From assembly GCA_000965745.1 (NCBI GenBank), contig CP009479.1, forward strand, positions 288,001 to 352,000: a stretch of DNA of 64,000 nt, in the 5' to 3' direction. The position numbers were made by a program, and so were the translations under genes. Source of the DNA: an uncultured archaeon. Lineage in GTDB: Archaea; Thermoplasmatota; Thermoplasmata; Thermoplasmatales; Thermoplasmataceae. Positions 1-64,000 of this stretch are shown piece after piece. The notes under the pieces are model-generated. The model made no database searches, was not told the DNA's origin, and was given only the letters and a program-made list of their open reading frames with translations. Each line of letters starts with the position of its first letter. Within the stretch, counting starts at the first letter, position 1.

Positions 1-373
1 ACTGCTGTCCCTGAACGGGTTCGTTGCCGAAGGTGCGGGAGAGAACATATTCCTGGTAGAGGACGGGGAGATAGTAACGCCCAGCAAGGAATCCGACATC
101 CTGATAGGAATAACTAGGGATGCGATCATAAGGATAGCAAAATCCATGGACCTTACCGTGACAGAAAGGTTCGTCCACAGGGACGAGCTGTACTATGCGG
201 ACGAGATATTCTTCGCAGGAACGGCAGCGGAAGTCACGCCCATAGTCAACGTTGACGGCGTGAAGGTCGGCAGTGGTTCAGTGGGCGAAATAACCGGAAA
301 GATCAGGGAGGCTTTCTTCAAGGTCGTGAAGGGTGAAAGCTCACAGTTCAAGGACTGGCTGACTGTGGTCTGA
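1..373 (+). CDS. ilvE: Branched-chain amino acid aminotransferase, 3' part (gene starts before window)
   Basis: Class IV aminotransferase motifs EGAGENIF, LIGITR, ADEIFFAGTAAEVTPI; frame is open from the window edge. Confidence 0.9.
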   Translation, partial: LLSLNGFVAEGAGENIFLVEDGEIVTPSKESDILIGITRDAIIRIAKSMDLTVTERFVHRDELYYADEIFFAGTAAEVTPIVNVDGVKVGSGSVGEITGKIREAFFKVVKGESSQFKDWLTVV

Positions 374-375
374 AC

Positions 376-390
376 CTTTTTTTAATTTTA
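376..390 (+). terminator. Oligo-T archaeal-type terminator after ilvE
   Basis: CCTTTTTTTAATTTT immediately after the stop codon. Confidence 0.5.
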
Positions 391-466
391 TACCCTATAC
401 TCGATTTACCCCCTTTTTCTCCCGCAGTTGTGTATGTGCCCTGCTCCTTTTGTGGTAGCCGGGGGC

Positions 467-1150
467 CTACTGACTGGGCTTGAAATCCACGTAAAGGCTG
501 TTTATTGAGTCCCAGAGCTTCGGGAACAGGTAGGAGTTGTAACGGTTTATGAGAAAATCAGTTGTCCCACCCTTCAAGCCTGCCGTCCTGTCCCCTATTA
601 CTCCGAATACCAGGTACAGGTGGGCGATTGCGAACTCCTGAACGCGGTAGTCATACCACATCATCGCTTTCAGGAGGGCCTGCATATCATGGTGCCCCGT
701 ATCATCGGGTTCCTCCTGCAGCAGCTTGGGTATCGTGAGCGAATACTTTGCAAGCCTTTTCTCAAACAGCGGCCATAAGCTCCTTGCGAGGCGTTCGGAT
801 TCATGGTACCTGGGAGAGTCTGCAGTGCTCGCCCCTTCCCCGATTATCTTCCTTATCTTCAGGAAGTCATTTGGCCAGAGGCGCATCAGGAGCTCCTGAG
901 ATTTCTGAGTCAGCCCGCCCCACAGGTTTGCGGCCTGCCCGAGCAGGTCAACTGCTTCCCAGACGTCACTCGCCTGCAGTTTTTCATTGATTCTCTTCAA
1001 CATCAGATTTATCCTGGTCCAGATGAATTCGGCCTCCTGCTGGACTCCCTGGAAATCGCGTTCCCCATCGCAGATCAGATCCTCCTCTTTTTTCTGAAAA
1101 GACAGCATCTTGTCAGCGCTCAGGTACCGTTCATAAGCTGTTTCTGCCAT
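467..1150 (-). CDS. Tryptophan 2,3-dioxygenase-like heme protein
   Basis: YERYLSADKMLSFQ, PNDFLKIR..G..S.ADSPRY and AH..V..VIG...G.KGG..DFL match the TDO fold pattern. Confidence 0.7.
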   Translation of the reverse strand: MAETAYERYLSADKMLSFQKKEEDLICDGERDFQGVQQEAEFIWTRINLMLKRINEKLQASDVWEAVDLLGQAANLWGGLTQKSQELLMRLWPNDFLKIRKIIGEGASTADSPRYHESERLARSLWPLFEKRLAKYSLTIPKLLQEEPDDTGHHDMQALLKAMMWYDYRVQEFAIAHLYLVFGVIGDRTAGLKGGTTDFLINRYNSYLFPKLWDSINSLYVDFKPSQ

Positions 1151-1439
1151 AGAAAAATAACTGGTCAGTTTATATTAATATTATGTACAGACTTGCCACA
1201 GTCTCATCTTCTGAAAAATTTCCTGACTGGCCATGTTTAGCTGACCCCCCGGGGCACATTCCATGTATTCCAACGAAAAAGGTTGAGGTGATTTCAAAAC
1301 GGTCTTTTTTCCCTCCAACCCCATGTCATGCGCCAGTGGGCAGTACAGTCCCCCTCAGTTGCGAAGGGGCGGATTCAAGCCCGATGCCGGTCAGCGTGGA
1401 CAGCCCCTGGGAGTAAGCTCACCTATTTCCTGCAAATTT

Positions 1440-1901
1440 CTACTGCACTACCGAGTATATGTCAAGGGTCCCGGCGAAGTTGTGGTCGGGAACCTGTATA
1501 TTCACAGTAATGTGTGAAGTCTGGCCCGGATTCACGGTTACAGGTAGATTTGGATTTTCAGACACCACGTCAAAGCCGGATGCCTTCACGAAGATCGCTG
1601 TGACCCTGTGGGCCTTGCTGTCGTGGTTGTGGAACGCTATTGTGAAAGAAACTGTCTGCCCTCCCCCGTAGGTCTCATAATTGGCGGTAACGACCTGCAC
1701 CGCGCTGCCGAAGAAGTTGTCAGAAGTGCTGCCGTAACCGAGATGAAGTGTTATTGACGTTATATTCACCGTAACGCCTGTGTCAGAACCTGTAACAAGG
1801 TAAATGCCGGTTGAGACTGCCAGCGCAGCAACAACTGCAGCAGTAACAATGAGCTTGGCTTTCTTCACTGATTCAGGCTTCCCAACTTCAACAGGTTCCA
1901 T
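1440..1901 (-). CDS. Membrane-anchored protein with a probable extracellular beta-rich (Ig-like) domain
   Basis: N-terminal hydrophobic helix followed by beta-strand-rich sequence; start moved to ATG 1901 to avoid overlap with the divergent gene. Confidence 0.65.
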   Translation of the reverse strand: MEPVEVGKPESVKKAKLIVTAAVVAALAVSTGIYLVTGSDTGVTVNITSITLHLGYGSTSDNFFGSAVQVVTANYETYGGGQTVSFTIAFHNHDSKAHRVTAIFVKASGFDVVSENPNLPVTVNPGQTSHITVNIQVPDHNFAGTLDIYSVVQ

Positions 1902-1995
1902 CAGTACATGTAGGATATTCCACATAGTAAAATTTTGCCGGGAATCCATCCCACAAAAATAATTAAAAGTAGAGATCATTTGCATTGGAGGCATT

Positions 1996-3984
1996 ATGTC
2001 CGTACCTATCACAAGCCCGACCCTTGTTTTCGTCCCGCTATATGAACTGGCGATTGATTATTCGCTGTCCTTTGCAGTTACAGCCTTCGTGTTTTACTGG
2101 TGGTACAGGTCATACAGCAGGATCGGCATAGGGTTCAGCGAGATGGGGGCCTACCTCCGCTCAAACTGGAGGGGAATGGCTTCAAAGTACCTTTCATTCG
2201 GAATCTTCCACCGGAAGAACAAGGAAGACCATTACGCGGGCACAATGCACATAATGATCTCTTTCGGCATCCTGATACTTTTTATCGCCACATCGCTGAT
2301 TTTCCTGTCCCATGACATAATCAAGCCGCTGTTCCACTTCGGCATACTGGTCGGCGCGTTCTATCTCAACTTCGAAGTCTGGGCCAACATCGGCGGGGTA
2401 ATGCTGATTGCAGGCCTCATTATGGCACTCTACAGGAGGCTGGCAAAGAGGGTAAGGCTCGATACAGTAGCCGATGACTACATGATAATAGCCGGCCTCA
2501 TGATACTTGCACTCCAGGGTTTTTTCCTGGGGGCCTTGAAAATTGCCCTTTTCAGAAATGCCTTTGACGCCTACAGGTTCGTTGAGTGGGGCCTGAGCTA
2601 CATCTTCCCGGCAGTAGGCCTTACAGGAAACCTGGGCATAGCCTTCTACAGGGGACTCTGGTTGGTGCACATTGCGTCAGCATTCGCACTGGTTGCCTAC
2701 CTGCCGTATTCCAAGCTTTCCCATATGGCCCTGGCTGCTGTATACATAAGCGCCCACAAGGAAAAGCCCAGAGGGGAGATGACGACCCCGTTCATGCTTG
2801 CCGAGGCCCTTGAGACCGGAAACTTCGAGTTCACCGTAGGGGCAAAGAAGGTTACAGACCTGCCGAAACTGAAGCTGGCAGAAGCAATGGCCTGCACTGA
2901 CTGCGGAAGATGTGAGCGCGCATGCCCTGCGGTTATGGCCGGAAGTGACCTTGACCCCAGAGTGGTTGTCCAGAACGTCAAGAAAACAGCAGGAAATGGA
3001 GAGCTGGAGCTGAACCCGGGAATATTGACCGAGAATGCCAGCTGGGCCTGCACAACATGCCAGGCCTGCGTGGAGGAATGCCCTGTTGTTATAGATCCGC
3101 ATTCGTATGTTTTGGAGGCAAGAAGGAATCTCGTGATGGAGAACAGGATCTCAAAGGAGACCGGGCAGTACCTCAACAACCTCACCAACACCCTCAACCC
3201 GTTCGGCAACCCCCCGGGGGACAGGGACAAGCTCCTGGATTACGCCCCCAAGTTTGATTCCGACAAGGAGGTTCTGTACTGGGTCGGATGCATGGGCGCA
3301 TTTGATCCGAGGGATAACAAGACCGCCATAACAATCCTGGAGTTGCTGAAGAAAGCAAACGTGAACTTCGGGATCCTGGGCTCAGAAGAGAAATGCACCG
3401 GTGAGACCGCAAGAAGAATCGGTGAGGAAGGGAGGTTCCAGGAGCTCGTGATGCAGAACGTTGAGACTTTCCAGAATCACGGGGTCAAGAAGATAGTCAC
3501 CGCCTGCCCGCACTGCTACAACACATTCAAGAACGAGTACCCCAAATTCGGCCTGGAAGCTGAAGTGGAGCACCACTCTGAGTTCCTTGCCAACCTCGTG
3601 AAGGAAGGGAAGCTCAGGATGCGCAGGGGGAAGGGGAACATAACTCTTCACGATCCATGCTACCTCGGCAGGATAAACGACGAGTACGACAACACGAGGA
3701 ACATTGTGAGCTCTTCCGGAAACCTTACCGAGATGGAAAGGTCAAGGGAAAAGAGCATGTGCTGCGGTGCCGGAGGGGGAAACTACTGGTACAAGGTCGA
3801 AAGCCAGGACTCCGTGAGCAAACTCAGAATGCAGCAGGTTCTCGAAACAGGTGCAGATCAGCTTGCTGTTGCCTGCCCGTTCTGCATGCCCATGCTTTCG
3901 GACGCTGCAAGGACCCTGAATGCAGAGAACAATATCGAGATCAAGGATGTTGCAGAACTAATCAGGGACAACCTGGAAGAATAG
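1996..3984 (+). CDS. FadF/HdrF-like membrane Fe-S oxidoreductase (NarI-like TM domain, 2x[4Fe-4S], 2 CCG domains)
   Basis: TM helices; CTDCGRCERACP and CTTCQACVEECP; ACPHC, HDPC, CCGAGGG, ACPFC; next to etfAB. Confidence 0.88.
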   Translation: MSVPITSPTLVFVPLYELAIDYSLSFAVTAFVFYWWYRSYSRIGIGFSEMGAYLRSNWRGMASKYLSFGIFHRKNKEDHYAGTMHIMISFGILILFIATSLIFLSHDIIKPLFHFGILVGAFYLNFEVWANIGGVMLIAGLIMALYRRLAKRVRLDTVADDYMIIAGLMILALQGFFLGALKIALFRNAFDAYRFVEWGLSYIFPAVGLTGNLGIAFYRGLWLVHIASAFALVAYLPYSKLSHMALAAVYISAHKEKPRGEMTTPFMLAEALETGNFEFTVGAKKVTDLPKLKLAEAMACTDCGRCERACPAVMAGSDLDPRVVVQNVKKTAGNGELELNPGILTENASWACTTCQACVEECPVVIDPHSYVLEARRNLVMENRISKETGQYLNNLTNTLNPFGNPPGDRDKLLDYAPKFDSDKEVLYWVGCMGAFDPRDNKTAITILELLKKANVNFGILGSEEKCTGETARRIGEEGRFQELVMQNVETFQNHGVKKIVTACPHCYNTFKNEYPKFGLEAEVEHHSEFLANLVKEGKLRMRRGKGNITLHDPCYLGRINDEYDNTRNIVSSSGNLTEMERSREKSMCCGAGGGNYWYKVESQDSVSKLRMQQVLETGADQLAVACPFCMPMLSDAARTLNAENNIEIKDVAELIRDNLEE

Positions 3985-4052
3985 ACTTACCGGCCTGCCC
4001 TGAAGATACAAACATTCAACTATCTCCACCTTTTATTTATGAATTGATAGAA

Positions 4053-4898
4053 ATGTTTGAGCAGGGTCTTCTTGAAGGGAAGAATATCATAATCACAGGC
4101 GGCGGAACTGGTCTGGGAAGGAGCATGGCCCTGAAGTTCGCCTCGCTTGGAGCCGGAATTGCCATACTTGGCAGAAGGAAAGAGCCTCTGGAGGGAACAG
4201 TGCAGGAGCTGAAAGACAGTGGGGCGGATGCAGTCTTCTCGGTCTGCGACATAAGGAAGCCGGATGAAATAGAGGCAGCATTCAATTCATTCCAGGAACA
4301 TTTCGGGTCTCTTGACACACTCGTAAACAATGCTGCCGGCAACTTCATCAGCCAGACTGAAAAGCTTTCCACCAATGCGGTTGATGCAGTCCTGAATATT
4401 GTGCTTCATGGCACATTCTACTGCACGCTCGATATGGGCAGGAGGTGGATAGCTTCCGGCAGGAAAGGCACAATCCTCAACATAGTCACGACCTACGCCT
4501 GGACCGGGTCCGGCTACGTGGTACCATCAGCGGCTGCGAAAGCCGGGGTCCTGGCACTCACCAGGTCACTTGCGGCTGAGTGGGGAAAGTACGGCATAAG
4601 GCAGGTGGCGATTGCACCGGGGCCTTTCGAGACGAGAGGTGCATGGGACAGGCTTGCCCCTACCGAAGATATAGCGAAAGTGATGGCTGCCAATGTGCCG
4701 CTGGGGAGAACCGGCACCCACGAGGAGCTGGCCAACCTGGCAACCTACCTGATATCTGACTATGCCGGATACATCAACGGGGAGGTTGTTGCCATAGACG
4801 GAGGCGAATGGGTAAACGGAGCCGGACAGTTCAACAGGCTGTCCATGCTCTCAGATTCGGACTGGGAAAAGATAAGGTCATTACGGAAAAGAAAGTGA
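4053..4898 (+). CDS. 2,4-dienoyl-CoA reductase (SDR family)
   Basis: TGGGTGLG, NNAAGNF, SAAAKAGV; true start ATG 4053. Confidence 0.88.
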   Translation: MFEQGLLEGKNIIITGGGTGLGRSMALKFASLGAGIAILGRRKEPLEGTVQELKDSGADAVFSVCDIRKPDEIEAAFNSFQEHFGSLDTLVNNAAGNFISQTEKLSTNAVDAVLNIVLHGTFYCTLDMGRRWIASGRKGTILNIVTTYAWTGSGYVVPSAAAKAGVLALTRSLAAEWGKYGIRQVAIAPGPFETRGAWDRLAPTEDIAKVMAANVPLGRTGTHEELANLATYLISDYAGYINGEVVAIDGGEWVNGAGQFNRLSMLSDSDWEKIRSLRKRK

Positions 4899-4956
4899 TT
4901 GCAGGCCCCTGACAAATTCCAGGGCTGCGCGATCCATAATTGGGGATAAAACAGGA

Positions 4957-5850
4957 TCAGGACTGCAGTGCCTGCACAAGCTTGGGGACGATCTGGTACA
5001 GGTCTCCCACAATCCCGTAATCAGCTTCCTCGAATATCGGGGCATCCTTGTCCTTGTTCACGGCTATAACAGTCTTTGAATCCCTCATTCCCGCTATGTG
5101 CTGGATCTGGCCTGAAACTCCAAGAGCAATGTAGATCTTGGGCTTGACCTTCTTTCCTGAGAGGCCAACCTGCCTGTCTTCCGTGAGCCACTGGTAATCA
5201 AGGCATACCGGCCTTGAACCTGCCAGTTCCCCCTTGACTGCTTTTACAAGAGGCTCCACCTCGGATATGCCCTCCTTCTTTCCCAGTCCCCTTCCGACGC
5301 ATACTATGACCTCAGCCTTCTCGAGATTCACCGCAGTTGCCTGCTTCTCTATCCTCTCAACAAGAGAGAGCTTCGAATCCCCAAGCTGGACTTCCTCTGT
5401 CGCTGATGCTCCTTCTGCAGGCTCAGGGTCGGCGATGCCGGGCATAAGGGTAAGCACCTTTGCGCCTGATTCCTCTTCAACGACTGTCTTGCCGCCGTGG
5501 GCAAACCTCCTGGTCACAGCCTTGCCGTCCTTTGGCTCGAATGATATCAGTTCCGTCATTGGCTGGAGCCCAAGTGAAGCGGAGAGAGACCCTGCGATCT
5601 CCCTTCCAAGGGTTGTTGATCCGAGGAAGATGAAGTCGTATGATCCGTTCTCGTATATCTGCCTGATCGCAGATGAGATGTTGTCGTAGAATGAGTCGCC
5701 CTTGAGTGAGTAAATCTTGCCTGCACCGTAATTGAGGACATCACCTGCGCCTTCTGCTTCCGTAACGCCGTCAGCGTCCATCATTTTCCTGATGTATGTC
5801 AGGGATTCCTGAAGAACTGATACATTGTCGGAATAGACTAGTGCCTTCAT
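4957..5850 (-). CDS. etfA: Electron transfer flavoprotein alpha subunit
   Basis: GRGLG, GSRP, QVGLSGK, GVSGQIQH.AGM, NKD..APIF..ADYGIVGD. Confidence 0.95.
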   Translation of the reverse strand: MKALVYSDNVSVLQESLTYIRKMMDADGVTEAEGAGDVLNYGAGKIYSLKGDSFYDNISSAIRQIYENGSYDFIFLGSTTLGREIAGSLSASLGLQPMTELISFEPKDGKAVTRRFAHGGKTVVEEESGAKVLTLMPGIADPEPAEGASATEEVQLGDSKLSLVERIEKQATAVNLEKAEVIVCVGRGLGKKEGISEVEPLVKAVKGELAGSRPVCLDYQWLTEDRQVGLSGKKVKPKIYIALGVSGQIQHIAGMRDSKTVIAVNKDKDAPIFEEADYGIVGDLYQIVPKLVQALQS

Positions 5851-6593
5851 CTTATCACCTCTTTTATTGCCTTTACAACCTCGGGGATACCTTTCTCAGG
5901 GTCTTCATAAACTTCCCTCTTCCTGTCGCTCTTGGGAGCCCTGTCAGACAGCACCTTCACCCCGGATTCTTCGTTGATTCCGGCCTGTTCACTGTTAATC
6001 GGCTTCCTTCCGGCTGCCATTATCTGAAGGACAGGAGGCAGCCTTGGCTCGTTGATCTCCTGTGCGACGGATATGATCGCGGGCAGTTTTGATGAGAGTA
6101 TGACATTGTGGTCTTCCAGAACCCGGGTTACCTTGACCTGGCCGTCCGCGGGCTCCACCGAGATAGCGTTCCCGATCAGCGGCTCTCCCAGCAGGGATGA
6201 CAGCATGCCGGGCAGCAGGCCTGTGTATGTGTCCGCAGACTGGTTTCCCAGTATCACCATGTCATGCTCCATTCCCTTCAGCTTCCCTGCCAGCACTTTT
6301 GCGGTGAGGGCGGGCGAGTTGTCCTGGTATCCCGTGATGACGAAACCTTCGTCCACACCCATTGCATATGCCTCTTTCATCGCCGCATTTGACCTGTCCG
6401 TCCCGAATATGAGGCCGGTCACCTTTCCACCGTTCTTCTCCTTGAGCTGCACCGCCGCCTCAATGGCGTTCTTGCTAAGATTCTCGATCCTGAGCGGCAG
6501 ATTCTGTGTCATCGGCTCACCGGTATTCTGATCGGTTTTCATCTGATCTATATCCGGTATCTGTTTTATCAGAACAGCGATATTATACGGCAT
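5847..6593 (-). CDS. etfB: Electron transfer flavoprotein beta subunit
   Basis: IKQIPD, AMGVD, GNQSAD..TG, INEPRLP; overlaps the etfA start. Confidence 0.95.
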   Translation of the reverse strand: MPYNIAVLIKQIPDIDQMKTDQNTGEPMTQNLPLRIENLSKNAIEAAVQLKEKNGGKVTGLIFGTDRSNAAMKEAYAMGVDEGFVITGYQDNSPALTAKVLAGKLKGMEHDMVILGNQSADTYTGLLPGMLSSLLGEPLIGNAISVEPADGQVKVTRVLEDHNVILSSKLPAIISVAQEINEPRLPPVLQIMAAGRKPINSEQAGINEESGVKVLSDRAPKSDRKREVYEDPEKGIPEVVKAIKEVIR

Positions 6594-6896
6594 AACAAAT
6601 CACTATCACCATAGTATCTTTTTAGGTTTATATTTTCGCCTGCACTGTTCCTGCATTGGTGGAATAAGCTGTTATGCGTGGTTTCCATGAGGTCCGGTGG
6701 AGATGCGCAGCGATGTCGGGCCACTCCTCCCGGTTCCATCTGAATTCCGTGGGTGCATACCTGACCGGATTTCTGAGATTCGAACCTCCTGGGCTGGAAG
6801 TGCCTAGACACCAATTAACAGTGGATTTGCGGTTGCAACTGTTGAGAAACACTTTTTACCATCAATTGCGTTGAATATAACAGGTGTGATTTTCGA

Positions 6897-8090
6897 ATGA
6901 GCGAAGGCAATGAGGTTTACCTCGTTAATTACAGAAGAAGCGCTTTTTCCCGTTCAAGGCCCAACGACCCTGAAAGGGACGCGTTCAATTCAATAAGGAT
7001 GGATGAGGCGCTGGCCAGACTTATAGACAACTCTGCGGCCGAGACGGGCATAAAGAAGGAGGAGATAGAGGATGTCATAGTGGGATGCGCGATCCAGGCG
7101 GATGAGAACTGGACATATGGCGGGAAGCACCCGGCCCTCCTTTCAAGCCTTCCCGTGTCGGTGCCCTCCATGGCACTGGACCGTGCGTGCGCATCCTCCC
7201 TCAATGCGCTGACCATAGGGTCGATGGAAATAATGTCTGGTAACGCGGAAATAGTTCTGGCGGGCGGAATGGAACACATGACCCATGTCCCCCTAGGGAA
7301 TAATGATCATATCAAGCCCAATATCAAGCTGCTTGTGAGGCCGGAGTACCAGAAATATGACATGAACACGGGGTATTCCATGGGCCTGACAGCCGAGAAA
7401 CTGGCCGGGGAGAGGAAGATCACCAGGGACGAGATGGACGAATTCTCGCTGAACAGCCACCTCCGGGCGGCAAAGGCGAGAGACAGCGGGTTCCTTGGCG
7501 GGGAGATCATGCCCATGGAAGTGGAGAAAGACGGGGATTTCGTGACAGTGGACCAGGACCAGAGCATAAGGGACAGAGTTTCCATGGAACAGATGAAGAA
7601 ACTTTCGCCTGCCTTCAGGAACGACGGCGTGATAACAGCAGGGAATTCATCGCCACTGAATGCCGGTGCAACCCTTACCATGCTAATGTCAAAGAAGAAG
7701 GTCGATGAATACGGCCTGGAGCCACTGGCAAGAGTTGTTTCAATGGGCTGGGCTGCGGTTCCCCCCTCGATAATGGGTGAGGGGCCTGTGCCTGCGTCAA
7801 GAAAGGCCCTGAAAAGGGCAGGCCTCAGTGTCGATGACATAGACTACTGGGAGATAAACGAGGCGTTCGCTGTGGTGGTGCTCAACGCGATCAGGGAGCT
7901 TAACATAGATCCGGAAAGGGTGAACGTGAACGGAGGCGCAATAGCCATAGGGCACCCTCTGGGAGCTACTGGCGCAAGGCTTGCGGGAACACTTGCCCGG
8001 ACCCTGCAGAAGAACAGAAAGGACCTCGGAATGGCTACACTCTGCGTAGGCGGAGGCCAGGGCTACTCTGTTGTGTTTGAGAGGGTGTGA
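6897..8090 (+). CDS. Acetyl-CoA C-acyltransferase (thiolase)
   Basis: RACASS, EINEAFA, GGAIAIGHPLGATG, CVGGGQG. Confidence 0.95.
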   Translation: MSEGNEVYLVNYRRSAFSRSRPNDPERDAFNSIRMDEALARLIDNSAAETGIKKEEIEDVIVGCAIQADENWTYGGKHPALLSSLPVSVPSMALDRACASSLNALTIGSMEIMSGNAEIVLAGGMEHMTHVPLGNNDHIKPNIKLLVRPEYQKYDMNTGYSMGLTAEKLAGERKITRDEMDEFSLNSHLRAAKARDSGFLGGEIMPMEVEKDGDFVTVDQDQSIRDRVSMEQMKKLSPAFRNDGVITAGNSSPLNAGATLTMLMSKKKVDEYGLEPLARVVSMGWAAVPPSIMGEGPVPASRKALKRAGLSVDDIDYWEINEAFAVVVLNAIRELNIDPERVNVNGGAIAIGHPLGATGARLAGTLARTLQKNRKDLGMATLCVGGGQGYSVVFERV

Positions 8091-8094
8091 AAGC

Positions 8095-9219
8095 ATGGAT
8101 TTTGAATTTCCGGAGGAAATAGTGAGTTTCAGGGAGAAGGTGAGAGAGTTCGCGGAGAGGGAGTTTACACCGGAACTGGCAAGAAAATTCGACCGTGAGG
8201 AGAAGTATCCGGATGAGCTCAAGGACAGGGTCATCAGGGAAAAGCTGGTGGACCCTTCAGACCCCTGGAAGACGCTCGTCGCCATAGAGGAGCTCTGCAG
8301 GCATGACCCGGGATTGGGAATATCAGCGACTGTTCCGTTCTTCGGCGAGGAAGTCCTTCTGCTCTTTGGAAGCGATGAGCAGAAGAAGAAGTACCTGGAA
8401 AAAGTGAACAACGGCGAGGCAATGATGGGTCTCGCCGTCACAGAGCCCGGCGGAGGCAGCGACGTAGCAGGCATAAAGACCAATGCAAAGGACATGGGCG
8501 ACCACTACCTTGTCAACGGCTCCAAGATGTTCATCACAAATGGCGGGATCGCCGATTACCTTGTCATGCTTGTTAGGACATCCGAGCCCGACGAGAAGAG
8601 GCACCACGGTCTCAGCACATTTCTCGTGGAGACAGGATGGGAGGGTTTCAAGGCCAACAAGCTTGTAGGCAAGCTTGGTGTCAGGGCAACCAATACTGCG
8701 GAACTGCAGATCACAAACATGAAGGTCCCAAAGGAGAACCTCATCGGAGAGGAGGGGAAAGGGTTCTACTACATCATGACATTCTTCAACATCAGCAGGG
8801 TCTTTGTCGCAGCCCAGGGCCTGGGAATTGCCCAGGGAATACTTGACCGCTCCGTGAGATTCGTCAACGAGATGTCGCATGAAGATGAAGGCTACAACAG
8901 GGAGCAGATACAGTTCCATCTTGCAGACATAGCAACAAGGGTTGAGGCTGCAAGGAACCTCACGTACAAGGCAGCCTCGTTCCTCTTCCAGTTCAAGCCG
9001 GACCCCATGATAACGAGCATGGCGAAGGCCTATGCTTCCGAAGCTGCAGTTTTCGCCTCCGAGAAGGCAATGGAGATCACGGGCCTTTTCGGCCTTACTT
9101 CCGATCTGGAACGGTATTTCCGGGATGCAAAGATCACTGAGATCTGGGAAGGGACGAGCGAAGTGGAGAGGCTCATCATTTCCAGGATGCTGAGAAAGGC
9201 ACAGGCAGGTGAGCAGTAA
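8095..9219 (+). CDS. Acyl-CoA dehydrogenase
   Basis: AVTEPGGGSD, NGSKMFITNG, RDAKITEIWEGTSE. Confidence 0.93.
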   Translation: MDFEFPEEIVSFREKVREFAEREFTPELARKFDREEKYPDELKDRVIREKLVDPSDPWKTLVAIEELCRHDPGLGISATVPFFGEEVLLLFGSDEQKKKYLEKVNNGEAMMGLAVTEPGGGSDVAGIKTNAKDMGDHYLVNGSKMFITNGGIADYLVMLVRTSEPDEKRHHGLSTFLVETGWEGFKANKLVGKLGVRATNTAELQITNMKVPKENLIGEEGKGFYYIMTFFNISRVFVAAQGLGIAQGILDRSVRFVNEMSHEDEGYNREQIQFHLADIATRVEAARNLTYKAASFLFQFKPDPMITSMAKAYASEAAVFASEKAMEITGLFGLTSDLERYFRDAKITEIWEGTSEVERLIISRMLRKAQAGEQ

Positions 9220-10271
9220 TGGTTACAGAAGAGCATGAAATCCTGAGGTCAACCGTAAGGGAATATGTGCAGAAAACACTCGAACCTGGTGCGCTGGATA
9301 TAGAGAGGGATGGACTTGGCGAAGAGATCAGGAAATCAGTGTCTGCCCAGGGGTTCCTCGGGGCCAGGATCAGCAGCGACCTGGGAGGCTCTGATCTCGA
9401 TGAGGCAGGATACCTGATACTCCTGGATGAGATAGCGAGGGCGTCGCCTTCGGTGAGCGTCGACATAATGCTCCTGAACTCTTTCTTCTATCCGCTCGCC
9501 TCCGGTTCCGATGAAGGCAGGGATGCAGTGAAGAGGGTCCTGTCTGAAGGAAAAGGGGCAACGGTGGTTCTCAACACCATCCTGGAGGGATACAGGAATG
9601 AGGGTGAACTCATGGACGGTTCCTCAAAGATTACTGGAGTAAGGGACAACGTGCTGAACAGGAATGCCGCAATGTCAATCCTGGATGCCGGGAACGGATC
9701 GCTTGTGCTGGTCGATGATGCTTCCGTTTTCTCAAAAAAGGATTATTCCCTTGGATTCAGGGGACTTGGAATGGCGAAGATGGAGATGAGGGGCACAGAG
9801 TTCAGGACTGTCGCCGGGAAGGGGGCAGAGCATGCCCTCGACAGGGCCATGAATGAGTCTGACCCTGCAGTATCAGCGATCGCACTGGGAATCATTTCGG
9901 GATGCCTTCAGAAAGGGATAGACTACTCGAAGGTAAGGAAGACTTTCGGGCAGCCCCTGAGTGCGTACCAGCCGGTCGCATTCACCCTGTCCTCCCTGAA
10001 GGCCGAGGAAGAATTGCTCAGAAGGACATTGTATTCCGGGGACCTGGGGGAGAAGGAGAAGCTGATGCTGAAGATCAGTTCACTCGACCTGGCAAAGAGG
10101 GCTTCGAAGTATGCCCTGCAGGTGCACGGAGGCTACGGGTATTTCGAGGATTTCGGTGTGGAGAAGTTCTACAGGGACAGCACTGCCCTCGCGACTCTGT
10201 TCGGCAGATCGGTTAGGGACATGGAAAGGCTCTCGCACCATATCTACGGAGAAAAAGCAGGGTTCCTGTAA
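9219..10271 (+). CDS. Acyl-CoA dehydrogenase-like protein (degenerate, possible partner subunit)
   Basis: RKTFGQPL and QVHGGYGY retained; TEP and catalytic EG motifs absent; TAATG coupling with the upstream ACAD. Confidence 0.8.
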   Translation: MVTEEHEILRSTVREYVQKTLEPGALDIERDGLGEEIRKSVSAQGFLGARISSDLGGSDLDEAGYLILLDEIARASPSVSVDIMLLNSFFYPLASGSDEGRDAVKRVLSEGKGATVVLNTILEGYRNEGELMDGSSKITGVRDNVLNRNAAMSILDAGNGSLVLVDDASVFSKKDYSLGFRGLGMAKMEMRGTEFRTVAGKGAEHALDRAMNESDPAVSAIALGIISGCLQKGIDYSKVRKTFGQPLSAYQPVAFTLSSLKAEEELLRRTLYSGDLGEKEKLMLKISSLDLAKRASKYALQVHGGYGYFEDFGVEKFYRDSTALATLFGRSVRDMERLSHHIYGEKAGFL

Positions 10272-10282
10272 AAATAAATTTT

Positions 10283-10744
10283 TTATGAGGTTTCGGATGC
10301 TTCCACGGCTTCCGGGACCTCTTCGTATTCTTCTTCATATCTTCTAGGGCTCAAAATAGATCCGCCTATGAACCCTCCAATCGCCGGCACCACTATTGCA
10401 CTTACTGCAAGTGCCTTGATGAGCACGACCGGCTGCATTGCCATTGCAGCCTGGAGTTTTCCCATTACATCGGTTACGAGCTGGTTTGATCCAATAAATG
10501 CGGTGTAGGTGGTCAGAACAGACGGGGATACAAGGATGCTCAGAGCTATTACTATACCCGACACTACTGCCCCGGACACGATAGCCGAAACCGTTCCCCT
10601 GAGGGAGCCTCTTGCCACCAGGCCTGCAACAAGCCCGGCGACAATCCAGCCATAGACGGGGAGCCAGCCAAGAACTATGAAAGTGAGTATTCCTGCCGCT
10701 ATTGAGGCTCCTGCACTCCCATATTCAAGATCTGATGATGGCAT
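10283..10744 (-). CDS. Gly-rich multi-pass membrane protein
   Basis: Four hydrophobic helices with GxxxG repeats and an acidic tail. Confidence 0.7.
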   Translation of the reverse strand: MPSSDLEYGSAGASIAAGILTFIVLGWLPVYGWIVAGLVAGLVARGSLRGTVSAIVSGAVVSGIVIALSILVSPSVLTTYTAFIGSNQLVTDVMGKLQAAMAMQPVVLIKALAVSAIVVPAIGGFIGGSILSPRRYEEEYEEVPEAVEASETS

Positions 10745-10956
10745 GTGAATCCGTGGCAATTACTATGTAAATGTATATATTATTTTGCATGTTATGCATA
10801 ATTTTCAGTAAAGTACAAAGTTCAATACGAAAATAAATTGCACAAATTGCCGTTTCCGGAAGAAGTATAATCTGTTTCTTTGCGCAATGTTGCGGATTTC
10901 TTCCCCCGATTGCGCCTTCCCGTAAAGTTCCGCAGGTGCCTGAAGAAAAAGGATGG

Positions 10957-12147
10957 CTACCTGAACTGCTTACCGTCGTGGAAGACATGGGCAATGTGCC
11001 CGGGTGACGCGTCCTCTATATTCCTGTCGGGTTTGCCCTTGATCACCAGAATGTCGGCAACTTTACCCTTCCTGAGCCGCCCTGTTTCCGGCAGACCGAG
11101 GCAGTCCGCGGCAACAGATGTTCCAGATTTCAGCGCCTCCAGGCTCCCCAGGTGTTCTGCAAGAAGCTTCATCTCCGTATAGTTCATGCCATGCGGGCTT
11201 TCCCCTGCACCCACAAAATCTGTTCCCGCAGCTATCTTCAATTTGTGCTCCCTTGCTATCTCCATCTCCTCGCCGAGGTGCCTCGCTATCACCTCTGACC
11301 TCCTTGTGCCTTCAGCAGGCTTGTGTATGGAGTATACGCTCAGGGTGGGAACGTAGTAGATCCCCTTGGACCTGATCAGCTTCGCAGTTTCGCCGGTGAG
11401 CTCCAGGCCATGCTCTATGGAGTCTATGCCTGCTTCAACCACGTTCCTGATGGCCTGCTCACCGTATGCATGGGCCGTTGCCTTCACGTGTGACCGATGG
11501 GCTTCATCAGCAATGGCAGTGAGCTCTTCCACCGTAAGGTGGGGTTTCCACTGCCCATCGTGGCTCATTGTCCCGGAAGCGTAGACCTTGATAGCTTCCG
11601 CCCCGTCCCTCATGCAGAGCCTTACTGCCTTACGGCATTCCCATGGTGAATCGCAGTAATACGAGTATGATAGTTCGTGTGCCATGTGAATGGGCAGAAT
11701 CTTGTAGTCATCGTTTCCGCCCGTCTGGGCCAGGGATTTTGCTGCGGAGATCACCCTCGGGCCCTTTATCTCTCCGGCCCTCTCAGCCTTGCTTATGTGC
11801 GTTCCAACCTTGCTTCCGAGGTCACGCACAGCTGTGAAGCCTGATGAGAGGAGGTTCCACATGTCTGTTACGCTCCTGATGGCCACGGTCGCATCGGGAG
11901 TAACATTCCATTCCGCGAGATCGAGCGTCTTTGACCCGAAAAAGTGCATGTGCACATCGATGAACCCAGGCGTTATGGTGCTTCCTTCGACCTCTACCAC
12001 CCTGGCGTTGCGCGGCTCTTCGATGCTGCCCCTCTCTCCGGCACCTGTGATGAGGCCTGACTCTACATCGAACGCCAGAACGCCTTTTTCAATGATTTCC
12101 TCGCCATCGAACAACCTTCCCCTGATAACAACTGCCTCTCCCGCCAT
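10957..12147 (-). CDS. Amidohydrolase family protein (Xaa-Pro dipeptidase-like)
   Basis: PGFIDVHMH, AHAYG, SIEHG, AGTD, GKVADILV. Confidence 0.88.
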   Translation of the reverse strand: MAGEAVVIRGRLFDGEEIIEKGVLAFDVESGLITGAGERGSIEEPRNARVVEVEGSTITPGFIDVHMHFFGSKTLDLAEWNVTPDATVAIRSVTDMWNLLSSGFTAVRDLGSKVGTHISKAERAGEIKGPRVISAAKSLAQTGGNDDYKILPIHMAHELSYSYYCDSPWECRKAVRLCMRDGAEAIKVYASGTMSHDGQWKPHLTVEELTAIADEAHRSHVKATAHAYGEQAIRNVVEAGIDSIEHGLELTGETAKLIRSKGIYYVPTLSVYSIHKPAEGTRRSEVIARHLGEEMEIAREHKLKIAAGTDFVGAGESPHGMNYTEMKLLAEHLGSLEALKSGTSVAADCLGLPETGRLRKGKVADILVIKGKPDRNIEDASPGHIAHVFHDGKQFR

Positions 12148-12287
12148 GGTGATTCAACTGCACGAACATAGATAAATTATTGGTGGCTTTGGAGGGATAT
12201 ACGCATTTCCGGCAGTCTCAGCCTGCCTTAAGGGGAATCCGGGAAGAAATAACAAAGTTAAATAAATTCAAGTTTCTAGTAATCTGC

Positions 12288-13469
12288 TTGCTCTCTACTG
12301 TTCTCTATCAATTTCTTGTCATTCTTGCATCTGCTGTCATCATGGGGGAGTTTTTCCGCCAGATAGGTTTTTCATCCGTTGCCGGCGAGCTTATCAGCGG
12401 AATCATAGTAGGGCCTTCCGCACTGGGGCTCGTGAACAACCCCCAGGAACTGAGCCCGCTAGCCTTCGTCGCCCTTTTCTTCATCATCTACCAGCTTGGA
12501 TTCAACGCAAAGACAGAGAAGCTGAAGAGATACGTTGTCAAGGGGATGACAGTAACGGTAAGCGCTTTTGCTGCCCCCTTCGTGATTGTCCTGATTATCT
12601 CGCGGAGCATATTCGGATTCGGGGCAGTGGAGGACTTCGTGCTTGCCCTGGCTGTTTCCGTTCCTTCCATATCAGTAGTCTCGGTCCTTGTAAGGGACGC
12701 AGGCATAGAGGACAGGGAGAGCGGCCACGTAATACTGGCGGGAATCGTCATCGTTGACGTGCTGGCGTTCATACTTCTCGCAGCGCTCACCAGGACGATC
12801 ACGGATACACTCAGGATAGTCCTGTTCACGGCCATCTTCATCGCCGCCTTCCTCATCCTCGATTATTTCATTTCACGGAATCTCGCTGGCACAAGAAAGC
12901 TCTTCAGGGGAGCTGCAAGGGTGATAAAAGGCGAGGAGCTGGCCTATGCGACGCTGATCCTCACCGGGCTTGTGGTGTCAGAGCTGTTCCAGATAATGGG
13001 GCTGGTATATGTTCTAGGCGCTTTCTTCGCAGCCCTGATCGTTCACGATGAGGTCATTGGTGTGCGTCTCTTTGAGAAGGTTTCAAAAACTGTCAACAGC
13101 ATGAACAAGGCGTTCTTTGCCCCCTTCTTCTTCGGCTATGCCGGCTCCGAAGTGATACTCTGGGAAAACAGTTACTTCAACATTTTCAGCATAATTCTTC
13201 TTTCCCTGTTCGTAGTGGGAATATCCATCGTGTTCACCTATTTCCTCTCCGGAAGGTACTTCGGAGACGACCCGAACGGAAGGCGCAGCGTTTCAGTCAT
13301 AATGGCGGGAAAAGGCTCTGTCGGGATAATAATTGCAAATGTCGCCCTTGACGCGGGAATAATATCCTATGGAGCAAACTCGCTAATCATACTCTCCACC
13401 ATAGTGGGGTCGCTTGCAGTGACTCTTCTCCTGAGAGGGCACAGGGAAGAGGCTGCAATGATCGGGTAG
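12288..13469 (+). CDS. Cation:proton antiporter (CPA2/KefB-like)
   Basis: GELISGIIVGP, GIVIVDV, ~12 TM helices; start estimated at TTG 12288. Confidence 0.82.
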   Translation: MLSTVLYQFLVILASAVIMGEFFRQIGFSSVAGELISGIIVGPSALGLVNNPQELSPLAFVALFFIIYQLGFNAKTEKLKRYVVKGMTVTVSAFAAPFVIVLIISRSIFGFGAVEDFVLALAVSVPSISVVSVLVRDAGIEDRESGHVILAGIVIVDVLAFILLAALTRTITDTLRIVLFTAIFIAAFLILDYFISRNLAGTRKLFRGAARVIKGEELAYATLILTGLVVSELFQIMGLVYVLGAFFAALIVHDEVIGVRLFEKVSKTVNSMNKAFFAPFFFGYAGSEVILWENSYFNIFSIILLSLFVVGISIVFTYFLSGRYFGDDPNGRRSVSVIMAGKGSVGIIIANVALDAGIISYGANSLIILSTIVGSLAVTLLLRGHREEAAMIG

Positions 13470-13470
13470 G

Positions 13471-14427
13471 TCAGGTCTCAGCCTCCGAGCCAAGGCCAAG
13501 TTTCTGGGCTTTCCTGACGTTAACGAAGTATGAAAGTATTCCGATTATTGCCACGGACCCAATGACAAGGAAGAATCCGAGGCCCAGTTCATGCAGGTTC
13601 GGGATGCCGAGCGGAGTCACTATCGAGTAATTGTTGATCTGCGGGTATGCAAGCACCAGTGCACCGCCGGAGACGAATGCAAGGCCGCCGTATGAGAGAA
13701 CGGAAGAACTCATGCCCCTGGCAACGAATTCTATGCCCTGCCTGCTGAGGCCCTTCACGGATGAAAGCCACCTTCCGAAGCCGGATCCGAGTATGATCTG
13801 CATGGTCATGGTCCCGAGGCCGAACAGGGCACCGGGGAGGAAGGCAACGTAGGGCGATGGCATGCTCGGGGCAATGAAGACGTAGATAAATATGGAGAAG
13901 ACTCCCATGCCGAATCCCGCTATGAGCCCATGGACAAAGGCAAGCCTGTTCGGGACCTTCCTGTAGTAGGGCGATGCATCCGTTGACTCAAGAGGGTTGA
14001 TCCTGTGCTCGAATTCCAGCTTCTGGTCCGGGCTTCCCTTTCTGTGGACTCCGAAGAGGTAGCCAAGCTTTTCCTCTATGAAGTGGAAATGCGGGTACTT
14101 GAGCTTTTTCATGATGTAAAGGCCAGACACGGTCATGACCGAACCGACTATGATGTAGACTATACCGAGGCTCTCGTTCGTGAAGAGGAAACTCGCCAGT
14201 GCAAAAAACGCCAGTTCCGAAACGAATGCGCTCTGGAGCGTGAACCCTGATGAGAAGATGAAGCCTGCCTTCGCACCCTTCCTGGAGCTGTAGTTGCCTA
14301 TGGCATAGGAAAAAGTTATTGGCCAGGTGTGCTCATCCGGGGTTATTCCATGGACTATCCCTATAACGTATGCAGCGAGCAGGGAGAGCAGAAAGCCTGA
14401 TACTTCCAGGCCGAGAAAATCTATCAT
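13471..14427 (-). CDS. NicO/HoxN-like transition-metal transporter
   Basis: GIVHGITPDEHTWP and HGLIAGFG His motifs; multiple TM helices; downstream of the DtxR gene. Confidence 0.65.
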   Translation of the reverse strand: MIDFLGLEVSGFLLSLLAAYVIGIVHGITPDEHTWPITFSYAIGNYSSRKGAKAGFIFSSGFTLQSAFVSELAFFALASFLFTNESLGIVYIIVGSVMTVSGLYIMKKLKYPHFHFIEEKLGYLFGVHRKGSPDQKLEFEHRINPLESTDASPYYRKVPNRLAFVHGLIAGFGMGVFSIFIYVFIAPSMPSPYVAFLPGALFGLGTMTMQIILGSGFGRWLSSVKGLSRQGIEFVARGMSSSVLSYGGLAFVSGGALVLAYPQINNYSIVTPLGIPNLHELGLGFFLVIGSVAIIGILSYFVNVRKAQKLGLGSEAET

Positions 14428-14429
14428 TT

Positions 14430-14852
14430 CTATTGCCTCTCCTCAAGCTCTATGGCTTCACCGTGCGGGCACATCTTTGGGCTTCCAATGGATTTTGACA
14501 CCTTGCTTGCCGATGACACAGGTATAAGGTAATCGAACTTCTCTACCTCCTCGCACGCATTGTCAGTTGGAACCCCTGATGTTACGAAAAGGGTCTCCAT
14601 TACCCTGTGGATGAAAAGCAGCGAGGATACGGTGGCTTCCCCTTCCTTCGTGAGGAGAACCATTCCCTTCTTTCTCTCCACCATTGATTTTTCCTCGAGC
14701 CTTTCAATAATATTGAGGGCGGTCGGAGCTTTTATCCCCATATCCCTTGATATTTCCGACAGCCTCGCGGGAAATTCCCCATCCTGAAGCCTGGAAAGGA
14801 CCAGAAGGCAGTCTCTTTCCTTCTTTGTGACTTCATTAGTATTAATGGTCAT
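14430..14852 (-). CDS. DtxR/MntR family metal-dependent repressor
   Basis: wHTH; HRVMETLF, ACEE..KFD, CPHG. Confidence 0.88.
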   Translation of the reverse strand: MTINTNEVTKKERDCLLVLSRLQDGEFPARLSEISRDMGIKAPTALNIIERLEEKSMVERKKGMVLLTKEGEATVSSLLFIHRVMETLFVTSGVPTDNACEEVEKFDYLIPVSSASKVSKSIGSPKMCPHGEAIELEERQ

Positions 14853-14854
14853 AC

Positions 14855-14871
14855 GTTAGTATGGTACTAAC
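14855..14871. promoter_or_regulatory. Palindromic DtxR-type operator
   Basis: GTTAGTA-TGG-TACTAAC perfect inverted repeat between a TATA-like TTAAATAT and the dtxR start. Confidence 0.7.
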
Positions 14872-14907
14872 ATATTTAAGTGTTGTTAATAAAATAAAGA
14901 AATGAAA

Positions 14908-16122
14908 TCACTCATCGGTCGCCGCGTCCCCTTTATCGTCCGGATTCCGGGTAATTTCCCTGAAATGCGTTGCAAGATAAAGGAAGATGAGCGACAGGGC
15001 CACAATAATGCTCAGTGTGACTGTTGTCCTGAGAAGGGATGCCTCGGTGAGAGTCAGGGTTACGAGGATTCCGCCCGAAACACCGCCAATGAACTGCCCG
15101 GAAAACTGCATTGTGTTGTATATGCCTATGTTTGCCCCGTAGCTGTCCCTCTTTGATATCCTCGATATCAGCGGATAGAAGACTATCTCGTATATGGAGA
15201 ATCCCGAGAAGAAGACTATGGCGCCGACGAAGAACCAGTTCCTGTTGCCTGTGTAGTGGGGGGCCAGGAAGACGAGTGGTACGCTTACGAGCATTACCGC
15301 CAGTGATATGACGGAGAACATGGTGGTCTTGCCACGGTCAGCGAACCCTGAGGACCCGACTGCAACGATTCCGCCGATGATTACAGGCCAGAGAAGGAGG
15401 AGATCATACCCATGGGTGCCGTAGGCGCTGGTGCCGTAAAGTGGAAGGTAGTAGAAGAATACAATCATGTAGAGGGAGATCAGGAAACCGACAGCCCCAA
15501 CAAGGATTGCCCTTCCCTGGATCCTTCCTGCGGACCTCCTCTCCTTCGCAGTCATCTCAGGTTTCCTGTATTTTACCCTCATCATCGGGAATATCCCGGC
15601 GATTCCGAGTATCCCGGACAGCAGGAAGAGGAATGAGGGGCCGAATATTCCCGACAGGTACGGGCCGAGCACAAGGCCGACCATGAAGGAGAACCCTATT
15701 GGGATTCCGAGAATTGCCATCGCGATGTTCCTCCTGTTCTGGGGGACGCTCTCCTGAACCATTGCCATCCCGGATGAAGTCACCGCTCCGGCACCTGCAA
15801 CGAGCCTTCCTATGATCAGCCCGTATATGTTGAACGGATGCCACGCAATGAGATTCCCTATGATGTAGGGTATCATCCCCAGAATGATCACATTCTTCCT
15901 GCCGAACCTGTCTGAAAGTATGCCGAAGGGTGCCTGGAAAAGTGCCATGGTAAGGCCATAGGCACCAAGCGCAATACCGATGAGAATAGAAGAGTCAGTG
16001 TATATTTTCCCATAGAGTGTGAAAACAGGAACAACAAGGAATATTCCAAACATCCTCAGAACTTCAATCACCGCTACTGCGGAAATCATCTGCTTCTGAT
16101 TTCTGTCAAATGCCCTCATCAT
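14908..16122 (-). CDS. MFS transporter (YajR-like)
   Basis: LRMFGIFLVVPVF, GILSDRFGRK (motif A), ~12 TM helices. Confidence 0.88.
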   Translation of the reverse strand: MMRAFDRNQKQMISAVAVIEVLRMFGIFLVVPVFTLYGKIYTDSSILIGIALGAYGLTMALFQAPFGILSDRFGRKNVIILGMIPYIIGNLIAWHPFNIYGLIIGRLVAGAGAVTSSGMAMVQESVPQNRRNIAMAILGIPIGFSFMVGLVLGPYLSGIFGPSFLFLLSGILGIAGIFPMMRVKYRKPEMTAKERRSAGRIQGRAILVGAVGFLISLYMIVFFYYLPLYGTSAYGTHGYDLLLLWPVIIGGIVAVGSSGFADRGKTTMFSVISLAVMLVSVPLVFLAPHYTGNRNWFFVGAIVFFSGFSIYEIVFYPLISRISKRDSYGANIGIYNTMQFSGQFIGGVSGGILVTLTLTEASLLRTTVTLSIIVALSLIFLYLATHFREITRNPDDKGDAATDE

Positions 16123-16250
16123 TGAGAACTACCACTCCGGAATGGCACATTTCTATTAAACGGTTAGTTTCAGGTTAATAAAATCGCAGAGTCCCCATGG
16201 TTCATTTCAGGGCGTTCAAAAGAGCAGTGCGAGAGAATGACAGACAAAAC

Positions 16251-16260
16251 TATTTATATC
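16251..16260 (+). promoter_or_regulatory. TATA box of the ilv leader transcript
   Basis: TATTTATATC preceded by A-rich BRE-like sequence, ~25 nt before GTG 16280. Confidence 0.6.
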
Positions 16261-16279
16261 GGAGAATACTGCACTGTTA

Positions 16280-16354
16280 GTGAGTCTGACAGCAAGTACC
16301 ACGGAACTCAACTTTTCAGTCGTCGGTATTTTGCAGATTATTATTGGACTCTAA
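16280..16354 (+). CDS. Putative ilv operon leader peptide MSLTASTTELNFSVVGILQIIIGL
   Basis: 24-codon GTG..TAA ORF at the predicted TSS; codons 14-24 encode V V G I L Q I I I G L; ends 44 nt before ilvB. Confidence 0.7.
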   Translation: MSLTASTTELNFSVVGILQIIIGL

Positions 16355-16398
16355 GCACGCGGCCAAGTGTTGACGTGTGTTTCATTTGAGGTGGTTTT

Positions 16399-18111
16399 TT
16401 GAGAGGTGCCAGACTTCTTCTAGATTCTTTGGCCCGGCGTGGGGTTGACACAGTATTCGGGATACCCGGGGGTGCGAGCCTTTCCATATATGAGGAGATG
16501 TCCTCAATGGATCTGCGGCACATCCTCGGAAGGCACGAGGGCAGCACGGTGTTCATGGCAGACGGTTTTTCCAGGGTCTCCCGGAAACCGGGCGTATTCC
16601 TCGGTACATCGGGCCCTGGAGCAACCAATGCAGTCACCGGTGTAGCTACAGCCTACACCGATTCTTCCCCGGTGATATGCATAACTGGGCAGGTAGCAAC
16701 GCAGTCCATGGGCAGGGATGCATTCCAGGAGGCGGATAGCTTCAACCTCATGGTTCCGGTGACAAAGTGGAACTTCAAGCTGAAGCATGGGGCGGAAATA
16801 CCCCGGGTGATAAACAGGGCATTCAGGATTGCGACCAGCGGCAGGTTCGGCCCGGTGGCGATAGACGTTCCATCGGATGTTGTGAGCAAAGAGGTGGACG
16901 AAGCCTCGATACAATGGGCTGATGAGCCCTCATTGGCAAACAGCTCTGACCTGTCGGAACTGGCGAATGCTGTCAGCATGATAAGAAACGCTGCAAAGCC
17001 TGCAATAATCGCAGGGGGCGGCGTAAGGTGGTCCGATTCCGGAGACGTTGTAATAAGGCTCGCCGAAAAAATAGGCGCTCCGGTTGTGACCACTGTCATG
17101 GGCAAGGGTGGAATACCTGAGGACCACCCACTGGCGCTGGGGACAACGGGAATGCATGGGAGGAGATCGTCCCACTGGGTGCTCAACGAGGCGGACCTTG
17201 TAATCGCGGTCGGAACCAGGTTCAGCGACAGGACGACAGGAAAAACGAGCGGGTTCCTGCCAAACGCGAAGGTCATCCACATAGACATAGACAGGGCGGA
17301 GATAGGGAAGAACATAACCGGCGTAGTGGGCCTCGCTGGAAATTCTGCAGATGTGCTTAACGCGATCATGAGCGGCCTTGATTATCAGGCGGAGTCCAGG
17401 AGCGAGTGGGTGAAGAAGGTAAGTGAGGTGAGGACGTTCTGCCAGTGCGATTTTGACCTCCCCGGGAATCCCATAAAGCCCCAGAAGCTGATGAGTTCAC
17501 TGTCTAGGCTTCTGCCTGATGACGCCATCCTTACAACGGACGTTGGGCAGCACCAGATGTTTGCCTCGCATTTCTTCGAGACAAGGGGCAGGAGGCAGTT
17601 CATAACATCAGGCGGCCTCGGCACAATGGGCTTCGGGTTCCCTGCTGCAGTGGGGGCAAAGATAGCCGCTCCAGAAAGGAAAGTGGTGAGCATTGTCGGT
17701 GACGGGGGATTCCAGATGAGCTATTCTGAATTCATAACGGCAGTCGAGAACGAAGTGCCTGTGTTCACCGTGATAATGAACAACCAGAGCCTCGGGATGG
17801 TGAGGCAGTTCCAGAAACAGTTCTACGGGAACAGGGTATACGCCGCTGATTACCGGAGAAGCCCCGACTTCGCGAAATTCGCTGAGGCCATGGGCGGAGA
17901 GGGTGTAACAGTGGAAAAGGCAAGCGAGATAAACGAGGCCATCGCGAGGGGGCTGAAGAGCGATGTCCCCTTCATCGCGGATGTCAGGGTGGACATAAAC
18001 GAGGACATACTGCCTATGACACCGCCGTGGATGGGGCAGGAAGGCACGATTTACGGAAGATGCAAATGGAGGGACGTGAAGGTTGAGGAGCCTCAGAATA
18101 TTGGCAACTGA
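16399..18111 (+). CDS. ilvB: Acetolactate synthase large subunit
   Basis: FGIPGG, RHEG, TSGPGATN, TDVGQHQM, SGGLGTMG, GDGG TPP motif; SD GAGGTG. Confidence 0.95.
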   Translation: MRGARLLLDSLARRGVDTVFGIPGGASLSIYEEMSSMDLRHILGRHEGSTVFMADGFSRVSRKPGVFLGTSGPGATNAVTGVATAYTDSSPVICITGQVATQSMGRDAFQEADSFNLMVPVTKWNFKLKHGAEIPRVINRAFRIATSGRFGPVAIDVPSDVVSKEVDEASIQWADEPSLANSSDLSELANAVSMIRNAAKPAIIAGGGVRWSDSGDVVIRLAEKIGAPVVTTVMGKGGIPEDHPLALGTTGMHGRRSSHWVLNEADLVIAVGTRFSDRTTGKTSGFLPNAKVIHIDIDRAEIGKNITGVVGLAGNSADVLNAIMSGLDYQAESRSEWVKKVSEVRTFCQCDFDLPGNPIKPQKLMSSLSRLLPDDAILTTDVGQHQMFASHFFETRGRRQFITSGGLGTMGFGFPAAVGAKIAAPERKVVSIVGDGGFQMSYSEFITAVENEVPVFTVIMNNQSLGMVRQFQKQFYGNRVYAADYRRSPDFAKFAEAMGGEGVTVEKASEINEAIARGLKSDVPFIADVRVDINEDILPMTPPWMGQEGTIYGRCKWRDVKVEEPQNIGN

Positions 18112-18328
18112 TGAAGAGGGTACGCTGCAGAGAACAATATTTGAGTTCAGCAGGAGGAACATACCCATAGGGAGGCTGATGTACAGCCATGAGAAAGATT
18201 CGGTCACCATGCACATAGGCGTGGAGAGGGATGAGGACGTCAACAGGGTGCTGAAGCACCTGAACAGGATATACGGCGTGAGAGACGTAAGTATACTCGA
18301 GAATGAGGAAGTGAGAGAAAAATGGTAA
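18083..18328 (+). CDS. ilvH: Acetolactate synthase small regulatory (ACT) subunit
   Basis: GTLQR...FSRRNI, LKHLNRI..V ACT pattern; lies between ilvB and ilvC. Confidence 0.8.
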
Positions 18329-19332
18329 AGGCATATTATGAGAAAGACGGAGATTTGAGCACACTTGACGGTAGACAGGTATCCGTCATTGGCTATGGAA
18401 TACAGGGAAGGGCCCAGGCCCTCAACTTGAGGGATTCCGGTGTGAATGTGGAAGTTGGCCTGAGGAAAGGCGGAGCCAGCTGGAAAAAGGCTGAAGAGGA
18501 CGGTTTCAAGCCCCTGACAGTATCGGAAGCCGCAGAATTAGGCGATGTTGTCATGGTACTGATACCCGATGAGGTACAGGCCGTTGTCTACGCGTCAGAG
18601 ATCGCCCCCGGGCTGAAAAAGGGAAACACGCTTGAGTTTGCCCACGGGTTCAACGTTCATTTCAGCAAGATCGTGCCGCCCGACGGCGTGGATGTTGTCA
18701 TGGTGGCGCCGAAGGGGCCCGGACAGATGGTCAGGCGGACGTACCTCGAAGGGTTCGGCACGCCAAGCCTTGCAGCAGTGGAAAAGGACCATTCCGGCAA
18801 AGCCTGGGAAACCGCAATGGCACTTGCAAAGGGGATAGGGGCAACCAGGGCAGGCGTTATAAAGACCACCTTCAGGGAGGAAACTGAAACGGATAACTTC
18901 GGAGAACAGGTCGTCCTCTGCGGTGGAGTCTCAGAACTGATAAGGAAATCGTTCAACTATCTCACATCCGAGGGGTACCAGCCTGAGATCGTGTATTTCG
19001 AGGTTCTGCATGAGCTGAAGCTAATCGTGGACCTGATCCAGGCAGGAGGACTTGAGAATATGTGGAACAATGTCAGCAACACTGCAGAATATGGCGGGAG
19101 AACAAGAGGTCCTGTTGTTGTCGACAGCGGAACAGAGGAGAAGATGAAGAAGATCCTCGCCGACATAAGAAGCGGCGCTTTCGCAGAGGAGTGGATGTCC
19201 GAGGTCGCAAAAGGGGTTCCAAACCTCGACGGCATGAGGAAAAAGGGCTCTGATGAAACCATTGAGAAAGTGGGAAAGGAGCTCAGGAGCATGTTCGTCA
19301 AGGGCGAGGAAGCTACTTCTGCAGCGAGATAA
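18322..19332 (+). CDS. ilvC: Ketol-acid reductoisomerase
   Basis: [35 protein letters not shown]. Confidence 0.97.
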
Positions 19333-19408
19333 GCTTCAGGAGGCCTCCAACCCATTTTTTCCAGCGGTTCAACAATAACTGTGCATTTTTCGGATGACCA
19401 GAGCAGGG

Positions 19409-20497
19409 TCAAGCCTTCTCGAAAAGGAAGATGTATTCATGCTTGAAGACGTAAAAACCCCCCGCAAGGGCCCTGTACCTCCACAGCTCCTTCTGGGACT
19501 GCTTGCCCTTTGTCTGGTCAAAGTTTTTGACTATTATGGATTTCAGCCTGAATCCCGCTTCCAGAACTTTTTCCATGGACCTGAAGCCCAGCGGTACCCA
19601 TTCTCCTTTTGAGTACTTGTCCCCTATGATTAGGGCGAGATGCCTCCTGTCCTCCAAGACGGAATGAGCTTTTTCAGCACATGCGGATATGCCATTTAGA
19701 AATACATCAAGCGAGGATGCGTTGGACAGGTCTTCTTCATCCCCGCTGAACTTTATTATGTCCCAGTAGGGAGGGTGCATCAGTACCAGCTGGACAGATT
19801 CGATGCCGAGCTTTCCCAGTTCACTGGAATAATCTGCAGAAGTGCTGTCTGCCCTCACTGCTTCAACCCTTGTGCCATACCGGTCCTCTTCCTTTGAGAG
19901 GTTCTCCCTGGCGAGATCCAGCGCTTCCCGGGAAAGGTCAAATCCTACGCCATTCCTTCCCTGCCTCCTGCACTCAATAAGCGTGGTTCCGCTTCCCACA
20001 AACAGGTCAAGTACACAGTCGCCCTTCCTGGTGAACCTCTTCAGCAGCTGGTAAGGGATCTGGGGGATGAAGTTTCCCCAGTAGCCCGCGTTGTGGGCAC
20101 CTGTGCTGTCCCGCTTATCAAGGTACCACAGGCTGTCTGTGTACACATCCTCATACTCCTTCCACCTGTTGAGGTTGATGTCGTTGACCCTGCCCGGCTT
20201 CTCCTCGATCAACCCCCTGACGAGCCTGTTGATATAGTATTCAGCCCTTTCCATTTCCCTCGCTTCAAGGATCTGGTCGAGCTCGGACATGATTCCCTTA
20301 CGCTGGAGTTCCGTGAAAAAAGAGCTTCCGGGATTTGTATTTTCGAGTGTTCTCCGTATCTCAGATGCCTCTGTGCGCACGTCTTCCAGCCCCTCGAGGC
20401 CAAGCAGATGCCTGAGGCGGTTTATCAGGCCCTCTGCCGAGGTAAATGAAACCAAGTTGCCCACATCTGTGGAATCGCCGGAACTGCTGCGCCTCAT
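19409..20497 (-). CDS. SAM-dependent amino-methyltransferase (DNA N4/N6 or Trm11-like)
   Basis: GNFIPQIP, LDLFVGSGTT (motif I), HPPY (motif IV). Confidence 0.8.
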   Translation of the reverse strand: MRRSSSGDSTDVGNLVSFTSAEGLINRLRHLLGLEGLEDVRTEASEIRRTLENTNPGSSFFTELQRKGIMSELDQILEAREMERAEYYINRLVRGLIEEKPGRVNDINLNRWKEYEDVYTDSLWYLDKRDSTGAHNAGYWGNFIPQIPYQLLKRFTRKGDCVLDLFVGSGTTLIECRRQGRNGVGFDLSREALDLARENLSKEEDRYGTRVEAVRADSTSADYSSELGKLGIESVQLVLMHPPYWDIIKFSGDEEDLSNASSLDVFLNGISACAEKAHSVLEDRRHLALIIGDKYSKGEWVPLGFRSMEKVLEAGFRLKSIIVKNFDQTKGKQSQKELWRYRALAGGFYVFKHEYIFLFEKA

Positions 20498-20674
20498 ATT
20501 CGACCCTGGATAAGGGAATGAATGATTCATCTTAAAAGTGTCATCCCGCGCATGAACACACATCCGGAAAATGGAGATCTGCCCTGGGAGATGTTGAGGA
20601 GGGCAAAACATTGCATCTGCCTCATTTTCCCGTACAGGCAGAAACTTGATAGGGTGCCTCGTTTAGCCCCGTTG

Positions 20675-21097
20675 ATGATATACAACCAGGAGTCTGATAT
20701 CCGGCTCATGTGCCTGAAATCACCCAGGGGGCCTGAAACTGCTGCAGAAACCATGGGAAAGCTTGAAAGTGCACTTTCATCACTGAAAGGCAGAAGGTTT
20801 TACGGCCTTTTCAGGGAACATGAAGGCGGTGAAACTTACCTGGCATGCACGAGAATTGAGCCGGGAGACAATCCTGAGGCCCTTGGGTTAATGAGAGTGG
20901 AAATACCTGAGGGAAAGTATGACCGCGAAAAGCTTCCAGGCTGGGAGGAAAAATGGGATGGCACCAGCATAGAGGGTTTGCCTGAGCTCTTCGGGAGAAT
21001 GTTTGAAAGGAATGCCGGAACCGTTGATGCTGAAAGATTCTGCGTGGAGTATTACAGGAGCCGAAAAGAGCTGATTCTCATGCTGCCGTTGAAGTAG
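20675..21097 (+). CDS. GyrI-like small-molecule binding protein
   Basis: FYGLF, YLAC, IPEGKY, VEYYRS pattern; start estimated. Confidence 0.6.
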   Translation: MIYNQESDIRLMCLKSPRGPETAAETMGKLESALSSLKGRRFYGLFREHEGGETYLACTRIEPGDNPEALGLMRVEIPEGKYDREKLPGWEEKWDGTSIEGLPELFGRMFERNAGTVDAERFCVEYYRSRKELILMLPLK

Positions 21098-21145
21098 GCG
21101 CGTGATATCTGCCCAACCCCATATGAGGAGATTTCGGGACGCTCT

Positions 21146-21670
21146 CTAAAGTTCAAGGCCCATGAATATCTCGTCCACCAGGGTCCCATTTATGAGGGCG
21201 TTGTTCTTGAGGCTCCCCTCGACCTGGAAGCCTTTCTTGATGTAGAGGCCAATTGCGCCAGTGTTTGAAGAGAATACCCCGAGATGGATCTTGCTTATGC
21301 TTCTTGCTCTGCCCCATTCCATGGCATAATCGATAAGCGAGTTTCCAGCATTGAGCCCCCGGAATTCCTTAAGAATCCACATCCCAAGCGTCCTGACATG
21401 GCTGCTCTTGGGGGACCGGGAGTAAGGAGTCAGCACCAGCCCGCCTATTATCCTGCCGCCAACAGCCCCTATGGCAAAAAGGCTATCCTTTCCGTTTTCT
21501 TTCCAGCGTTCGCCCCATATTCCAGCTGTCTCATGAGGGACCTCTTCTGTATCGAGGTAAACTCTCTCAGATGCAACCTGCCTGAAGGTCTCCGCTGCCT
21601 CTCCCATGTCTGATTCTTCCGCTAGCCTGATTTCAAGCTCCCTTCCATCGCTAAGAAGATAATCGTTCAT
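21146..21670 (-). CDS. GNAT N-acetyltransferase
   Basis: LGMWILKEFRGLNAG, N..AIGLY.KKGF..EG. Confidence 0.88.
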   Translation of the reverse strand: MNDYLLSDGRELEIRLAEESDMGEAAETFRQVASERVYLDTEEVPHETAGIWGERWKENGKDSLFAIGAVGGRIIGGLVLTPYSRSPKSSHVRTLGMWILKEFRGLNAGNSLIDYAMEWGRARSISKIHLGVFSSNTGAIGLYIKKGFQVEGSLKNNALINGTLVDEIFMGLEL

Positions 21671-21744
21671 TGTTCACGACCCCGGAATACTCCAGAAACT
21701 GGTGTGGATGAATATTTTGGGCAGAGTGGAAAAAAATGAGAAAA

Positions 21745-22389
21745 TCAGCTGCGGGCCGCTGCGTTTTCCACACTGATGGGAATTCTCCTTCTGTTCAGCT
21801 GTGACAGAAACTGCCTGAGTGAGAACATCTGGTCGAAATCAAGAGTTACGTTGCTCTCTGATTTGTCCATCGAGAGTGTGACCATCTGTATTCCCCTCTG
21901 GGGAATCCTGACTACAGCGTTGCTTATCTCATTGTAATGAAACTGGAGATAATTCCCGTTGTGCGGGACATTGAATCCGTTGGGGTTGAATTTTACCGGG
22001 AAGAATATTCTTCTGGCGATCTGAGGAGCTATGAACATCAGGAGCAGAACTGGCAGGAAGTAATACGGAGATATCGCGAGGAATTCTATTGATACGATGT
22101 AAACACCAAGAAATACAGCGTATATAATCATAGGGAAAAACCTGTAAAGGCTCCCTTTGGTCTGAATGTTTATGGTATCCCCGGCTGCAACGTTTGGTGC
22201 GGTCCTGACCGGTTCGGCCTCAGAAACTTCCTCTTTCTGGATGACCGTTTCCTGAGTGACCGGCTCCTGAGGGGTGGATCGCGTGTTTCCGCTAACAGTG
22301 CCCTCGCCCAAATAATTGCCGCATTCACCGCAGATCATGTCTGTTGACTTTACTTTGTGCCCGCAATTGGAGCACGTGATTTTGGCCAT
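21745..22389 (-). CDS. Zinc-ribbon membrane protein
   Basis: CSNCG..CGECG N-terminus, two TM helices, soluble C-terminal domain. Confidence 0.7.
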   Translation of the reverse strand: MAKITCSNCGHKVKSTDMICGECGNYLGEGTVSGNTRSTPQEPVTQETVIQKEEVSEAEPVRTAPNVAAGDTINIQTKGSLYRFFPMIIYAVFLGVYIVSIEFLAISPYYFLPVLLLMFIAPQIARRIFFPVKFNPNGFNVPHNGNYLQFHYNEISNAVVRIPQRGIQMVTLSMDKSESNVTLDFDQMFSLRQFLSQLNRRRIPISVENAAARS

Positions 22390-23027
22390 GGGAATCAATG
22401 TAGTTCTGATATTTATACTTTGTAGTCTCAATACACTGCGGCTCGGGAAGAGATTTCTGACCTGTCAAGGTTTGCAAGCAGAAATAAACATCGGGTTGTG
22501 CTGAAAGCAGGATGAAACCTGTAAGGCGGTAATCCCTTCCCATGGAGTGGCCCAGCGGGCGGTAGGTTACTGTTTCTTATCTGACCATGCCTCCGCAAAC
22601 AGGACACTCTTCTTGGGTACTGGCCAGAATGAGGCCGACACTGTTCTCCAGACATGCCGTGAATTTTCCTGCACGGAAACCAGGGGCAGGCCTCTCTTTG
22701 AGTGCTGTCTCCCCCGGCAGTCATATTTCCCCTACGCCCGTACCTCTCCCGGATCGTGTGGCCTTATCTGTTCGTGACTGCAAAGAAAACCCCAATGAAG
22801 CGGATTATAACATACAAACCGTGGAATATCCTGCCCTTCACCTGTAACACCTGGCCCGTCTCCTTTCCTGAAGACTGCAGTTAGTTCATGACTTAAATTG
22901 CAAGACATTTTGGTAAACACTGTGATGGGCTTTCAAGGCAGGAAAAAGCGTTTTCAAGGGCCCGGCATAAGATTTACTGCCAACTTTTTTTAGCCAAATT
23001 GGCATCATGCAGCCGAGGGGAGGTATA

Positions 23028-23252
23028 ATGGAGATCGAAGATTTTCTGGAGTCAATCTCGGAATCAGAATATGTGTATTATGACCCAGATACCGGCCTGT
23101 TCTTCAGCTGGAACGGTTTGCAGGTCGTGACGGTGTGGACGACGGATGAGGACGACTACGAGAACATCGATATGTTCACGATCGAGTCGGGGCATGACAC
23201 TGATTTTGTTCAGGAGAAAATTGACGGATACCTGGAATCAATTGAAGAATGA
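23028..23252 (+). CDS. Small highly acidic hypothetical protein
   Basis: SD GGAGG before the ATG; very D/E-rich. Confidence 0.6.
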   Translation: MEIEDFLESISESEYVYYDPDTGLFFSWNGLQVVTVWTTDEDDYENIDMFTIESGHDTDFVQEKIDGYLESIEE

Positions 23253-23401
23253 ACAGGATGTTTGTAATCCTTTTGTGGCGGATCGAAAATGTTCAACTGC
23301 GGAATCTTAATGACATACGGGGAGAAGATGGCCCCCAATGTTGCATCAATCCATGCAGGAATTATGGAGATTGAATAAACCTGAAGATATGGACTCTTAA
23401 T

Positions 23402-24925
23402 CCTTAACTCTTTAGTTTTTACGTAACATGTTGAGGCTCACTCCAAGATCCGTCACCAGCTCTCTCGCCTTCTTCGGTATCTCTCCCATGATTTCCCCTC
23501 CCTCCAGGGCGTATATCTTGATCCTTGACAGGATCAGGAGAATGTCTCTCACGCTGTATTTCCCATCGGTCCTGTTGAGTATCTGGAAGTGAATGTTCAG
23601 TGCGAGAAGGTTGAGGAAGAGATAGGAAAAGAGCATGTGATCGTCCCCGAGATATGACCGATCCGCCTCCAGATCATTCTTGAACACATTGAATGCGTAT
23701 TCAACATACTCTCGCTGCTTGTACAGCCTGTATATCCTCTCCGGGCTCTCTTTGAGGTCGGAGAGAAGATGCACCTTCCCGAATACTTGTGAACCCTCCA
23801 GGAATTGCTTCCGGCTTCTCTTTCCCTGCATGACCCTCTCGAGATAGTCCTTCTCCTCCTCCATCCTCAGTACCGGATCCTCGAATGCATACACTCCACT
23901 CACTGGATTCCAGTATTTCACAGGCCTGCCATCATAATCGAAAACGCCGGTGAACTCACTCGAAGCAGGGATCAGCGATGAGTTCCTCTTCAGCGGAATT
24001 ATGTAGTCAAGATGCAGTTTCCTGAGCTTCTTTATGTTATCAGCCGAGTAAAATCCCTTGTCCGCTATGATCACGCACCGCTCAACCCCGGCCATGATCA
24101 TGGTAGCCTTCATCGTGGAAACATCCCTGATCGAGCCCGGAATGATCCGTATGAATGTTGGCTCTCTCCTCGTGGATGAAAACAGCATCATCAGGTTGAT
24201 CTGTGGCAGATGTGTTCCATGGGAGTTGTGGCCCATCTCCAGAATCGGTATGCTGGAGGATCTGGAGAATATTGCCGTGCTGTCGATGAGTATGTATTCC
24301 CCTCTTGCGCACAGTGATCGCATGACCTCAATCATGCTTTCCTCCGGAAGGGATGAAAGCATTCCAGAGATCGATTTTGCAGTCATGCCTTCATTGAAGA
24401 CCTTGGATAACCATGTCTTCTCGAAGAGATATCGTACCGACTTCATGGGGAGAGGTTGTATCTCCCTGAGAAGCACGTAGATCATGATCCTCTCATGCAG
24501 GTAAGGAAATACCTGCCTCAGCATGGGGAGGATGCTCTTCTCGGCGATTCCGTAGAGAAGGGCAATGTTCCCGTATTCGTAGTCTCCCCTTATCCCCGAT
24601 ATCGCCTGCTTCTTCACGATGCCCCGGGGAGTGACGACTCCAAGGTACTCCGGTGGAAGCGATACTGTCTTCTTCCTTACCCTGTCCCACTTCGTTCTGG
24701 GCCTGTATGCGTAATAATTGTTGCCAAAGTTCCTGATCTGGATCCTGGGTCCCTTGTATTTCTGCACCCAGTCAGGTAATTCATCCATGATACGTACATA
24801 TACATAACATGCATATAAGAATTCCGCGAGGGAAGCATATTCAGAAAGAACTCGAAAAGGCCGACAGATAAAACGAAGTCACGCGATAGGGAACAAACTG
24901 TTATGTAAAACTGGAAGAGTTAAGG
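23402..24925 (-). mobile_element. IS1634-like insertion sequence
   Basis: Imperfect ~28 bp IRs (CCTTAACTCTT...); 6 bp TSD CTTAAT at 23396-23401 and 24926-24931. Confidence 0.9.
23412..24788 (-). CDS. IS1634/IS4-like DDE transposase
   Basis: IDST, IADKGFYS, Y..R..VE.AF..FK. Confidence 0.9.
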   Translation of the reverse strand: MDELPDWVQKYKGPRIQIRNFGNNYYAYRPRTKWDRVRKKTVSLPPEYLGVVTPRGIVKKQAISGIRGDYEYGNIALLYGIAEKSILPMLRQVFPYLHERIMIYVLLREIQPLPMKSVRYLFEKTWLSKVFNEGMTAKSISGMLSSLPEESMIEVMRSLCARGEYILIDSTAIFSRSSSIPILEMGHNSHGTHLPQINLMMLFSSTRREPTFIRIIPGSIRDVSTMKATMIMAGVERCVIIADKGFYSADNIKKLRKLHLDYIIPLKRNSSLIPASSEFTGVFDYDGRPVKYWNPVSGVYAFEDPVLRMEEEKDYLERVMQGKRSRKQFLEGSQVFGKVHLLSDLKESPERIYRLYKQREYVEYAFNVFKNDLEADRSYLGDDHMLFSYLFLNLLALNIHFQILNRTDGKYSVRDILLILSRIKIYALEGGEIMGEIPKKARELVTDLGVSLNMLRKN

Positions 24926-25205
24926 CTTAATCCATAGGTCGGGGGTTCGAACCACCTCGGACCCGCCATATCTCTGTTTATTTCTGTGAGCATTTTCATT
25001 ATTGGATTTTTATTGAATATGAGAAAGTAGTCCATCTTTCAGTTTTGAATGTGGGAGAAACTTGGATTAGGCCAACTTGAAAGAAATTGCGATAATAATT
25101 TTAAATAAAATTGAATAAAGTGATGCGTCCAATTTATAAGGAGACTTCGTGATAGTTTGTCCACATCCTGTAAATCGTTCCCATTAAAAGTAGTTCCAAG
25201 TATCA

Positions 25206-26009
25206 TTGCTTAATATGACAATAACCCAAGCTTTAAGGTGTCAAAAAACCCCATCAGGTTTACCTGCTTATTCGCAAAGTGAAATTAAAATATGTACAAC
25301 ACTATATGTGATAGTGGAAAAACCAACTCAGGATGACCAACAGAAGAAGAAAGAAATCATAGTATTAGATCCGTCTGCCCTTCAATACTTGATTGACATT
25401 AGTCTGACTTTGCAGGATGGTTATGAGGTATTTCTACCGGATGAGTTGTATGAGGACTTGGATGAACAGAAAAGATTTTTCTTGATTAAGTTGTTAAACT
25501 ATTGGAACGGCTATAAGTTGTCAGATAAAAGAATCGACAAACTAATATCAGACATTAGAGGTGGGAAAAGAATTCATAAATTTTCAGAATTGGAGTTTGA
25601 ATATAATGATGAGGGAGACCTAACCCTTGAAGAACTTATCAAAAGCAGAAAGGGCCCCCGCGATAGGGAACTAAGATATTGGATTTTTAAAATCATTTCC
25701 AAAACTATAGCGTTTGCTAAGAAATTTCAAGCCTCTATCGTTTCAATGTCTAACAAATTGTTCGACTTACTTTCATCCACATCTATGAATATCTTAAACC
25801 TTTCAAAGGGGTATGTGAAATCTCTGAAAGAATTGCCAGTACTTGTCAGACTGTTGAAGGATAACAAATGGATCAAGAAGAGTAAAAAATACATATCATA
25901 CATAATTGATATGATATCTGGCATAATCGGAGCTTCTAGTATACATCCCATTCTGGGTGGGGCACTTGGAGTAACTGTCCCGAATGTTTTACTCGTGATG
26001 GACCCTTGA
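25206..26009 (+). CDS. PIN-like domain protein with hydrophobic C-terminus
   Basis: IIVLDPSAL..EVFLPDELYEDL resembles a PIN N-terminus; true start may be GTG ~25308. Confidence 0.5.
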   Translation: MLNMTITQALRCQKTPSGLPAYSQSEIKICTTLYVIVEKPTQDDQQKKKEIIVLDPSALQYLIDISLTLQDGYEVFLPDELYEDLDEQKRFFLIKLLNYWNGYKLSDKRIDKLISDIRGGKRIHKFSELEFEYNDEGDLTLEELIKSRKGPRDRELRYWIFKIISKTIAFAKKFQASIVSMSNKLFDLLSSTSMNILNLSKGYVKSLKELPVLVRLLKDNKWIKKSKKYISYIIDMISGIIGASSIHPILGGALGVTVPNVLLVMDP

Positions 26010-26131
26010 ATTTATTAAGTTGCTGGCACATCGAGGCCAGGGGTTTAAAGCTTAATCAAACGAAATTCAGCATAATTTATTTATACCGTTGAGTAAATGT
26101 TTCATTAAGTAGGAGTTTACCAAGATTTAGA

Positions 26132-26788
26132 ATGAACAGTGGATTCAGATATAAGAAGAACAGTGGATTTCATTACAGGCCTTACAAAAGGCCCAAAAGA
26201 AATAGGCGTCATGGTACTGTAACATGCTGCTGGTGCCACCAGCCCTTGTCAGACCCCTTAGCAAGGAGTAGGAGGATGGGATCAGATTGTTTTGCAAAAC
26301 ACAACGGTAGGTGCCCACCAGTGAGTTCTACATTTGGTGAGGTTTATTCACATAATCCTTTCGAAGATTCTGGTCTGGAACATCTCTACAGGGTTAGAAA
26401 ATCCCTTAAATTTCTATTTACGACAAAACTTGGTAGGTCTTTACTGTCAAATGCCATAGTTCATGCTTTGTCTCCTATACCAGGCATGGCTCCAGTTGTA
26501 GTAGCATATGATGTCTACAAGGCGTATAAATACGCAAAAATGGGGCATGAAGTCTATACCGCTGTTGAGCGTTGGAGGCAGCACGACAAAAAAGATTTGC
26601 TTAAGACGGAGGGAAACCTCCAAAAGGAAAGCGTTGATGACATAATGGAGAGAACACAAAGTTCAATAATGGATATGGCAACGGTAAATAGAATGGACGC
26701 AAGTTCTTATTCTGATATGATGAGAGGGACACTTTCGGAATCAGCAAGGCATGGATTTGATGAGTTTGCAGGGTTTGTATTGTCATAG
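26132..26788 (+). CDS. Zn-finger (DUF6011-like) hypothetical protein
   Basis: CCWCHQPLSDPLARSRRMGSDC motif; basic N-terminus. Confidence 0.55.
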   Translation: MNSGFRYKKNSGFHYRPYKRPKRNRRHGTVTCCWCHQPLSDPLARSRRMGSDCFAKHNGRCPPVSSTFGEVYSHNPFEDSGLEHLYRVRKSLKFLFTTKLGRSLLSNAIVHALSPIPGMAPVVVAYDVYKAYKYAKMGHEVYTAVERWRQHDKKDLLKTEGNLQKESVDDIMERTQSSIMDMATVNRMDASSYSDMMRGTLSESARHGFDEFAGFVLS

Positions 26789-26802
26789 GTGGGAATATAT
26801 AT

Positions 26803-27084
26803 ATGAGTAAAGAATCTGAAATAATAGGGGTAATCTCTGCGAGGAAATACGCACTTTTCGAAACGATCAAAACAGAGCTTTTGGGAAAAAGTGAATTGCA
26901 GGGGTATGACAAAGAAGAGCTTCAAGCAAAATTAAGAGACGCGATATCTACCCTTCCCAATATGATGTTTCTTAGCGAAGAGGAAAAGGAGACTAATAAA
27001 ATAAGACAAGAACTAAAACTTGAACAAATTGGAATTGCCGAGAAAGAAGTTTTTGAGAGGATCAGTAAATACTTGTCGAGTTAG
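26803..27084 (+). CDS. Hypothetical protein, partner of the upstream gene
   Basis: 14 nt after the upstream stop, SD-like GGTGG. Confidence 0.6.
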   Translation: MSKESEIIGVISARKYALFETIKTELLGKSELQGYDKEELQAKLRDAISTLPNMMFLSEEEKETNKIRQELKLEQIGIAEKEVFERISKYLSS

Positions 27085-27252
27085 ATTCCCTTCTTAAAAA
27101 GTCTCTTTTAAATTTTACTTTGTATTAGTCCATTTTGGCAAACGATAGATTTTTTGGGCATTTAATGGCCTTTTGCCATCATGCCGCATTGTAAGTGATG
27201 GGGGAGTGGAAGATTAGCGGAACCACGTTGACTTTGTAATGACAAAATCAAT

Positions 27253-28203
27253 CTATTTAAACAACAGATCCAGTATATATGGGGACGGCCCCAAAAGATA
27301 TTGATCCTCCTGGATCTTTCCTAAGTTCATCCCAATCCGAAAGGTTGGTCTTGGAGGGCTATTCTCTAGCGTTTCTATCACACGTTTTACTCTCTTATCT
27401 TCTTCTGAATATCCCACTACGAATACAGAGAAAAATTCCTCATTTATTCCTTGTTCAGACATATATTTTTCAAAATATTTGAACACGTAACCGTCTTCAT
27501 CGGGGAATACCCAACCTAGATTGCCTACTACATTATTTTCATCAAATTCCTCAACATCTCCATGAAATTTCCAAAGATTTCCCCTTGAAGCTACATGAAT
27601 ATTTTTGTTCACTTTTTTAAACTCTTTTGGAAGTCCCCTAATGGCTTTTTCTAATAGGTCGTCCCAATTGAGACTTATTATCTCCTTAATCTTGTTGGGA
27701 AAGTTTTCTGCAATTAACTGATGAGATATGCCGGGAGATTTTTTATCAAGCATTTCTCTAAAAACCTTCTTGAATTTGTAGCATTTTTTAGGGTCGTTTC
27801 GTAGGTCTACATAATCGATAGCTCCACAAAAACGTAATATATCTTTCAACTCATTAGAAAGAGGCATTCCACTTTCAAAAGAAAGTCCAGCACCTGCAAT
27901 GAAGATAGCTCCTTCAACATCGATCTTTTGTTTTGCAGCGCTCATCTTTGTATGCTGACCCAATATAGCTTGAAGAAACGTTCGAGAATACTCTTCAACT
28001 GTCTTAAGTTGTAATGAAGGGTTTAGTTTTCCAATTGTTTTGTCCTCTTCCGAGTACTTCTCCTTCACTTGGTCAAAAATTCTATGCAATATTGGCTCTA
28101 GATTCTCAAGGTTTTCTCTTATATTCGTCAGATAATTCTTCAAGAAACGCACAGTAGAACCTCGCAGAGCCTCAATTGAGGCATCACTTGTGCCAAAACT
28201 CAT
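27253..28203 (-). CDS. SIR2-like (SIR2_2) domain protein, putative NADase effector
   Basis: FIAGAGLS..SGMP, SLNWDDLLE, KFHGD, VVGYS motifs. Confidence 0.8.
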   Translation of the reverse strand: MSFGTSDASIEALRGSTVRFLKNYLTNIRENLENLEPILHRIFDQVKEKYSEEDKTIGKLNPSLQLKTVEEYSRTFLQAILGQHTKMSAAKQKIDVEGAIFIAGAGLSFESGMPLSNELKDILRFCGAIDYVDLRNDPKKCYKFKKVFREMLDKKSPGISHQLIAENFPNKIKEIISLNWDDLLEKAIRGLPKEFKKVNKNIHVASRGNLWKFHGDVEEFDENNVVGNLGWVFPDEDGYVFKYFEKYMSEQGINEEFFSVFVVGYSEEDKRVKRVIETLENSPPRPTFRIGMNLGKIQEDQYLLGPSPYILDLLFK

Positions 28204-29092
28204 TAAAATCGCCATGGACCCCCAATAGTCTCTTCGAGTATTCATCGTGGCTAATCACCCCATTTAGAAATTTCTTTCTCAACGCTGATGAAACGTTATC
28301 CACTTCGTTCAAAATTATCATCCTAAATTTGAAGTTGATTTGACTCTGTATTTTTTCAATTTCTTTAATGTTCTTTGACTTTTTTTCCACATTATTCTCC
28401 TCTAGCTTAGATTTCTCATCCTTGTATTCGATTGCAGAGTCCAATTCATCTAACTCTTTTTCGAGGTCCACCCCATATAGCTTTCTTCTATTGTCAAAGT
28501 CCTTGTTTAAAATTTTTTTAATGTATTGAAGATGGTTTCTTGAATACTTGTACAACTCAATAGCTTGGTTAAGTAATACTATGTTAGACAATGTTAGCAA
28601 AGTATTTTCCTTTGCCTGAGCATATGCCTTGGAAAGAGATTGATCCACAAAGTATTTGTCCAAACCGGAAAATCCAACTAACGTTGAATTTATCAATAAT
28701 TTCTTGTCTGTTGAATGTGTGATTGACGAGTCATTAAATCTTAGACCCGCTAAAGATGCAGACGGCCCGCTACTTTCCTTCTCAAGTGTCGTGCTTCCCG
28801 CCAATTCTTGAAGTTCTATGGCAGTTTCGCTCACTTTTTTTATTTTCTTTATGTTCTCCATCAGGTCAACTTTCTTCTCTTCTATCGCTTGCCTTTTTCC
28901 GCCCAACCTTTTAGTTCTGTACTTCTTAAGAGCAATACTTGAATCTCTCGGGCTATCAACTTTCTCAATGACCTCAAGTTGAAACTTTGTAGAATTCAAT
29001 AGCGTCGATAACCTCTCATATAACTCTTTTTGATCATATTGAGGGTATAGGCTGTACAAACGATCAATCAACTGACTGATGTCCATGTTCAT
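28184..29092 (-). CDS. Helical/coiled-coil hypothetical protein
   Basis: Long K/E-rich ORF; stop overlaps the SIR2 gene start. Confidence 0.7.
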   Translation of the reverse strand: MNMDISQLIDRLYSLYPQYDQKELYERLSTLLNSTKFQLEVIEKVDSPRDSSIALKKYRTKRLGGKRQAIEEKKVDLMENIKKIKKVSETAIELQELAGSTTLEKESSGPSASLAGLRFNDSSITHSTDKKLLINSTLVGFSGLDKYFVDQSLSKAYAQAKENTLLTLSNIVLLNQAIELYKYSRNHLQYIKKILNKDFDNRRKLYGVDLEKELDELDSAIEYKDEKSKLEENNVEKKSKNIKEIEKIQSQINFKFRMIILNEVDNVSSALRKKFLNGVISHDEYSKRLLGVHGDFNEFWHK

Positions 29093-29096
29093 TGCA

Positions 29097-30011
29097 TCAC
29101 TTCAATTCTCTTTTTAAGGTCTGTGACATTAATTCTGATAATTTGTTTCTGAACTCTGGGGGTAGTTCAATTACTCCTTCCTTTGATTTGGAATCTTGGT
29201 TGATTTCCATGAACACAATGAAGGCTTCCCTCCATTTTCTGAGATATTCCCACACAGTCTTAGTCGTTCGTCCTTCATCTTCAATTATATCTTTCAAATT
29301 GTTTATGGTCTCAAAGTAGGCTGATTTTACTTTTTCTTGATAAAGCTTCGTATCCATTTTCAAAAAGCTTTTTGTATAATCAAATAACCAATCCATAGAC
29401 ATCAAAAGAGCGAGAAATAAGATGTCTCCCTTTACATACCCGGTTAGATTTCCAATTCGTTGTGCTTCGTTAATGACTCCTTTAAAGAGATTGTTTGAGG
29501 GAAAGAGGAGATATTCCTTAGAAGAAATCAAGAAATCAATCAACCACTTAAAGGACGCTTCTGTATGTAATATGTCAATTTCTCTTTCATAGTATGCTTC
29601 ATCTTCTCTAACATCATGTTCGAACTTCCTAAATGCATTCCTAAAGTTCAAGAAGAGGTTCCATAAATTTTCAGTCGCATTCTTTCCTCTTAAATCTAAT
29701 GAGCCTAAGTGAGTGAGTAGTTCTGTCCCAGGGAGCCTTGCTTGGCTTAGATATTCTGTCTCAAGCTTAGTTGGGTCTTGATTCGAAAATGCTGTATAAT
29801 TTATTGCGGCAATTCTAATTATAAAGCCAGCTATACCGGAATTTATGTCATTTGAAATCATAGCGTCCGAGAGAACTCTATTGGAGTATATTGTCATAAA
29901 AAAGTAATCGGACTTATCGAAAGCAGCTTGAGCAGCTTCAATATGATCTCTTATCACCCCATGATCTTTTGTGCTAGACACTCCTAAAACCACCAAGTTA
30001 TCGACAAACAA
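29097..30011 (-). CDS. Helical hypothetical protein
   Basis: 304 aa ORF ending 4 nt before the next ATG; start uncertain. Confidence 0.7.
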   Translation of the reverse strand: MFVDNLVVLGVSSTKDHGVIRDHIEAAQAAFDKSDYFFMTIYSNRVLSDAMISNDINSGIAGFIIRIAAINYTAFSNQDPTKLETEYLSQARLPGTELLTHLGSLDLRGKNATENLWNLFLNFRNAFRKFEHDVREDEAYYEREIDILHTEASFKWLIDFLISSKEYLLFPSNNLFKGVINEAQRIGNLTGYVKGDILFLALLMSMDWLFDYTKSFLKMDTKLYQEKVKSAYFETINNLKDIIEDEGRTTKTVWEYLRKWREAFIVFMEINQDSKSKEGVIELPPEFRNKLSELMSQTLKRELK

Positions 30012-30255
30012 TAAAGTGAGTCTATGTTTGCCATCTTGTCACAATATAAACTGCAATATTAAAATTTAGCAGACGGCATACACTCTAGTGCATGAATGTG
30101 CTATGGCATTTTCAAAATCTTTGAATGGCCCATAAACTATGAGACAATAACCCCGTTTAGGACCATGACTAAATTTGGCTCAAGTCAAGGATTTCCAACC
30201 TTAGCAAGCATTTTGATAAACAGTAATTTTTTTGGACTAAGAGTATAGCTAGATA

Positions 30256-31440
30256 TTATTTTGTTTCTGCATGATGTAATTCGAAGAATTTTCTTTTCAA
30301 TAACCTGTCATCTGTGCCATGAGTCAAATAATTCTCAAGCATACCTAATTGAAAGATACTATTTGTGAAGTCAATAGCTCTCAAAATCGAATCAAGAATG
30401 TCACTGATTGCAAGAATGCTACTTCCAACAATCTTAAACTCTGTCGATTTCGTTTTGGACCCCTTGGCAAATTCATTTATGCCTTCAAGGTGAATCCTTT
30501 CCTTTTTGGTTCTGAGTATCTTCACGAAATGACATAGAATAGGGTCAAATTCCCCATTTATTTCCCTTTCATCTGGTCTTTCAATCGTTATCCAATCAAA
30601 GAAGGCTTTAGTACTATCTGGAAATGTCAATATTGCTCTTGAAATGACTGACCCACGCTGGTCTTCATTTATTAATCTAATAATGCTTGCAATTACATCT
30701 TCAGGTGGATATTTTTCGAACCCCAATAATAAAGCTGTTCCAAGGGCTTGATCCGAGCTAAGTTTCCATGATTCTTTTAATTCCAGAGCCCTTCTCTTTC
30801 TCTCTTCTGTGGATTTTTCCAAATTTTTGACGCTTCCTCTGAATTTAGGCATTTTTTCACGGAAAAAATTAGCTTCATTAAGATTAGAACTTCTTTTGAT
30901 TAAGTCCTCTAGGTGATTAACCACAAGGTCTGGAAAGATTAGGGTATCCTCGTAGGGAGTGTTTGAATTCATGTCTTCTGTTAGAACCCGGTGAATATCA
31001 ACGTCGGGAATGAGTTCTTCACTCATGATATACTTAGCGGCATCGGCGAATCTTAGTGAATAAAGGACAGCAAACTGCCTAAACCAAGGAGAAACCATAA
31101 AATCATGTAAAATATCATTTCCCAATGCACACATATACTGAAAAGTCAAGGGCACACGGACACTTCCCTTAAAGGATAGACTGTAGTGGATTTTCTTCTT
31201 ACTTTGAGATCTTGTTCTATTATACTCATCTTTTTGGTTACCATCGGAGTGTACTATTCCTTGAGAAATTAGAACAGATAAGTGATTTCTAATTGTCCTT
31301 TGTTGAGATATACCTATTTCCTTCGATAGAATTGTTGTTATTTCCTTTAGACTCTTATAGCCAGTTGCCAGAGCATTTATGATATACCCCCTAGTCTCAT
31401 TCGGGAGGCCCCTTTGACCAACCTTTCGCTTTGTAACCAC
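30256..31440 (-). CDS. N-terminal wHTH domain hypothetical protein
   Basis: LKEITTILSKEIGISQQRTIRNHLSVLISQGIV is a wHTH-like pattern. Confidence 0.65.
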   Translation of the reverse strand: MVTKRKVGQRGLPNETRGYIINALATGYKSLKEITTILSKEIGISQQRTIRNHLSVLISQGIVHSDGNQKDEYNRTRSQSKKKIHYSLSFKGSVRVPLTFQYMCALGNDILHDFMVSPWFRQFAVLYSLRFADAAKYIMSEELIPDVDIHRVLTEDMNSNTPYEDTLIFPDLVVNHLEDLIKRSSNLNEANFFREKMPKFRGSVKNLEKSTEERKRRALELKESWKLSSDQALGTALLLGFEKYPPEDVIASIIRLINEDQRGSVISRAILTFPDSTKAFFDWITIERPDEREINGEFDPILCHFVKILRTKKERIHLEGINEFAKGSKTKSTEFKIVGSSILAISDILDSILRAIDFTNSIFQLGMLENYLTHGTDDRLLKRKFFELHHAETK

Positions 31441-31653
31441 TGGTGATTAGTCAGATTGAGTATTTTAGCTTTTGTAAATTTAACATATGATTCTTTTTCT
31501 CCTAATTTACATAAGTCTCTTTCATATCCCGTTATACCTTACAGAATTGTTAAAACATGCATAGGATTCATCTATAAGTGATCCCCGCCCATTCAAAAAA
31601 ATTGCCATATCTGTTGTGGATAACATTAGCATTGATTTCGTTTTTCTTATTTT

Positions 31654-32921
31654 GACATTGTCAACTTCCGGTTGATAAGTACCGGTGATACCAGTAGGAT
31701 GTCCGCAGGAGACCTTCTTCAGTCTTGAACCGGTGCTTAAAAAGCCATGACTGTACTGAGAAATGCTGTTCCGCCTTGTCTGAGGTCTTCTCCACATCAG
31801 GATTCTCAAGATACAGGAACACCTCCTTCCTGTGCTTTTTCACCCATTTGAGGAAGGATGCCATGATACTGTCACCGCCATAGAGGCTGTTGATCCTGTC
31901 AAGCATTATTTCAACGATCTCCCTCTCACTCATGCCCTCAGTGAGCTTCAACACCGCATCCCGGTTCTTTCCCAGCTTCTTCAGGTTTGTTCTATTCTGG
32001 AAAAACATGTACTTGACCAGTCTCTTTGCCATGTCCAGATGACCTTCCATCTTTGCATCGGCTATCCTGTGCGCAAGATCCTTCTCAATGTGGAAGAGGC
32101 ACCTCTGCCTCATTATCCGTATATTGAGGCTTGAAGATACCTTTTCCAGTGCGGATTCGTAATGGTACCCGTCTGTTGTGATGAATATATGATCCGGGAT
32201 GGCGAACCTCGAGAGCGACCTGATTAAGAATCCTGCCAGTGTATCCTCCTTCAGGTCGTCAAGTATCTCTTCCACAAAGTTTCCGTTCTTTGAATCCTTC
32301 AGGAGTGCCCTGTATTTCTCCATTCCGTCAATGTGTGCGTACTGCTCGTCATACACGAAATATCCGGAAGAATCCATCACCATGTCTGGTAGGGAAGGAA
32401 CATATTTCCTGATGGTTTCATGGGATATGATCACGTTTCCTATGATGCGGAAGAGGTCTGCTGCCTTCCTCAGGGATGTCTTCACCCTGGTCTTGACGCC
32501 CTTCTCCCTGACATCCTCAGGGTAATGCTTTCCGTAACCGTAATTTGGAGGCCTTGCAACGAATGAATATCTGCAGTCCCTGCAGATATATCTCTGCACC
32601 CTGAATACAGTACCATTCTCCAGGGTCCTGAGGCATGTTCCGTTTCGAACCACGTTCTTTGAGCGGCACTGCGGGCACATGGGATTCATGAAGCTGATCA
32701 GATCGTTTTCCTTCAGTTCAATGTCCATCATGGGAATGTTGTTGACCAGGAAGAGAGGAGAAGAATCAACTGAGGCATAATCGTCAAGGGATGTGGAAAC
32801 CCTCTTGAATTCAGTGTAGGGCGCCTTCCTCAGTCGCATGTGATGGAATACTACAATCATATTTCATGATTTCGGTTACGTGATGAGGGCTGAGTGGAGT
32901 CAACTAAATTTTGACAATGTC
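31654..32921 (-). mobile_element. Insertion sequence (MULE/IS256-superfamily-like, exact family uncertain)
   Basis: IR GACATTGTCAA / TTGACAATGTC; 8 bp TSD CTTATTTT at 31646-31653 and 32922-32929. Confidence 0.88.
31661..32860 (-). CDS. DDE transposase with N-terminal Zn ribbon
   Basis: CPQC..KNVVRNG..QRYICRDC; YDEQY, TTDG, QRCLFH, E in TSDKAEQ. Confidence 0.85.
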   Translation of the reverse strand: MIVVFHHMRLRKAPYTEFKRVSTSLDDYASVDSSPLFLVNNIPMMDIELKENDLISFMNPMCPQCRSKNVVRNGTCLRTLENGTVFRVQRYICRDCRYSFVARPPNYGYGKHYPEDVREKGVKTRVKTSLRKAADLFRIIGNVIISHETIRKYVPSLPDMVMDSSGYFVYDEQYAHIDGMEKYRALLKDSKNGNFVEEILDDLKEDTLAGFLIRSLSRFAIPDHIFITTDGYHYESALEKVSSSLNIRIMRQRCLFHIEKDLAHRIADAKMEGHLDMAKRLVKYMFFQNRTNLKKLGKNRDAVLKLTEGMSEREIVEIMLDRINSLYGGDSIMASFLKWVKKHRKEVFLYLENPDVEKTSDKAEQHFSVQSWLFKHRFKTEEGLLRTSYWYHRYLSTGS

Positions 32922-33674
32922 CTTATTTTGGAGATGGGGAAATACGGACGATAAATTTGCTCTGTATCTTGTAATAATCAATTGGTTTTTTGAATTAACC
33001 CGTAATACACGGAAAACGTGACATAATTGGCATCTGCAAGGAAGAAGAGTTGAACTACCTTTTTTATGACTTCACAACGGCTTTTCGATGGTAGGAATCA
33101 AGTTAAGAGGAAGGGTATCAAAGCATATTCTCTGACTTGATTCTCCTTGGGGTAATAGATCGTGATAGACGACACCTGCAGATTTTTGATGAGTTAGCAC
33201 CACTTGTTCAAGAAGTGATAGGTGAATCATGACATCAGTTCAGTCAAGACAATCACTTATACTTGAGTGCCTTCTGGAGATAACCAGAGCCTCGACATTG
33301 ACAATTGAGGTTAGTAGTTAATAAATAATATTTCCAAGATATTTGAAATAAATCTGACATGTGGTAGTCTCTTTTACAACTTCCAACATAAACCTAATAC
33401 CTTAATTTTGAGACTCTTAAGTATTTAATAATATTATGAATTTGGGTTAAATTCATCCTCAACGTGACTCATCAAAATACCATTGCTATTACTAGCGGAA
33501 TTAAAAAAGCCAACCATCTAGAAGTGGGAATAAAAATGAGATTGCATTCTGTTATTGTATAGTAAGGAGATAATTAAAAATGCGAAAATAGTAATTGCGA
33601 AATCCCTAAAACAAAGGGTTTCCAAGCACTCAAAAATTCAGTAAATATTTAAATATGTGTAGTAAATTTTAATC

Positions 33675-33857
33675 ATGAAATACCGCAAAAATAGGTATGA
33701 TGAAGGAGAGACTTGTCGGTCCACAATACTGACAGTCTCCCTCCCAAAGGAGATGCTGGCCACAATAGATGAAGCGGTACGAGTCCTTAAGACCGACCGC
33801 TCGAAGGCTGTGAGATACGCCATAGAACAGGTGTACGGGCTCATGAAAAAGGAGTGA
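33675..33857 (+). CDS. Ribbon-helix-helix (CopG-like) protein
   Basis: ILTVSLPKEMLATIDE...RSKAVRYAI. Confidence 0.75.
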   Translation: MKYRKNRYDEGETCRSTILTVSLPKEMLATIDEAVRVLKTDRSKAVRYAIEQVYGLMKKE

Positions 33858-33864
33858 AAAAAAG

Positions 33865-35387
33865 ATGGTAGAAGGTCAAGTTAATATACCAACCACGAAT
33901 ATAAATTTTTCCGATAAGAGGCTCTGCTACCGGCTGGACAGCAAAGTAAGTCTTGCATTCGAAAAGGGATCATTCTTCAAGGTTACGGAAAGGAATGGCC
34001 AGCAGAAGATGGAGACACTTTGCTCTTATCCACTCTCGATTATAGGTCTAGTCAAGCAAGGAAATCAGTGGAGAATCAAATACAAGTTTTCGGGAGAGGA
34101 GAGAACAGACACGATTCTTACAATGGGCGAGCTTATCAGACAGCAGATGAGCCCAACATCGAACATCATGTCTTACTTCAAACAGTTCATTCATAAATTC
34201 AGAGATGACTGTGAGCGCAATGGTTTATTCGAAGTCTGGCACGACTCTGTATCGGTACAAGATGGGTTAATGTAATCGCAGTAGAGAACTTACCAGAGCA
34301 GAATGCGAAGAATATCCTACTGATTCTCAAGAAGCTTGCAGAGTTGTCAACGAACAAAGACGCATTCCTTACGAGCATGTATTACAACCTGATGGCACCT
34401 CTTAGCTTCGAGATAAGGAACAAAGGCCAGAAGTTCCCATACAGGCTTAGTTCTGGAAGGACTCATGGAGGAAAGACGACCATAGAATCTCTTTTCACGC
34501 TACAAGGGTTCAACCAAGAATTGTCGCAGAGAAAGGAGACAATCAACACAGTGAAGACAATCTTTACCTTTGGACAGCAAGTTGAGAAGTCAAGTCTTCC
34601 CTTTGTCATTGACGACATAAAGAATGAATGGCTCGAAAAATACGCTGAAGAGTTGAAGGGAGCAACTGATGGGGTCAAATTCATGGCCAGAGGGACTAAG
34701 GCACAGACGCAGAATGAGTGGCGTATGCTTGGTATGCCAGTATTTACCATGAATGCTGAGCCAGACATACCCCTTGCCCTGATGGACAGGATAATCATTA
34801 GTCGGTACACGGAGGAGCACTCGAAGAGACAGGACAAGGCAAAGTTCGAATCCTTAAAGAGGGCATTGAAACCTGGGTTCATGCTTAAGCTCATAATGGG
34901 GACCTTAGCAGGTAAGAATCTGGAGGAGATCCTCAACAATGTGCACTACAGGGCCAACAACGACAACGAGGTCAATGGACTTCTTATCAAGTACTCTGAA
35001 GGGCTCACAGTCGAACTCTGTAAAAAGTACGGGATAGAACCACTCAGCACTGGGCTTGTTCTTGAGTCAGTGGAGCAATCACTCATAGAGAGATTTTGCA
35101 CATATGTCTACACAAAAGTGAGTACCTTATCTAATTGGGACAATGCTCGTTCTCTGAAGTACTGCGAAGTTAATAAGGGCAAAGATAAGAAAGAACAATT
35201 CATCTATATCTCCTCTGAAGGGTTCAACGATTTCGTTAAGGACCACAGACTGAAGAAGATGACCATGACTGACTTCGTAAATGAGGTGAACAGTCCTGAT
35301 ATAAGGGTCAAGACAGTCTACAACCGTTCTTGGGTCTTTCTCCTTTTAAGTTGTTGTCATAGTATATCCTACAGGGATTGGTTTTAA
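33865..35387 (+). pseudogene. Plasmid/virus-type replication ATPase/helicase, frameshifted near 34270
   Basis: Two ORFs in different frames, with the second frame open back to ~34272; Walker A GRTHGGKTT, Walker B FVIDD, ALMDR. Confidence 0.6.
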
Positions 35388-35535
35388 GACCACAATTTAC
35401 ACGCCTAACAACATTTTGTTTTATGATGTCTGTGGTGCAGATTCCTTTAAAACCTACGAATCTCTCAGGATTTCCGTCATTATAAGTAACCTTGAGTGCA
35501 ATATCCATTTTTATCGCCTCTCCTGAAGCAAAGGA

Positions 35536-36627
35536 TTATCTGAAGATGCTCGAAGTGTCCTTAGCCTTAAGCATTTCTTCAAGCGTTTCCACAAATCTAA
35601 TTCCGGGCATAAAGAAATCTGGCCCCCTCTTAATTGGCTTAAAATCTTTAATCTCTTCCCCCAGGGAAAAAAAGACAGTTTTTCCACTCGAGTAATCATC
35701 ATTATCTTCGAGTGCATCAAAACAATTCTTCCAGCTTTTGGCTATTGACATATCACCTCGTTTTATTTCTTTAATAGCGTATAAATGGGTTATTGCACTT
35801 TGTTCTGGTTCGTAGGTCGCGAGATACTTTGGTTGCCTGTTTCTCCTCAATTGGAAAAATCCATAGCCTCCCGTTTCTTCAATGAAGTTTATCCCAGTGC
35901 AGGGACTATAGGTATTAGCAGAACAAACAACTACTTCCGGAGAATTAGCAGCCTTACTGTTATTATTATCGTAGTTATATGTACCGTTTTGCTCTGCTTG
36001 TGGGCCCTGTGGGGCCAAAGTAACTTCTATGTCCAGATTATCAACTATAAAATCGGGTGAAACTTTCAATTTATCCGAAATATAATCTAATACTTGGCTT
36101 CTTATTTGTGAAAAATCTTCCTTTATAAAACTAGATAATTTGTCTCTTAGACCCTCTTGCTTTTGAATGGAATCCAGGAAGTTTGGATATGAATCTTTTG
36201 ACAGGCCAAAAAATATCTCTATGCTCTGCCCACTTACCCACCGATAAATTGGGGTACTTTTGTCTATATGGTATACTAACAACTCCCTTCCGTTATAGAG
36301 ACAACCATATTGGGCCCTGACAACCCCAATATATGAGTTTACTTGGTCAGAATAGGCTTCCAAATCATACTCCTCTGGACCTTTAGCTTCAATTACTAAG
36401 CGAGAGTTTCCATTTTCAAGAACATAATCTGGGGTGATCCAATTGCCAGAGCCCACAGGATAGGATTCCTCAATTTTTACGTCTTCAACAAGATCCCAGC
36501 CCAGTTCCTCTATCAATTTAGTGAGCACCAACTGTCTTAAGCGACTTTCTTTTCCCAATATTTCTTCACCTAGTTTTACAAGTCTTGCTACTTCCATTCT
36601 ACGTTCCATGTATTTATCCTCCCGCAC
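35536..36627 (-). CDS. HsdR N-terminal-like PD-(D/E)xK nuclease protein
   Basis: E..LR..V...L...LGW, PDYVL, VIEAK, QV.SY, LYNG. Confidence 0.75.
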   Translation of the reverse strand: MREDKYMERRMEVARLVKLGEEILGKESRLRQLVLTKLIEELGWDLVEDVKIEESYPVGSGNWITPDYVLENGNSRLVIEAKGPEEYDLEAYSDQVNSYIGVVRAQYGCLYNGRELLVYHIDKSTPIYRWVSGQSIEIFFGLSKDSYPNFLDSIQKQEGLRDKLSSFIKEDFSQIRSQVLDYISDKLKVSPDFIVDNLDIEVTLAPQGPQAEQNGTYNYDNNNSKAANSPEVVVCSANTYSPCTGINFIEETGGYGFFQLRRNRQPKYLATYEPEQSAITHLYAIKEIKRGDMSIAKSWKNCFDALEDNDDYSSGKTVFFSLGEEIKDFKPIKRGPDFFMPGIRFVETLEEMLKAKDTSSIFR

Positions 36628-36820
36628 TCATTTTAGCTATGTTTTCTAGACTCATAATATCCAGCACCCACTTGTCGAAATACAAGGTATTTTTTCCGTC
36701 AGCAAATTTGCCACGAGTGTAAAGTGAGAGAAATATTGCAAGTCATTCTCATTACTCAAAAAAATAATATAAAATTTCCTATGTTTTACAAGACTTAATG
36801 AATTCAAAAACCAAATTAAA

Positions 36821-38077
36821 GATCGTGTGCATAAAGTGATGTAATTTTAAAGAGGTCCCGCAAAATTTGGAATTAGGAGGACCAAAAGATGCAGGACCAG
36901 TTGAACATGGTAGAGGAATTAATAAGCACTTTCCTGAATGACAATCAGGAAGGGAAGAAACAGCTGATCGAGTGGTTTCTGAACGAAGTCATGGACAGGG
37001 AAGCGATGGATCAGATCAGGGCGGAGTGGTATGAAAGATCTGAGCAGAGGAAAGCACACAGGAATGGCAAGAGGAAGAGATCACTGAAGACATCGGACGG
37101 CGATCTGATGCTGGAGAAGCCCCAGATACCTGAGTTTCCATTCGAAACACAGGTATTTGACCGGTACAGCAGAGTCGAGAGAGCAGTTGAATCAGCAATC
37201 CTGGAATCGTACATACAGGGTGTCTCAACAAGGAGAGTGAAGAGCATTGTTGAGACCCTTGGGATACGAAAAGTATCCCCGTCCTATGTCTCATCACTCT
37301 CCTCCGATCTGGATCAAAAGGTGAAGGAATTCCTTGAGCGTCCCATAGAAAAGGAGATCAGGTACATGTATGTGGATGCCACATACATCAAGGTACGCCA
37401 GGATTCAAGGTACAAAAGCATGGCGCTGTACATTGCTGCTGGCGTGAGAGAGGATGGATACAGGGAAATCCTGGGAGCAAGGCTTTATGACTCTGAGACA
37501 GAAATCGACTACGAATCATTCTTCGATGATCTTAAGGATCGCGGTCTGAGAGGCTTAGAGCTGGTGATATCAGATGGCCATAAGGGAATCAGGGAGGCTG
37601 TACTCCGATCTTTTCCGGGTGCATCATGGCAGTTCTGCCATGTGCATTTCATCAGGAACCTGATGAAGAAGATTCCAAAGAAAAGATGGGGGTCAGTATC
37701 ACTCATAGTGAAGGAATCACTTGAGAATCCTTCACTCATGCCTCTGGCACAGCAGGCATTGATGGATCATGGAATGGACAGGGCTGCTGAGATGTACGAG
37801 CGATGGTCGGATTCACTGTACAACTATCAGTCCTGTCCACAGCAGCACTGGCGCAGGATAAGAACAACAAACATGATGGAGCGTCTCAATTACGAGATCA
37901 AGCGTCGTACAAAGAAAGTGGGTGCGTTTCCATCTGAGAAAGCGTTGATCAGGTTGGCAGGAGCGGTGTTGATGGACGTGAATGAGGAGTGGATCACTGG
38001 GCGAAAGTATTTGAGAATGGAGGAGTTGCACGGTGGGGGAGTCCCTCTTTAATTTACAGCACTTGGTGCACATGACC
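36821..38077 (+). mobile_element. IS256 family element
   Basis: Imperfect 27 bp IRs GATCGTGTGCATAAAGTGATGTAATTT / rc GGTCATGTGCACCAAGTGCTGTAAATT; no TSD visible. Confidence 0.88.
36889..38052 (+). CDS. IS256 transposase
   Basis: GVSTRRV, VDATY, ISDGHKG, QFCHVH, TTNMMERLN.EIKRR. Confidence 0.95.
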   Translation: MQDQLNMVEELISTFLNDNQEGKKQLIEWFLNEVMDREAMDQIRAEWYERSEQRKAHRNGKRKRSLKTSDGDLMLEKPQIPEFPFETQVFDRYSRVERAVESAILESYIQGVSTRRVKSIVETLGIRKVSPSYVSSLSSDLDQKVKEFLERPIEKEIRYMYVDATYIKVRQDSRYKSMALYIAAGVREDGYREILGARLYDSETEIDYESFFDDLKDRGLRGLELVISDGHKGIREAVLRSFPGASWQFCHVHFIRNLMKKIPKKRWGSVSLIVKESLENPSLMPLAQQALMDHGMDRAAEMYERWSDSLYNYQSCPQQHWRRIRTTNMMERLNYEIKRRTKKVGAFPSEKALIRLAGAVLMDVNEEWITGRKYLRMEELHGGGVPL

Positions 38078-38408
38078 TGCGAGATAGGTATTCCACTATG
38101 TTTTGTGGTGAACTCAATATCAAGCCCTTAAAGTATTTATTGAGGTAGTTTTCAAGGCTCTTTTGGTAGTTTTTCTCGTATCTATTGGCCTTCATCCAGG
38201 TCATAAAACCTTCAGACATATTCACAACTAATTGGACTTGTGGTTTCACTTCATTTGAAGAGGGTTGACCAAATGGTGTAAAGCCACCATTGAAAAACTC
38301 ATTCAATCTTGCGTTCACCCATTGGTATAAGTTGATGCCAAAATCCTGTGCTTTTTCAACTAAATCCCCTCTTAGATTTAGTGTGGTAATTTTATTGCCT
38401 CTTTCCAT
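38078..38408 (-). pseudogene. CcdA-like/integrase N-terminal fusion truncated by IS256
   Basis: TTLNLRGDLVEKAQDFGINL (CcdA-like) then F..WM...Y...Y...L.NYLNKY (integrase SAM-like); frame runs into the IS end. Confidence 0.55.
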
Positions 38409-38642
38409 ATTACTTATTATCTCGCAGTATTTAAAACGTTACAAAATTTTTGAGTTCCTTTATTGTGGGAAAATGCCTATTTGATGGGGTGAGAGAAAGA
38501 ATATAAGAAAAATTATATTTGCAATAAAGCAAGTTTGACAGATACAGAGCACCAAACAAGTTTGGATAACGAACTTATTTTACCGCAATAATAAATAAAT
38601 ACCACTAAATTGTATTCTTTTGGCTACAAAGGGAATGCGGAA

Positions 38643-40394
38643 ATGACTTTATCTGAAGACATCGAGGAATTATATTTATCAGAAATACTCAAAATGACTG
38701 GAAGGGAGGAACGTTTAACTAGAAATCCTTTACTAACTGAATACCAAAAACAGGGTTTTAAAAATGTACTAGCTTCATTGATAGATAAGAATGCTCAAAA
38801 TAGGGATTATCTAGCTAAATGTGATTTATTTAATAGAAGTCTTTTAATTTTAGGGATAAAACCTGTAAGAAACTCTTTTTTTGAAATAGTATTTGAAAAT
38901 ACAGATTTTTCTAACATTGACCAAGTAAAATTAGCAGTAAAAAGGTTCAGAGTCATTGCCATGTTAGAGTATGGTAGTTTTAGATTCGCTTACAAGATTC
39001 TAAAATTTGGTGAAGACAAACTTAGAGATATCACTCTGAAGGAAATATATGAAACATATTTTCCCAAAGGTGAGAAGTTAAAGGAGAGGAACAAGAAATA
39101 TAATGATAAAGTGGAACCAATTGGATTGAGGAACATTCCTCCAAGCACATTATTCGTATTGGGGTACTTGGCAGGTGAGCAGTCGAAGAGAGTCAATGAT
39201 GCAAGAGTCAAGCTCAAAGAAATACTAGAAGATGCTCTCACCAAGCAGAACATGAAGAATTTTGCCGATTTGAAAAAACTTGCAGAGAAGCACAATGAGA
39301 AAAATTTGAACCTTCTGGCAACTAATGCGGAAATTTCTGGTATGGAACGGTTATTGCTCCCTTCTTTCTATGCACCAAACGAAACTTATTCTGATGTGAT
39401 AAGGGGCATTCTAAAGGACTGCATCTCAATAGGTCAAGATGAATTTGATCAAGCGAGGAGGAACGGAAGTTTGAATACCACTACATATCTTGGATTGCAG
39501 GAAATTGATGCTTATCTAGCAACTTCTATGAGAGACCCGCTTCACTTTACCACAAATCATGCGTTCATCAAATCTTTGTTCTCAAATCCTCAATTAAAAG
39601 ATTGGAAAATTCATTATTTCGACCCTACCCAATCATACATGGAGAATAGAATAGAGAAAGGTTTAGTAGAGTCCTTAATGATTAAACGGTCTAAAGTAAC
39701 GATTTACAATGCTCAAGAATCTGATACCTTCGGGAAAGATTCAGAAGCTGCAGTAGCACTAGCTCAAGGTAAAGAAGTGATCGTATATGTTAGCAGGCTA
39801 TTCTCCAAATCACCTGAATTTAAGGAATTATATGAGATAATAGATAAAGCTACTGAATTCGATACACCTGATGAACTTGTAAATATCTTCGTTGAAAGGA
39901 AATTTTTGACCTCGGAAGAGGCTAAACAACTTTTAGTTCCTGGGAAATCTAAGGGAGATGCAATAGAACGGGTGTCTAGTGAGTATTCAAACAAGATCTT
40001 ATCAAAATTTGATGAACTCCAAATTGCAACTGAACTTATGTATTATGGTTATGATCCAGAATGGGAAAAGGGCTATCCTGCAAGTAATGCTTCTAAACAT
40101 ATTTCAAAGTTAGAGAGGAGGGCACTAACATTTAAAGATGTTCACCCATTATCATTTCAGGTATCGGCACTAGATGGTGTCGCTAGGGGCGTTATCGTCA
40201 CACGTTCTGTTGATGATACTGCCCATGTACTCAAAGGACTCCTTGTGGGAAATCTAAGTTATGATATTATAGATAATGATTCAAATGCTATTCTTTTGGA
40301 GCAAAAAACTCGTTCTCCTATGAGGGTGGTCACAAAAGAGCCAACCTTAACAACTTCATTCTGGAGTGAGTTTTCGCGTGAAACCCGAAATTGA
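38643..40394 (+). CDS. Large protein with a central nucleoside 2-deoxyribosyltransferase (NDT)-like Rossmann domain
   Basis: AYLATSM..YFDP..MIKRSKVTIY..DTFGKDSEAAVALAQGKEVIVY. Confidence 0.6.
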   Translation: MTLSEDIEELYLSEILKMTGREERLTRNPLLTEYQKQGFKNVLASLIDKNAQNRDYLAKCDLFNRSLLILGIKPVRNSFFEIVFENTDFSNIDQVKLAVKRFRVIAMLEYGSFRFAYKILKFGEDKLRDITLKEIYETYFPKGEKLKERNKKYNDKVEPIGLRNIPPSTLFVLGYLAGEQSKRVNDARVKLKEILEDALTKQNMKNFADLKKLAEKHNEKNLNLLATNAEISGMERLLLPSFYAPNETYSDVIRGILKDCISIGQDEFDQARRNGSLNTTTYLGLQEIDAYLATSMRDPLHFTTNHAFIKSLFSNPQLKDWKIHYFDPTQSYMENRIEKGLVESLMIKRSKVTIYNAQESDTFGKDSEAAVALAQGKEVIVYVSRLFSKSPEFKELYEIIDKATEFDTPDELVNIFVERKFLTSEEAKQLLVPGKSKGDAIERVSSEYSNKILSKFDELQIATELMYYGYDPEWEKGYPASNASKHISKLERRALTFKDVHPLSFQVSALDGVARGVIVTRSVDDTAHVLKGLLVGNLSYDIIDNDSNAILLEQKTRSPMRVVTKEPTLTTSFWSEFSRETRN

Positions 40395-40611
40395 AGCACA
40401 ACTATATGAATTCACAATCACCTAAATTATAGAAACTCTCAAAGGGTATTTAGGGGTCCAAAACACTGAATGTTATTTACACGCAAAGAGAAGGATACCT
40501 TTCCAAATTATCAAAGTAAATTTTTCAATCATTTCCTCTATCAGTTTGATAACTCATTGCCATGTAATACTCATTGGACAAAACAGTCAGAAATGCTTCC
40601 AGAAGTAAGTC

Positions 40612-40800
40612 GGACTCTTAATCCATAGGTCGGGGGTTCGAACCCCTCCGGACCCGCTAAATACCTGTTTGCTTCTGTGAGCATTTTCATTAGTAGAATT
40701 TTTTAAGACGGCAGAAAGGTATCCATCTTTCAGTTTTGAATGTGGGGGAACTTAGGATTATGCCAGCTTGAAAGTAATTCTTGTATTACGGGTAATACAG
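40612..40800 (+). repeat. tRNA-Lys(CUU) 3'-half + conserved arm, copy 2
   Basis: GGACTCTTAATCCATAGGTCGGGGGTTCGAACCCCTCCGGACCCG plus arm ending in palindrome TGTATTAC-GG-GTAATACA. Confidence 0.92.
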
Positions 40801-40962
40801 ATTGGAAGGCAAATATTTATGAGAACTTCTCACTAATTTATTCAACCATAGAAAATAACGGTTCAAATATCGACTGAGGCCCTACAACCGACGTCTTACA
40901 GTCACTTATTCCACTGACTTGGAAAGACCTAATATTATACACACACATATATGTGTGATATC

Positions 40963-41202
40963 ATGGGAAGCAAAAACATTTCTATCTCCGACGAAGCTTA
41001 TTCCAGACTGAAAAAGTTCAAGGGAAAGAATGAGAGTTTCACAGACGTGATAAACAGGTTGACAAACAAAGCCACTCTGCTGGACCTCAGGGGAACACTA
41101 ACACAAGATGAGGCAGAATCTATGCTGAAAAATATAAACGAAGCGAGGAAGTTGAGCGGGAAAAGATACCAGAACATTAGCGAGATGCTGGAGCATCAAT
41201 GA
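40963..41202 (+). CDS. vapB: VapB-type antitoxin
   Basis: KNISISDEAYSRL..K..NESFTDVI.RL. Confidence 0.85.
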   Translation: MGSKNISISDEAYSRLKKFKGKNESFTDVINRLTNKATLLDLRGTLTQDEAESMLKNINEARKLSGKRYQNISEMLEHQ

Positions 41203-41591
41203 TTGCTGATACCACATTCCTCATAGACATAATGAGGGGAGACCGTTCAGCCATAGAAAAGGGAGAGGAACTGGAAAGAGATGGGGTGCAGGTCAACATA
41301 ACTACAGTTTCCGTATTTGAACTATACGTGGGGCTTAACTCAAGTATCAGGCCAATAGAGGAGAAGAACAAAATCGACAAGGTTCTTGGAAATATTGTCG
41401 TTCACCACTTCGATTTTGATGCTGCAAGAGAGGCCGGAGAAATATTCGCAGACAAAAAACGCAGGGAGCTAACCATTGATCCAGAAGACGCTATGATAGC
41501 AGGGATATGCATCTCCAATGAAGAACCCATTCTGACTAGAAATGTCAACCATTTCTCAAACATTGGCAGACTAACAGTTGAGTCTTATTGA
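41199..41591 (+). CDS. vapC: VapC PIN-domain toxin
   Basis: DTTFLID, VFELY.G, DAMIAG, LTRN..HF; ATGA overlap. Confidence 0.9.
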   Translation: MIADTTFLIDIMRGDRSAIEKGEELERDGVQVNITTVSVFELYVGLNSSIRPIEEKNKIDKVLGNIVVHHFDFDAAREAGEIFADKKRRELTIDPEDAMIAGICISNEEPILTRNVNHFSNIGRLTVESY

Positions 41592-41771
41592 ATTATGGTG
41601 ATATCAGTTTGACTCTGTTTCTTCAAACTTTGGTACCCTACTGCAAGGGGCTTTAATCACATGGACTGAATATCAGACAAAGGGCCTGACGGGAACTGAA
41701 TACAATTACCCCAGTTACGTATATCCTACAAGCAATCAGTACGACAGTTTCCATATAGCATATGAGTTGTC

Positions 41772-42314
41772 ATGACCTCTAATAAACCTAAATTCCTTCA
41801 CCTTCTATTTTTCTTTTTTGCTCTAGCATCAGTTGCCTTTATTCTCTATTATCAGGGTTATGTACTACGCCCCGTTTATTCCTCAGATTACTTCATCTTT
41901 TCGACACCCCGTATACTCAAGCTGTCGTTCCTATTGCCCTCAATACTGACTTTGTCGTTTTATCTTGAAATCTACTTGGGACTGTATGCATCTTTATTGA
42001 TTCTCTTGAAACATCATAGAGTAACATTCTTTTCGTTCTTCGTATCATTAATTTTGATTGATGTGATTACGTACCATCAATTTGAATATTTCTGGGGAAC
42101 TGCCTCGGGATATCAGGGTTTCCCACAAGGAGCGGGGTCTTGGCTAGTCCAGTATTATCATATATCTGGATACTATGCAGCCATTTTCAACGCTTCGTTT
42201 ATGATATCCATAGGAACTGCACTGGCCGGACTTGCTATTGGAATTAAATTGTTAATAGATAAATATAGAAAGGCACACACTGAGAAAGTCCCTGAAAAAT
42301 CTGGAAAAACATAA
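41772..42314 (+). CDS. Multi-pass membrane hypothetical protein
   Basis: About four hydrophobic, aromatic-rich segments. Confidence 0.65.
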   Translation: MTSNKPKFLHLLFFFFALASVAFILYYQGYVLRPVYSSDYFIFSTPRILKLSFLLPSILTLSFYLEIYLGLYASLLILLKHHRVTFFSFFVSLILIDVITYHQFEYFWGTASGYQGFPQGAGSWLVQYYHISGYYAAIFNASFMISIGTALAGLAIGIKLLIDKYRKAHTEKVPEKSGKT

Positions 42315-42457
42315 GAAAACGACAACAATCGGAGAATACGGAGAGTTGAGACACTCTATTCTGTTAAGACAGATTGATTACGGCAAGGACCTTCTGTTGA
42401 AATTTTCGTTTTACTACATGAAAAATGCTTAATACGGCTAACCGTATATACGCCTGT

Positions 42458-42742
42458 ATGGTTAAGAAGAAAATAACCGTATCAATAGACAAACCTGTTG
42501 TTGACAGCGCTAAGTTGGCACTGTTGAAAAAAGGGAAAACAATGAGCGATTACATCGAAAGAACACTGAGATCACTCTCTACTTCAAGTATACTTAATGA
42601 TATTTGTGAAGAGCTCAACTTAAATTGCAGATATGTGACCGGAGAAGAAGTGGAGAGGCAAAGGCCCGATCTTACCGGGAAGGTACTGTCTGAAATGGAG
42701 GTCAGGGAGATGCGGGATGAGCGTAGCTCGCGTTTATCTTGA
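42458..42742 (+). CDS. RHH-type antitoxin
   Basis: KKKITVSID...AK......MSDYIE; overlaps the PIN gene. Confidence 0.75.
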   Translation: MVKKKITVSIDKPVVDSAKLALLKKGKTMSDYIERTLRSLSTSSILNDICEELNLNCRYVTGEEVERQRPDLTGKVLSEMEVREMRDERSSRLS

Positions 42743-43157
42743 TACCAGTATATTGGTTAAGAGATACATAAAAGAGGCTGACAGCGAAATAGCTGATGCT
42801 GTTTTCCATCAGGCACAGCGTGGAGAAGCAGTTATCTGTTCCTCAGAAATCAATCTTGGAGAAGCGGCAGTTGTTTTCGATAAATACTCAAGAAAAGTCG
42901 GGATTGATGCACGAGACCGCTTACAGACCATGTTGAGTGAGTTGAATTCTCTGGAAAGATCTTCTGCTTTTGAAATCTATCCGGTTAGTAGCCATATAAT
43001 CAGGAAATCAATTAGTACTTTACTGGAGCATCATATTTACATTGTGGATGCGGTTCAACTTGAAACGTGTGTTGAGGCAGAAGGAACAGTTTTCTTCACC
43101 GCAGACAGGGAATTAAAAGCAGTGGCTGAAAGAATTGGTTTAAAAACACAATTGTGA
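42717..43157 (+). CDS. vapC: VapC PIN-domain toxin
   Basis: YLDTSILVKRY..E, DAVQL, FFTAD. Confidence 0.88.
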   Translation: MSVARVYLDTSILVKRYIKEADSEIADAVFHQAQRGEAVICSSEINLGEAAVVFDKYSRKVGIDARDRLQTMLSELNSLERSSAFEIYPVSSHIIRKSISTLLEHHIYIVDAVQLETCVEAEGTVFFTADRELKAVAERIGLKTQL

Positions 43158-43268
43158 TCTCCCGGAATAGTACATTGCAAGCGTTTTCAAAAGACCACCA
43201 TTTCTTGGAAATTAGTAAGTTTCACAGAGCACTTGTAATAATGAGGCCACAGACTTAGGTGCTGAGGT

Positions 43269-43455
43269 ACTCTTAATCCATAGGTCGGGGGTTCGAACCC
43301 CCTCGGACCCGCTTAATCCCAGTTTACTTGTGGGAGGACTTTCATTATGGGATTTTTGTGAGCTGGCAGAAAGGTATCCGTCTTTCACTTTGTATTGCGG
43401 GAGAATTTAGGATTAGGCTGGTTTGAATGTAATTTTTGTATTACAGGTAATACAG
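43269..43455 (+). repeat. tRNA-Lys(CUU) 3'-half + conserved arm, copy 3
   Basis: ACTCTTAATCCATAGGTCGGGGGTTCGAACCCCCTCGGACCCG plus arm ending in TGTATTAC-AG-GTAATACA; exact 2655 bp offset from copy 2 throughout. Confidence 0.92.
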
Positions 43456-43538
43456 GCAATATAATTTCGATGTGAAATTTTCGCGGAGTAATGGAAGTAG
43501 TTTGCCCATAATCTTTAATCCTATCAGAATAAACAAAT

Positions 43539-44039
43539 CTAAAGCGATTTCAGCATTGTTATTGCTGACTCACGAAATCCGGCTTTAGAGTAAAGGTTTC
43601 TAGCCACTGTATTAAGCGAATATACGTTTAGGAAAATTCTTGTTGCACCTTTGTTCTTGGCAAATGCCTCAATCTCAACTGTTGAATTCTTTACATAACC
43701 CTTTCCCCTTCGGTCTTCACCAATAAAAATATCCCAAAGGTATGCCTCTGTTGATCTCCTTTTCATTAGTTGCAACCAAAAAGAACCGATGCTATTGCTT
43801 TCCTTTACAGTGTGCATAAAATAGTGTCCTGGGGCCTTTATTCCATTAGTGACAAACTTTGTCAATTGCTGTTCCGCTTCTTGAAATGTAATGTCTGTGT
43901 CCATCATGCCTGCTTCCTGCATATGACCCATGCCTAAATTTACTATACGCTTCCAGTATTGAGGAAATTCATTCTCTCGAATCGGACTAAAATGAGCTAT
44001 GCAGGAATTATATTCGGAATATTCATAAATTTTGTCCAT
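43539..44039 (-). CDS. GNAT N-acetyltransferase
   Basis: AYLWDIFI...RRGKGY, N..ARNLY.KAGF. Confidence 0.82.
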   Translation of the reverse strand: MDKIYEYSEYNSCIAHFSPIRENEFPQYWKRIVNLGMGHMQEAGMMDTDITFQEAEQQLTKFVTNGIKAPGHYFMHTVKESNSIGSFWLQLMKRRSTEAYLWDIFIGEDRRGKGYVKNSTVEIEAFAKNKGATRIFLNVYSLNTVARNLYSKAGFRESAITMLKSL

Positions 44040-44221
44040 TGTTCTGACTATAGTCTGTTAAAACCTGTCCAACCCCAGAGAATAACGGGTTAAATATAGA
44101 CTGTGCATTAATCTACTTGGTAAAAAGCAGCCTAAGAGAGGACCTATGAATAAAAGAGTCACATTTTTCTAGAATTTTATTACCCGAGCAAATTGTTACA
44201 TTTATGATTTTATACAGTGAT

Positions 44222-44536
44222 TTATGAGTTAAGGCTCTCTAACTTTTCCATGAGTTCTTCCAAAACAATGTCTTTCTTCTCTTTGCTCAAATGAAAAACC
44301 GTCTTGATTATAGTGTCACTCGTTATTGTGAAGATATAGTTCAGTTTGATTACACTATCTTGGGCAGCCCCTTCTCCCTTTGTGATTAGAACTCCTTTCA
44401 TTCGTAAATTTGTAGATATGCCCGCTATCACTATATTACCAAGTTCTTCAAACAACACCAGGGCTGGTCGAATTTTTGAGCCTTCGTTATCTGCGAAACG
44501 AACCCTGGTGATGATTACGTCTCCAGCTTTAGGCAT
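44222..44536 (-). CDS. PemK/MazF family toxin
   Basis: GDVII..V.F.D..GSKIRPALV, DSVIK. Confidence 0.8.
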   Translation of the reverse strand: MPKAGDVIITRVRFADNEGSKIRPALVLFEELGNIVIAGISTNLRMKGVLITKGEGAAQDSVIKLNYIFTITSDTIIKTVFHLSKEKKDIVLEELMEKLESLNS

Positions 44537-44750
44537 TTTCCCAACCGCTGTAGTCTCCCTCGCTCCAGAGCTCTTTCATTTTAGTCTCCTGGGCCTTCTG
44601 TACAAAAATACCCAACTCTTGAGTTTCCTTTGCTTCAGTAATCAGCCTCAGTATAATCTCATTGTATGTTTCTCTAGGGTATCTTTTAACATTTTTGAGT
44701 GCCTGCACAACAGACTTCTTAAGCTGTATGGTTGTTATCTCTTCCTTCAC
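44529..44750 (-). CDS. Antitoxin (RHH-like)
   Basis: TTIQL...V...L...K...ETYNEII.RL; overlaps the toxin start. Confidence 0.75.
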   Translation of the reverse strand: MKEEITTIQLKKSVVQALKNVKRYPRETYNEIILRLITEAKETQELGIFVQKAQETKMKELWSEGDYSGWENA

Positions 44751-45038
44751 TATATATCACCTATATGCAAACTATAGTATCTTATGTATTAGTAGTTTTT
44801 GTTTCTAATTCAACCGAGAACTAGCCCGATGTGATGAGTCAATAGCCTGGGTCGGAATGCATCTTTAAAAGAGTTTATCAACCTTTGGAGCCGCGGCACA
44901 AACCATTTATTCTTCCTGTAAACACAACTTTTATAAATTTACGTCAGTGGGTACGGTATTACTATGAGCTATAGGGCGCATATGTCAGATGGGGAAGCCA
45001 GTTTAAGGAGAGAATGGCACTAAAGGGCATATCTGAAA

Positions 45039-45233
45039 ATGGAAAACCAGAAAACCATTCGCAGACAGTACCTCGGGAGAAAATTGGTGGTTCCAAAAGA
45101 AGTCATGCCCCCGGCTTGGATGAGCAAACTTCTAGGCAAGACCATTCTGGAGGAAGTGAAGGAGAATGATCGGGTCCTTGACATGGGTACTGGAAGTGGC
45201 ATCAATGCCATACTGGCTGGCTTCAATAATTAA
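45039..45233 (+). pseudogene. Truncated HemK-like methyltransferase N-terminus
   Basis: RVLDMGTGSGINAILA followed by an immediate stop. Confidence 0.6.
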
Positions 45234-45405
45234 GTTTGCTGTTACTAAGCCTGCCAACGGACTCCTTGAGGTATTGCATGTTGCATGCATTGAATTTCCT
45301 GCAGTGCTCTTCACATTTCTGCGCTATTGCAAGGGTTTCGTATACTGCCCCACATTCCTCGCACTTGAATAGAGATTGAACCATATTTTCCAAATGATAG
45401 ATCAA
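45223..45405 (-). CDS. Small Zn-finger protein
   Basis: FKCEECG..Y.....A..CE.HC. Confidence 0.6.
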   Translation of the reverse strand: MIYHLENMVQSLFKCEECGAVYETLAIAQKCEEHCRKFNACNMQYLKESVGRLSNSKLNY

Positions 45406-45638
45406 TAGATATTTTTAACCATGCACGATAGAAATCAATCTGATCGCAGACAGATCGGCAGAGTGGAAAAAAGCTTCAAGGTGGGTTGGCCCGAGCAGGC
45501 GCAGGGTAAGGGCATCTTGTCTCAACAGGGTTTTTGGCAGAGGGCAATTTTTTTGCTTTGCATAGATGGTGTTCCATCAATTCAACTTACATATGATAGA
45601 GGAAGTGATGTTAACAGGTGTAATTTGGATTGCACTTT

Positions 45639-46394
45639 TCATTTCTCTGATGCAGTTTTCAAATAAGCCTTGAGGATCGAAAGTGTGGCAACGCAACCCC
45701 CGAAGAGGGAGAGAGTTTCGGATGAATCCGGGAATATGTCAAGTCGATTTGAAAGATAGTCCATTGCCTTCCTGTTAGCCTCAATCACTGCATCCTTTGC
45801 GCCGCTCATGTCATTTTTCAAAGCGCCATTTTCTGCGAGTTTTTCTATCCTTTCTTCTATCGATTTTCCTTCGACCTGATTCAATGCGTAATCAATAATC
45901 TTCCCAAGTACCAGGGCGCCTCCCAGGAACTGTCCGTTTTCAATTGCTTCTTTTGCCACCTCAATGTTCCTTCCATAACTGCTGTCGAGACCCTCACAGA
46001 TCTCTCTTGCTTCAGAGGCGAATTTGGCCAGACTGTTGTTCTCCTCTGTGGATAAGTTTGAGTTTGGTGCCCCCAGATAACCTAGGATCTTGTCACAGTC
46101 GACCATTATTTCCCTGAGGTAGCCCCTCACGGGGAGAGATTGGGGAACCTGATCAATCAGCAGATGCTCATCTGAAAGCTGCCCAATAGCAGAGTTGAAG
46201 TGGGCCAGCAGGGTTTTTGCCTGGGACAGGTAGTCCCTGAGGACCTCCAGATACCGGCTCCTGAGAGCCAGACTGCCACCCGAATTCTTGATCAGCCCAT
46301 GATCAACCCACGATATCCCGTCTCTTATGCTGGCAGCGTGCTCTTTGATGCTGCTGAACTCGTTGATTAGAGACCTTGTTTTTGCTTTATCCAC
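45639..46394 (-). CDS. Hypothetical protein with C-terminal DUF4145/HEPN-like domain
   Basis: A..AIENG.FLGGALVLGKIID..L...SIEERIEKL..NG pattern. Confidence 0.55.
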   Translation of the reverse strand: MDKAKTRSLINEFSSIKEHAASIRDGISWVDHGLIKNSGGSLALRSRYLEVLRDYLSQAKTLLAHFNSAIGQLSDEHLLIDQVPQSLPVRGYLREIMVDCDKILGYLGAPNSNLSTEENNSLAKFASEAREICEGLDSSYGRNIEVAKEAIENGQFLGGALVLGKIIDYALNQVEGKSIEERIEKLAENGALKNDMSGAKDAVIEANRKAMDYLSNRLDIFPDSSETLSLFGGCVATLSILKAYLKTASEK

Positions 46395-46764
46395 AGATCA
46401 ACCTGTTGGTATCAGCCAAATGGTATATCAAGAGTGGCACGTTGTTTTGATATTTCGCGAGTTCCTTCCCAACCGGTGCTTCGTGAATTTTATAATGCAA
46501 AGTGGTTTAGGTTGCAGCAAGGCAACACCCCATTATTGCACAGAAAGAGCGTTTCAATTGGCCGGCAGATCTGAATTCCGTCCATACGCCTGTGCATGGC
46601 GAGTATTCCTACAGAGAGCAATATGTGTGTAATTACGACTCCCTAATATATACAGCCACTCAATAAAAGTGATCCAATAAAGATAATCTGGGGAGGCAGG
46701 GGGTGAGGAGGTAAGGGATTAATTCTTGTGCGCGCATTTTTTCCATTTTTTGTAAGTTCCGTGG

Positions 46765-47356
46765 TTATTTCACTATCTTCATTTGCTTATTCTCTAAGAC
46801 CTCATCCGATTTTCTCACTTTTCCAAGAGCGTAAAACAGCCCCAAGAACACAATAGTCCATACCGAAAAGTCAATTAAGAATAACCTGAGAGACAGGATC
46901 AACACTGCGGAAAAAGTGTCTCCATACTCTAGAAAGTGAAACGGAAATCCTAATGAGTAAAATGCATTCAAGTTGATATAGCCTGGATAGCGTATAGGAG
47001 CTTCTGGGCTCAAAAGGGTAACAATTGCACCAAAAATTATTCCCTTAACTAACTATCACTTTTACATTTTTTATGTCCCGATTCTCAATGACAGTTAAGC
47101 AGCCTATCAGATATATGGTGGACCAGAAAAATATAGATAGGAACAGGCTTAATATTTTGACGTACGGGTTGAGGACCTGATAAGGGGGAAGGTCGAAGAA
47201 ATATGTAAGGTAAATCTTCGGGTATCCCGAGGTAAGATTGACTGGAGAATGTATTATTAAAGTGCTAATGACATACGAACTAATAGAAGCGAAGAACAGG
47301 AAAGAAAAAACTTCAAATTTTGAGGAGAATAGGCTATTTAAGCACATGTCGATCAT
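46765..47356 (-). pseudogene. Membrane protein split into two ORFs
   Basis: Two adjacent hydrophobic ORFs (47045-47356, 46765-47013) on the same strand. Confidence 0.45.
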
Positions 47357-47405
47357 CTAGCTGTTCTGAAACGTTATAGTGAAACTCTGATCGTCAGTTA
47401 ACACT

Positions 47406-47720
47406 CTAACTCCCCAAGATTTTGGGGAATAACTTCATCCCAATGACTTCTTCGATATCAGCGGCTTTCTTTGTCACCTCTGAGAGAATTCTCCTGGCTC
47501 CCATTGTTATCATATAGACCTTTGAAAGCTCCATCAGGACCCCGTTCACTGAATACTTTCCATTCATGGCTCTGTCCTTCAGGATGTTCAGGATCCTGTA
47601 CCTGATATACAGGGCAACCAGGATGGTGGGGAAATACCCCCGCACCGCATCGTCGTCCTGCAGGTATGTCTTGTCCTCCTCAAGGTCGTTCTTCATGATG
47701 TCGAATGCCTCCTCCACTTC
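47406..47720 (-). pseudogene. IS1634-like transposase 3' fragment
   Basis: VEEAFDIMKNDLE.D..YL, GKYSV..L..LS; similar to the C-terminus of 23412-24788. Confidence 0.8.
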
Positions 47721-47741
47721 CTCAAGGATCTCAGGAGGAAG

Positions 47742-48149
47742 GTGCGAGATTCAGGAAGGAAGGATGAACTCGCTTCAGCACTGGATCTCATGAACTTCGC
47801 GTTCTTACAGACACCAGAGAATCTGGAAAAGCTGGGAAAGAATTCCAAGCCTGTAAAGAGGAAGGTCTCCGGAAAATCCGAGAAGGAGGCTACATTCATC
47901 CTCCTTGACCTTGTAAGGGGTCTCTATTCCGGCGATCCTCTCATAGGCAAATTCCTGAGGCAGGTGAGGAAGAACAGGGGGAGGTATTCCGGTACCTTGA
48001 AGATCCAATGGTCAACAGGACAAACAATGTTGCAGAGCACCATTTCTCTGTGAGATCTGAACTCCTGAAGATGAGGTTCAAGACCGATGATGGCCTGCTC
48101 ATGACATCATACTGGTACCACAGACTATCAACGGGGATTTGACAATCTC
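47742..48149 (+). pseudogene. Degraded 3' fragment of the 31654-32921 IS family
   Basis: FLQTPENLEKLGKN, LYSGD, RFKT..GLL..SYWYHR; ends in the IR-like TTTGACAATCTC. Confidence 0.75.
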
Positions 48150-48329
48150 GATTCCAGGCAAAGATTTTGACAATAATCCTGTTGCGCACATTTACGGTAT
48201 ACAAAAGAGGTGAACATTCTGAGGAAATCTCAGCAGCTCGCAGTTAGCGGAGGAATATTTGTGTTCTGCTATAGAGCCGTAGGGTGAGCATTTCGCTGGC
48301 AATGCATGTCATTAATCTTGTAATTGGAT

Positions 48330-48760
48330 TAATGAGAAGCCCGGCCTCGTCGTGAAGAGAAAGAACAATGCAATCTCGAAGAGGCTGCACAGGATGGGTC
48401 GCATGATCCTCATGGGCAATTCGGAGATGCAGTGGAACGACATGCTTGACCTGTACCGCTCACGGGAGAGGGTGGAGAAAGGATTCCGAGACATGAAATC
48501 AGATCTTGAGGCACTTCCAATGGGCACGCACACAGATGAGACAATGCATGGATATCTCCTGGTGCAGTTTGTTGCACTCATCCTGGATCTGAGATGAGGA
48601 GGAGGATGCACGAGATGCTCATGGAGCTGAGAAAGCTCAGGGCGGTAAAGCAGGACGGCTCAAGGTTCCTCACATATATCTCAAAGAAACAGAGGGAAAT
48701 ATTTCAGGGCATGGGAATCAAGGAAGAATCCATTGTTATTAGCTGAGGCGGGAATTCAGG
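48330..48760 (+). pseudogene. IS1634-like transposase 3' fragment
   Basis: LYRSRERVEKGFRDMKSDL, ISKKQREIF. Confidence 0.75.
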
Positions 48761-48852
48761 ATAGTGATTATTTACGCCAGTGTTGTCAACTATTAACTCC
48801 TGATACTCTTCTATCTCAGACAGTTAGCGAGGAAAAAGTGAGAACTATTGCC

Positions 48853-49233
48853 TCACATTCCTCTTTCCTCTAAAAGCTCTTCTAATGCTTCTTTTCCAAA
48901 GAGTTCCTGGTATATTGATAGAAAACCAAGCAGTTTATCGGCAAGAGTTCTTTTGGTTTTTTCTTTATCGTTTACAAATTTTTTGTGTGCATTTTTGCCC
49001 TTTGGTGTAAGTTCATAATATACTCGGCCTGAGGCCCCATCTCTTGTAGATACGACAAGCCCACTATTTTCCATCCGTCTCAGAATTGGATAAACCGTTC
49101 CAAAGCTTATCTTGATGTGCCCCCTAGCCATTTTTTCTATTTGACCAGACAGTTCGTACCCATAGACCGGGCCATCTTTCATTAGCCACAGAAAGAGTGG
49201 CTGGTATATCTTAGAGGAGAATCCCTTAATCAA
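48853..49233 (-). CDS. PadR family transcriptional regulator
   Basis: YGYEL, GTVYPILRRME..GLV, RVYYELT.KG. Confidence 0.9.
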   Translation of the reverse strand: MIKGFSSKIYQPLFLWLMKDGPVYGYELSGQIEKMARGHIKISFGTVYPILRRMENSGLVVSTRDGASGRVYYELTPKGKNAHKKFVNDKEKTKRTLADKLLGFLSIYQELFGKEALEELLEERGM

Positions 49234-49255
49234 GTTGATGACACCTCATTTCTGT

Positions 49256-49318
49256 TATATCGAATAGATATATTCATATATCGCGTAAGAATTGTTTCAG
49301 ATAGTATCGTATCGATAC
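49256..49318. promoter_or_regulatory. Two palindromic PadR-like operators in the divergent promoter
   Basis: TATCGAATAGATA (49258-49270) and TATCGTATCGATA (49305-49317); consensus TATCGnATnGATA. Confidence 0.65.
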
Positions 49319-49344
49319 AATCAAAAGAAAGTGGATGAGATAGG

Positions 49345-50322
49345 ATGCGAATCATAACGCTTGAAGAACACTATGCCACTGGCGCACTGATGGCGAGCCA
49401 GCGACGAAACATGCAACAAGGTTCGAGCATGCCCATAGGATGGGACCCATCCAAGTTCATGAACAGGCTTTTAGACATCGGAGATTCGCGAATCACTGAA
49501 ATGGACGATGCTGGCATCGATGTGCAGGTTCTTTCCTCGGTTGGTGTAGAAGATATTGAGAATGAAGAGAAGGCATTGGAACTTGCGTGCTCGTCAAATG
49601 ATTATCTCGCGCTTGCAATCAAAAAACATCCTGCCCGTTTTGGAGGTTTCGCCATCCTACCAATGTCGACGCCACAAAAAGCAGCAGATGAGCTCGAACG
49701 AACTGTTAAGGAATATGGATTCAAGGGAGCCATGATTCTTGGCCACAGTCGTGGGCGCTATCTTGACGATAGATTCTTCTGGCCAGTACTTGAACGCGCC
49801 CAAGACCTTGATGTCCCACTCTACCTCCACCCCGCGGTTCCCCCGGACGCTGTAGTCAAAGCTAGCTATGTGGGCAATTATTCAGGAGAAGTGGCGAACA
49901 TACTTGCTGGCCCGGGATGGGGGTGGCACATCGATACTGCAACTCACATTCTTCGAATAATTCTGAGCGGAGCGTTTGATACTTATCCAAGACTTCAGCT
50001 AATCATTGGGCATCTAGGTGAAGCGCTTCCCTTTATGATGCCGAGAACTGATCATATGCTACCGGCCAAAATAACCAAGTTGAAACGCCCTGTTGGAGCA
50101 TACCTGCGCGAGAACGTTAACTATACTGTCAGCGGATTCAACTACACTGCCTCATTTCTGGACCTGTTTCTCCAGGTAGGATCTGATAGAATCATGTTTT
50201 CTACAGATTACCCTATTTGGTCCATGAAAGAAGCGCACGACTTTCTGGATCGATTACCCATAAGTCCGGGTGACAAAGAGCGAATCGCGCATAGTAACGC
50301 AGAGCGTCTACTGCAAATTTAG
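49345..50322 (+). CDS. Amidohydrolase_2 non-oxidative aromatic acid decarboxylase (2,3-DHBA/gamma-resorcylate decarboxylase-like)
   Basis: ITLEEH, LYLHP, GHLGE, FSTDYP. Confidence 0.82.
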   Translation: MRIITLEEHYATGALMASQRRNMQQGSSMPIGWDPSKFMNRLLDIGDSRITEMDDAGIDVQVLSSVGVEDIENEEKALELACSSNDYLALAIKKHPARFGGFAILPMSTPQKAADELERTVKEYGFKGAMILGHSRGRYLDDRFFWPVLERAQDLDVPLYLHPAVPPDAVVKASYVGNYSGEVANILAGPGWGWHIDTATHILRIILSGAFDTYPRLQLIIGHLGEALPFMMPRTDHMLPAKITKLKRPVGAYLRENVNYTVSGFNYTASFLDLFLQVGSDRIMFSTDYPIWSMKEAHDFLDRLPISPGDKERIAHSNAERLLQI

Positions 50323-50416
50323 GACTGTGATTTTATATGTGGAAAATAACTGAATTAAAGACAAGCCTTGTGGGAAAAGAGCCCGATAGGATGATCAACA
50401 GCCATGGGAGGTCTCT

Positions 50417-51307
50417 TTGATGATCCCCAAAAGATTTGATTATTACTCGCCCACCTCACTTCAGGAGGCTATCCAGCTACTTCATGAGAATACCGAGGCC
50501 AAGGTCCTGGCTGGAGGCCAAAGTCTCCTGCCAATGATGAAGCTTAGGATGTTTGAACCAAGCGCTCTCATCGATATATCCAGGCTTACAGACCTTTCCT
50601 ACATTCGAGATGAAGGTGAGTATCTAGCGATTGGCTCTCTGACAACTCACGATGTCGTCGAGCATGATGAAACAATCAAAGATAGGCTTACACTCCTCTA
50701 CGAAGCGGTCTACCGACTTGGCGACAAGCAGGTTCGGAACCTTGGGACGATTGGAGGGTCAGTCTGTCATGCAGATCCCGCAGCAGACCTCCCAACCGCA
50801 CTGCTTGTAGCGGACGTGAGTTTTGTAATGGAAGGAAAGAGCGGGAAACGGGTGGTGCCTGCGCGAGATTTCTTCCTAGACTTCTATACCACCGCTCTTG
50901 CGCATGACGAGATACTGACAGAGATACAAGTTCCATACCTCCCCCGGCGGTCGGGATCAGCTTACATAAAGCACAGCCTCCGAGAGGCTGATTTTGCAAT
51001 TGCAAACGTAGGCACAATTGTTACAATTGAAGAAGACGGAAAGACGTGCAGAGAAGCAAGAATAGGGCTGGGAACTGTCGGGACGACACCTCTGAGGTCT
51101 TCTCCGGCAGAGCAGTACCTGAAGGGGAGAGAATTTGACGAGACGAGTATTGCCGAGGCCGCGGAGAGATCGATCGAAGGTGTTGACCCACCGTCTGATG
51201 TACATGGAAGTGGAGAATACAGGTTGAAAATGATAAAGGTCATTACTAAGAGGGCACTTCGGCTGGCCTCGAGGAGGGCGGGAGCCAGGGGTGAGATTGC
51301 AAGATGA
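50417..51307 (+). CDS. Molybdenum hydroxylase FAD subunit (CoxM/CutM-like)
   Basis: LAGGQSL, QVRNLGTIGG, HADPAAD, SDVHGS.EYR. Confidence 0.9.
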   Translation: MMIPKRFDYYSPTSLQEAIQLLHENTEAKVLAGGQSLLPMMKLRMFEPSALIDISRLTDLSYIRDEGEYLAIGSLTTHDVVEHDETIKDRLTLLYEAVYRLGDKQVRNLGTIGGSVCHADPAADLPTALLVADVSFVMEGKSGKRVVPARDFFLDFYTTALAHDEILTEIQVPYLPRRSGSAYIKHSLREADFAIANVGTIVTIEEDGKTCREARIGLGTVGTTPLRSSPAEQYLKGREFDETSIAEAAERSIEGVDPPSDVHGSGEYRLKMIKVITKRALRLASRRAGARGEIAR

Positions 51308-51834
51308 AAGGAAAAAATGTGAAAGTTGCGAGGGCAGATGAGTTGACAGAGGTGTCCATGAGGATAAACGGAAATGAGTACAGCGGTAATGTTGAGCCGA
51401 GGACTCTGCTGGTCTATTTCCTCCGGGACGAGCTGAATCTTACAGGAACCCACGTGGGGTGCGATACAGGCCACTGCGGTGCTTGCACCGTCATCATGAA
51501 CAGTAAAGCCGTAAAATCCTGCATGGTCCTTGCTGTTCGGGCAGACGGTTCTGATATACTGTCGGTCGAGGGGCTGGCCGAAGATGATAAGCTACACCCA
51601 ATCCAGGAGGCCTTCACGGAAAACCACGGTCTTCAGTGTGGTTACTGCACTCCCGGCCTTCTGATGTCTAGCCTTGCCCTATTGCAGGAAAATCCTGACC
51701 CGACTGAAGCGGACATTCGCAGAGGAATCGAGGGCAACCTCTGCAGGTGCACGGGCTATGTGAACATAGTAAAATCCATAAGGGCTGCTGCTAAAACATC
51801 AAAGAAAGGGGGGATGGAGGTAGAACTTCGATGA
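51304..51834 (+). CDS. Molybdenum hydroxylase 2Fe-2S subunit (CoxS-like)
   Basis: GCDTGHCGACT, QCGYCTPG, NLCRCTGY. Confidence 0.93.
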   Translation: MKGKNVKVARADELTEVSMRINGNEYSGNVEPRTLLVYFLRDELNLTGTHVGCDTGHCGACTVIMNSKAVKSCMVLAVRADGSDILSVEGLAEDDKLHPIQEAFTENHGLQCGYCTPGLLMSSLALLQENPDPTEADIRRGIEGNLCRCTGYVNIVKSIRAAAKTSKKGGMEVELR

Positions 51835-54248
51835 TCCCCGAAGCTGTGCAACAGGAAGTGGGCGAATCCCAGGAGGAGAAAGTGAGCGTCGACCAGGGAG
51901 CGAAAGTCGGGGAATTAAAGAGGAGGTTGGAGGATCCACGGCTCCTGACAGGCAAGGGGAAATATTTGGACGATCTTAAGATGGAAGGGCAGGCTTTCAT
52001 GGGGATCGTAAGAAGTCCTTATCCCCATGCTAGGATAAAAAGCATTGACCTCTCCAAGCTGAAATCTTCGCCTGACTTCATAGCTGCGCTAACTGGAGAG
52101 GACTTAGTCAGAGAGGGAGTGGGAAAGGTTGCTGATGCACCGTTTCTACCACACAAGCCTGCAAATCGGTACCAGCTTGCGGTAGGCAAGACCAGATTCG
52201 TTGGAGAGGCAGTGGCAGCAATACTGGTAAAACGCAAGAACGCAGTAGAGGACTTGATTGAGGAGATAGAGGTAGATTACGAAGTGCTGCCCGCCGTGCC
52301 ATCGATAGAAGAATCGAAGAGGGGAGGTACGCTGATTTACGAGGACTGGGGTGATAACATCCCTAGTTCTCAAACGAAGAGGCGAGGGGATGCTGAAAGT
52401 GCAATTGCAGCTGCACCTCACCTGATCAGTGCACGGGAAGGAATTGCAAGGCAGGAGGCTGTGCCGATGGAGCCCCGCTCGGTGCTAGTTAAATACGATG
52501 AGGAGCCTGATATATACGAGGTTTACGCAACCACGCAATCAGTGCATTTTCTCCGCCAGAATCTCTCTACCGAACTCAAGATTCCACAGTCCAAATTTCA
52601 TGTGAAAGTAATGGACATGGGGGGCGGGTTTGGAAGCAAGGGGGGGCATTCGTATCCTGAGCCCGTGCTCGCCTGCTTGCTTTCCAGGCAGACAGGAATT
52701 CCTGTGAAATGGACAGCCACGAGATCGGAGGAATTCATGGAGTCGGCAGGGGGAAGGGATGAGTATTGCGACGTTACCCTGGCTTGCGACAAGAATGGGA
52801 GAATTGTTGCGCTGAAGGGGAGAATGGAATGTGATGTCGGTGTTTCCGACGGTATGTCCTTTATGTCTTTTGCAACCGTAGGATACATGCTTGGAACATA
52901 CGAGATACCAAATCTCGATATGAGTGTCCAGAACTATGCGACCAACAAGATGCCTGTCGGTCCTTTAAGGGGAGCCGGGAGACCTGAGGGTGTCTACTTC
53001 ATTGAGCGTGCCCTGGACATAATGGCAAAGAAGATAGGAATTGATCCAATCGAGTTCAGGCGCCTCAATATTGCCAACCCGGAATCGACCGATTCTGTAG
53101 GCTACCTAAGTCTTCTGGACACGCTTATGGAATCAGGACATTATAAATATGCCCTGCGCTGGAGGGATGAATTCAACTCAGGAAACATGAAAGAGAATGA
53201 TGCGGGAAACCTAATCGCGGGGGTCGGAATATCACTTCTAGGAGGATCGGCAGAGATTTTCTCGATGCGAACCATTCTGCGGGGGATGACATTGCGAGGG
53301 TTTGTCGGGTTAGTCAGGATGTTGCCGAGATTCAGGTCCTTCATGAGTGAGTATGGCAGAGCTGCTGTAAACAAGAATGGGGAAGTGTACATCTATACAG
53401 GCTCTTCATCCCACGGACAGGGTCACGAGACAGCATTTGCCCAACTGGCGTCCGAAGAGCTCGGAGTCCCAATTGACAAAGTGAAAGTGGTGTGGGGAGA
53501 CACCGATCAAGTTCCCCGAGGAGTGGGAACGTTTGGAAGCAGATCAGGTGCAGCGGGAGGAAGTGCTGTAGTTGACGCATCACGCAGGCTCAAGTCTGAA
53601 ATCCTGAAACGTGCCTCGAAGATACTCAGGAAGGATAAAAGTTCTCTTGACTTTTGCAATGGCAATATTGTGGAAGCGAATCATCAGCAGAACGTTCTGA
53701 TTAAGATAGGGGATATCCTGGAAAAACTGGGAGTTAAGGAAATATCAGCCATTTCAAAATACTCTTCACGCTCGGCACGCGACGCAAGCGCTGCACATCT
53801 CTGTTCCGTGACACTTGATCCCGAACTTGGCACAGTCAAGATTGTGAAATATCTCGTTGTCCAGGATAGCGGGAGAATCATAAACAAGACCATTGTCGAG
53901 GGGCAGTTGCATGGTGGCGTGGTACATGCAGTAAGTGGGTCGTTGTTCGAAAAGGTTGCTTACGATGACCAGGGGAACCTCCTGACAGGTACCATGATGG
54001 ACTACAACATCGCAACGGCACTTGATAGCCCTGATATAGAAATTATTCACAGGGGAACCCCCTTTGCTGGTGCACTAAATGGCGTCAAGGGAGTGGGGGA
54101 AAGCGGCACGATGGCGGGCTATGCGGCAGTGATGAATGCCATAAACGATGCTCTTGACCATGTGCGACCTGGAGCCCGCATAGACCTGGCTCCTGCGACC
54201 CCGGATGCAATCATTGCAGCGATTGAAAGACACAACATCCAATCTTGA
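51831..54248 (+). CDS. Xanthine dehydrogenase family molybdopterin large subunit (CoxL-like, not form I CODH)
   Basis: GGGFGSK, GPLRGAGRPE, HGQGHET, GTFGSR, GVKGVGE. Confidence 0.9.
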   Translation: MIPEAVQQEVGESQEEKVSVDQGAKVGELKRRLEDPRLLTGKGKYLDDLKMEGQAFMGIVRSPYPHARIKSIDLSKLKSSPDFIAALTGEDLVREGVGKVADAPFLPHKPANRYQLAVGKTRFVGEAVAAILVKRKNAVEDLIEEIEVDYEVLPAVPSIEESKRGGTLIYEDWGDNIPSSQTKRRGDAESAIAAAPHLISAREGIARQEAVPMEPRSVLVKYDEEPDIYEVYATTQSVHFLRQNLSTELKIPQSKFHVKVMDMGGGFGSKGGHSYPEPVLACLLSRQTGIPVKWTATRSEEFMESAGGRDEYCDVTLACDKNGRIVALKGRMECDVGVSDGMSFMSFATVGYMLGTYEIPNLDMSVQNYATNKMPVGPLRGAGRPEGVYFIERALDIMAKKIGIDPIEFRRLNIANPESTDSVGYLSLLDTLMESGHYKYALRWRDEFNSGNMKENDAGNLIAGVGISLLGGSAEIFSMRTILRGMTLRGFVGLVRMLPRFRSFMSEYGRAAVNKNGEVYIYTGSSSHGQGHETAFAQLASEELGVPIDKVKVVWGDTDQVPRGVGTFGSRSGAAGGSAVVDASRRLKSEILKRASKILRKDKSSLDFCNGNIVEANHQQNVLIKIGDILEKLGVKEISAISKYSSRSARDASAAHLCSVTLDPELGTVKIVKYLVVQDSGRIINKTIVEGQLHGGVVHAVSGSLFEKVAYDDQGNLLTGTMMDYNIATALDSPDIEIIHRGTPFAGALNGVKGVGESGTMAGYAAVMNAINDALDHVRPGARIDLAPATPDAIIAAIERHNIQS

Positions 54249-54421
54249 CCATCCTTCCATCTTAATTTCCGCATAAATGAAAAAGGAGATCAAACCCGCT
54301 GTTCCAGGGATTGGCAGAAAACACAGGTTAGGATTGAACACGACATCATTTCCTGGTTATCAACGAGGATTTGACACCCTCATGTCAGTATAAGCTTTAT
54401 CTGGACTTAGATATTAACTAC

Positions 54422-55663
54422 ATGAAAATGCACCCAATCATCCTCGAGGTCTTCATCGGCCTGGGCATTCTTACACTGACAACCTTCATTTACTACGTCA
54501 TAAACATACATGGTTCCCAGCGTTTTTCCCGGGAAAACACACGGAATGATCTCACTCCTGAAGATGTGACAATATGTATTCCGGTCTACAATGAGGACCC
54601 GGATATCTTCAGGGAGTGCATAGAGGCTGCTTCCTCCCAGGGAAGTAAGCTGGTTGTGGTAGGCGACTCAAGCTATGAGCCATACAAGACCATTGTTGAG
54701 GCCCATGGCGGGCTCTTCGTCCACAAGAAAAAGAGGGAAGGGCAGAAGCGGGCAATAGCAAGGTCAATGGACTTTGTAGAAACTCCATACGCACTAATTA
54801 TGGACAGCGACACGATCCTGCCTGAAAGTGGTGTCTCCAGCATGGTTTCCCACTTCGTTGGGGGAGTGGGTGGAGTTGGCCCGAACATAGGGATAAAGAA
54901 CACTGGAACACCAGTTGCCTATGGTGCTGAATTTGTTGAGAGGGCCAGGGAGATAGTGTACCGTTCCATGTCGGCACATGGAAGCGTGATGCATCTCGAC
55001 GGGCCCTGCGTGATGTACCGGACAGACCTGATAAAACCGTTCATACAATCCGATGCCTTCCTTGACTTCAGGATATTCGGAAATAAAACGCAGTTGGGCG
55101 AGGATTGGCTGATGGCACTCCATGCCCTCACTTCCAATTACAAGCTTGTGAAGGATTACGATGTCAGGGTGCAAACCTATCCCCAGAAGACTTTCAAGAA
55201 ATTCTACAAGCAGAGTCTGCGCTGGTCAAGATCGGAATGGGTTCGTTTCGGAATGGAATTCAAGACTGGAAACGCCTTCAAGAAGGGGAAATTCTATGCA
55301 TTTGAACTTGTCTATACCTACATGCTGCCCTTCATCGGGATTATTGCATTCTGCCTGAGATACCTTCCAATTCTCTATTTTCGTCTGCATCAACCGGATC
55401 CTGGTCTGGTCGACTTTATTCGCTCTGTCATATTCTTGAACTTTGACCACCACAGCTTCGGTTTTGGGGCACTATACAACTCTTTGCTTCTGGCCATAAA
55501 CGGCATAGGCTCCGCCGGTTTCGTCCTGACTGTGGCAGGAAAAATCAACAAGGAGAGAATAAGGACAATCGCATACGGCGCCCTTGCCATGGGGATTCTC
55601 TTCGTTACAACTGTGTACGGGGCATTCACTTTCTGGAAAGAGCCAAAATGGGGCACCAGGTGA
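54422..55663 (+). CDS. Processive GT2 glycosyltransferase (hyaluronan synthase/NodC-like)
   Basis: IPVYNED, DSD, GED, QSLRW (QxxRW); flanking TM helices. Confidence 0.85.
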   Translation: MKMHPIILEVFIGLGILTLTTFIYYVINIHGSQRFSRENTRNDLTPEDVTICIPVYNEDPDIFRECIEAASSQGSKLVVVGDSSYEPYKTIVEAHGGLFVHKKKREGQKRAIARSMDFVETPYALIMDSDTILPESGVSSMVSHFVGGVGGVGPNIGIKNTGTPVAYGAEFVERAREIVYRSMSAHGSVMHLDGPCVMYRTDLIKPFIQSDAFLDFRIFGNKTQLGEDWLMALHALTSNYKLVKDYDVRVQTYPQKTFKKFYKQSLRWSRSEWVRFGMEFKTGNAFKKGKFYAFELVYTYMLPFIGIIAFCLRYLPILYFRLHQPDPGLVDFIRSVIFLNFDHHSFGFGALYNSLLLAINGIGSAGFVLTVAGKINKERIRTIAYGALAMGILFVTTVYGAFTFWKEPKWGTR

Positions 55664-55779
55664 GGAGATTTTATTTCCTTACACCTTGAAGAAGCATATT
55701 ATGGGAGTTTCTCCCGGAAGATGCCGTGAGCCGGCATTAGTAGTTAGGTTTAATACCCTTACAAAGACTCGAAAAATCT

Positions 55780-56759
55780 GGAATCAATAAAGCTGCAAAG
55801 GACAAGATCATAAAATTTTGTCATACTTGGAAACCAGAGAGGAACGGTCAGTTTCCAGGCTTTATTACTATGCCATCAGACTCAGGCTGATTGCTGAGAA
55901 CATGGGTGAGTCATTCGTGTATCCCACAGACAAGGACATCGAAAAAGCACTGTCTTATCAGAAAAAGAGAGGCCTTTCTGAGTGGTCAATCAAGGATAAA
56001 TAGACAGTCTTCAAGAAATTTTACCACTGGCCTGGGAAGAGTGAAGAAGTAGCTTGGATCAAACGAAACAGGAGGCCGAATTACAAAGTAAAACCTGATT
56101 TTAATATCTCACAAACTGAAATTGATCTGTTAGTGAATACTTGTGATAATGCAAGAGACAAAGCAATCATAACTGTCCTTTATGACACAGGAATAAGAAT
56201 CGGTGAGCTTCTGACACTTAAGCTGAAAGATATTGTGTTTGACTACGCTGGGATAAAGCTGTTGGTCACAGGCAAGACGGGTACGAGACAGGTCCGGGCT
56301 CTGGGAGAAAGTGTGGCATTCACCAGAGTTTGGAAAGATTCCCATCCCGATCAATTCAACGAGGAGGCATGGCTATTTTGTGGTATTGGTCATGATATGA
56401 GAGCGAAATCTACCATTGGTGAGCCAATGAATCACTATCTGATTTACAACATGCTTTCGAAAGTGAAGAACAGAGCAGTTAAGTCTGGATTCCCGGAATC
56501 GAAGAGGATATGTCCATACAAGTTCAGGCATAACAAAACCTCTCAACTGGCTAGCAAGGTCAGGGAACCAATTCTTGAAAAGACAATGGGATGGGTTCCA
56601 TCTTCCAGAATGACAAGCGTATATTTGCATCTCAATGACGAAGATATGGATTCGGCCATTCAGATAAGCTCCCATACCGAAATGATTCTTTCGCAGAGAT
56701 GGATTAGGTGCTCTGTGCAAGCAGCGATTGTAAATCGCAGAACACATTTATCAAGATAG
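55780..56759 (+). pseudogene. Tyrosine recombinase/integrase pseudogene
   Basis: YDTGIRIGE, GKTG, PYKFRH (H->Y), MGW, VYLH; in-frame TAG at 56001 and a probable 5' frameshift. Confidence 0.85.
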
Positions 56760-56899
56760 AACACAAGCTTGCTTAAATGGGATATCTTAACTTTTTCGCC
56801 GCCAATGATTCCCCAAGAGAATACGGGAATGGCATCAAATAATTTTGAGACAAAATTTTGGGGGTTTTATCACGGAATATAATTCCGGATATGCACTAA

Positions 56900-57340
56900 T
56901 TAACTTCTATAGAATTCAATAAATTCTTCTGAAGTCAATACCTCAAGTTCATCTTGATCTTTCAATTCATTTTTCATTGAAATCAAATCCTTGTCATACG
57001 TAATGATGAAGTCAGCGGAAATGCTTCTTCCTATTGCTATCAGGTACCAGTCATTTCCAATTCGGTTTAACATCTTCTGGTCATGTTCCAGGTTTTTCAT
57101 AGGAACATAACTGAACCAATTGTCGAGATCATCCATGAATTGGCGGAAATAGACTGGATCAATTTTTCTTAGCTTCGGATCGCTTTTGACAATTCTTCCA
57201 ATTTCACCCATCAAGACGTCGCATGTGTATGGCTGAACCCTCCCATCTCTGATTAGACTTATCACGTACTTGCTTGCCGTACCTGCTTTCCTGCCTAGAA
57301 TTGCGCGAAAAAAGACATTTGAATCAGTGACTACTTTCAT
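56900..57340 (-). CDS. PIN-domain toxin
   Basis: MKVVTDSNVF, E in LMGEI, D in NDW, ADFIITYDKDL. Confidence 0.82.
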   Translation of the reverse strand: MKVVTDSNVFFRAILGRKAGTASKYVISLIRDGRVQPYTCDVLMGEIGRIVKSDPKLRKIDPVYFRQFMDDLDNWFSYVPMKNLEHDQKMLNRIGNDWYLIAIGRSISADFIITYDKDLISMKNELKDQDELEVLTSEEFIEFYRS

Positions 57341-57869
57341 TTAATGGATGCCTAACCCTGTCAAATGCGTTATCAATGTCTTCTATTGTAATCTCGTTCT
57401 CCTCAGCGAATGATTCAAAGTAGTCGTACAGGTTCTCAAGGATCACTGCAGATTTTACAGTGTATTTCTTAAATTTGCCATACACGTAATCTATGAGCAA
57501 TTCCGAGCCCATTCTGTTGTAATTTTCCTTAATTCTTATCAGAGCAGATTTATGTGTTTGGTCTAGCTTGTTCCAAAGCTCGTTCGCTTCACTGAATCCA
57601 ACCGGGGTGAGTGTGTACCCTTCAGTATCATCAACTTTGCCAGATACTGTCAATTCAACAAGATCGCTGTCAAGTTCTCTTGAAAATGGGCCATAGTAGT
57701 GTGGAACAAAACCGTATCCGTCTATCTTGGAGAAAACAGTTTCCTTGAGAAGAAGAAACATTTCCTTCTGAAAGTGGGTCTTGGATGGTATGCTCTCATT
57801 GTCCCTCATAGTGGACCCTCTTGCGTAGATGAGTAATTTGAGTAGGTCCTGGTTACCCATAAGTATCAT
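57324..57869 (-). CDS. SocA/YwgA-like wHTH protein, putative antitoxin
   Basis: KTHFQKEMFLL, F.PHYYGPFSREL..DL..L, YTLT..G; overlaps the PIN gene. Confidence 0.7.
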   Translation of the reverse strand: MILMGNQDLLKLLIYARGSTMRDNESIPSKTHFQKEMFLLLKETVFSKIDGYGFVPHYYGPFSRELDSDLVELTVSGKVDDTEGYTLTPVGFSEANELWNKLDQTHKSALIRIKENYNRMGSELLIDYVYGKFKKYTVKSAVILENLYDYFESFAEENEITIEDIDNAFDRVRHPLNESSH

Positions 57870-58083
57870 TATCGTCCACGTTTATAATAACTTCCTCTAT
57901 TCACCTGTTGCACGTTACAGTCTAATCTGAATTCAAAAAAGAAACTACTTTATCACCGCTTGATCCAAGCTTACAGAACAGTCTACTAGAACCATAATCC
58001 GAATTCCCAAAACGGTCCTGTTGTGAATCCGCCTGATGATTTGAAGGAAAACCATTGAAAAGTTCTAAAATATTTATTGTGAG

Positions 58084-58380
58084 TCAGAATAAACATAATT
58101 CATCAAACGTGTTACGAAGTTCCGCGAGTTTATCTGATGAAATTTCAGAATCTTTAAGCCTTTTAAGTACATTTAATGGCTTTAAATCATTACGGGATAC
58201 TTTTTTAATTTGTAAAAATTTCTCAAAATCTGAATCGAAAGTGTAAATTTTCTTTGTATTATCATTTCTATTAGAAGTGATAAAATCGTTAACTATCTTA
58301 TGTATGTCTTCGTCAACATCTTCATCATACAAGACTGAGTGAGTGATTCCGAGCTTTCCTGTAATATCCCGAGAAAAGTT
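58084..58380 (-). pseudogene. C-terminal fragment of an OLD-family TOPRIM nuclease
   Basis: LGITHSVLYDED..H...N..I...DFEKFL.I...KP; no ATPase part. Confidence 0.5.
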
Positions 58381-58507
58381 TCTATATATACCCAGGTTTG
58401 ATTTATCATAGAATCCAATATGTATATATGCTTCCCTATGAGCAGAAGCGTCTACGATTATTTCAACAGAGTCGAAGGTTTTCGTCAGAGTTTCTTCAAC
58501 TGCCAGT

Positions 58508-59197
58508 ATGTTAGAAAGCCTAGCTTTTTTGTCATTGATATTAAAGGGCAAACCCGGGGAGTCTGAAAAGGATAAGAGTGAGGATGAAGCAATTGAAGAA
58601 TCCATAAGGGCACTCATGGGATATTCAGATAAGGTTGGTGTAACTGTCACTTCTATTGTTGTGAATGAAGACAGTGTTGATAATATACGGGACGCGGTCC
58701 TAGAGCGTCAAAGGGTTCATCCACTATCAGAGTGTTTTTTCAACATAACTGGTGGGAAAAAAGTACTTTCTCTCAACTTGTTCACGATGGCAGTTTGGAT
58801 GGATGCGACTCCGTATTATGTTGACATAAGTGGACATATCTCTGAGTTTTCAATTCCACGTATACATCCTGACAATCTTGATCCAGAAGGACCATATTTC
58901 TCTATACTGTCGATAATGTACTCTTTGAGTAATGAAGGAAATGATTCAGTACTTTACTCAGATGTTTTCCTTAAACTTGGTGAATCATACCGCCCAACGG
59001 TACAAAGAACCAAAGGACGGTATCCCAACCTCAGGAGAGGCACTTTTTCTAAACTGATTCGATACCTTATAGAGCGCGGCCTCCTTGAGGAAGATTTTGT
59101 CGGGGCAGGTCATAGGAGCAAGGAATTGAAGATCACGCGGGATGGAGTGTTCACTTTCAACTTCATTAATGGCCACAATAGTAAAGATAGTCAATAA
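58508..59197 (+). CDS. CARF-like + wHTH regulator (Csa3/DUF6293-like)
   Basis: FNITGGKKVLS CARF-type motif; C-terminal wHTH (FSKLIRYLIERGLL..RSKELKIT.DG); start uncertain. Confidence 0.7.
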   Translation: MLESLAFLSLILKGKPGESEKDKSEDEAIEESIRALMGYSDKVGVTVTSIVVNEDSVDNIRDAVLERQRVHPLSECFFNITGGKKVLSLNLFTMAVWMDATPYYVDISGHISEFSIPRIHPDNLDPEGPYFSILSIMYSLSNEGNDSVLYSDVFLKLGESYRPTVQRTKGRYPNLRRGTFSKLIRYLIERGLLEEDFVGAGHRSKELKITRDGVFTFNFINGHNSKDSQ

Positions 59198-59239
59198 GAC
59201 GCCCCATGCAGAAATGTAGGCACTGCAGCAAATTAGATA

Positions 59240-59312
59240 TGCCGTGAGCCGGGATCGAACCAGCGACCTCCAGATCTTCAGTCTGGCGCTCTCCCTACTG
59301 AGCTATCACGGC
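59240..59312 (-). tRNA. tRNA-Phe(GAA)
   Basis: GCCGTGATAGCTCAGTAGGGAGAGCGCCAGACTGAAGATCTGGAGGTCGCTGGTTCGATCCCGGCTCACGGCA folds as a full cloverleaf. Confidence 0.97.
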
Positions 59313-59492
59313 CTGCTTGTTGATTAGGTGCGTTTATTTAATCCTTCGCAGGGTCCACTGACACAGCGCTCCGATAACCATGAAAGGAGTGTGCATCTGC
59401 CATGTCGGAGAATAGCGAAATACAAGTACAGTTATCGTCGTGAAGTATAAAAACATAAGAATTATACCTTAAAGAAAAGAAAGTGGTACTGG

Positions 59493-60725
59493 TTGTATTC
59501 AAACGTGAATTATCAGCGGTTTGAGAAGAGAGTTTTCATAATCCTCTCAGGTTCAGCGCTAATCAATGCCACTCTAGTTGTAGTGATGGTATCGCTTCCT
59601 TTCCTTCTTGTCACCATGGGACTATCCCTCGCCTTCATGGGTGTTATCGAGGCGGTGGGCCTTCTCACAAACTATGCGGCAAGGATCCCCGCAAAGATAT
59701 ATGTGGAACGCAACGGGTCGGAAGCAGGCATTGCCTCCGGTCTTATAGCCATGGGAGTATCCATGAGCTTCCTTTTCCTTACAAAGAACCTTTCCCTGAT
59801 AATTGCTGCGGTATTCCTCATCAATGTCTCATACACACTTTTCCGGTACGGAATCAGGCCCAAGCTTACCAGAAAGCTCCAGGGGTCCGAAGATGACAGA
59901 ATCCCGTCCTCATACCAGCTCTTCAATGCCATAGGGCCATTCGCCGCCCTTGTGGTTGCAGGCCTTTACACGGGATCGGATGTAAGGCCGATATACGGTG
60001 GAATTTCACTCATCCTCCTCTTCGCGGGCGTTCTGAGCCTCTTTCTCCTGATTTTCAACAAGCCTCCCAGGAACACGAAGCCTCTCAGTTCAAGGTTCAA
60101 CGAACTCATCAGGAAACCAATGATGACCCTGAATGAGATAGGGAAAATAAAGGAAAAAGAATTTCTCCTGGCACTCACGGTAATACAGCTTGTAACCACA
60201 CTGTCCATCGGCGCAGTGCTTGTATTCTTCCCTGCCATGGCAATCAAGGACGGGCTTGGCAGAACAGAGATCTTCTTCCTCTTCGCCATAGTTGGAATTG
60301 CATCGTTCCTGCTCAGTTACGTTGGCAGGCTATTCAGGAGCGAGTTCATCGGAAGGATGTTCTTCCTCACCAGGCCCTTGTTCCTGCTGATCAGCCTGAT
60401 AATAATATCGCTGGGCTACGACCAGATGCTCTTCCTCACAGGATACGCAATAACTGCAGTCTGGTACATGCTGGAGCCGGGGTCAAGATATTTCGCCATG
60501 AGGCAGTTCGAGTACGGGGACCCTGACAAGATAGAGTACCTTTCAGCCATATTCTCAAGGCCAGTGGCCGTCATAGCACCGCTCATGGGGGCACTCCTCT
60601 GGCTTGCATCACCAAGGCTTGTGTTTGCTGTTGCAATATTCCCTACTCTTGTGGCGCTCCTTCTTGCCCACCTTATTGTCAACAGGCCGGAAATCTTCCA
60701 GGGCATCAACCCGGGCAAAAACTGA
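59493..60725 (+). CDS. MFS transporter
   Basis: ~12 hydrophobic segments in a 6+6 arrangement. Confidence 0.75.
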   Translation: MYSNVNYQRFEKRVFIILSGSALINATLVVVMVSLPFLLVTMGLSLAFMGVIEAVGLLTNYAARIPAKIYVERNGSEAGIASGLIAMGVSMSFLFLTKNLSLIIAAVFLINVSYTLFRYGIRPKLTRKLQGSEDDRIPSSYQLFNAIGPFAALVVAGLYTGSDVRPIYGGISLILLFAGVLSLFLLIFNKPPRNTKPLSSRFNELIRKPMMTLNEIGKIKEKEFLLALTVIQLVTTLSIGAVLVFFPAMAIKDGLGRTEIFFLFAIVGIASFLLSYVGRLFRSEFIGRMFFLTRPLFLLISLIIISLGYDQMLFLTGYAITAVWYMLEPGSRYFAMRQFEYGDPDKIEYLSAIFSRPVAVIAPLMGALLWLASPRLVFAVAIFPTLVALLLAHLIVNRPEIFQGINPGKN

Positions 60726-60764
60726 TCACATTTATTTATCTATACTGGATTAACAGGTTGTATT

Positions 60765-61133
60765 ATGATACCCGGAAGAATGAATAACAGAGAAATGAAG
60801 AGAATGATGGCGCAGATGGGCATCAAATCCTCGGAGATGCCGGACGTTAAGACCGTGATTTTCCAGGGGGAGACAAAGGACTACATGATCACCGATGCCC
60901 AGGTCACAATGGTAGAGGCGCAGGGCCAGAAGACTTTCCAGGTAGTGGGAACCTTCAAGGAAATCCCCAAATCCGCAAAGCCGGGCCAGCAGGCAGAAGC
61001 GCCGAAGTACAGCGATGATGACATATCGCTTGTCATGGAAGGGGCGCATGTGGACAGGAATAAGGCCATAGAAGCGCTGGACAAGGCCCAGGGTGAGCCG
61101 GCACAGGCCATAATAGATCTGACCGGCCAATGA
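60765..61133 (+). CDS. nac: Nascent polypeptide-associated complex protein
   Basis: MKRMMAQMGI, QGQKTFQVVG, C-terminal UBA-like domain (DDISLV...A..AL....G..AQAI..L). Confidence 0.93.
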   Translation: MIPGRMNNREMKRMMAQMGIKSSEMPDVKTVIFQGETKDYMITDAQVTMVEAQGQKTFQVVGTFKEIPKSAKPGQQAEAPKYSDDDISLVMEGAHVDRNKAIEALDKAQGEPAQAIIDLTGQ

Positions 61134-62428
61134 TAACCGACTATTCCAGTGCCATAGAGAAGTACACCCCCTCTTCGGAAGAGAGAAAGAAGCTCAGCTC
61201 CATTTCGGATAAAGCAAGGGACTTCATTGATTCGTACTGCTCCAGCGAGGGCATAGATGCAGACGCAGTGCTCGTCGGATCAGTGGCCAAAGGGACAAAC
61301 CTGAAGGGTGCGGACCTTGATCTGTTCATACGGTTTGACAGGAAGTATTCCAGGAAGGAGATGGAAACGTTGGGCCTGGATATAGGCCACAAAGTGCTTT
61401 CCAACGGCATCGAGAGGTATGCGGAGCATCCCTATGTTACAGGGTTCATGGAAGGCGTCAAGCTTGATTTGGTGCCCTGCTACAGGATACTGCCCGGGCA
61501 GAAGAAGGTGAGCTCGGTTGACCGGACTCCCCTGCATACCGAATACGTGAAAACAAACCTTGACAGGTCCCAGCTCTCTGATGTCCTCCTCCTGAAAGTG
61601 TTTGCAAAGAGCATAGGAGTCTATGGTTCAGAGGTTACGACGTCAGGCTTCTCAGGATATATCTGCGAAATTCTAGTGATAGAATACGGATCCTTTGTGA
61701 ATGTCCTCAAGACCTTCGCGGGATGGAAGGGCAGCTTCAAACTGGGAAAGAATGAATATGTCGGGAAATTCAGGGACCCTGTAATCATCATCGACCCGGT
61801 TGACGATGACAGGAATGCCGCAGCTGCAATAAGCCGCGAGAACCTTTCAAGGATGATACTCGCTTCAAAGCTGTTCCTAAAGGGGAAGGAAAAGGATTTC
61901 TTCAATCTGGAGCGGCCCATGGGGCCCTTCAAGAGAGATGACAGGGGTACAGCTATCAGAATATTCTCAGTCCCCAGGCCCGACCTCATTGATGACGTGA
62001 TCTACCCGCAGGCCCTCAGGATGAAGAACTCAATTTGCAGCATACTTGAGAGGGAGGGTTTTGAGCCAATGGACAGCGAGGTGGAAGTCTCTGACAGAGT
62101 GAGGATACTCATAGAATGCAGGAGGGACAGGCCACCTGCTTTTGTCCTGCACAGGGGACCTCCCGTGGACTCGGACAACGTTCTTGACTTCATAGAGACC
62201 TGGAGACACAGGGATGTCCTTCGCGGGCCCTACATAAAAGAGGATAGGCTTTACATAGACCTCAAGGGGGGCAGGAAAAGCATTGAGGAGGCTGTTCTCG
62301 GGGATATCGGCCCGCTCAATATCGGGAAGAGCCTGAACAGATACAAGAGGGAGATCGGGATAGAATCGCCGGACCTCAGTGCCGAAGACCCGCTTCTCCA
62401 GAGATTCCTCGCGAGAGGGCTCTTCTGA
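61130..62428 (+). CDS. cca: Class I CCA-adding enzyme
   Basis: GSVAKGTNL..ADLDLF, YAEHPY, DLVPCY, VDRTPLH, GFSGY. Confidence 0.95.
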   Translation: MITDYSSAIEKYTPSSEERKKLSSISDKARDFIDSYCSSEGIDADAVLVGSVAKGTNLKGADLDLFIRFDRKYSRKEMETLGLDIGHKVLSNGIERYAEHPYVTGFMEGVKLDLVPCYRILPGQKKVSSVDRTPLHTEYVKTNLDRSQLSDVLLLKVFAKSIGVYGSEVTTSGFSGYICEILVIEYGSFVNVLKTFAGWKGSFKLGKNEYVGKFRDPVIIIDPVDDDRNAAAAISRENLSRMILASKLFLKGKEKDFFNLERPMGPFKRDDRGTAIRIFSVPRPDLIDDVIYPQALRMKNSICSILEREGFEPMDSEVEVSDRVRILIECRRDRPPAFVLHRGPPVDSDNVLDFIETWRHRDVLRGPYIKEDRLYIDLKGGRKSIEEAVLGDIGPLNIGKSLNRYKREIGIESPDLSAEDPLLQRFLARGLF

Positions 62429-62430
62429 CC

Positions 62431-62628
62431 CTATCCTCCCGAGAATACTTCCAGGAAGACCACCTCATCACTTTCAGAAACCGTCTCTTCATCAGTGGCC
62501 GGAGAGCCATTGACCAGCGATATGTACTGGTCTTCACGCAGCTTCATGGATTCCCGGAGAGCGCCGACTTTAACGTTCCCGTCTATGTTTTTGCGAACCT
62601 GTTCCCTTCCTACAACTTTTACCGGCAT
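62431..62628 (-). CDS. Ubiquitin-like small archaeal modifier / ThiS-MoaD sulfur carrier
   Basis: Beta-grasp size, VNG, C-terminal VFSGG. Confidence 0.85.
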   Translation of the reverse strand: MPVKVVGREQVRKNIDGNVKVGALRESMKLREDQYISLVNGSPATDEETVSESDEVVFLEVFSGG

Positions 62629-62642
62629 GAAAGTCTCCCTGA

Positions 62643-62715
62643 CAGCCCCGGACAGATTCGAACTGTCGTCGTCGGATTCAAAGTCCGATATGCTTGGCCT
62701 CTACACCACGGGGCT
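62643..62715 (-). tRNA. tRNA-Gln(TTG)
   Basis: AGCCCCGTGGTGTAGAGGCCAAGCATATCGGACTTTGAATCCGACGACGACAGTTCGAATCTGTCCGGGGCTG cloverleaf, A1-U72. Confidence 0.95.
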
Positions 62716-62781
62716 ACTACCTGCGTTAATTTGTGTCACATATATATTTTCATCGGGTGACGGTTTTCCTGCATCACACGT

Positions 62782-63957
62782 TCAGACTCTTTCAACAATT
62801 GCACCGTTTGCCATCCCTCCCCCTTCGCAGATAGCGATCAGGGCCCGGTCCTTTTTGTCCCTCATCATGGTGTTCAGGGTGGTGGCAAGGATCCTCGTTC
62901 CTGTTGCCCCCAGCGGGTGGCCCAGAGCAATCGCTCCCCCATGCGGATTCAGTTTGCCCATGGGAACATCGAAGTGTTTCTGCCATGCAAGGACTACCGG
63001 CGCAAATGCCTCATTCACCTCGAATACATCAATATCATCAATTTCAAGCCCCGCTTTCATGAGCACTTTCTCAGTAACCGGAATCGGCCCCTTGAGCATC
63101 GTAACTGGATCAACCCCGACTGCTCCCAGTGAGATTATTTTCGCCTTGGGTTCCAGGCCATGCCCGCTCAGTGCATTTTCAGACGCAATGACAGAAATGC
63201 TGGCCCCGTCAGAGATCTGGCTTGAGTTTCCCGCTGTTATCAGGTCCAGCCCTTCAAAGGCGGGCTTCAATGAGGCGAGTTTTTCAAGGCTTGTATTCCT
63301 CCTGACACCCTCGTCCGTGTCCATGACCTTCATTTCACCCGGCCCGGATGGATCTTCCACTTCCACCGGAACAATCTCGTGCTTGAAATGCCCTGATGAA
63401 TCCCCTGCATTAACGTGGCTCCTCAGGCTTAACCTGTCAAGCTCTTCCCGGGATATTTCAAACTCCCTGGCAATCATTTCAGCACCCGCTGCCTGGCTGA
63501 ACCATTTTCCCCCCAAGCTGTACCTGTTTTCCAGTGAATCGGTAATTGGGGAACCCCTGGTTTCGATATTTGAGAACATGGGCACCCTTGTCATGGATTC
63601 CACGCCGCCCGCAACGACGAGGTTCTGCATCCCGGACATTATTCCGGATGATGCGAACTGGACGGCCTGAAGGCTTGAACCGCACTGCCTGTCCACGGTT
63701 ACTCCGGGTGTTGTCTCGGGATAACCTGAAGAGAGCCATGCATTCCTCGCGATGTTCGCACCCTGCTCTCCTATCTGGTCTACACAACCGATTATGACAT
63801 CCTCCACCTGTTCCGGCGCAACACCATTTCTTGTGAGCGTCTCCTTCATGAGTCCTGAAAGGAGATCCACAGGGTTTATGCCCCTGAGTGCACCGTTCCT
63901 CCTGCCGAGCGGCGTCCTCAGAGCATCCACAACGTAAGCAGTTTTTATCTCAGCCAT
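62782..63957 (-). CDS. Acetyl-CoA C-acyltransferase (thiolase)
   Basis: RQCGSS, EVNEAFA, GGAIALGHPLGATG, CEGGG. Confidence 0.95.
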   Translation of the reverse strand: MAEIKTAYVVDALRTPLGRRNGALRGINPVDLLSGLMKETLTRNGVAPEQVEDVIIGCVDQIGEQGANIARNAWLSSGYPETTPGVTVDRQCGSSLQAVQFASSGIMSGMQNLVVAGGVESMTRVPMFSNIETRGSPITDSLENRYSLGGKWFSQAAGAEMIAREFEISREELDRLSLRSHVNAGDSSGHFKHEIVPVEVEDPSGPGEMKVMDTDEGVRRNTSLEKLASLKPAFEGLDLITAGNSSQISDGASISVIASENALSGHGLEPKAKIISLGAVGVDPVTMLKGPIPVTEKVLMKAGLEIDDIDVFEVNEAFAPVVLAWQKHFDVPMGKLNPHGGAIALGHPLGATGTRILATTLNTMMRDKKDRALIAICEGGGMANGAIVERV

Positions 63958-64000
63958 TTAAATGCCCCTATTATTGACTGGATTACTACAAAACCTTATA

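Follow-up and report, generated by a model that had tools for sequence, protein, structure and literature searches.

A candidate branched-chain amino-acid-sensing leader peptide upstream of the ilvB operon in Thermoplasmata

In bacteria, the gauging of amino-acid supply by ribosomes that translate leader peptides is well known. For archaeal genes, control exerted after transcription has started is, to our knowledge, almost unexplored. A short open reading frame (ORF) rich in Val, Ile and Leu codons, located just before ilvB in an uncultured archaeon of the Thermoplasmataceae, raises the question of whether archaeal ribosomes perform the same task. A study of 2021 stated that no attenuation or antitermination mechanism was known in archaea (PMC8448881), and no published archaeal example of an amino-acid-sensing leader peptide was found in the literature, including that which appeared after this statement. 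The locus was analysed within a window of 64,000 nt, i.e. the whole stretch of DNA under study. It is most likely that the ORF before ilvB, both here and in most of the relatives having ilvB, lets the ribosome gauge the supply of Ile, Val and Leu, and we are quite confident that it acts in cis as an amino-acid-sensing leader peptide.

The features of the locus are collected in Table 1. A sequence-only reading of this DNA had described a TATA box at 16253-16259, a GTG at 16280, eight Val/Ile/Leu codons among the last 11 of the ORF and a gap of 44 nt before ilvB. All four were recovered: TTTATAT is read in the box, the GTG is present, codons 14-24 contain GTC GTC, ATT TTG, ATT ATT ATT and CTC, and the ORF (peptide V/M-SLTASTTELNFSVVGILQIIIGL-stop) ends at 16354, with the TTG of ilvB at 16399. 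The gene order ilvB-ilvH-ilvC held for ilvB and ilvC, which were recognised by their Pfam domains, but not fully for ilvH. The match of the 81-aa protein to ACT_AHAS_ss scored 24.4 bits against a cut-off of 27, and for this reason the name ilvH is kept only as plausible. A search of genome contigs with IlvB returned mostly bacterial homologues, the nearest named relative being a Thermoplasmatota MAG (63%). The layout of ACAAA followed by TATA was kept in three congeners and in the related locus L111.

Table 1. Features of the ilvB leader region and operon (positions in the window)
Feature	Positions	Strand	Evidence
Promoter: BRE-like ACAAAAC (16244-16250) and TATA box TTTATAT (16253-16259)	16244-16259	+	sequence
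Leader ORF (ilvL-like), 24 codons, GTG start at or beside the predicted transcription start, TAA stop	16280-16354	+	
Control-codon cluster V14 V15 G I17 L18 Q I20 I21 I22 G L24	16319-16351	+	
H1 5' arm GAGUCUGA, at the predicted mRNA 5' end	16282-16289	+	RNAalifold, pair counts
H1 3' arm UUGGACUC, over leader codons 22-24	16344-16351	+	RNAalifold, pair counts
H2 hairpin, arms 16355-16363 and 16369-16378, A bulge at 16373	16355-16378	+	
U-rich tract UUUCAUUU, immediately downstream of H2	16380-16387	+	
ilvB Shine-Dalgarno (SD) GAGGUGG	16388-16394	+	GAGGTG unchanged in all 4 species of the genus
T6 run from SD to TTG start (overlaps start)	16395-16400	+	T5-T7 in congeners
H3 small hairpin, ilvB codons 1-7 (GAGAGGU / ACUUCUU)	16401-16419	+	
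ilvB, acetohydroxyacid synthase (AHAS) large subunit, TTG start	16399-18111	+	Pfam TPP_enzyme N, M, C, E 1e-39 to 1e-51
81-aa ACT-domain protein, probable short AHAS regulatory subunit	18083-18328	+	sub-threshold Pfam ACT_AHAS_ss
ilvC, ketol-acid reductoisomerase	18322-19332	+	Pfam KARI_N, KARI_C
Operon end: palindrome GGAGGCCUCC, then T6	19339-19360	+	

In order to judge the leader ORF, its chance rate was estimated in the same genome. Comparable ORFs, defined as 10-60 codons with at least eight V/I/L within 11 codons, were carried by 27 of 1258 upstream regions (2.1%). Because of this background, a V/I/L-rich ORF seen in one genome alone is suggestive, and its significance comes from conservation. 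The length of 24 codons was kept in each of the four congeneric species and also in a sister genus; outside the genus, an ORF of this length was found in L111 and, started by ATG, at the corresponding place in G131. Within the genus, the same frame is open in the three congeneric loci (L002, L003 and L004) from a conserved (G/T)TG-AGTCTGA, and frame and stop position were retained in G001, G002 and G003 with synonymous changes (GTC/GTT, ATT/ATC, GGA/GGG, CTC/CTA and TAA/TAG). Codons 11-24 of this genome (G000) and of G002 encode an identical peptide and differ by one synonymous change. The control codons are dominated by Ile in this genus. A lack of conservation had been named beforehand as a possible refutation of the leader peptide; the alignment revealed instead that the V/I/L-rich frame is kept.

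The comparison was extended to the class, where about nine families showed V/I/L-rich ORFs upstream of ilvB with largely unrelated peptide sequences. These ORFs are apparently leaderless in f10, f28, f30, f34, f37, f38 and partly in f14, and led by an SD in f6. In the last 12 codons of 29 loci, V, L and I accounted for 64% of the residues (V 81, L 76, I 64, with F 4, A 6, M 1 and W 0, of 348), with a mean of 7.6 V/I/L per 12 codons in frame, compared to 2.8 and 0.9 of 11 in the other frames. T occupied 65% of second codon positions, against 18% of first and 31% of third ones, and the other two frames contained stops in 27 and 20 of the 29 loci. The frequency of V/I/L was 0.79-0.86 at codons -3/-4 and above 0.45 out to codon -14, except for -11 (0.34); further upstream it was about 0.2, and towards the stop it fell to 0.55 at codon -2 and 0.34 at codon -1. 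As these V/I/L codons between promoter and ilvB are conserved and frame-specific, the assignment of the ORF as a putative leader peptide sensing branched-chain amino acids is well supported.

The position of the transcription start was estimated from the TATA spacing, which suggests a start at or near the GTG at 16280, about 23 nt past the box; any start in 16279-16283, including those 2-3 nt inside the GTG, would be equally compatible. Two congeners have a spacing 3 nt longer than that of this species. Of the 29 related loci, 25 had a recognisable TATA 7-mer, which ended 19-26 nt before the ORF in 23 of them, the exceptions being L140 (30 nt) and the SD-led L006 (35 nt). Among the 26 leaderless loci the distance was 19-26 nt in 22 and 30 nt in L140, and no box was recognised in three. 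Since the ORFs start about 23 nt past the TATA box, they are probably leaderless, and a start at the GTG would imply that the leader ORF is translated first on a leaderless mRNA. The start codon is GTG here and TTG in two congeners. Both would be weak starts for a leaderless mRNA, which counts against the explanation favoured below.

The leader is 119 nt long. Helix H1 has eight pairs, with 96.9% of the cells paired over the four species of the genus, and extends to 12 bp in L003. Similar helices between the 5' end and distal codons are also predicted in other families from duplex scores; those of f30, with different but complementary sequences, were read by eye. H2 begins at the first base past the stop codon, and its nine pairs can form in all four species; three changes on one side are accommodated as wobble pairs, and double compensation was not seen. 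No compensatory pairs were detected within the genus for H1, H2 or H3, the changes being one-sided. The leader fold in the window was no more stable than shuffled sequences (z -0.14; H2 z -0.2 in L001). At the place of H2, L111 and each of the 26 leaderless loci of the class have a hairpin of different sequence, which in the leaderless loci adjoins or spans the stop codon; the hairpin z-scores averaged -2.6. No conserved partner for the freed 3' arm of H2 was found in this genus.

Taking these data together, we lean towards the explanation that 16280-16354 is the leader peptide gene of the ilvB-ACT-ilvC operon and that stalling in it turns the operon on. When charged Ile, Val or Leu tRNAs are scarce, a ribosome would dwell in the last 11 codons, a behaviour that we infer from the class-wide, frame-specific selection for such codons. 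Its position would set the fold of the leader, i.e. whether the 5' end pairs with codons 22-24 in H1 and whether H2 is formed. A ribosome at V14-I22 would end at or before the base of H2 and leave this hairpin folded, while one reaching L24 or the stop would have to open both hairpin H2, at its 5' arm, and helix H1, at its 3' arm. Stalling would thus go with folded H1 and H2 and an operon that is on, and free translation to the stop with an unfolded leader and lowered expression. In the off state the single-stranded RNA may pair with the ilvB ribosome-binding site (RBS), transcription may end at the U tracts (UUUCAUUU and T6) between H2 and the ilvB start, or both may occur. This polarity and output step are put forward tentatively, with somewhat less than even confidence.

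Part of the data is consistent with this polarity. About 85-90% of the control codons sit where a stalled ribosome would spare the hairpin after the stop, and the dip of V/I/L at codons -1 and -2 fits ribosomes that halt short of H2. The terminator-like behaviour of T runs in this genome and their rarity in RBSs, described below, also speak for the favoured explanation. In masked folding of 26 loci, the unpaired probability of the ilvB RBS was 0.544 for the ribosome-free leader, 0.539 with the ribosome at -10 codons and 0.441 with the ribosome at the stop. The value at the stop was lower than that at -10 in 19 loci and higher in four of the 26, which are not independent of each other. This predicted shift in accessibility is small (0.10), and the freeing of any GC-rich arm beside the RBS may give the same effect. 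As the ribosome-free leader folds like the on state, repression would need a high ribosome flux or act only co-transcriptionally.

The sequence-only reading had proposed that stalling on the Val/Ile/Leu codons controls the operon by attenuation. The sensing half of this proposal gained from the conserved leader ORF; the attenuation half lost ground, since no antiterminator was found and the U tract is absent in several lineages. In a bacterial-style version, H2 with the U tract and T6 would form a premature terminator, and a ribosome stalled near the stop would block H2 and allow read-through. Directly behind H2 lie UUUCAUUU (U5 in L003) and, further on, a conserved T5-T7; the operon itself ends in a palindrome with T6, and in f6 a GC hairpin with U6 lies between leader ORF and ilvB. 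Moreover, T runs are typical of gene ends in this genome and behave as terminators: runs of at least five T occurred in 20.6% of the 60-nt windows after stop codons against 6% inside genes, and between SD and start in only 8 of 857 ORF starts led by GGTG. The closest bacterial analogue, C. glutamicum ilvBNC, likewise controls transcription by attenuation through a leader peptide that is leaderless (PMC11857589). Nevertheless, neither masked-ribosome folding (this genus, g1, and f6) nor a listing of helices conserved in the four species revealed a mutually exclusive antiterminator. Masking the ribosome at every control codon never removed the terminator-like hairpin in the f6 leaders L006 and L113 (two of three tested), and in the third, L122, this hairpin was weakly predicted in every state. 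In this genus the 5' arm of H2 would be reached only by a ribosome at L24 and marginally by one at I22; with a stall at V14-I21, H2 could form and termination would follow on starvation, the wrong polarity for attenuation. The hairpin lacks a U tract in f10, f28, f30, f37, f38 and genus g16, the window has no excess of hairpin-type terminators (15 observed, 18.8 expected), and H2 was not picked up by a terminator consensus scan, though both T-rich stretches come after it. In general, oligo-U suffices for intrinsic termination in archaea, and we know of no modulation of archaeal termination by upstream RNA folding. Attenuation of this type is thus regarded as unlikely.

We give still less weight to translational attenuation, in which a segment of the ORF would pair with the ilvB SD until a stalled ribosome masks the segment and frees the RBS. 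Such a mechanism is established for mycobacterial leaderless poly-Cys ORFs (bioRxiv 10.1101/834739) and would operate in all lineages, with or without a U tract. Bases 16314-16319, just before V14, can form 6 bp with UUGAGG at 16386-16391 in all four species, although five of the six bases on the upstream side of this pairing vary, and the first Leu codons of f6 (CCUUCUU) match the SD GGAGG (z -3.9 in L113). However, over the 29 loci the ORF was as complementary to shuffled SD windows as to the real ones (mean z -0.17), and an anti-SD inside the ORF found no statistical support. At about -4 kcal/mol (45°C) the pairing of 16314-16319 is weak; it also crosses H1 and is unpopulated in partition-function folds, and the SD is mostly unpaired in the predicted ribosome-free leader of the genus (0.59-0.90). 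A duplex sequestering the RBS that a stalled ribosome would break was thus not found in these comparisons. It is improbable, too, that the ORF is translated with no sensing role, as a cistron for ribosome loading or coupling, a stabiliser of the 5' mRNA or a functional small hydrophobic peptide. Leaderless first cistrons are common in archaea, and the f6 peptides, with about 18-19 hydrophobic residues, could span a membrane; yet the hydrophobic stretch has just 13 residues in this genus, and the enrichment is specific for V, L and I rather than for hydrophobic residues in general, a composition on which the membrane peptide was rejected. Between families, codon class and distance to the stop are kept and the peptide sequence is not. 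In addition, this genome has no other upstream ORF strongly enriched in a single residue before amino-acid biosynthesis genes, and none of this kind before ilvD; the top enriched upstream ORFs precede genes for an MFS transporter, spermidine synthase, hemerythrin, dihydroneopterin aldolase and lipoate ligase, and were attributed to chance. Least credible of all is that the frame is open by chance, within promoter-proximal sequence conserved as, for example, a site for a regulator or a structured 5' UTR that is not translated. The background rate given above leaves room for it, and the conservation of H1 and H2 as sequence in the genus may also stem from an RNA or DNA element that is not translated. 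Against it stand the three-base periodicity, frame-specific absence of stops and V/I/L enrichment that recur in about nine families with unrelated nucleotides, the start codon at a fixed distance from TATA, and Rfam, which gave only a meaningless sub-threshold match over 16100-16500.

The preferred reading, a leader peptide whose stalled ribosome keeps the operon on, was compared with known systems. Enterobacterial leader peptides include IvbL (ilvBN), IlvL (ilvGMEDA) and LeuL. Like the present leader, they are short ORFs that precede the first gene downstream of the promoter and contain clustered codons for the end products of the pathway, and a ribosome terminating at their stop codon covers the RNA segment that follows. 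Unlike it, they are SD-led and possess 1:2, 2:3 and 3:4 alternative hairpins with an intrinsic terminator; here a 2:3 alternative and a hairpin-dependent terminator are unsupported. In E. coli tna (TnaC, Rho-dependent termination) and Salmonella mgtL/mgtA, a ribosome at the end of the leader ORF exposes or hides RNA next to the stop from a termination factor. Rho is, as far as we know, absent from archaea, and these systems are the nearest analogue for a version of the proposed model that depends on aCPSF1/FttA. TnaC differs in that it senses free tryptophan through the nascent peptide and serves a catabolic operon.

The ilvBNC/IlvL system of C. glutamicum (Morbach et al. 2000; three-hairpin model, PMC11857589) shares the operon type (ilvB, small subunit, ilvC) and a short leader peptide rich in Ile, Val and Leu. 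Its leader start codon coincides with the transcription start or lies one base away from it and has no Shine-Dalgarno sequence, as predicted here, and its 5'-terminal helix occludes the initiation region; predicted H1 likewise lies over the ribosome landing region and is pairable in all four species. In contrast, the C. glutamicum leader measures 292 nt and includes a defined antiterminator, a hairpin-plus-U terminator and a demonstrated short terminated transcript (PMC11857589), whereas the archaeal leader has 119 nt, no detectable antiterminator and a hairpin abutting the stop codon. The two leaders show no sequence similarity, and the present host belongs to the archaea, in which hairpins are not what termination depends on. 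The mycobacterial poly-Cys ORFs (Canestrari et al., bioRxiv 10.1101/834739) are likewise leaderless sensory first cistrons of biosynthetic operons, and their readout, as proposed here, is ribosome dwell on codons of the end product, with an output that needs no terminator. Their duplex between stall region and RBS has been proven by mutation, in contrast to the leader studied here, with no significant complementarity between ORF and RBS.

Across the class, the loci may form one set (at least nine Thermoplasmata families) that senses charged Ile/Val/Leu-tRNA through a non-bacterial expression platform. This platform would have no antiterminator and a leaderless ORF with its stop abutting a hairpin. 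The ribosome would leave the leader either folded and protected, with the operon on, or unfolded. In the latter case the operon would be off, through termination at oligo-U or by aCPSF1/FttA, or through occlusion of the RBS. In this full form the model is a possibility that we hold to be rather unlikely. If the mechanism is true, Archaea would gain their first case of attenuation mediated by the ribosome, and a regulatory use of transcription-translation coupling in this domain would have direct functional evidence. The leader would be a compact 119-nt system for testing if ribosomes in archaea signal the supply of amino acids to the gene under transcription, how such a signal is read out without bacterial-type terminators and whether coupling plays a regulatory role. 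It would also add an unannotated functional small ORF to many Thermoplasmata genomes and show how one solution arose, or persisted, across the divide between bacteria and archaea.

Some further candidates were evaluated around the leader. The T6 run as an ordinary RBS spacer was rejected on the rarity of such runs at starts in this genome. A hungry-codon frameshift toward ilvB was discarded, as the alternative frames end inconsistently, and at once in f34. A second ORF across H2 was also dismissed, its end being different in each of L001-L004. Finally, the seven pairs of H3 were 100% paired in the four species, and in this region the third positions of AGA, GGT, CTT and CTT were unchanged in all four, with IlvB being 70-86% identical.

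Direct reading of positions 15900-16700, together with the ORF list and its translation, confirmed the layout described in the sequence-only reading: the TATA box, the GTG, the leader ORF with Val, Ile or Leu at 8 of its 11 final codons, and the 44-nt spacer are all present. An MFS transporter gene lies upstream in divergent orientation. The operon had been named ilvB-ilvH-ilvC. Pfam confirmed the identities of ilvB and ilvC. The 81-aa ORF lying between the two encodes an ACT-domain protein whose match to the AHAS small-subunit model fell below the cut-off. The operon ends at 19339-19360 with the palindrome GGAGGCCTCC, followed after 6 nt by T6.

Features of the leader region and predicted RNA helices
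Feature	Position	Strand	Basis or remark
BRE-like purine-rich ACAAAAC	just 5' of TATA box	+	sequence reading
TATA box TTTATAT	16253-16259	+	sequence reading
GTG, start of leader ORF	16280	+	sequence reading
Leader ORF, 24 codons	16280-16354	+	ORF list, translation; TAA stop at 16352-16354
Helix H1	16282-16289 with 16344-16351		mRNA 5' end with codons 22-24
Helix H2	16355-16363 with 16369-16378		directly 3' of stop codon
H2 hairpin	16355-16378	+	in spacer; first base directly 3' of stop codon
U-rich tract	16380-16387	+	in spacer
Shine-Dalgarno (SD) GAGGUGG of ilvB	16388-16394	+	in spacer
T6 run	16395-16400	+	sequence reading; overlaps ilvB start codon
ilvB TTG start	16399	+	44-nt spacer from leader-ORF stop
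Helix H3	16401-16407 with 16413-16419		within ilvB codons 1-7

A rough gene map covering all 2.23 Mb of the genome gave 1258 upstream regions, 27 of which (2.1%) hold an ORF of 10-60 codons with at least 8 Val/Ile/Leu among 11 consecutive codons. At this background rate the observation in a single genome is suggestive at best. Taken as a whole, the leader fold did not exceed shuffled sequence in stability (z -0.14).

When IlvB was used to search 41 relatives, three congeneric orthologues emerged (protein identity 86, 73 and 70%), and alignment of the ilvB upstream regions, proposed earlier as a check, revealed that the Val/Ile/Leu-rich ORF is kept with synonymous changes in all four species of genus g1. 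In the three congeners a conserved [G/T]TG-AGTCTGA opens the frame, which is exactly 24 codons long and stops at the unchanged position, directly before the same hairpin. Between the genome of the window (G000) and its congener G002, four amino-acid changes fall in codons 1-10, and codons 11-24 differ by one synonymous change. In the two more distant congeners the mid-ORF nucleotides are rewritten and still code for V-I-I-G-I-I and V-I-S-I-I-I. Among the congeners, many sites differ synonymously, the stop codon included (TAA/TAG). A sister genus (G131, IlvB 60% identical) carries an ATG-started ORF, also of 24 codons, at an equal distance from the TATA box; it ends G-I-I-G-L-V-I-R and is directly followed by a hairpin of different sequence.

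The search was extended to 169 genomes at order level and 401 at class level, and 40 further ilvB upstream regions were retrieved and inspected for a short Val/Ile/Leu-rich ORF located between the TATA box and ilvB. Such an ORF was found in family f1 (genus g1, 4/4 loci; g16, 1/1), f10 (6/6), f28 (3/3), f30 (4/4), f34 (3/3), f37 (2/2), f38 (1/1), f14 (3/5, less rich) and, as an SD-led ORF of 34 codons, f6 (3/3). It was found at 0/2 loci of f29 and 0/14 of f12, where the ilvB loci show just a short 5' UTR after the TATA box. Many f12 genomes have two tandem ilvB-like genes, and many of the matches contain a single in-frame TGA. Between families the leader peptides are largely unrelated in sequence and alike in composition and position relative to the stop, with C-terminal tails such as GVLVDLRILRP, GVVVVI, LLVVLVVR, VVGIIIR and LLIIIVQ. 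Most families start the ORF with ATG; GTG is used in f30, f38, G000 and G002, and TTG in two congeners.

The coding signature was evaluated over 29 loci. In the last 12 codons, T occupies position 2 in 65% of cases versus 18% at position 1 and 31% at position 3. The mean Val/Ile/Leu content is 7.6/12 in frame versus 2.8/11 and 0.9/11 in the other two frames, which are interrupted by stops in 27 and 20 of the loci. The 348 residues include V 81, L 76 and I 64, as against F 4, M 1 and A 6. Such a frame- and residue-specific composition fits neither a peptide that is just hydrophobic nor an RNA that is merely rich in U. Counted from the stop, the Val/Ile/Leu frequency is 0.34 at -1, 0.55 at -2, 0.79 at -3 and 0.86 at -4, and exceeds 0.45 out to -14 with a dip to 0.34 at -11; the part further upstream, at about 0.2, acts as a built-in control. 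Twenty-five loci have a recognisable TATA 7-mer, ending 19-26 nt before the ORF start in 23 of them, a spacing that predicts ORFs beginning at the transcript 5' end. The comparative evidence gives good support to the leader peptide proposed by the sequence-only reading and to its role as a sensor of branched-chain amino acids, which we consider very probable.

The LeuA_dimer domain (PF08502) was not found in the 99%-complete genome G000 versus its presence in 14/14 control genomes. The organism may make Val and Ile without making Leu; the predominance of Ile among its leader's control codons would agree with this.

Helices were derived from RNAalifold on the four g1 leaders, from a listing of helices pairable in all four species and from pair counts. 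In H1-H3, 99% of cells are paired; the variation is all one-sided and wobble-compatible, and no compensatory pairs were counted in the four species, so the structures are compatible with the data rather than proven. Support for them comes from other lineages. A hairpin spans or abuts the ORF stop in 26/26 leaderless loci (z-scores mostly -2 to -5), its first paired base falling between 9 nt 5' and 2 nt 3' of the stop end in the minimum-energy fold. A helix between the 5' end and the distal codons is kept in several families with differing sequences; by reading, UCAAAUAAC pairs with GUUAUUUGA in one f30 species and an AAC-repeat with a GUU-repeat in another. The third positions of ilvB codons 2-7 (AGA GGT ... 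CTT CTT) are invariant in the four g1 species, with IlvB 70-86% identical; at 16401-16419 a 7-bp hairpin is possible or, alternatively, pairing of ACUUC with the SD. The invariance and the pairing suggest that the initiation region of ilvB is constrained at the RNA level.

Several ways in which stalling might be read out were considered. Bacterial-style transcription attenuation, as originally proposed, was not supported: when 28 nt were masked at each control codon and the RNA was refolded, the downstream hairpin was never removed in g1 or in the f6 leaders L006 and L113, and no alternative pairing of the H2 arms is conserved among the helices pairable in all four g1 species. For the third f6 leader, L122, all states give no more than a weak prediction of the terminator-like hairpin. 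An anti-SD inside the ORF is conceivable, since 16314-16319 could form 6 bp with the SD in the four g1 species; over the 29 loci, complementarity between ORF and SD equals that of shuffled controls, and the candidate was rejected. Frameshifting at hungry codons was likewise discarded, as ilvB is not consistently reached by alternative frames.

The stop-adjacent geometry is the only reading that would turn the operon on upon starvation without extra elements. If the ribosome is taken to extend 12 nt past the first base of its A-site codon, a stall would reach H2 in g1 only at L24 and marginally at I22; in all lineages about 85-90% of Val/Ile/Leu codons sit where H2 would stay folded (counted by hand at one representative locus for each of five lineages). 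Once at the stop codon, a ribosome would have to unwind the 5' arm of H2. We infer for the downstream mechanism that a stall would leave H1 and H2 folded and the operon on, and that completed translation would unfold the leader and turn the operon down. In the 26 loci, the predicted unpaired probability of the ilvB RBS is 0.544 without a ribosome and 0.539 when one sits 10 codons ahead of the stop; a ribosome at the stop brings it to 0.441 (lower at 19 loci, higher at 4). This modelled change agrees with the geometry, though it is small and perhaps generic.

A termination component in the g1 output is possible. In G000, T runs occur in 20.6% of 60-nt windows directly after stop codons versus 6% inside genes, T5+ runs peak genome-wide 0-30 nt 3' of stop codons, as expected for archaeal oligo-U terminators, and sense-strand T6+ runs are depleted within coding sequence. 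T5+ lies between SD and start at only 8/857 GGTG-led ORF starts, and a run of T5-T7 is nevertheless retained at this place before ilvB in all four g1 species. Speaking against termination, hairpin-type terminators are not enriched within the window, and the U tract after the hairpin is absent in f10, f28, f30, f37 and f38.

In the closest described system, the ilvBNC attenuator of C. glutamicum, ribosomes translate a 15-aa leader peptide from a leaderless start, and the initiation region is occluded by a 5' hairpin (PMC11857589). An antiterminator and a terminator have been defined there; the archaeal leader lacks both. Mycobacterial poly-Cys ORFs share the leaderless sensory design and differ in their output, a proven RBS-sequestering duplex (10.1101/834739). 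In the classical trp leader the terminating ribosome covers the stop-adjacent segment, the same geometry as predicted here. Archaea were described as having no known example of attenuation or antitermination (PMC8448881), and full-text literature searches found no later report of archaeal attenuation.

Other leader designs precede ilvB elsewhere in the class. In f6 (L006, including 3140-3400 on the minus strand, L113 and L122) the SD-led 34-codon ORF ending LLIIIVQ is followed by a C/U-rich spacer and a textbook GC hairpin with U6, CUUUUUUC. Immediately 5' of the ilvB SD lies a stretch of 20 nt with nearly perfect complementarity to the 5' UTR of the leader (CCCAAGGGGGAUAAAAGGCA), the SD of the leader ORF included; the ilvB SD is an alternative pairing partner for it. 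The f1 genera g3, g19 and g20 (12 genomes; L007-L010, L114-L121) have a different, shorter SD-led ORF of 6-9 codons, ending R-F-I-stop (R-L-I, S-F-I or G-F-I in some), within the invariant 22-nt block AGGTTTATCTAACATCTGTGGCG; in 10/12 genomes a T5-T7 run follows after 0-3 nt. Here, a ribosome awaiting Ile-tRNA at the last codon would directly adjoin polymerase on the T run. At locus L005 (G034, family f3), a TATA box is followed by an ORF of 52 codons, rich in Ile and Thr with 8 of each, that crosses the ilvB start in another frame; it may represent yet another leader design.

Follow-up and report, generated by a model that had tools for sequence, protein, structure and literature searches.

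IntSSV1 cuts at positions flanking the anticodon loop, and both tandem integration and integrase loss are already known in archaea (PMC8371274). Use of the 5′ half of tRNA-Leu has been described as unique to pTN3-like integrases (PMC8371274, PMC7253208). A three-step route of accretion and decay leading to CIMEs has also been described, with ICESt1/ICESt3 and the tRNA-Lys(CTT) locus of Streptococcus agalactiae among the examples (PMC5704250).

The window analysed here, a 64-kb stretch of a 2.23-Mb Thermoplasmata genome, contains an array of repeats derived from tRNA-Lys(CUU), which the initial annotation had interpreted as a distinct integron-like platform. These repeats are probably att junctions of archaeal integrative elements with a crossover site in the tRNA anticodon loop, forming a tandem accretion-and-decay array.

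Anatomy of the repeats

A repeat search of the window identified one repeat family with three copies of 187 nt (24923–25109, 40614–40800 and 43269–43455; copies A, B and C), the same ungapped direct repeats that had been reported initially. The copies are 76–82% identical and spaced by 15691 and 2655 bp, and their mutual matches in the genome (E = 6e-49 and 8e-41) lie far beyond chance. Every copy begins within GGACTCTTAAT of tRNA-Lys(CUU), its tRNA part ends at the tRNA 3′ end, and a non-coding arm of 140–190 bp follows. As claimed earlier, the window contains no tRNA-Lys 5′ half, nor does one adjoin the array; an intact tRNA-Lys is absent from both ends of the array (no tRNA-Lys in the window). 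The search of the genome for the module and for tRNA-Lys that had been proposed located the intact tRNA-Lys(CUU) gene at genome positions 78610–78684, 234 kb from the array and followed by a similar arm, and a fourth copy of the repeat (D) lies elsewhere in the genome, outside the window.

The three T-stem 3′ strands described in the initial annotation are all real, being CACCT in copy A, CCCTC in copy B and CCCCT in copy C. CCCTC retains full pairing and is identical to the strand of the functional tRNA-Lys of G006, a relative from another genus, and CCCCT is that of the resident tRNA-Lys. The match of copy B to a functional tRNA of another genus fits the import of tRNA halves by different elements, in agreement with the mixed origin proposed before.

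Copy A is split in the anticodon loop by an IS with 11-bp terminal inverted repeats, CCTTAACTCTT; this insertion and its 6-bp target duplication identify the 15-mer at 23389–23403 as the left part of the copy. The P′ arm of copy A has a type-1 distal end, consisting of a TATA-like box and a short gene start. Pfam gave no match for the small ‘MAK...’ ORF that follows the distal arm. A coding origin of the arm, as a remnant of an SSV-type split int(N) fragment, was ruled out because six-frame translation of nine copies revealed no conserved frame. At the Rfam gathering threshold, a search for known RNA families returned no match other than the two tRNAs, and 40500–43700 was empty at E ≤ 1.

The P arm and att architecture

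The DNA to the left of the core had been described as unrelated among copies, and the sites as one-armed. The flanks of A, B and C are indeed unrelated to one another, but that of B is an arm conserved elsewhere, so that a second arm, the P arm, does exist. It is conserved at copy B, at copy D (genome 1186643-) and at genome 1599582–1599443, and outside the present genome it has strong matches in at least 14 members of the same Thermoplasmata family; 8 of those 14 were checked at sequence level, with the matches adjoining a core and a tRNA half. By these comparisons the repeats can be assigned as att junctions of an element family present in at least 15 genomes of the family. Its attP comprises the conserved P arm of approximately 140 bp, a core formed by the anticodon stem-loop, one tRNA half and a P′ arm of approximately 110–190 bp that all versions have in common, the core being an inverted repeat, ATGGA/TCCAT, on either side of the 7-nt anticodon loop. 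The DNA flanking A and C on the left differs from the canonical P arm, and the unit between copies B and C (E_B) is therefore not a complete unit of this element family. A second P-arm type common to the non-canonical left flanks was sought and none was found, except in same-genus pairs.

Both this P arm and the common P′ arm recur, in reversed orientation, at tRNA-Leu(UAG) and tRNA-Leu(UAA), where the modules duplicate the 5′ half together with a TATA-containing flank (promoter). One P arm thus appears to serve both tRNA-Lys 3′ halves and, reversed, tRNA-Leu(UAG/UAA) 5′ halves. Copy D is a hybrid junction, in which a Leu(UAA) array ends in a Lys half. An intact target tRNA stands at one end of the integrated unit or array in two cases, namely G074:C91 and the present genome’s tRNA-Leu(UAG) locus.

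Integrase remnants and intact relatives

The window holds no intact integrase, as first stated, but does contain two remnants. The cognate one comprises the N-terminal 94–115 residues or so, of which 94 have 86% amino acid identity to a 94-residue ORF of G074, with 51% identity to residues 1–115 of the intact integrase of G105. Window positions 38080–38500 are 89% identical in nucleotide sequence to G074 5544–5965, and homology to the relatives stops exactly at the boundary of a Mutator-family IS (38079/38080). The cognate catalytic half gave no PF16795 match and no tblastn match anywhere in the genome (99.4% complete, one contig), so the array would currently be immobile unless an incoming element brings an integrase. 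A second remnant of this integrase lies at genome 2070959–2071306. The other remnant in the window, an unrelated truncated PF00589 integrase at 55809–56756 beside a tRNA-Phe att remnant, is the only PF00589 match there. No integrase was found to the left of copy A, and a search of 18–50 kb for remnants of this genome’s PF00589 integrases found none.

Elements of the ordinary kind, with these arms and an integrase of their own, occur in G074:C91 and G105:C5, which is largely the finding that the initial annotation had named as contradicting its gene-capture reading. G074:C91 has the full layout, with an intact tRNA-Lys(CUU) and arm, 6.99 kb of DNA, and then P arm, Lys half and arm; the element encloses a PF16795 ORF (E = 3e-37), and its integrase gene is itself broken by an internal deletion. 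G105:C5 encodes an intact integrase of 324 residues (PF16795, 4.7e-42), the start of which lies approximately 140–220 bp from a P arm, core and tRNA-Leu(UAG) 5′ half, placing attP outside the integrase ORF. In G074 and in the window, cargo genes separate the integrase gene from the P arm. PF16795 scores in the relatives’ elements are 128–152 bits, and the integrase was found in only 14 of the family’s 103 genomes; among the 15 that match the P arm strongly, 5 have it.

Units and cargo

The array (Table 1) lies away from tRNA-Lys, in a hypervariable region bounded by a GNAT gene and tRNA-Phe; in place of 21.7–59.2 kb of the window, the same-genus genome G001 has 8 kb of unrelated DNA, with syntenic flanks. 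The initial gene assignments for the intervals were reproduced as SIR2_2, HSDR_N_2, PIN, PemK/MazF and GNAT domains, with the exception of ‘NDT’ for the 594-residue ORF, to which Pfam, NCBIfam, PHROGs and PADLOC assigned no family. PADLOC returned only weak SIR2/ThsA-like and Csa3-like matches.

The units between the modules are now without a functional integrase, as had been proposed. E_B (2.66 kb) has none, and its right end is without a canonical P arm. E_B (40612–43267) and a MazEF unit at genome 1599457–1600533 are att-flanked and devoid of integration and transfer genes, as CIMEs are defined, and contain toxin–antitoxin (TA) or membrane genes only. The block of Lys half, arm, (GNAT) and MazF pair also occurs in G001:C14, G018:C59 and G079:C20, at other genomic positions.

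Table 1 Features of the tRNA-Lys repeat array in the window
Feature	Position	Strand	Details
Copy A, left piece	23389–23401	+	anticodon stem-loop ATGGACTCTTAAT; 15-nt match to tRNA-Lys(CUU) anticodon arm
Left target-site duplication CTTAAT in copy A	23396–23401	+	6 bp; second CTTAAT at 24926–31
IS splitting copy A	23402–24925	-	1524 bp; DDE_Tnp_1 ORF 23412–24788
Copy A, right piece	24926–25170	+	target-site duplication, tRNA-Lys 3′ half (to ~24966; T-stem CACCT, one mismatch), P′ arm
Unit E_A	copy A to copy B		15.7 kb; keeps N-terminal third of cognate integrase
E_A cargo block	25171–38048	.	unknown ORFs plus genes and ISs listed separately
Three-gene SIR2_2 operon in E_A	27253–30011	-	
HTH protein in E_A	30256–31440	-	
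IS in E_A	31654–32921		99.8% copy at genome 1–1268
HSDR_N_2 nuclease in E_A	35536–36627	-	
Mutator-family IS in E_A	36813–38078		>6 copies in genome
Cognate SSV-family integrase, N-terminal domain	38049–38408	-	catalytic half missing
594-aa cargo ORF	38610–40394	+	variable slot between int and P arm; other genes there in G074
Canonical P arm	40486–40611	+	left flank of copy B; end ...CCAGAAGTAAGTC abuts core
Copy B	40612–40860	+	core GGACTCTTAATCCAT (40612–40626), tRNA-Lys 3′ half (to 40659), P′ arm with type-2 distal end
Unit E_B cargo	40951–43157	+	VapB/PIN pair, 180-aa ORF, DUF6364/PIN pair
Copy C	43267–43481	+	core (GTACTCTTAATCCAT), tRNA-Lys 3′ half, P′ arm
GNAT gene and MazF/antitoxin pair beyond copy C	43539–44750	-	

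Cassettes in other genomes

Arrays of 2–5 half-tRNA repeats with TA cassettes of 1–3 kb are found in G018, G079, G043, G003 and G001, and module-bounded, integrase-less TA cassettes of 1.1–2.8 kb in at least six genomes. The order of cassettes MazEF-P and VapBC-b differs between G018:C54 and G043:C30, as does that of transporter-P and VapBC between copy D of the present genome and G001:C14, and homology blocks of the cassettes stop at the repeats. The MazEF cassette of the present genome is 88% identical in nucleotide sequence to that of another genus and 79% to that of a same-genus species, to be compared with 70–79% protein identity for same-genus housekeeping orthologues. A minimal unit of MazEF and P arm recurs in four genomes of three genera, in different array contexts and with no leftover element DNA.

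The differences in cassette order and the cross-genus identity far above background make mobilization in trans plausible, and the small integrase-less TA units bounded by these modules do seem to travel from one genome to another. No free (circular) form with attP turned up in pattern scans of viral contigs and of metagenome contigs, and no clean empty site, as an occupied/empty pair at single-base resolution, was recovered. Candidates for an empty tRNA-Leu(UAG) site in same-genus genomes turned out to be paralogous tRNA-Leu(CAG) or contig ends, and a candidate native site near tRNA-Val(GAC), as in G018, showed nothing alike beyond the tRNA.

Origin of the array

The unit between copies A and B (E_A) retains only the N-terminal third of the integrase, with homology ending at the IS and the catalytic half gone, which argues for tandem accretion followed by decay of the kind that gives rise to CIMEs. 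In the proposed mechanism, an integrase of approximately 324 residues, composed of an N-terminal domain of approximately 115 residues and a PF16795 SSV-family catalytic domain, would act on a long, modular attP in which the P arm next to the int promoter, the anticodon stem-loop core, the tRNA half with its flank and the P′ arm follow one another. The arms would be bound by the integrase and cleavage would fall in the loop, in keeping with the anticodon-loop crossover at tRNA-derived att sites suggested initially. Crossover there would replace the host’s tRNA half by the element’s copy, with the displaced half and the arm behind it moving to the far end of the unit. Each integration into any core-bearing site would then add one unit, producing tandem repeats of half-tRNA and arm with tRNA halves of mixed origin. 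E_A is probably an element of full length that lost its integrase to the Mutator IS and a deletion, and E_B and the block past copy C are probably integrase-less remnants or satellites made up of TA genes, a cargo that promotes its own retention. A secondary site probably served as the starting point of the array, unless recombination between cores or between arms brought the array to its present place.

Segmental duplication of the tRNA-Lys locus, as pseudogenes with native flank and in the absence of site-specific recombination, would account for the resemblance of the arm to the DNA following intact tRNA-Lys in the present genome, G013 and G006. In all three, however, the DNA past tRNA-Lys is a variable island, with synteny resuming after 5, 11 and 42 kb; this, and the presence of the distal arm behind tRNA-Leu 5′ halves, rules out the arm as a native chromosomal flank. 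Every copy moreover starts at the same few anticodon-arm bases, with a conserved non-tRNA P arm abutting the core, and the common P arm and Leu-type modules leave duplication effectively refuted, with next to no probability. An integron-like platform, that is, a dedicated chromosomal site at which cassettes with one-armed sites are moved by an integrase acting in trans, comparable to attI/attC, is improbable. It would accommodate the integrase-less TA cassettes between modules, their permuted order, the discordant identity of the MazEF cassette and the small number of genomes with an integrase. Against it, the array has neither a resident integrase nor an anchor resembling attI, the cognate integrase is missing from the genome and is element-borne beside the P arm in autonomous relatives, the largest unit is a decayed autonomous element, the sites are two-armed, arrays are seen at more than one tRNA as well as at orphan loci, and the pattern has already been described in bacteria as CIME formation by accretion (PMC5704250).

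It is rather unlikely that decay alone produced the small units, as remains of full-length elements in which addictive TA genes are lost last and order changes by homologous recombination between repeats of 190–390 bp. E_A is caught in mid-decay, the G074 integrase and the second remnant in the present genome are degraded likewise, repeats of this length would allow homologous recombination, and copy D is a hybrid Leu(UAA)/Lys junction. Independent decay to the same minimal MazEF and P-arm unit, which recurs across genera in different array contexts, free of leftover element DNA and with similarity discordant with taxonomy, is nevertheless unlikely. A further possibility, advanced tentatively, is that the integrase-less TA/defence cassettes of 1–3 kb with a complete attP constitute a class of non-autonomous archaeal mini-elements, for which autonomous relatives might supply the SSV-family integrase in trans, allowing excision, exchange and re-insertion, and that the family might retarget by swapping the tRNA-half module of attP (tRNA-Lys 3′ half for tRNA-Leu 5′ half plus promoter, reversed, or the converse).

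Accretion and decay of integrative elements would trace the ‘defence island’ to a defined recombination system and delimit its units, and the analysis documents a family of tRNA-integrating elements in acidophilic Thermoplasmata, whose att architecture was not found described in the literature cited here. Action of one integrase and arm set on 3′-half and 5′-half targets by way of the near-palindromic anticodon arm would bear on integrase retargeting, and the family offers a testable archaeal counterpart of CIME or satellite mobilization, with TA pairs as minimal cargo. Orphan half-tRNA arrays do not necessarily mark the site of a former tRNA gene.

Comparison with known systems

Tandem genomic islands anchored at ssrA or tRNA genes, such as the Dehalococcoides ssrA islands (PMC3146451), likewise integrate site-specifically at a small-RNA gene, through a mechanism that a whole lineage has in common, and appear to differ in integrase family, target sub-location and arm structure.

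The array resembles integrons in its small integrase-less units, often TA, that are split by a repeated recombination site and vary in order. Unlike integrons, it has no platform integrase, attI or Pc, its sites appear to be double-stranded tRNA-half att sites with arms, arranged as direct repeats, rather than folded attC, and the integrase is carried by autonomous members of the same element family.

With CIMEs it shares att-flanked units lacking integration genes, arising from decay and further integration into a retained att site, and composite arrays at a tRNA-derived site, which in one bacterial case is likewise tRNA-Lys. The present system differs in its archaeal host, SSV-family integrase and lack of a conjugation module, in its anticodon-loop crossover, which in the CIMEs takes place at the 3′ end, and in its much longer att repeats (190–390 bp), orphan-locus arrays and units often consisting of just a TA pair.

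The PF16795 catalytic domain of the relatives and the tRNA target are shared with the SSV-family and pTN3-like integrases (PMC8371274, PMC7253208); the core would fit the anticodon loop, the region used by IntSSV1, and the Leu-type modules use the tRNA-Leu 5′ half, as pTN3-like integrases do. In contrast to the ‘suicidal’ SSV integrases, att lies outside the integrase ORF, approximately 140–220 bp upstream of its start in G105:C5. The host belongs to Thermoplasmata, a lineage missing from the survey legend of the review of these integrases (PMC8371274, PMC7253208), and, unlike in either group, one arm set is found here with both 3′-half (Lys) and 5′-half (Leu) targets, in opposite orientations.

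Copies of a tRNA-Lys-derived att site

The window contains a single family of 187-nt direct repeats with three members, copies A, B and C, which align without gaps at 76–82% identity and are spaced 15691 and 2655 bp apart. A search of the 2.23 Mb single-contig genome with copy B returned C (E = 6e-49) and A (E = 8e-41), confirming the repeats reported in the initial annotation. No tRNA-Lys was found in the window by ARAGORN; the intact tRNA-Lys(CUU) lies outside it (genome 288001-352000), at genome 78610-78684. Every copy starts within the anticodon arm, with GGACTCTTAATCCAT or a marginally truncated form of it, and extends to the tRNA 3' end and into an arm that has neither a conserved reading frame nor an Rfam match. 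Copy A is split by an insertion sequence (IS) flanked by a 6-bp target duplication, CTTAAT; as both lie inside A, the short match at 23389 is the left part of this copy, which before the insertion held the entire anticodon stem-loop ATGGACTCTTAATCCAT. The three differing T-stem 3' strands are real: that of B, CCCTC, still forms every pair with GGGGG and exactly matches that of the functional tRNA-Lys of a relative (G006), that of C is the resident tRNA's, and that of A has one mismatch.

The sequence left of the core, the anticodon stem-loop, does differ among A, B and C, as had been claimed. The left flank of B (40486-40611), however, recurs beside a fourth copy, D (genome 1186643-1186890), at genome 1599582-1599443 and, with strong scores, in 14 further genomes from many genera of the archaeal family. 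It adjoins a core of the same type in every case inspected at sequence level, so that the modules, previously taken to be one-armed, carry a conserved P arm. Their interpretation as att sites is supported by the start of the tRNA half in the anticodon arm, the succession of P arm, core and P' arm, and the existence of integrase-bearing relatives.

One set of arms for Lys and Leu targets

Beyond the P arm and core (GGACCCTAAATCCAT) at genome 1599443 comes not a Lys half but the reverse complement of the tRNA-Leu(UAG) 5' half. This copy brings approximately 65 bp of upstream flank, in which a TATA-like box lies some 30 bp upstream of the tRNA, and is 1076 bp from the intact tRNA-Leu(UAG), an interval whose sole genes encode an RHH-like antitoxin and a MazF toxin (PemK_toxin, 2e-25). 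Read on the antisense strand, the anticodon arm of tRNA-Leu(UAG), ATGGACCCTAAATCCAT, is very similar to the tRNA-Lys(CUU) sense arm, ATGGACTCTTAATCCAT. A third version, with the tRNA-Leu(UAA) antisense arm, occurs in the same-genus relative G001 (G001:C14) and in the region of the present genome that ends in copy D. All three versions share a distal arm after the tRNA half and target-specific flank (...GGTATCC.TCTT.CAG...GGGAGAA.TTAGGATTA...TTGAAAGTAATT...), which is therefore the element's own P' arm and not native tRNA-Lys flank. The native-flank reading had been suggested by the presence of the arm behind intact tRNA-Lys in the relatives G013 and G006; it was dropped on synteny, which places variable islands directly after tRNA-Lys (5 kb in G006, 11 kb in G013 and 42 kb here), so that the arm in these genomes can be explained as a resident element's P' arm.

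The integrase and its decay

The complete layout is found in a contig of the relative G074 (G074:C91), where intact tRNA-Lys(CUU) and arm are followed, after 6.99 kb, by P arm, Lys half and arm. Within the unit, a 94-residue open reading frame (ORF) is followed by one of 180 residues, which aligns with PF16795 (Archaeal phage integrase) over the full length (3e-37). In G105:C5 (L077:1492-2466, minus strand), both parts form one intact 324-residue ORF (PF16795, 4.7e-42), and a canonical P arm, core and tRNA-Leu(UAG) 5' half lie approximately 140–220 bp from its start. In G074 the gene lacks about 25 internal codons, and its product is probably inactive. Of 103 genomes in the archaeal family, 14 were found to carry this integrase family (8 of 20 genera); G018, G079, G001 and G105 have arrays as well as the integrase.

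The window retains the N-terminal domain of this integrase, with 89% nucleotide identity between window 38080-38500 and G074:C91 5544-5965, and the homology ends exactly at the start of a Mutator-family IS. The catalytic half is absent across this IS and genome-wide: a PF16795 search gave zero matches, and tblastn with three family integrases recovered N-terminal remnants only. The truncation at the IS and the missing catalytic half identify the 15.7-kb A-to-B unit as a decayed autonomous element, with arm A as its P' arm and the arm at B as its P arm.

The breaks in the integrase copies fall at or close to one point, after ...IVEYLSR (about residue 115): by IS insertion at window 38079, at the start of the internal deletion in G074 (G074:C91 5965, locus L065), and near the same residue in a family member at genome 2070959. 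This could reflect a hotspot or shared history. The last of these, a PF16795-family remnant (residues 1–115, 90% identical to the integrase of G001), lies in genome 2068864-2071346, where the tRNA-Leu(CAG) 3' half recurs as a perfect 52-bp repeat, 2.4 kb downstream of that tRNA, and overlaps the start of the remnant.

Features of the window, the genome and relatives' arrays (window coordinates unless stated)
Feature	Coordinates	Strand	Description
DNA methylase	19409-20611		left of array
GNAT gene	21146-21670		left of array
IS splitting copy A	23402-24925		1524 bp; DDE_Tnp_1 transposase; 11-bp terminal inverted repeats
Copy A	24923-25109
SIR2_2 protein	27253-30011	-	three genes: the protein and two upstream partners of no assigned family
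HSDR_N_2 nuclease	35536-36627	-	stand-alone
Mutator-family IS	36813-38078		>6 copies in genome
Integrase N-terminal domain	38049-38408	-	86% to G074 94-residue ORF; 51% to residues 1–115 of G105 protein
594-residue ORF	38610-40394	+
Copy B	40614-40800
Copy C	43269-43455
tRNA-Phe island	55721-59312		separate, small
tRNA-Phe 3'-end repeat	55721-55734		14 bp, exact
PF00589 integrase	55809-56756		truncated
tRNA-Phe	59240-59312	-
Hybrid array (L110)	genome 1181200-1186890		outside window; runs from tRNA-Leu(UAA) to copy D, with P arm and Lys 3' half
MazEF unit (L111)	genome 1599443-1600589		outside window; intact tRNA-Leu(UAG) to displaced 5' half + promoter flank; canonical P arm
Lys array	G018:C59		three Lys halves; adjoins tRNA-Val, no Lys 5' half
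Lys array	G079:C20		two Lys halves; no tRNA nearby
Leu array	G018:C54		four to five Leu halves
Leu(UAG) arrays	G043:C30, G003:C141
Leu(UAA) array	G001:C14

Arrays of toxin–antitoxin units

Arrays in relatives were located by feature mapping. Their intervals, 1.1–2.8 kb long, contain MazEF, VapBC or RelE-type pairs, small membrane proteins or a methyltransferase (MTase), and none contains an integrase. The order is VapBC-a/MTase-MazEF-P/VapBC-b in G018:C54 and VapBC-b/MazEF-P in G043:C30; MazEF-P stands alone in the present genome and in G003. A transporter-P unit precedes VapBC in G001:C14, an order reversed in the copy D region, and units are permuted between G018:C59 and G079:C20. The MazEF unit at tRNA-Leu(UAG) is also present in G003, G018 and G043. 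At nucleotide level, its MazEF-P shares 87.8% identity over 839 bp with the unit of G043, from another genus, and 79% with that of G003, from the present genus; housekeeping orthologues in species of the genus share only 70–79% protein identity, and no close orthologues of these genes were found in other genera. The higher identity across genera than within the genus, set against this background, is good evidence that integrase-less units, or the DNA holding them, move horizontally, by a mechanism that it does not indicate.

Both flanks of the window array are syntenic with same-genus G001:C25, on the left as far as the GNAT gene and on the right from tRNA-Phe onward, with the intervening 37.6 kb replaced by 8.1 kb of unrelated DNA in G001. 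The DNA methylase and GNAT genes are conserved in G001 and G003 and hence belong to the backbone, not the island; the methylase near 19415 appears inverted in G001:C25. A block of Lys half, arm C, GNAT and MazF pair lies beside tRNA-Glu(CUC) in G001 and tRNA-Val(GAC) in G018, and is also present in G079. These differing neighbourhoods, with the flank comparison, identify the window array as an orphan array in a hypervariable region. The array ending in copy D, a hybrid of Leu(UAA) type with a Lys half at its end, contains RelE-like and VapBC genes, an ArsR/transporter operon and repeated starts of distal arm plus a small MAK... ORF; it indicates that sites or arms also recombine between loci, Leu-type with Lys-type. 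We infer one of two origins for the window array: an integration event that seeded it at a secondary core-like site, or relocation through recombination between cores or between arms.

Window cargo and other islands

The SIR2_2 protein (weak ThsA/SIR2 PADLOC hits), the HSDR_N_2 nuclease and the 594-residue ORF give the cargo a defence flavour without confident assignment; the NDT label earlier given to this ORF was not reproduced, no family match being found. The tRNA-Phe island begins with the tRNA 3'-end repeat, followed by the integrase, a homologue of the genome's 437- and 441-residue integrases, then PIN_3, two ORFs of no assigned identity and tRNA-Phe. Outside the window, two PF00589 integrase frames (genome 748467-749465 and 1306383-1307339) extend into the 3' ends of the oppositely oriented tRNA-Pro(UGG) and tRNA-Met genes, which places the att site over the integrase 3' end. 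Genes for 437-residue integrase-like proteins lie directly behind both tRNA-Ala genes (genome 390407-, 602508-).

Proposed mechanism and comparison with known systems

IntSSV1 cuts border the anticodon loop (PMC8371274). By analogy, the inverted-repeat anticodon stem would provide the core sites bound by the integrase, which would exchange strands across the 7-nt loop, and putative arm-type sites would lie in the long P and P' arms, for which the recurring AGAAGGATAC/AGAAAGGTATC and CAGAA(A/G)T/TTGAAAGT-like motifs in both arms are candidates. On integration, the element's copy would take the place of the tRNA 3' half (Lys) or of the 5' half and promoter (Leu). Successive integrations would stack units, loss of the integrase gene (here through IS insertion and deletion) would freeze them, and toxin–antitoxin genes may favour their retention.

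The proposal of a new integron-like system is not supported, because ordinary integrase-carrying relatives exist (G074:C91 and G105:C5); mobilization in trans of the small integrase-less units is a live possibility. Targeting of 5' halves is said to be unique to pTN3-like integrases (PMC8371274). The available portion of a survey of genomic islands in acidophilic archaea reports tRNA-linked islands with MazEF, RelBE and VapBC and does not describe the P arm, core, tRNA half and P' arm architecture (PMC12302457). No description was found in the literature of a single set of arms shared, in opposite orientations, by Lys 3' halves and Leu 5' halves, of a non-suicidal layout for a PF16795 integrase, or of the abundance of toxin–antitoxin-only units that keep a full attP. 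Tandem integration and integrase loss have been reported in archaea (PMC8371274), and the route proposed for the window array is that of the published CIME/accretion model: integration, decay to an att-flanked integrase-less unit and new integration into the retained att site (PMC5704250).
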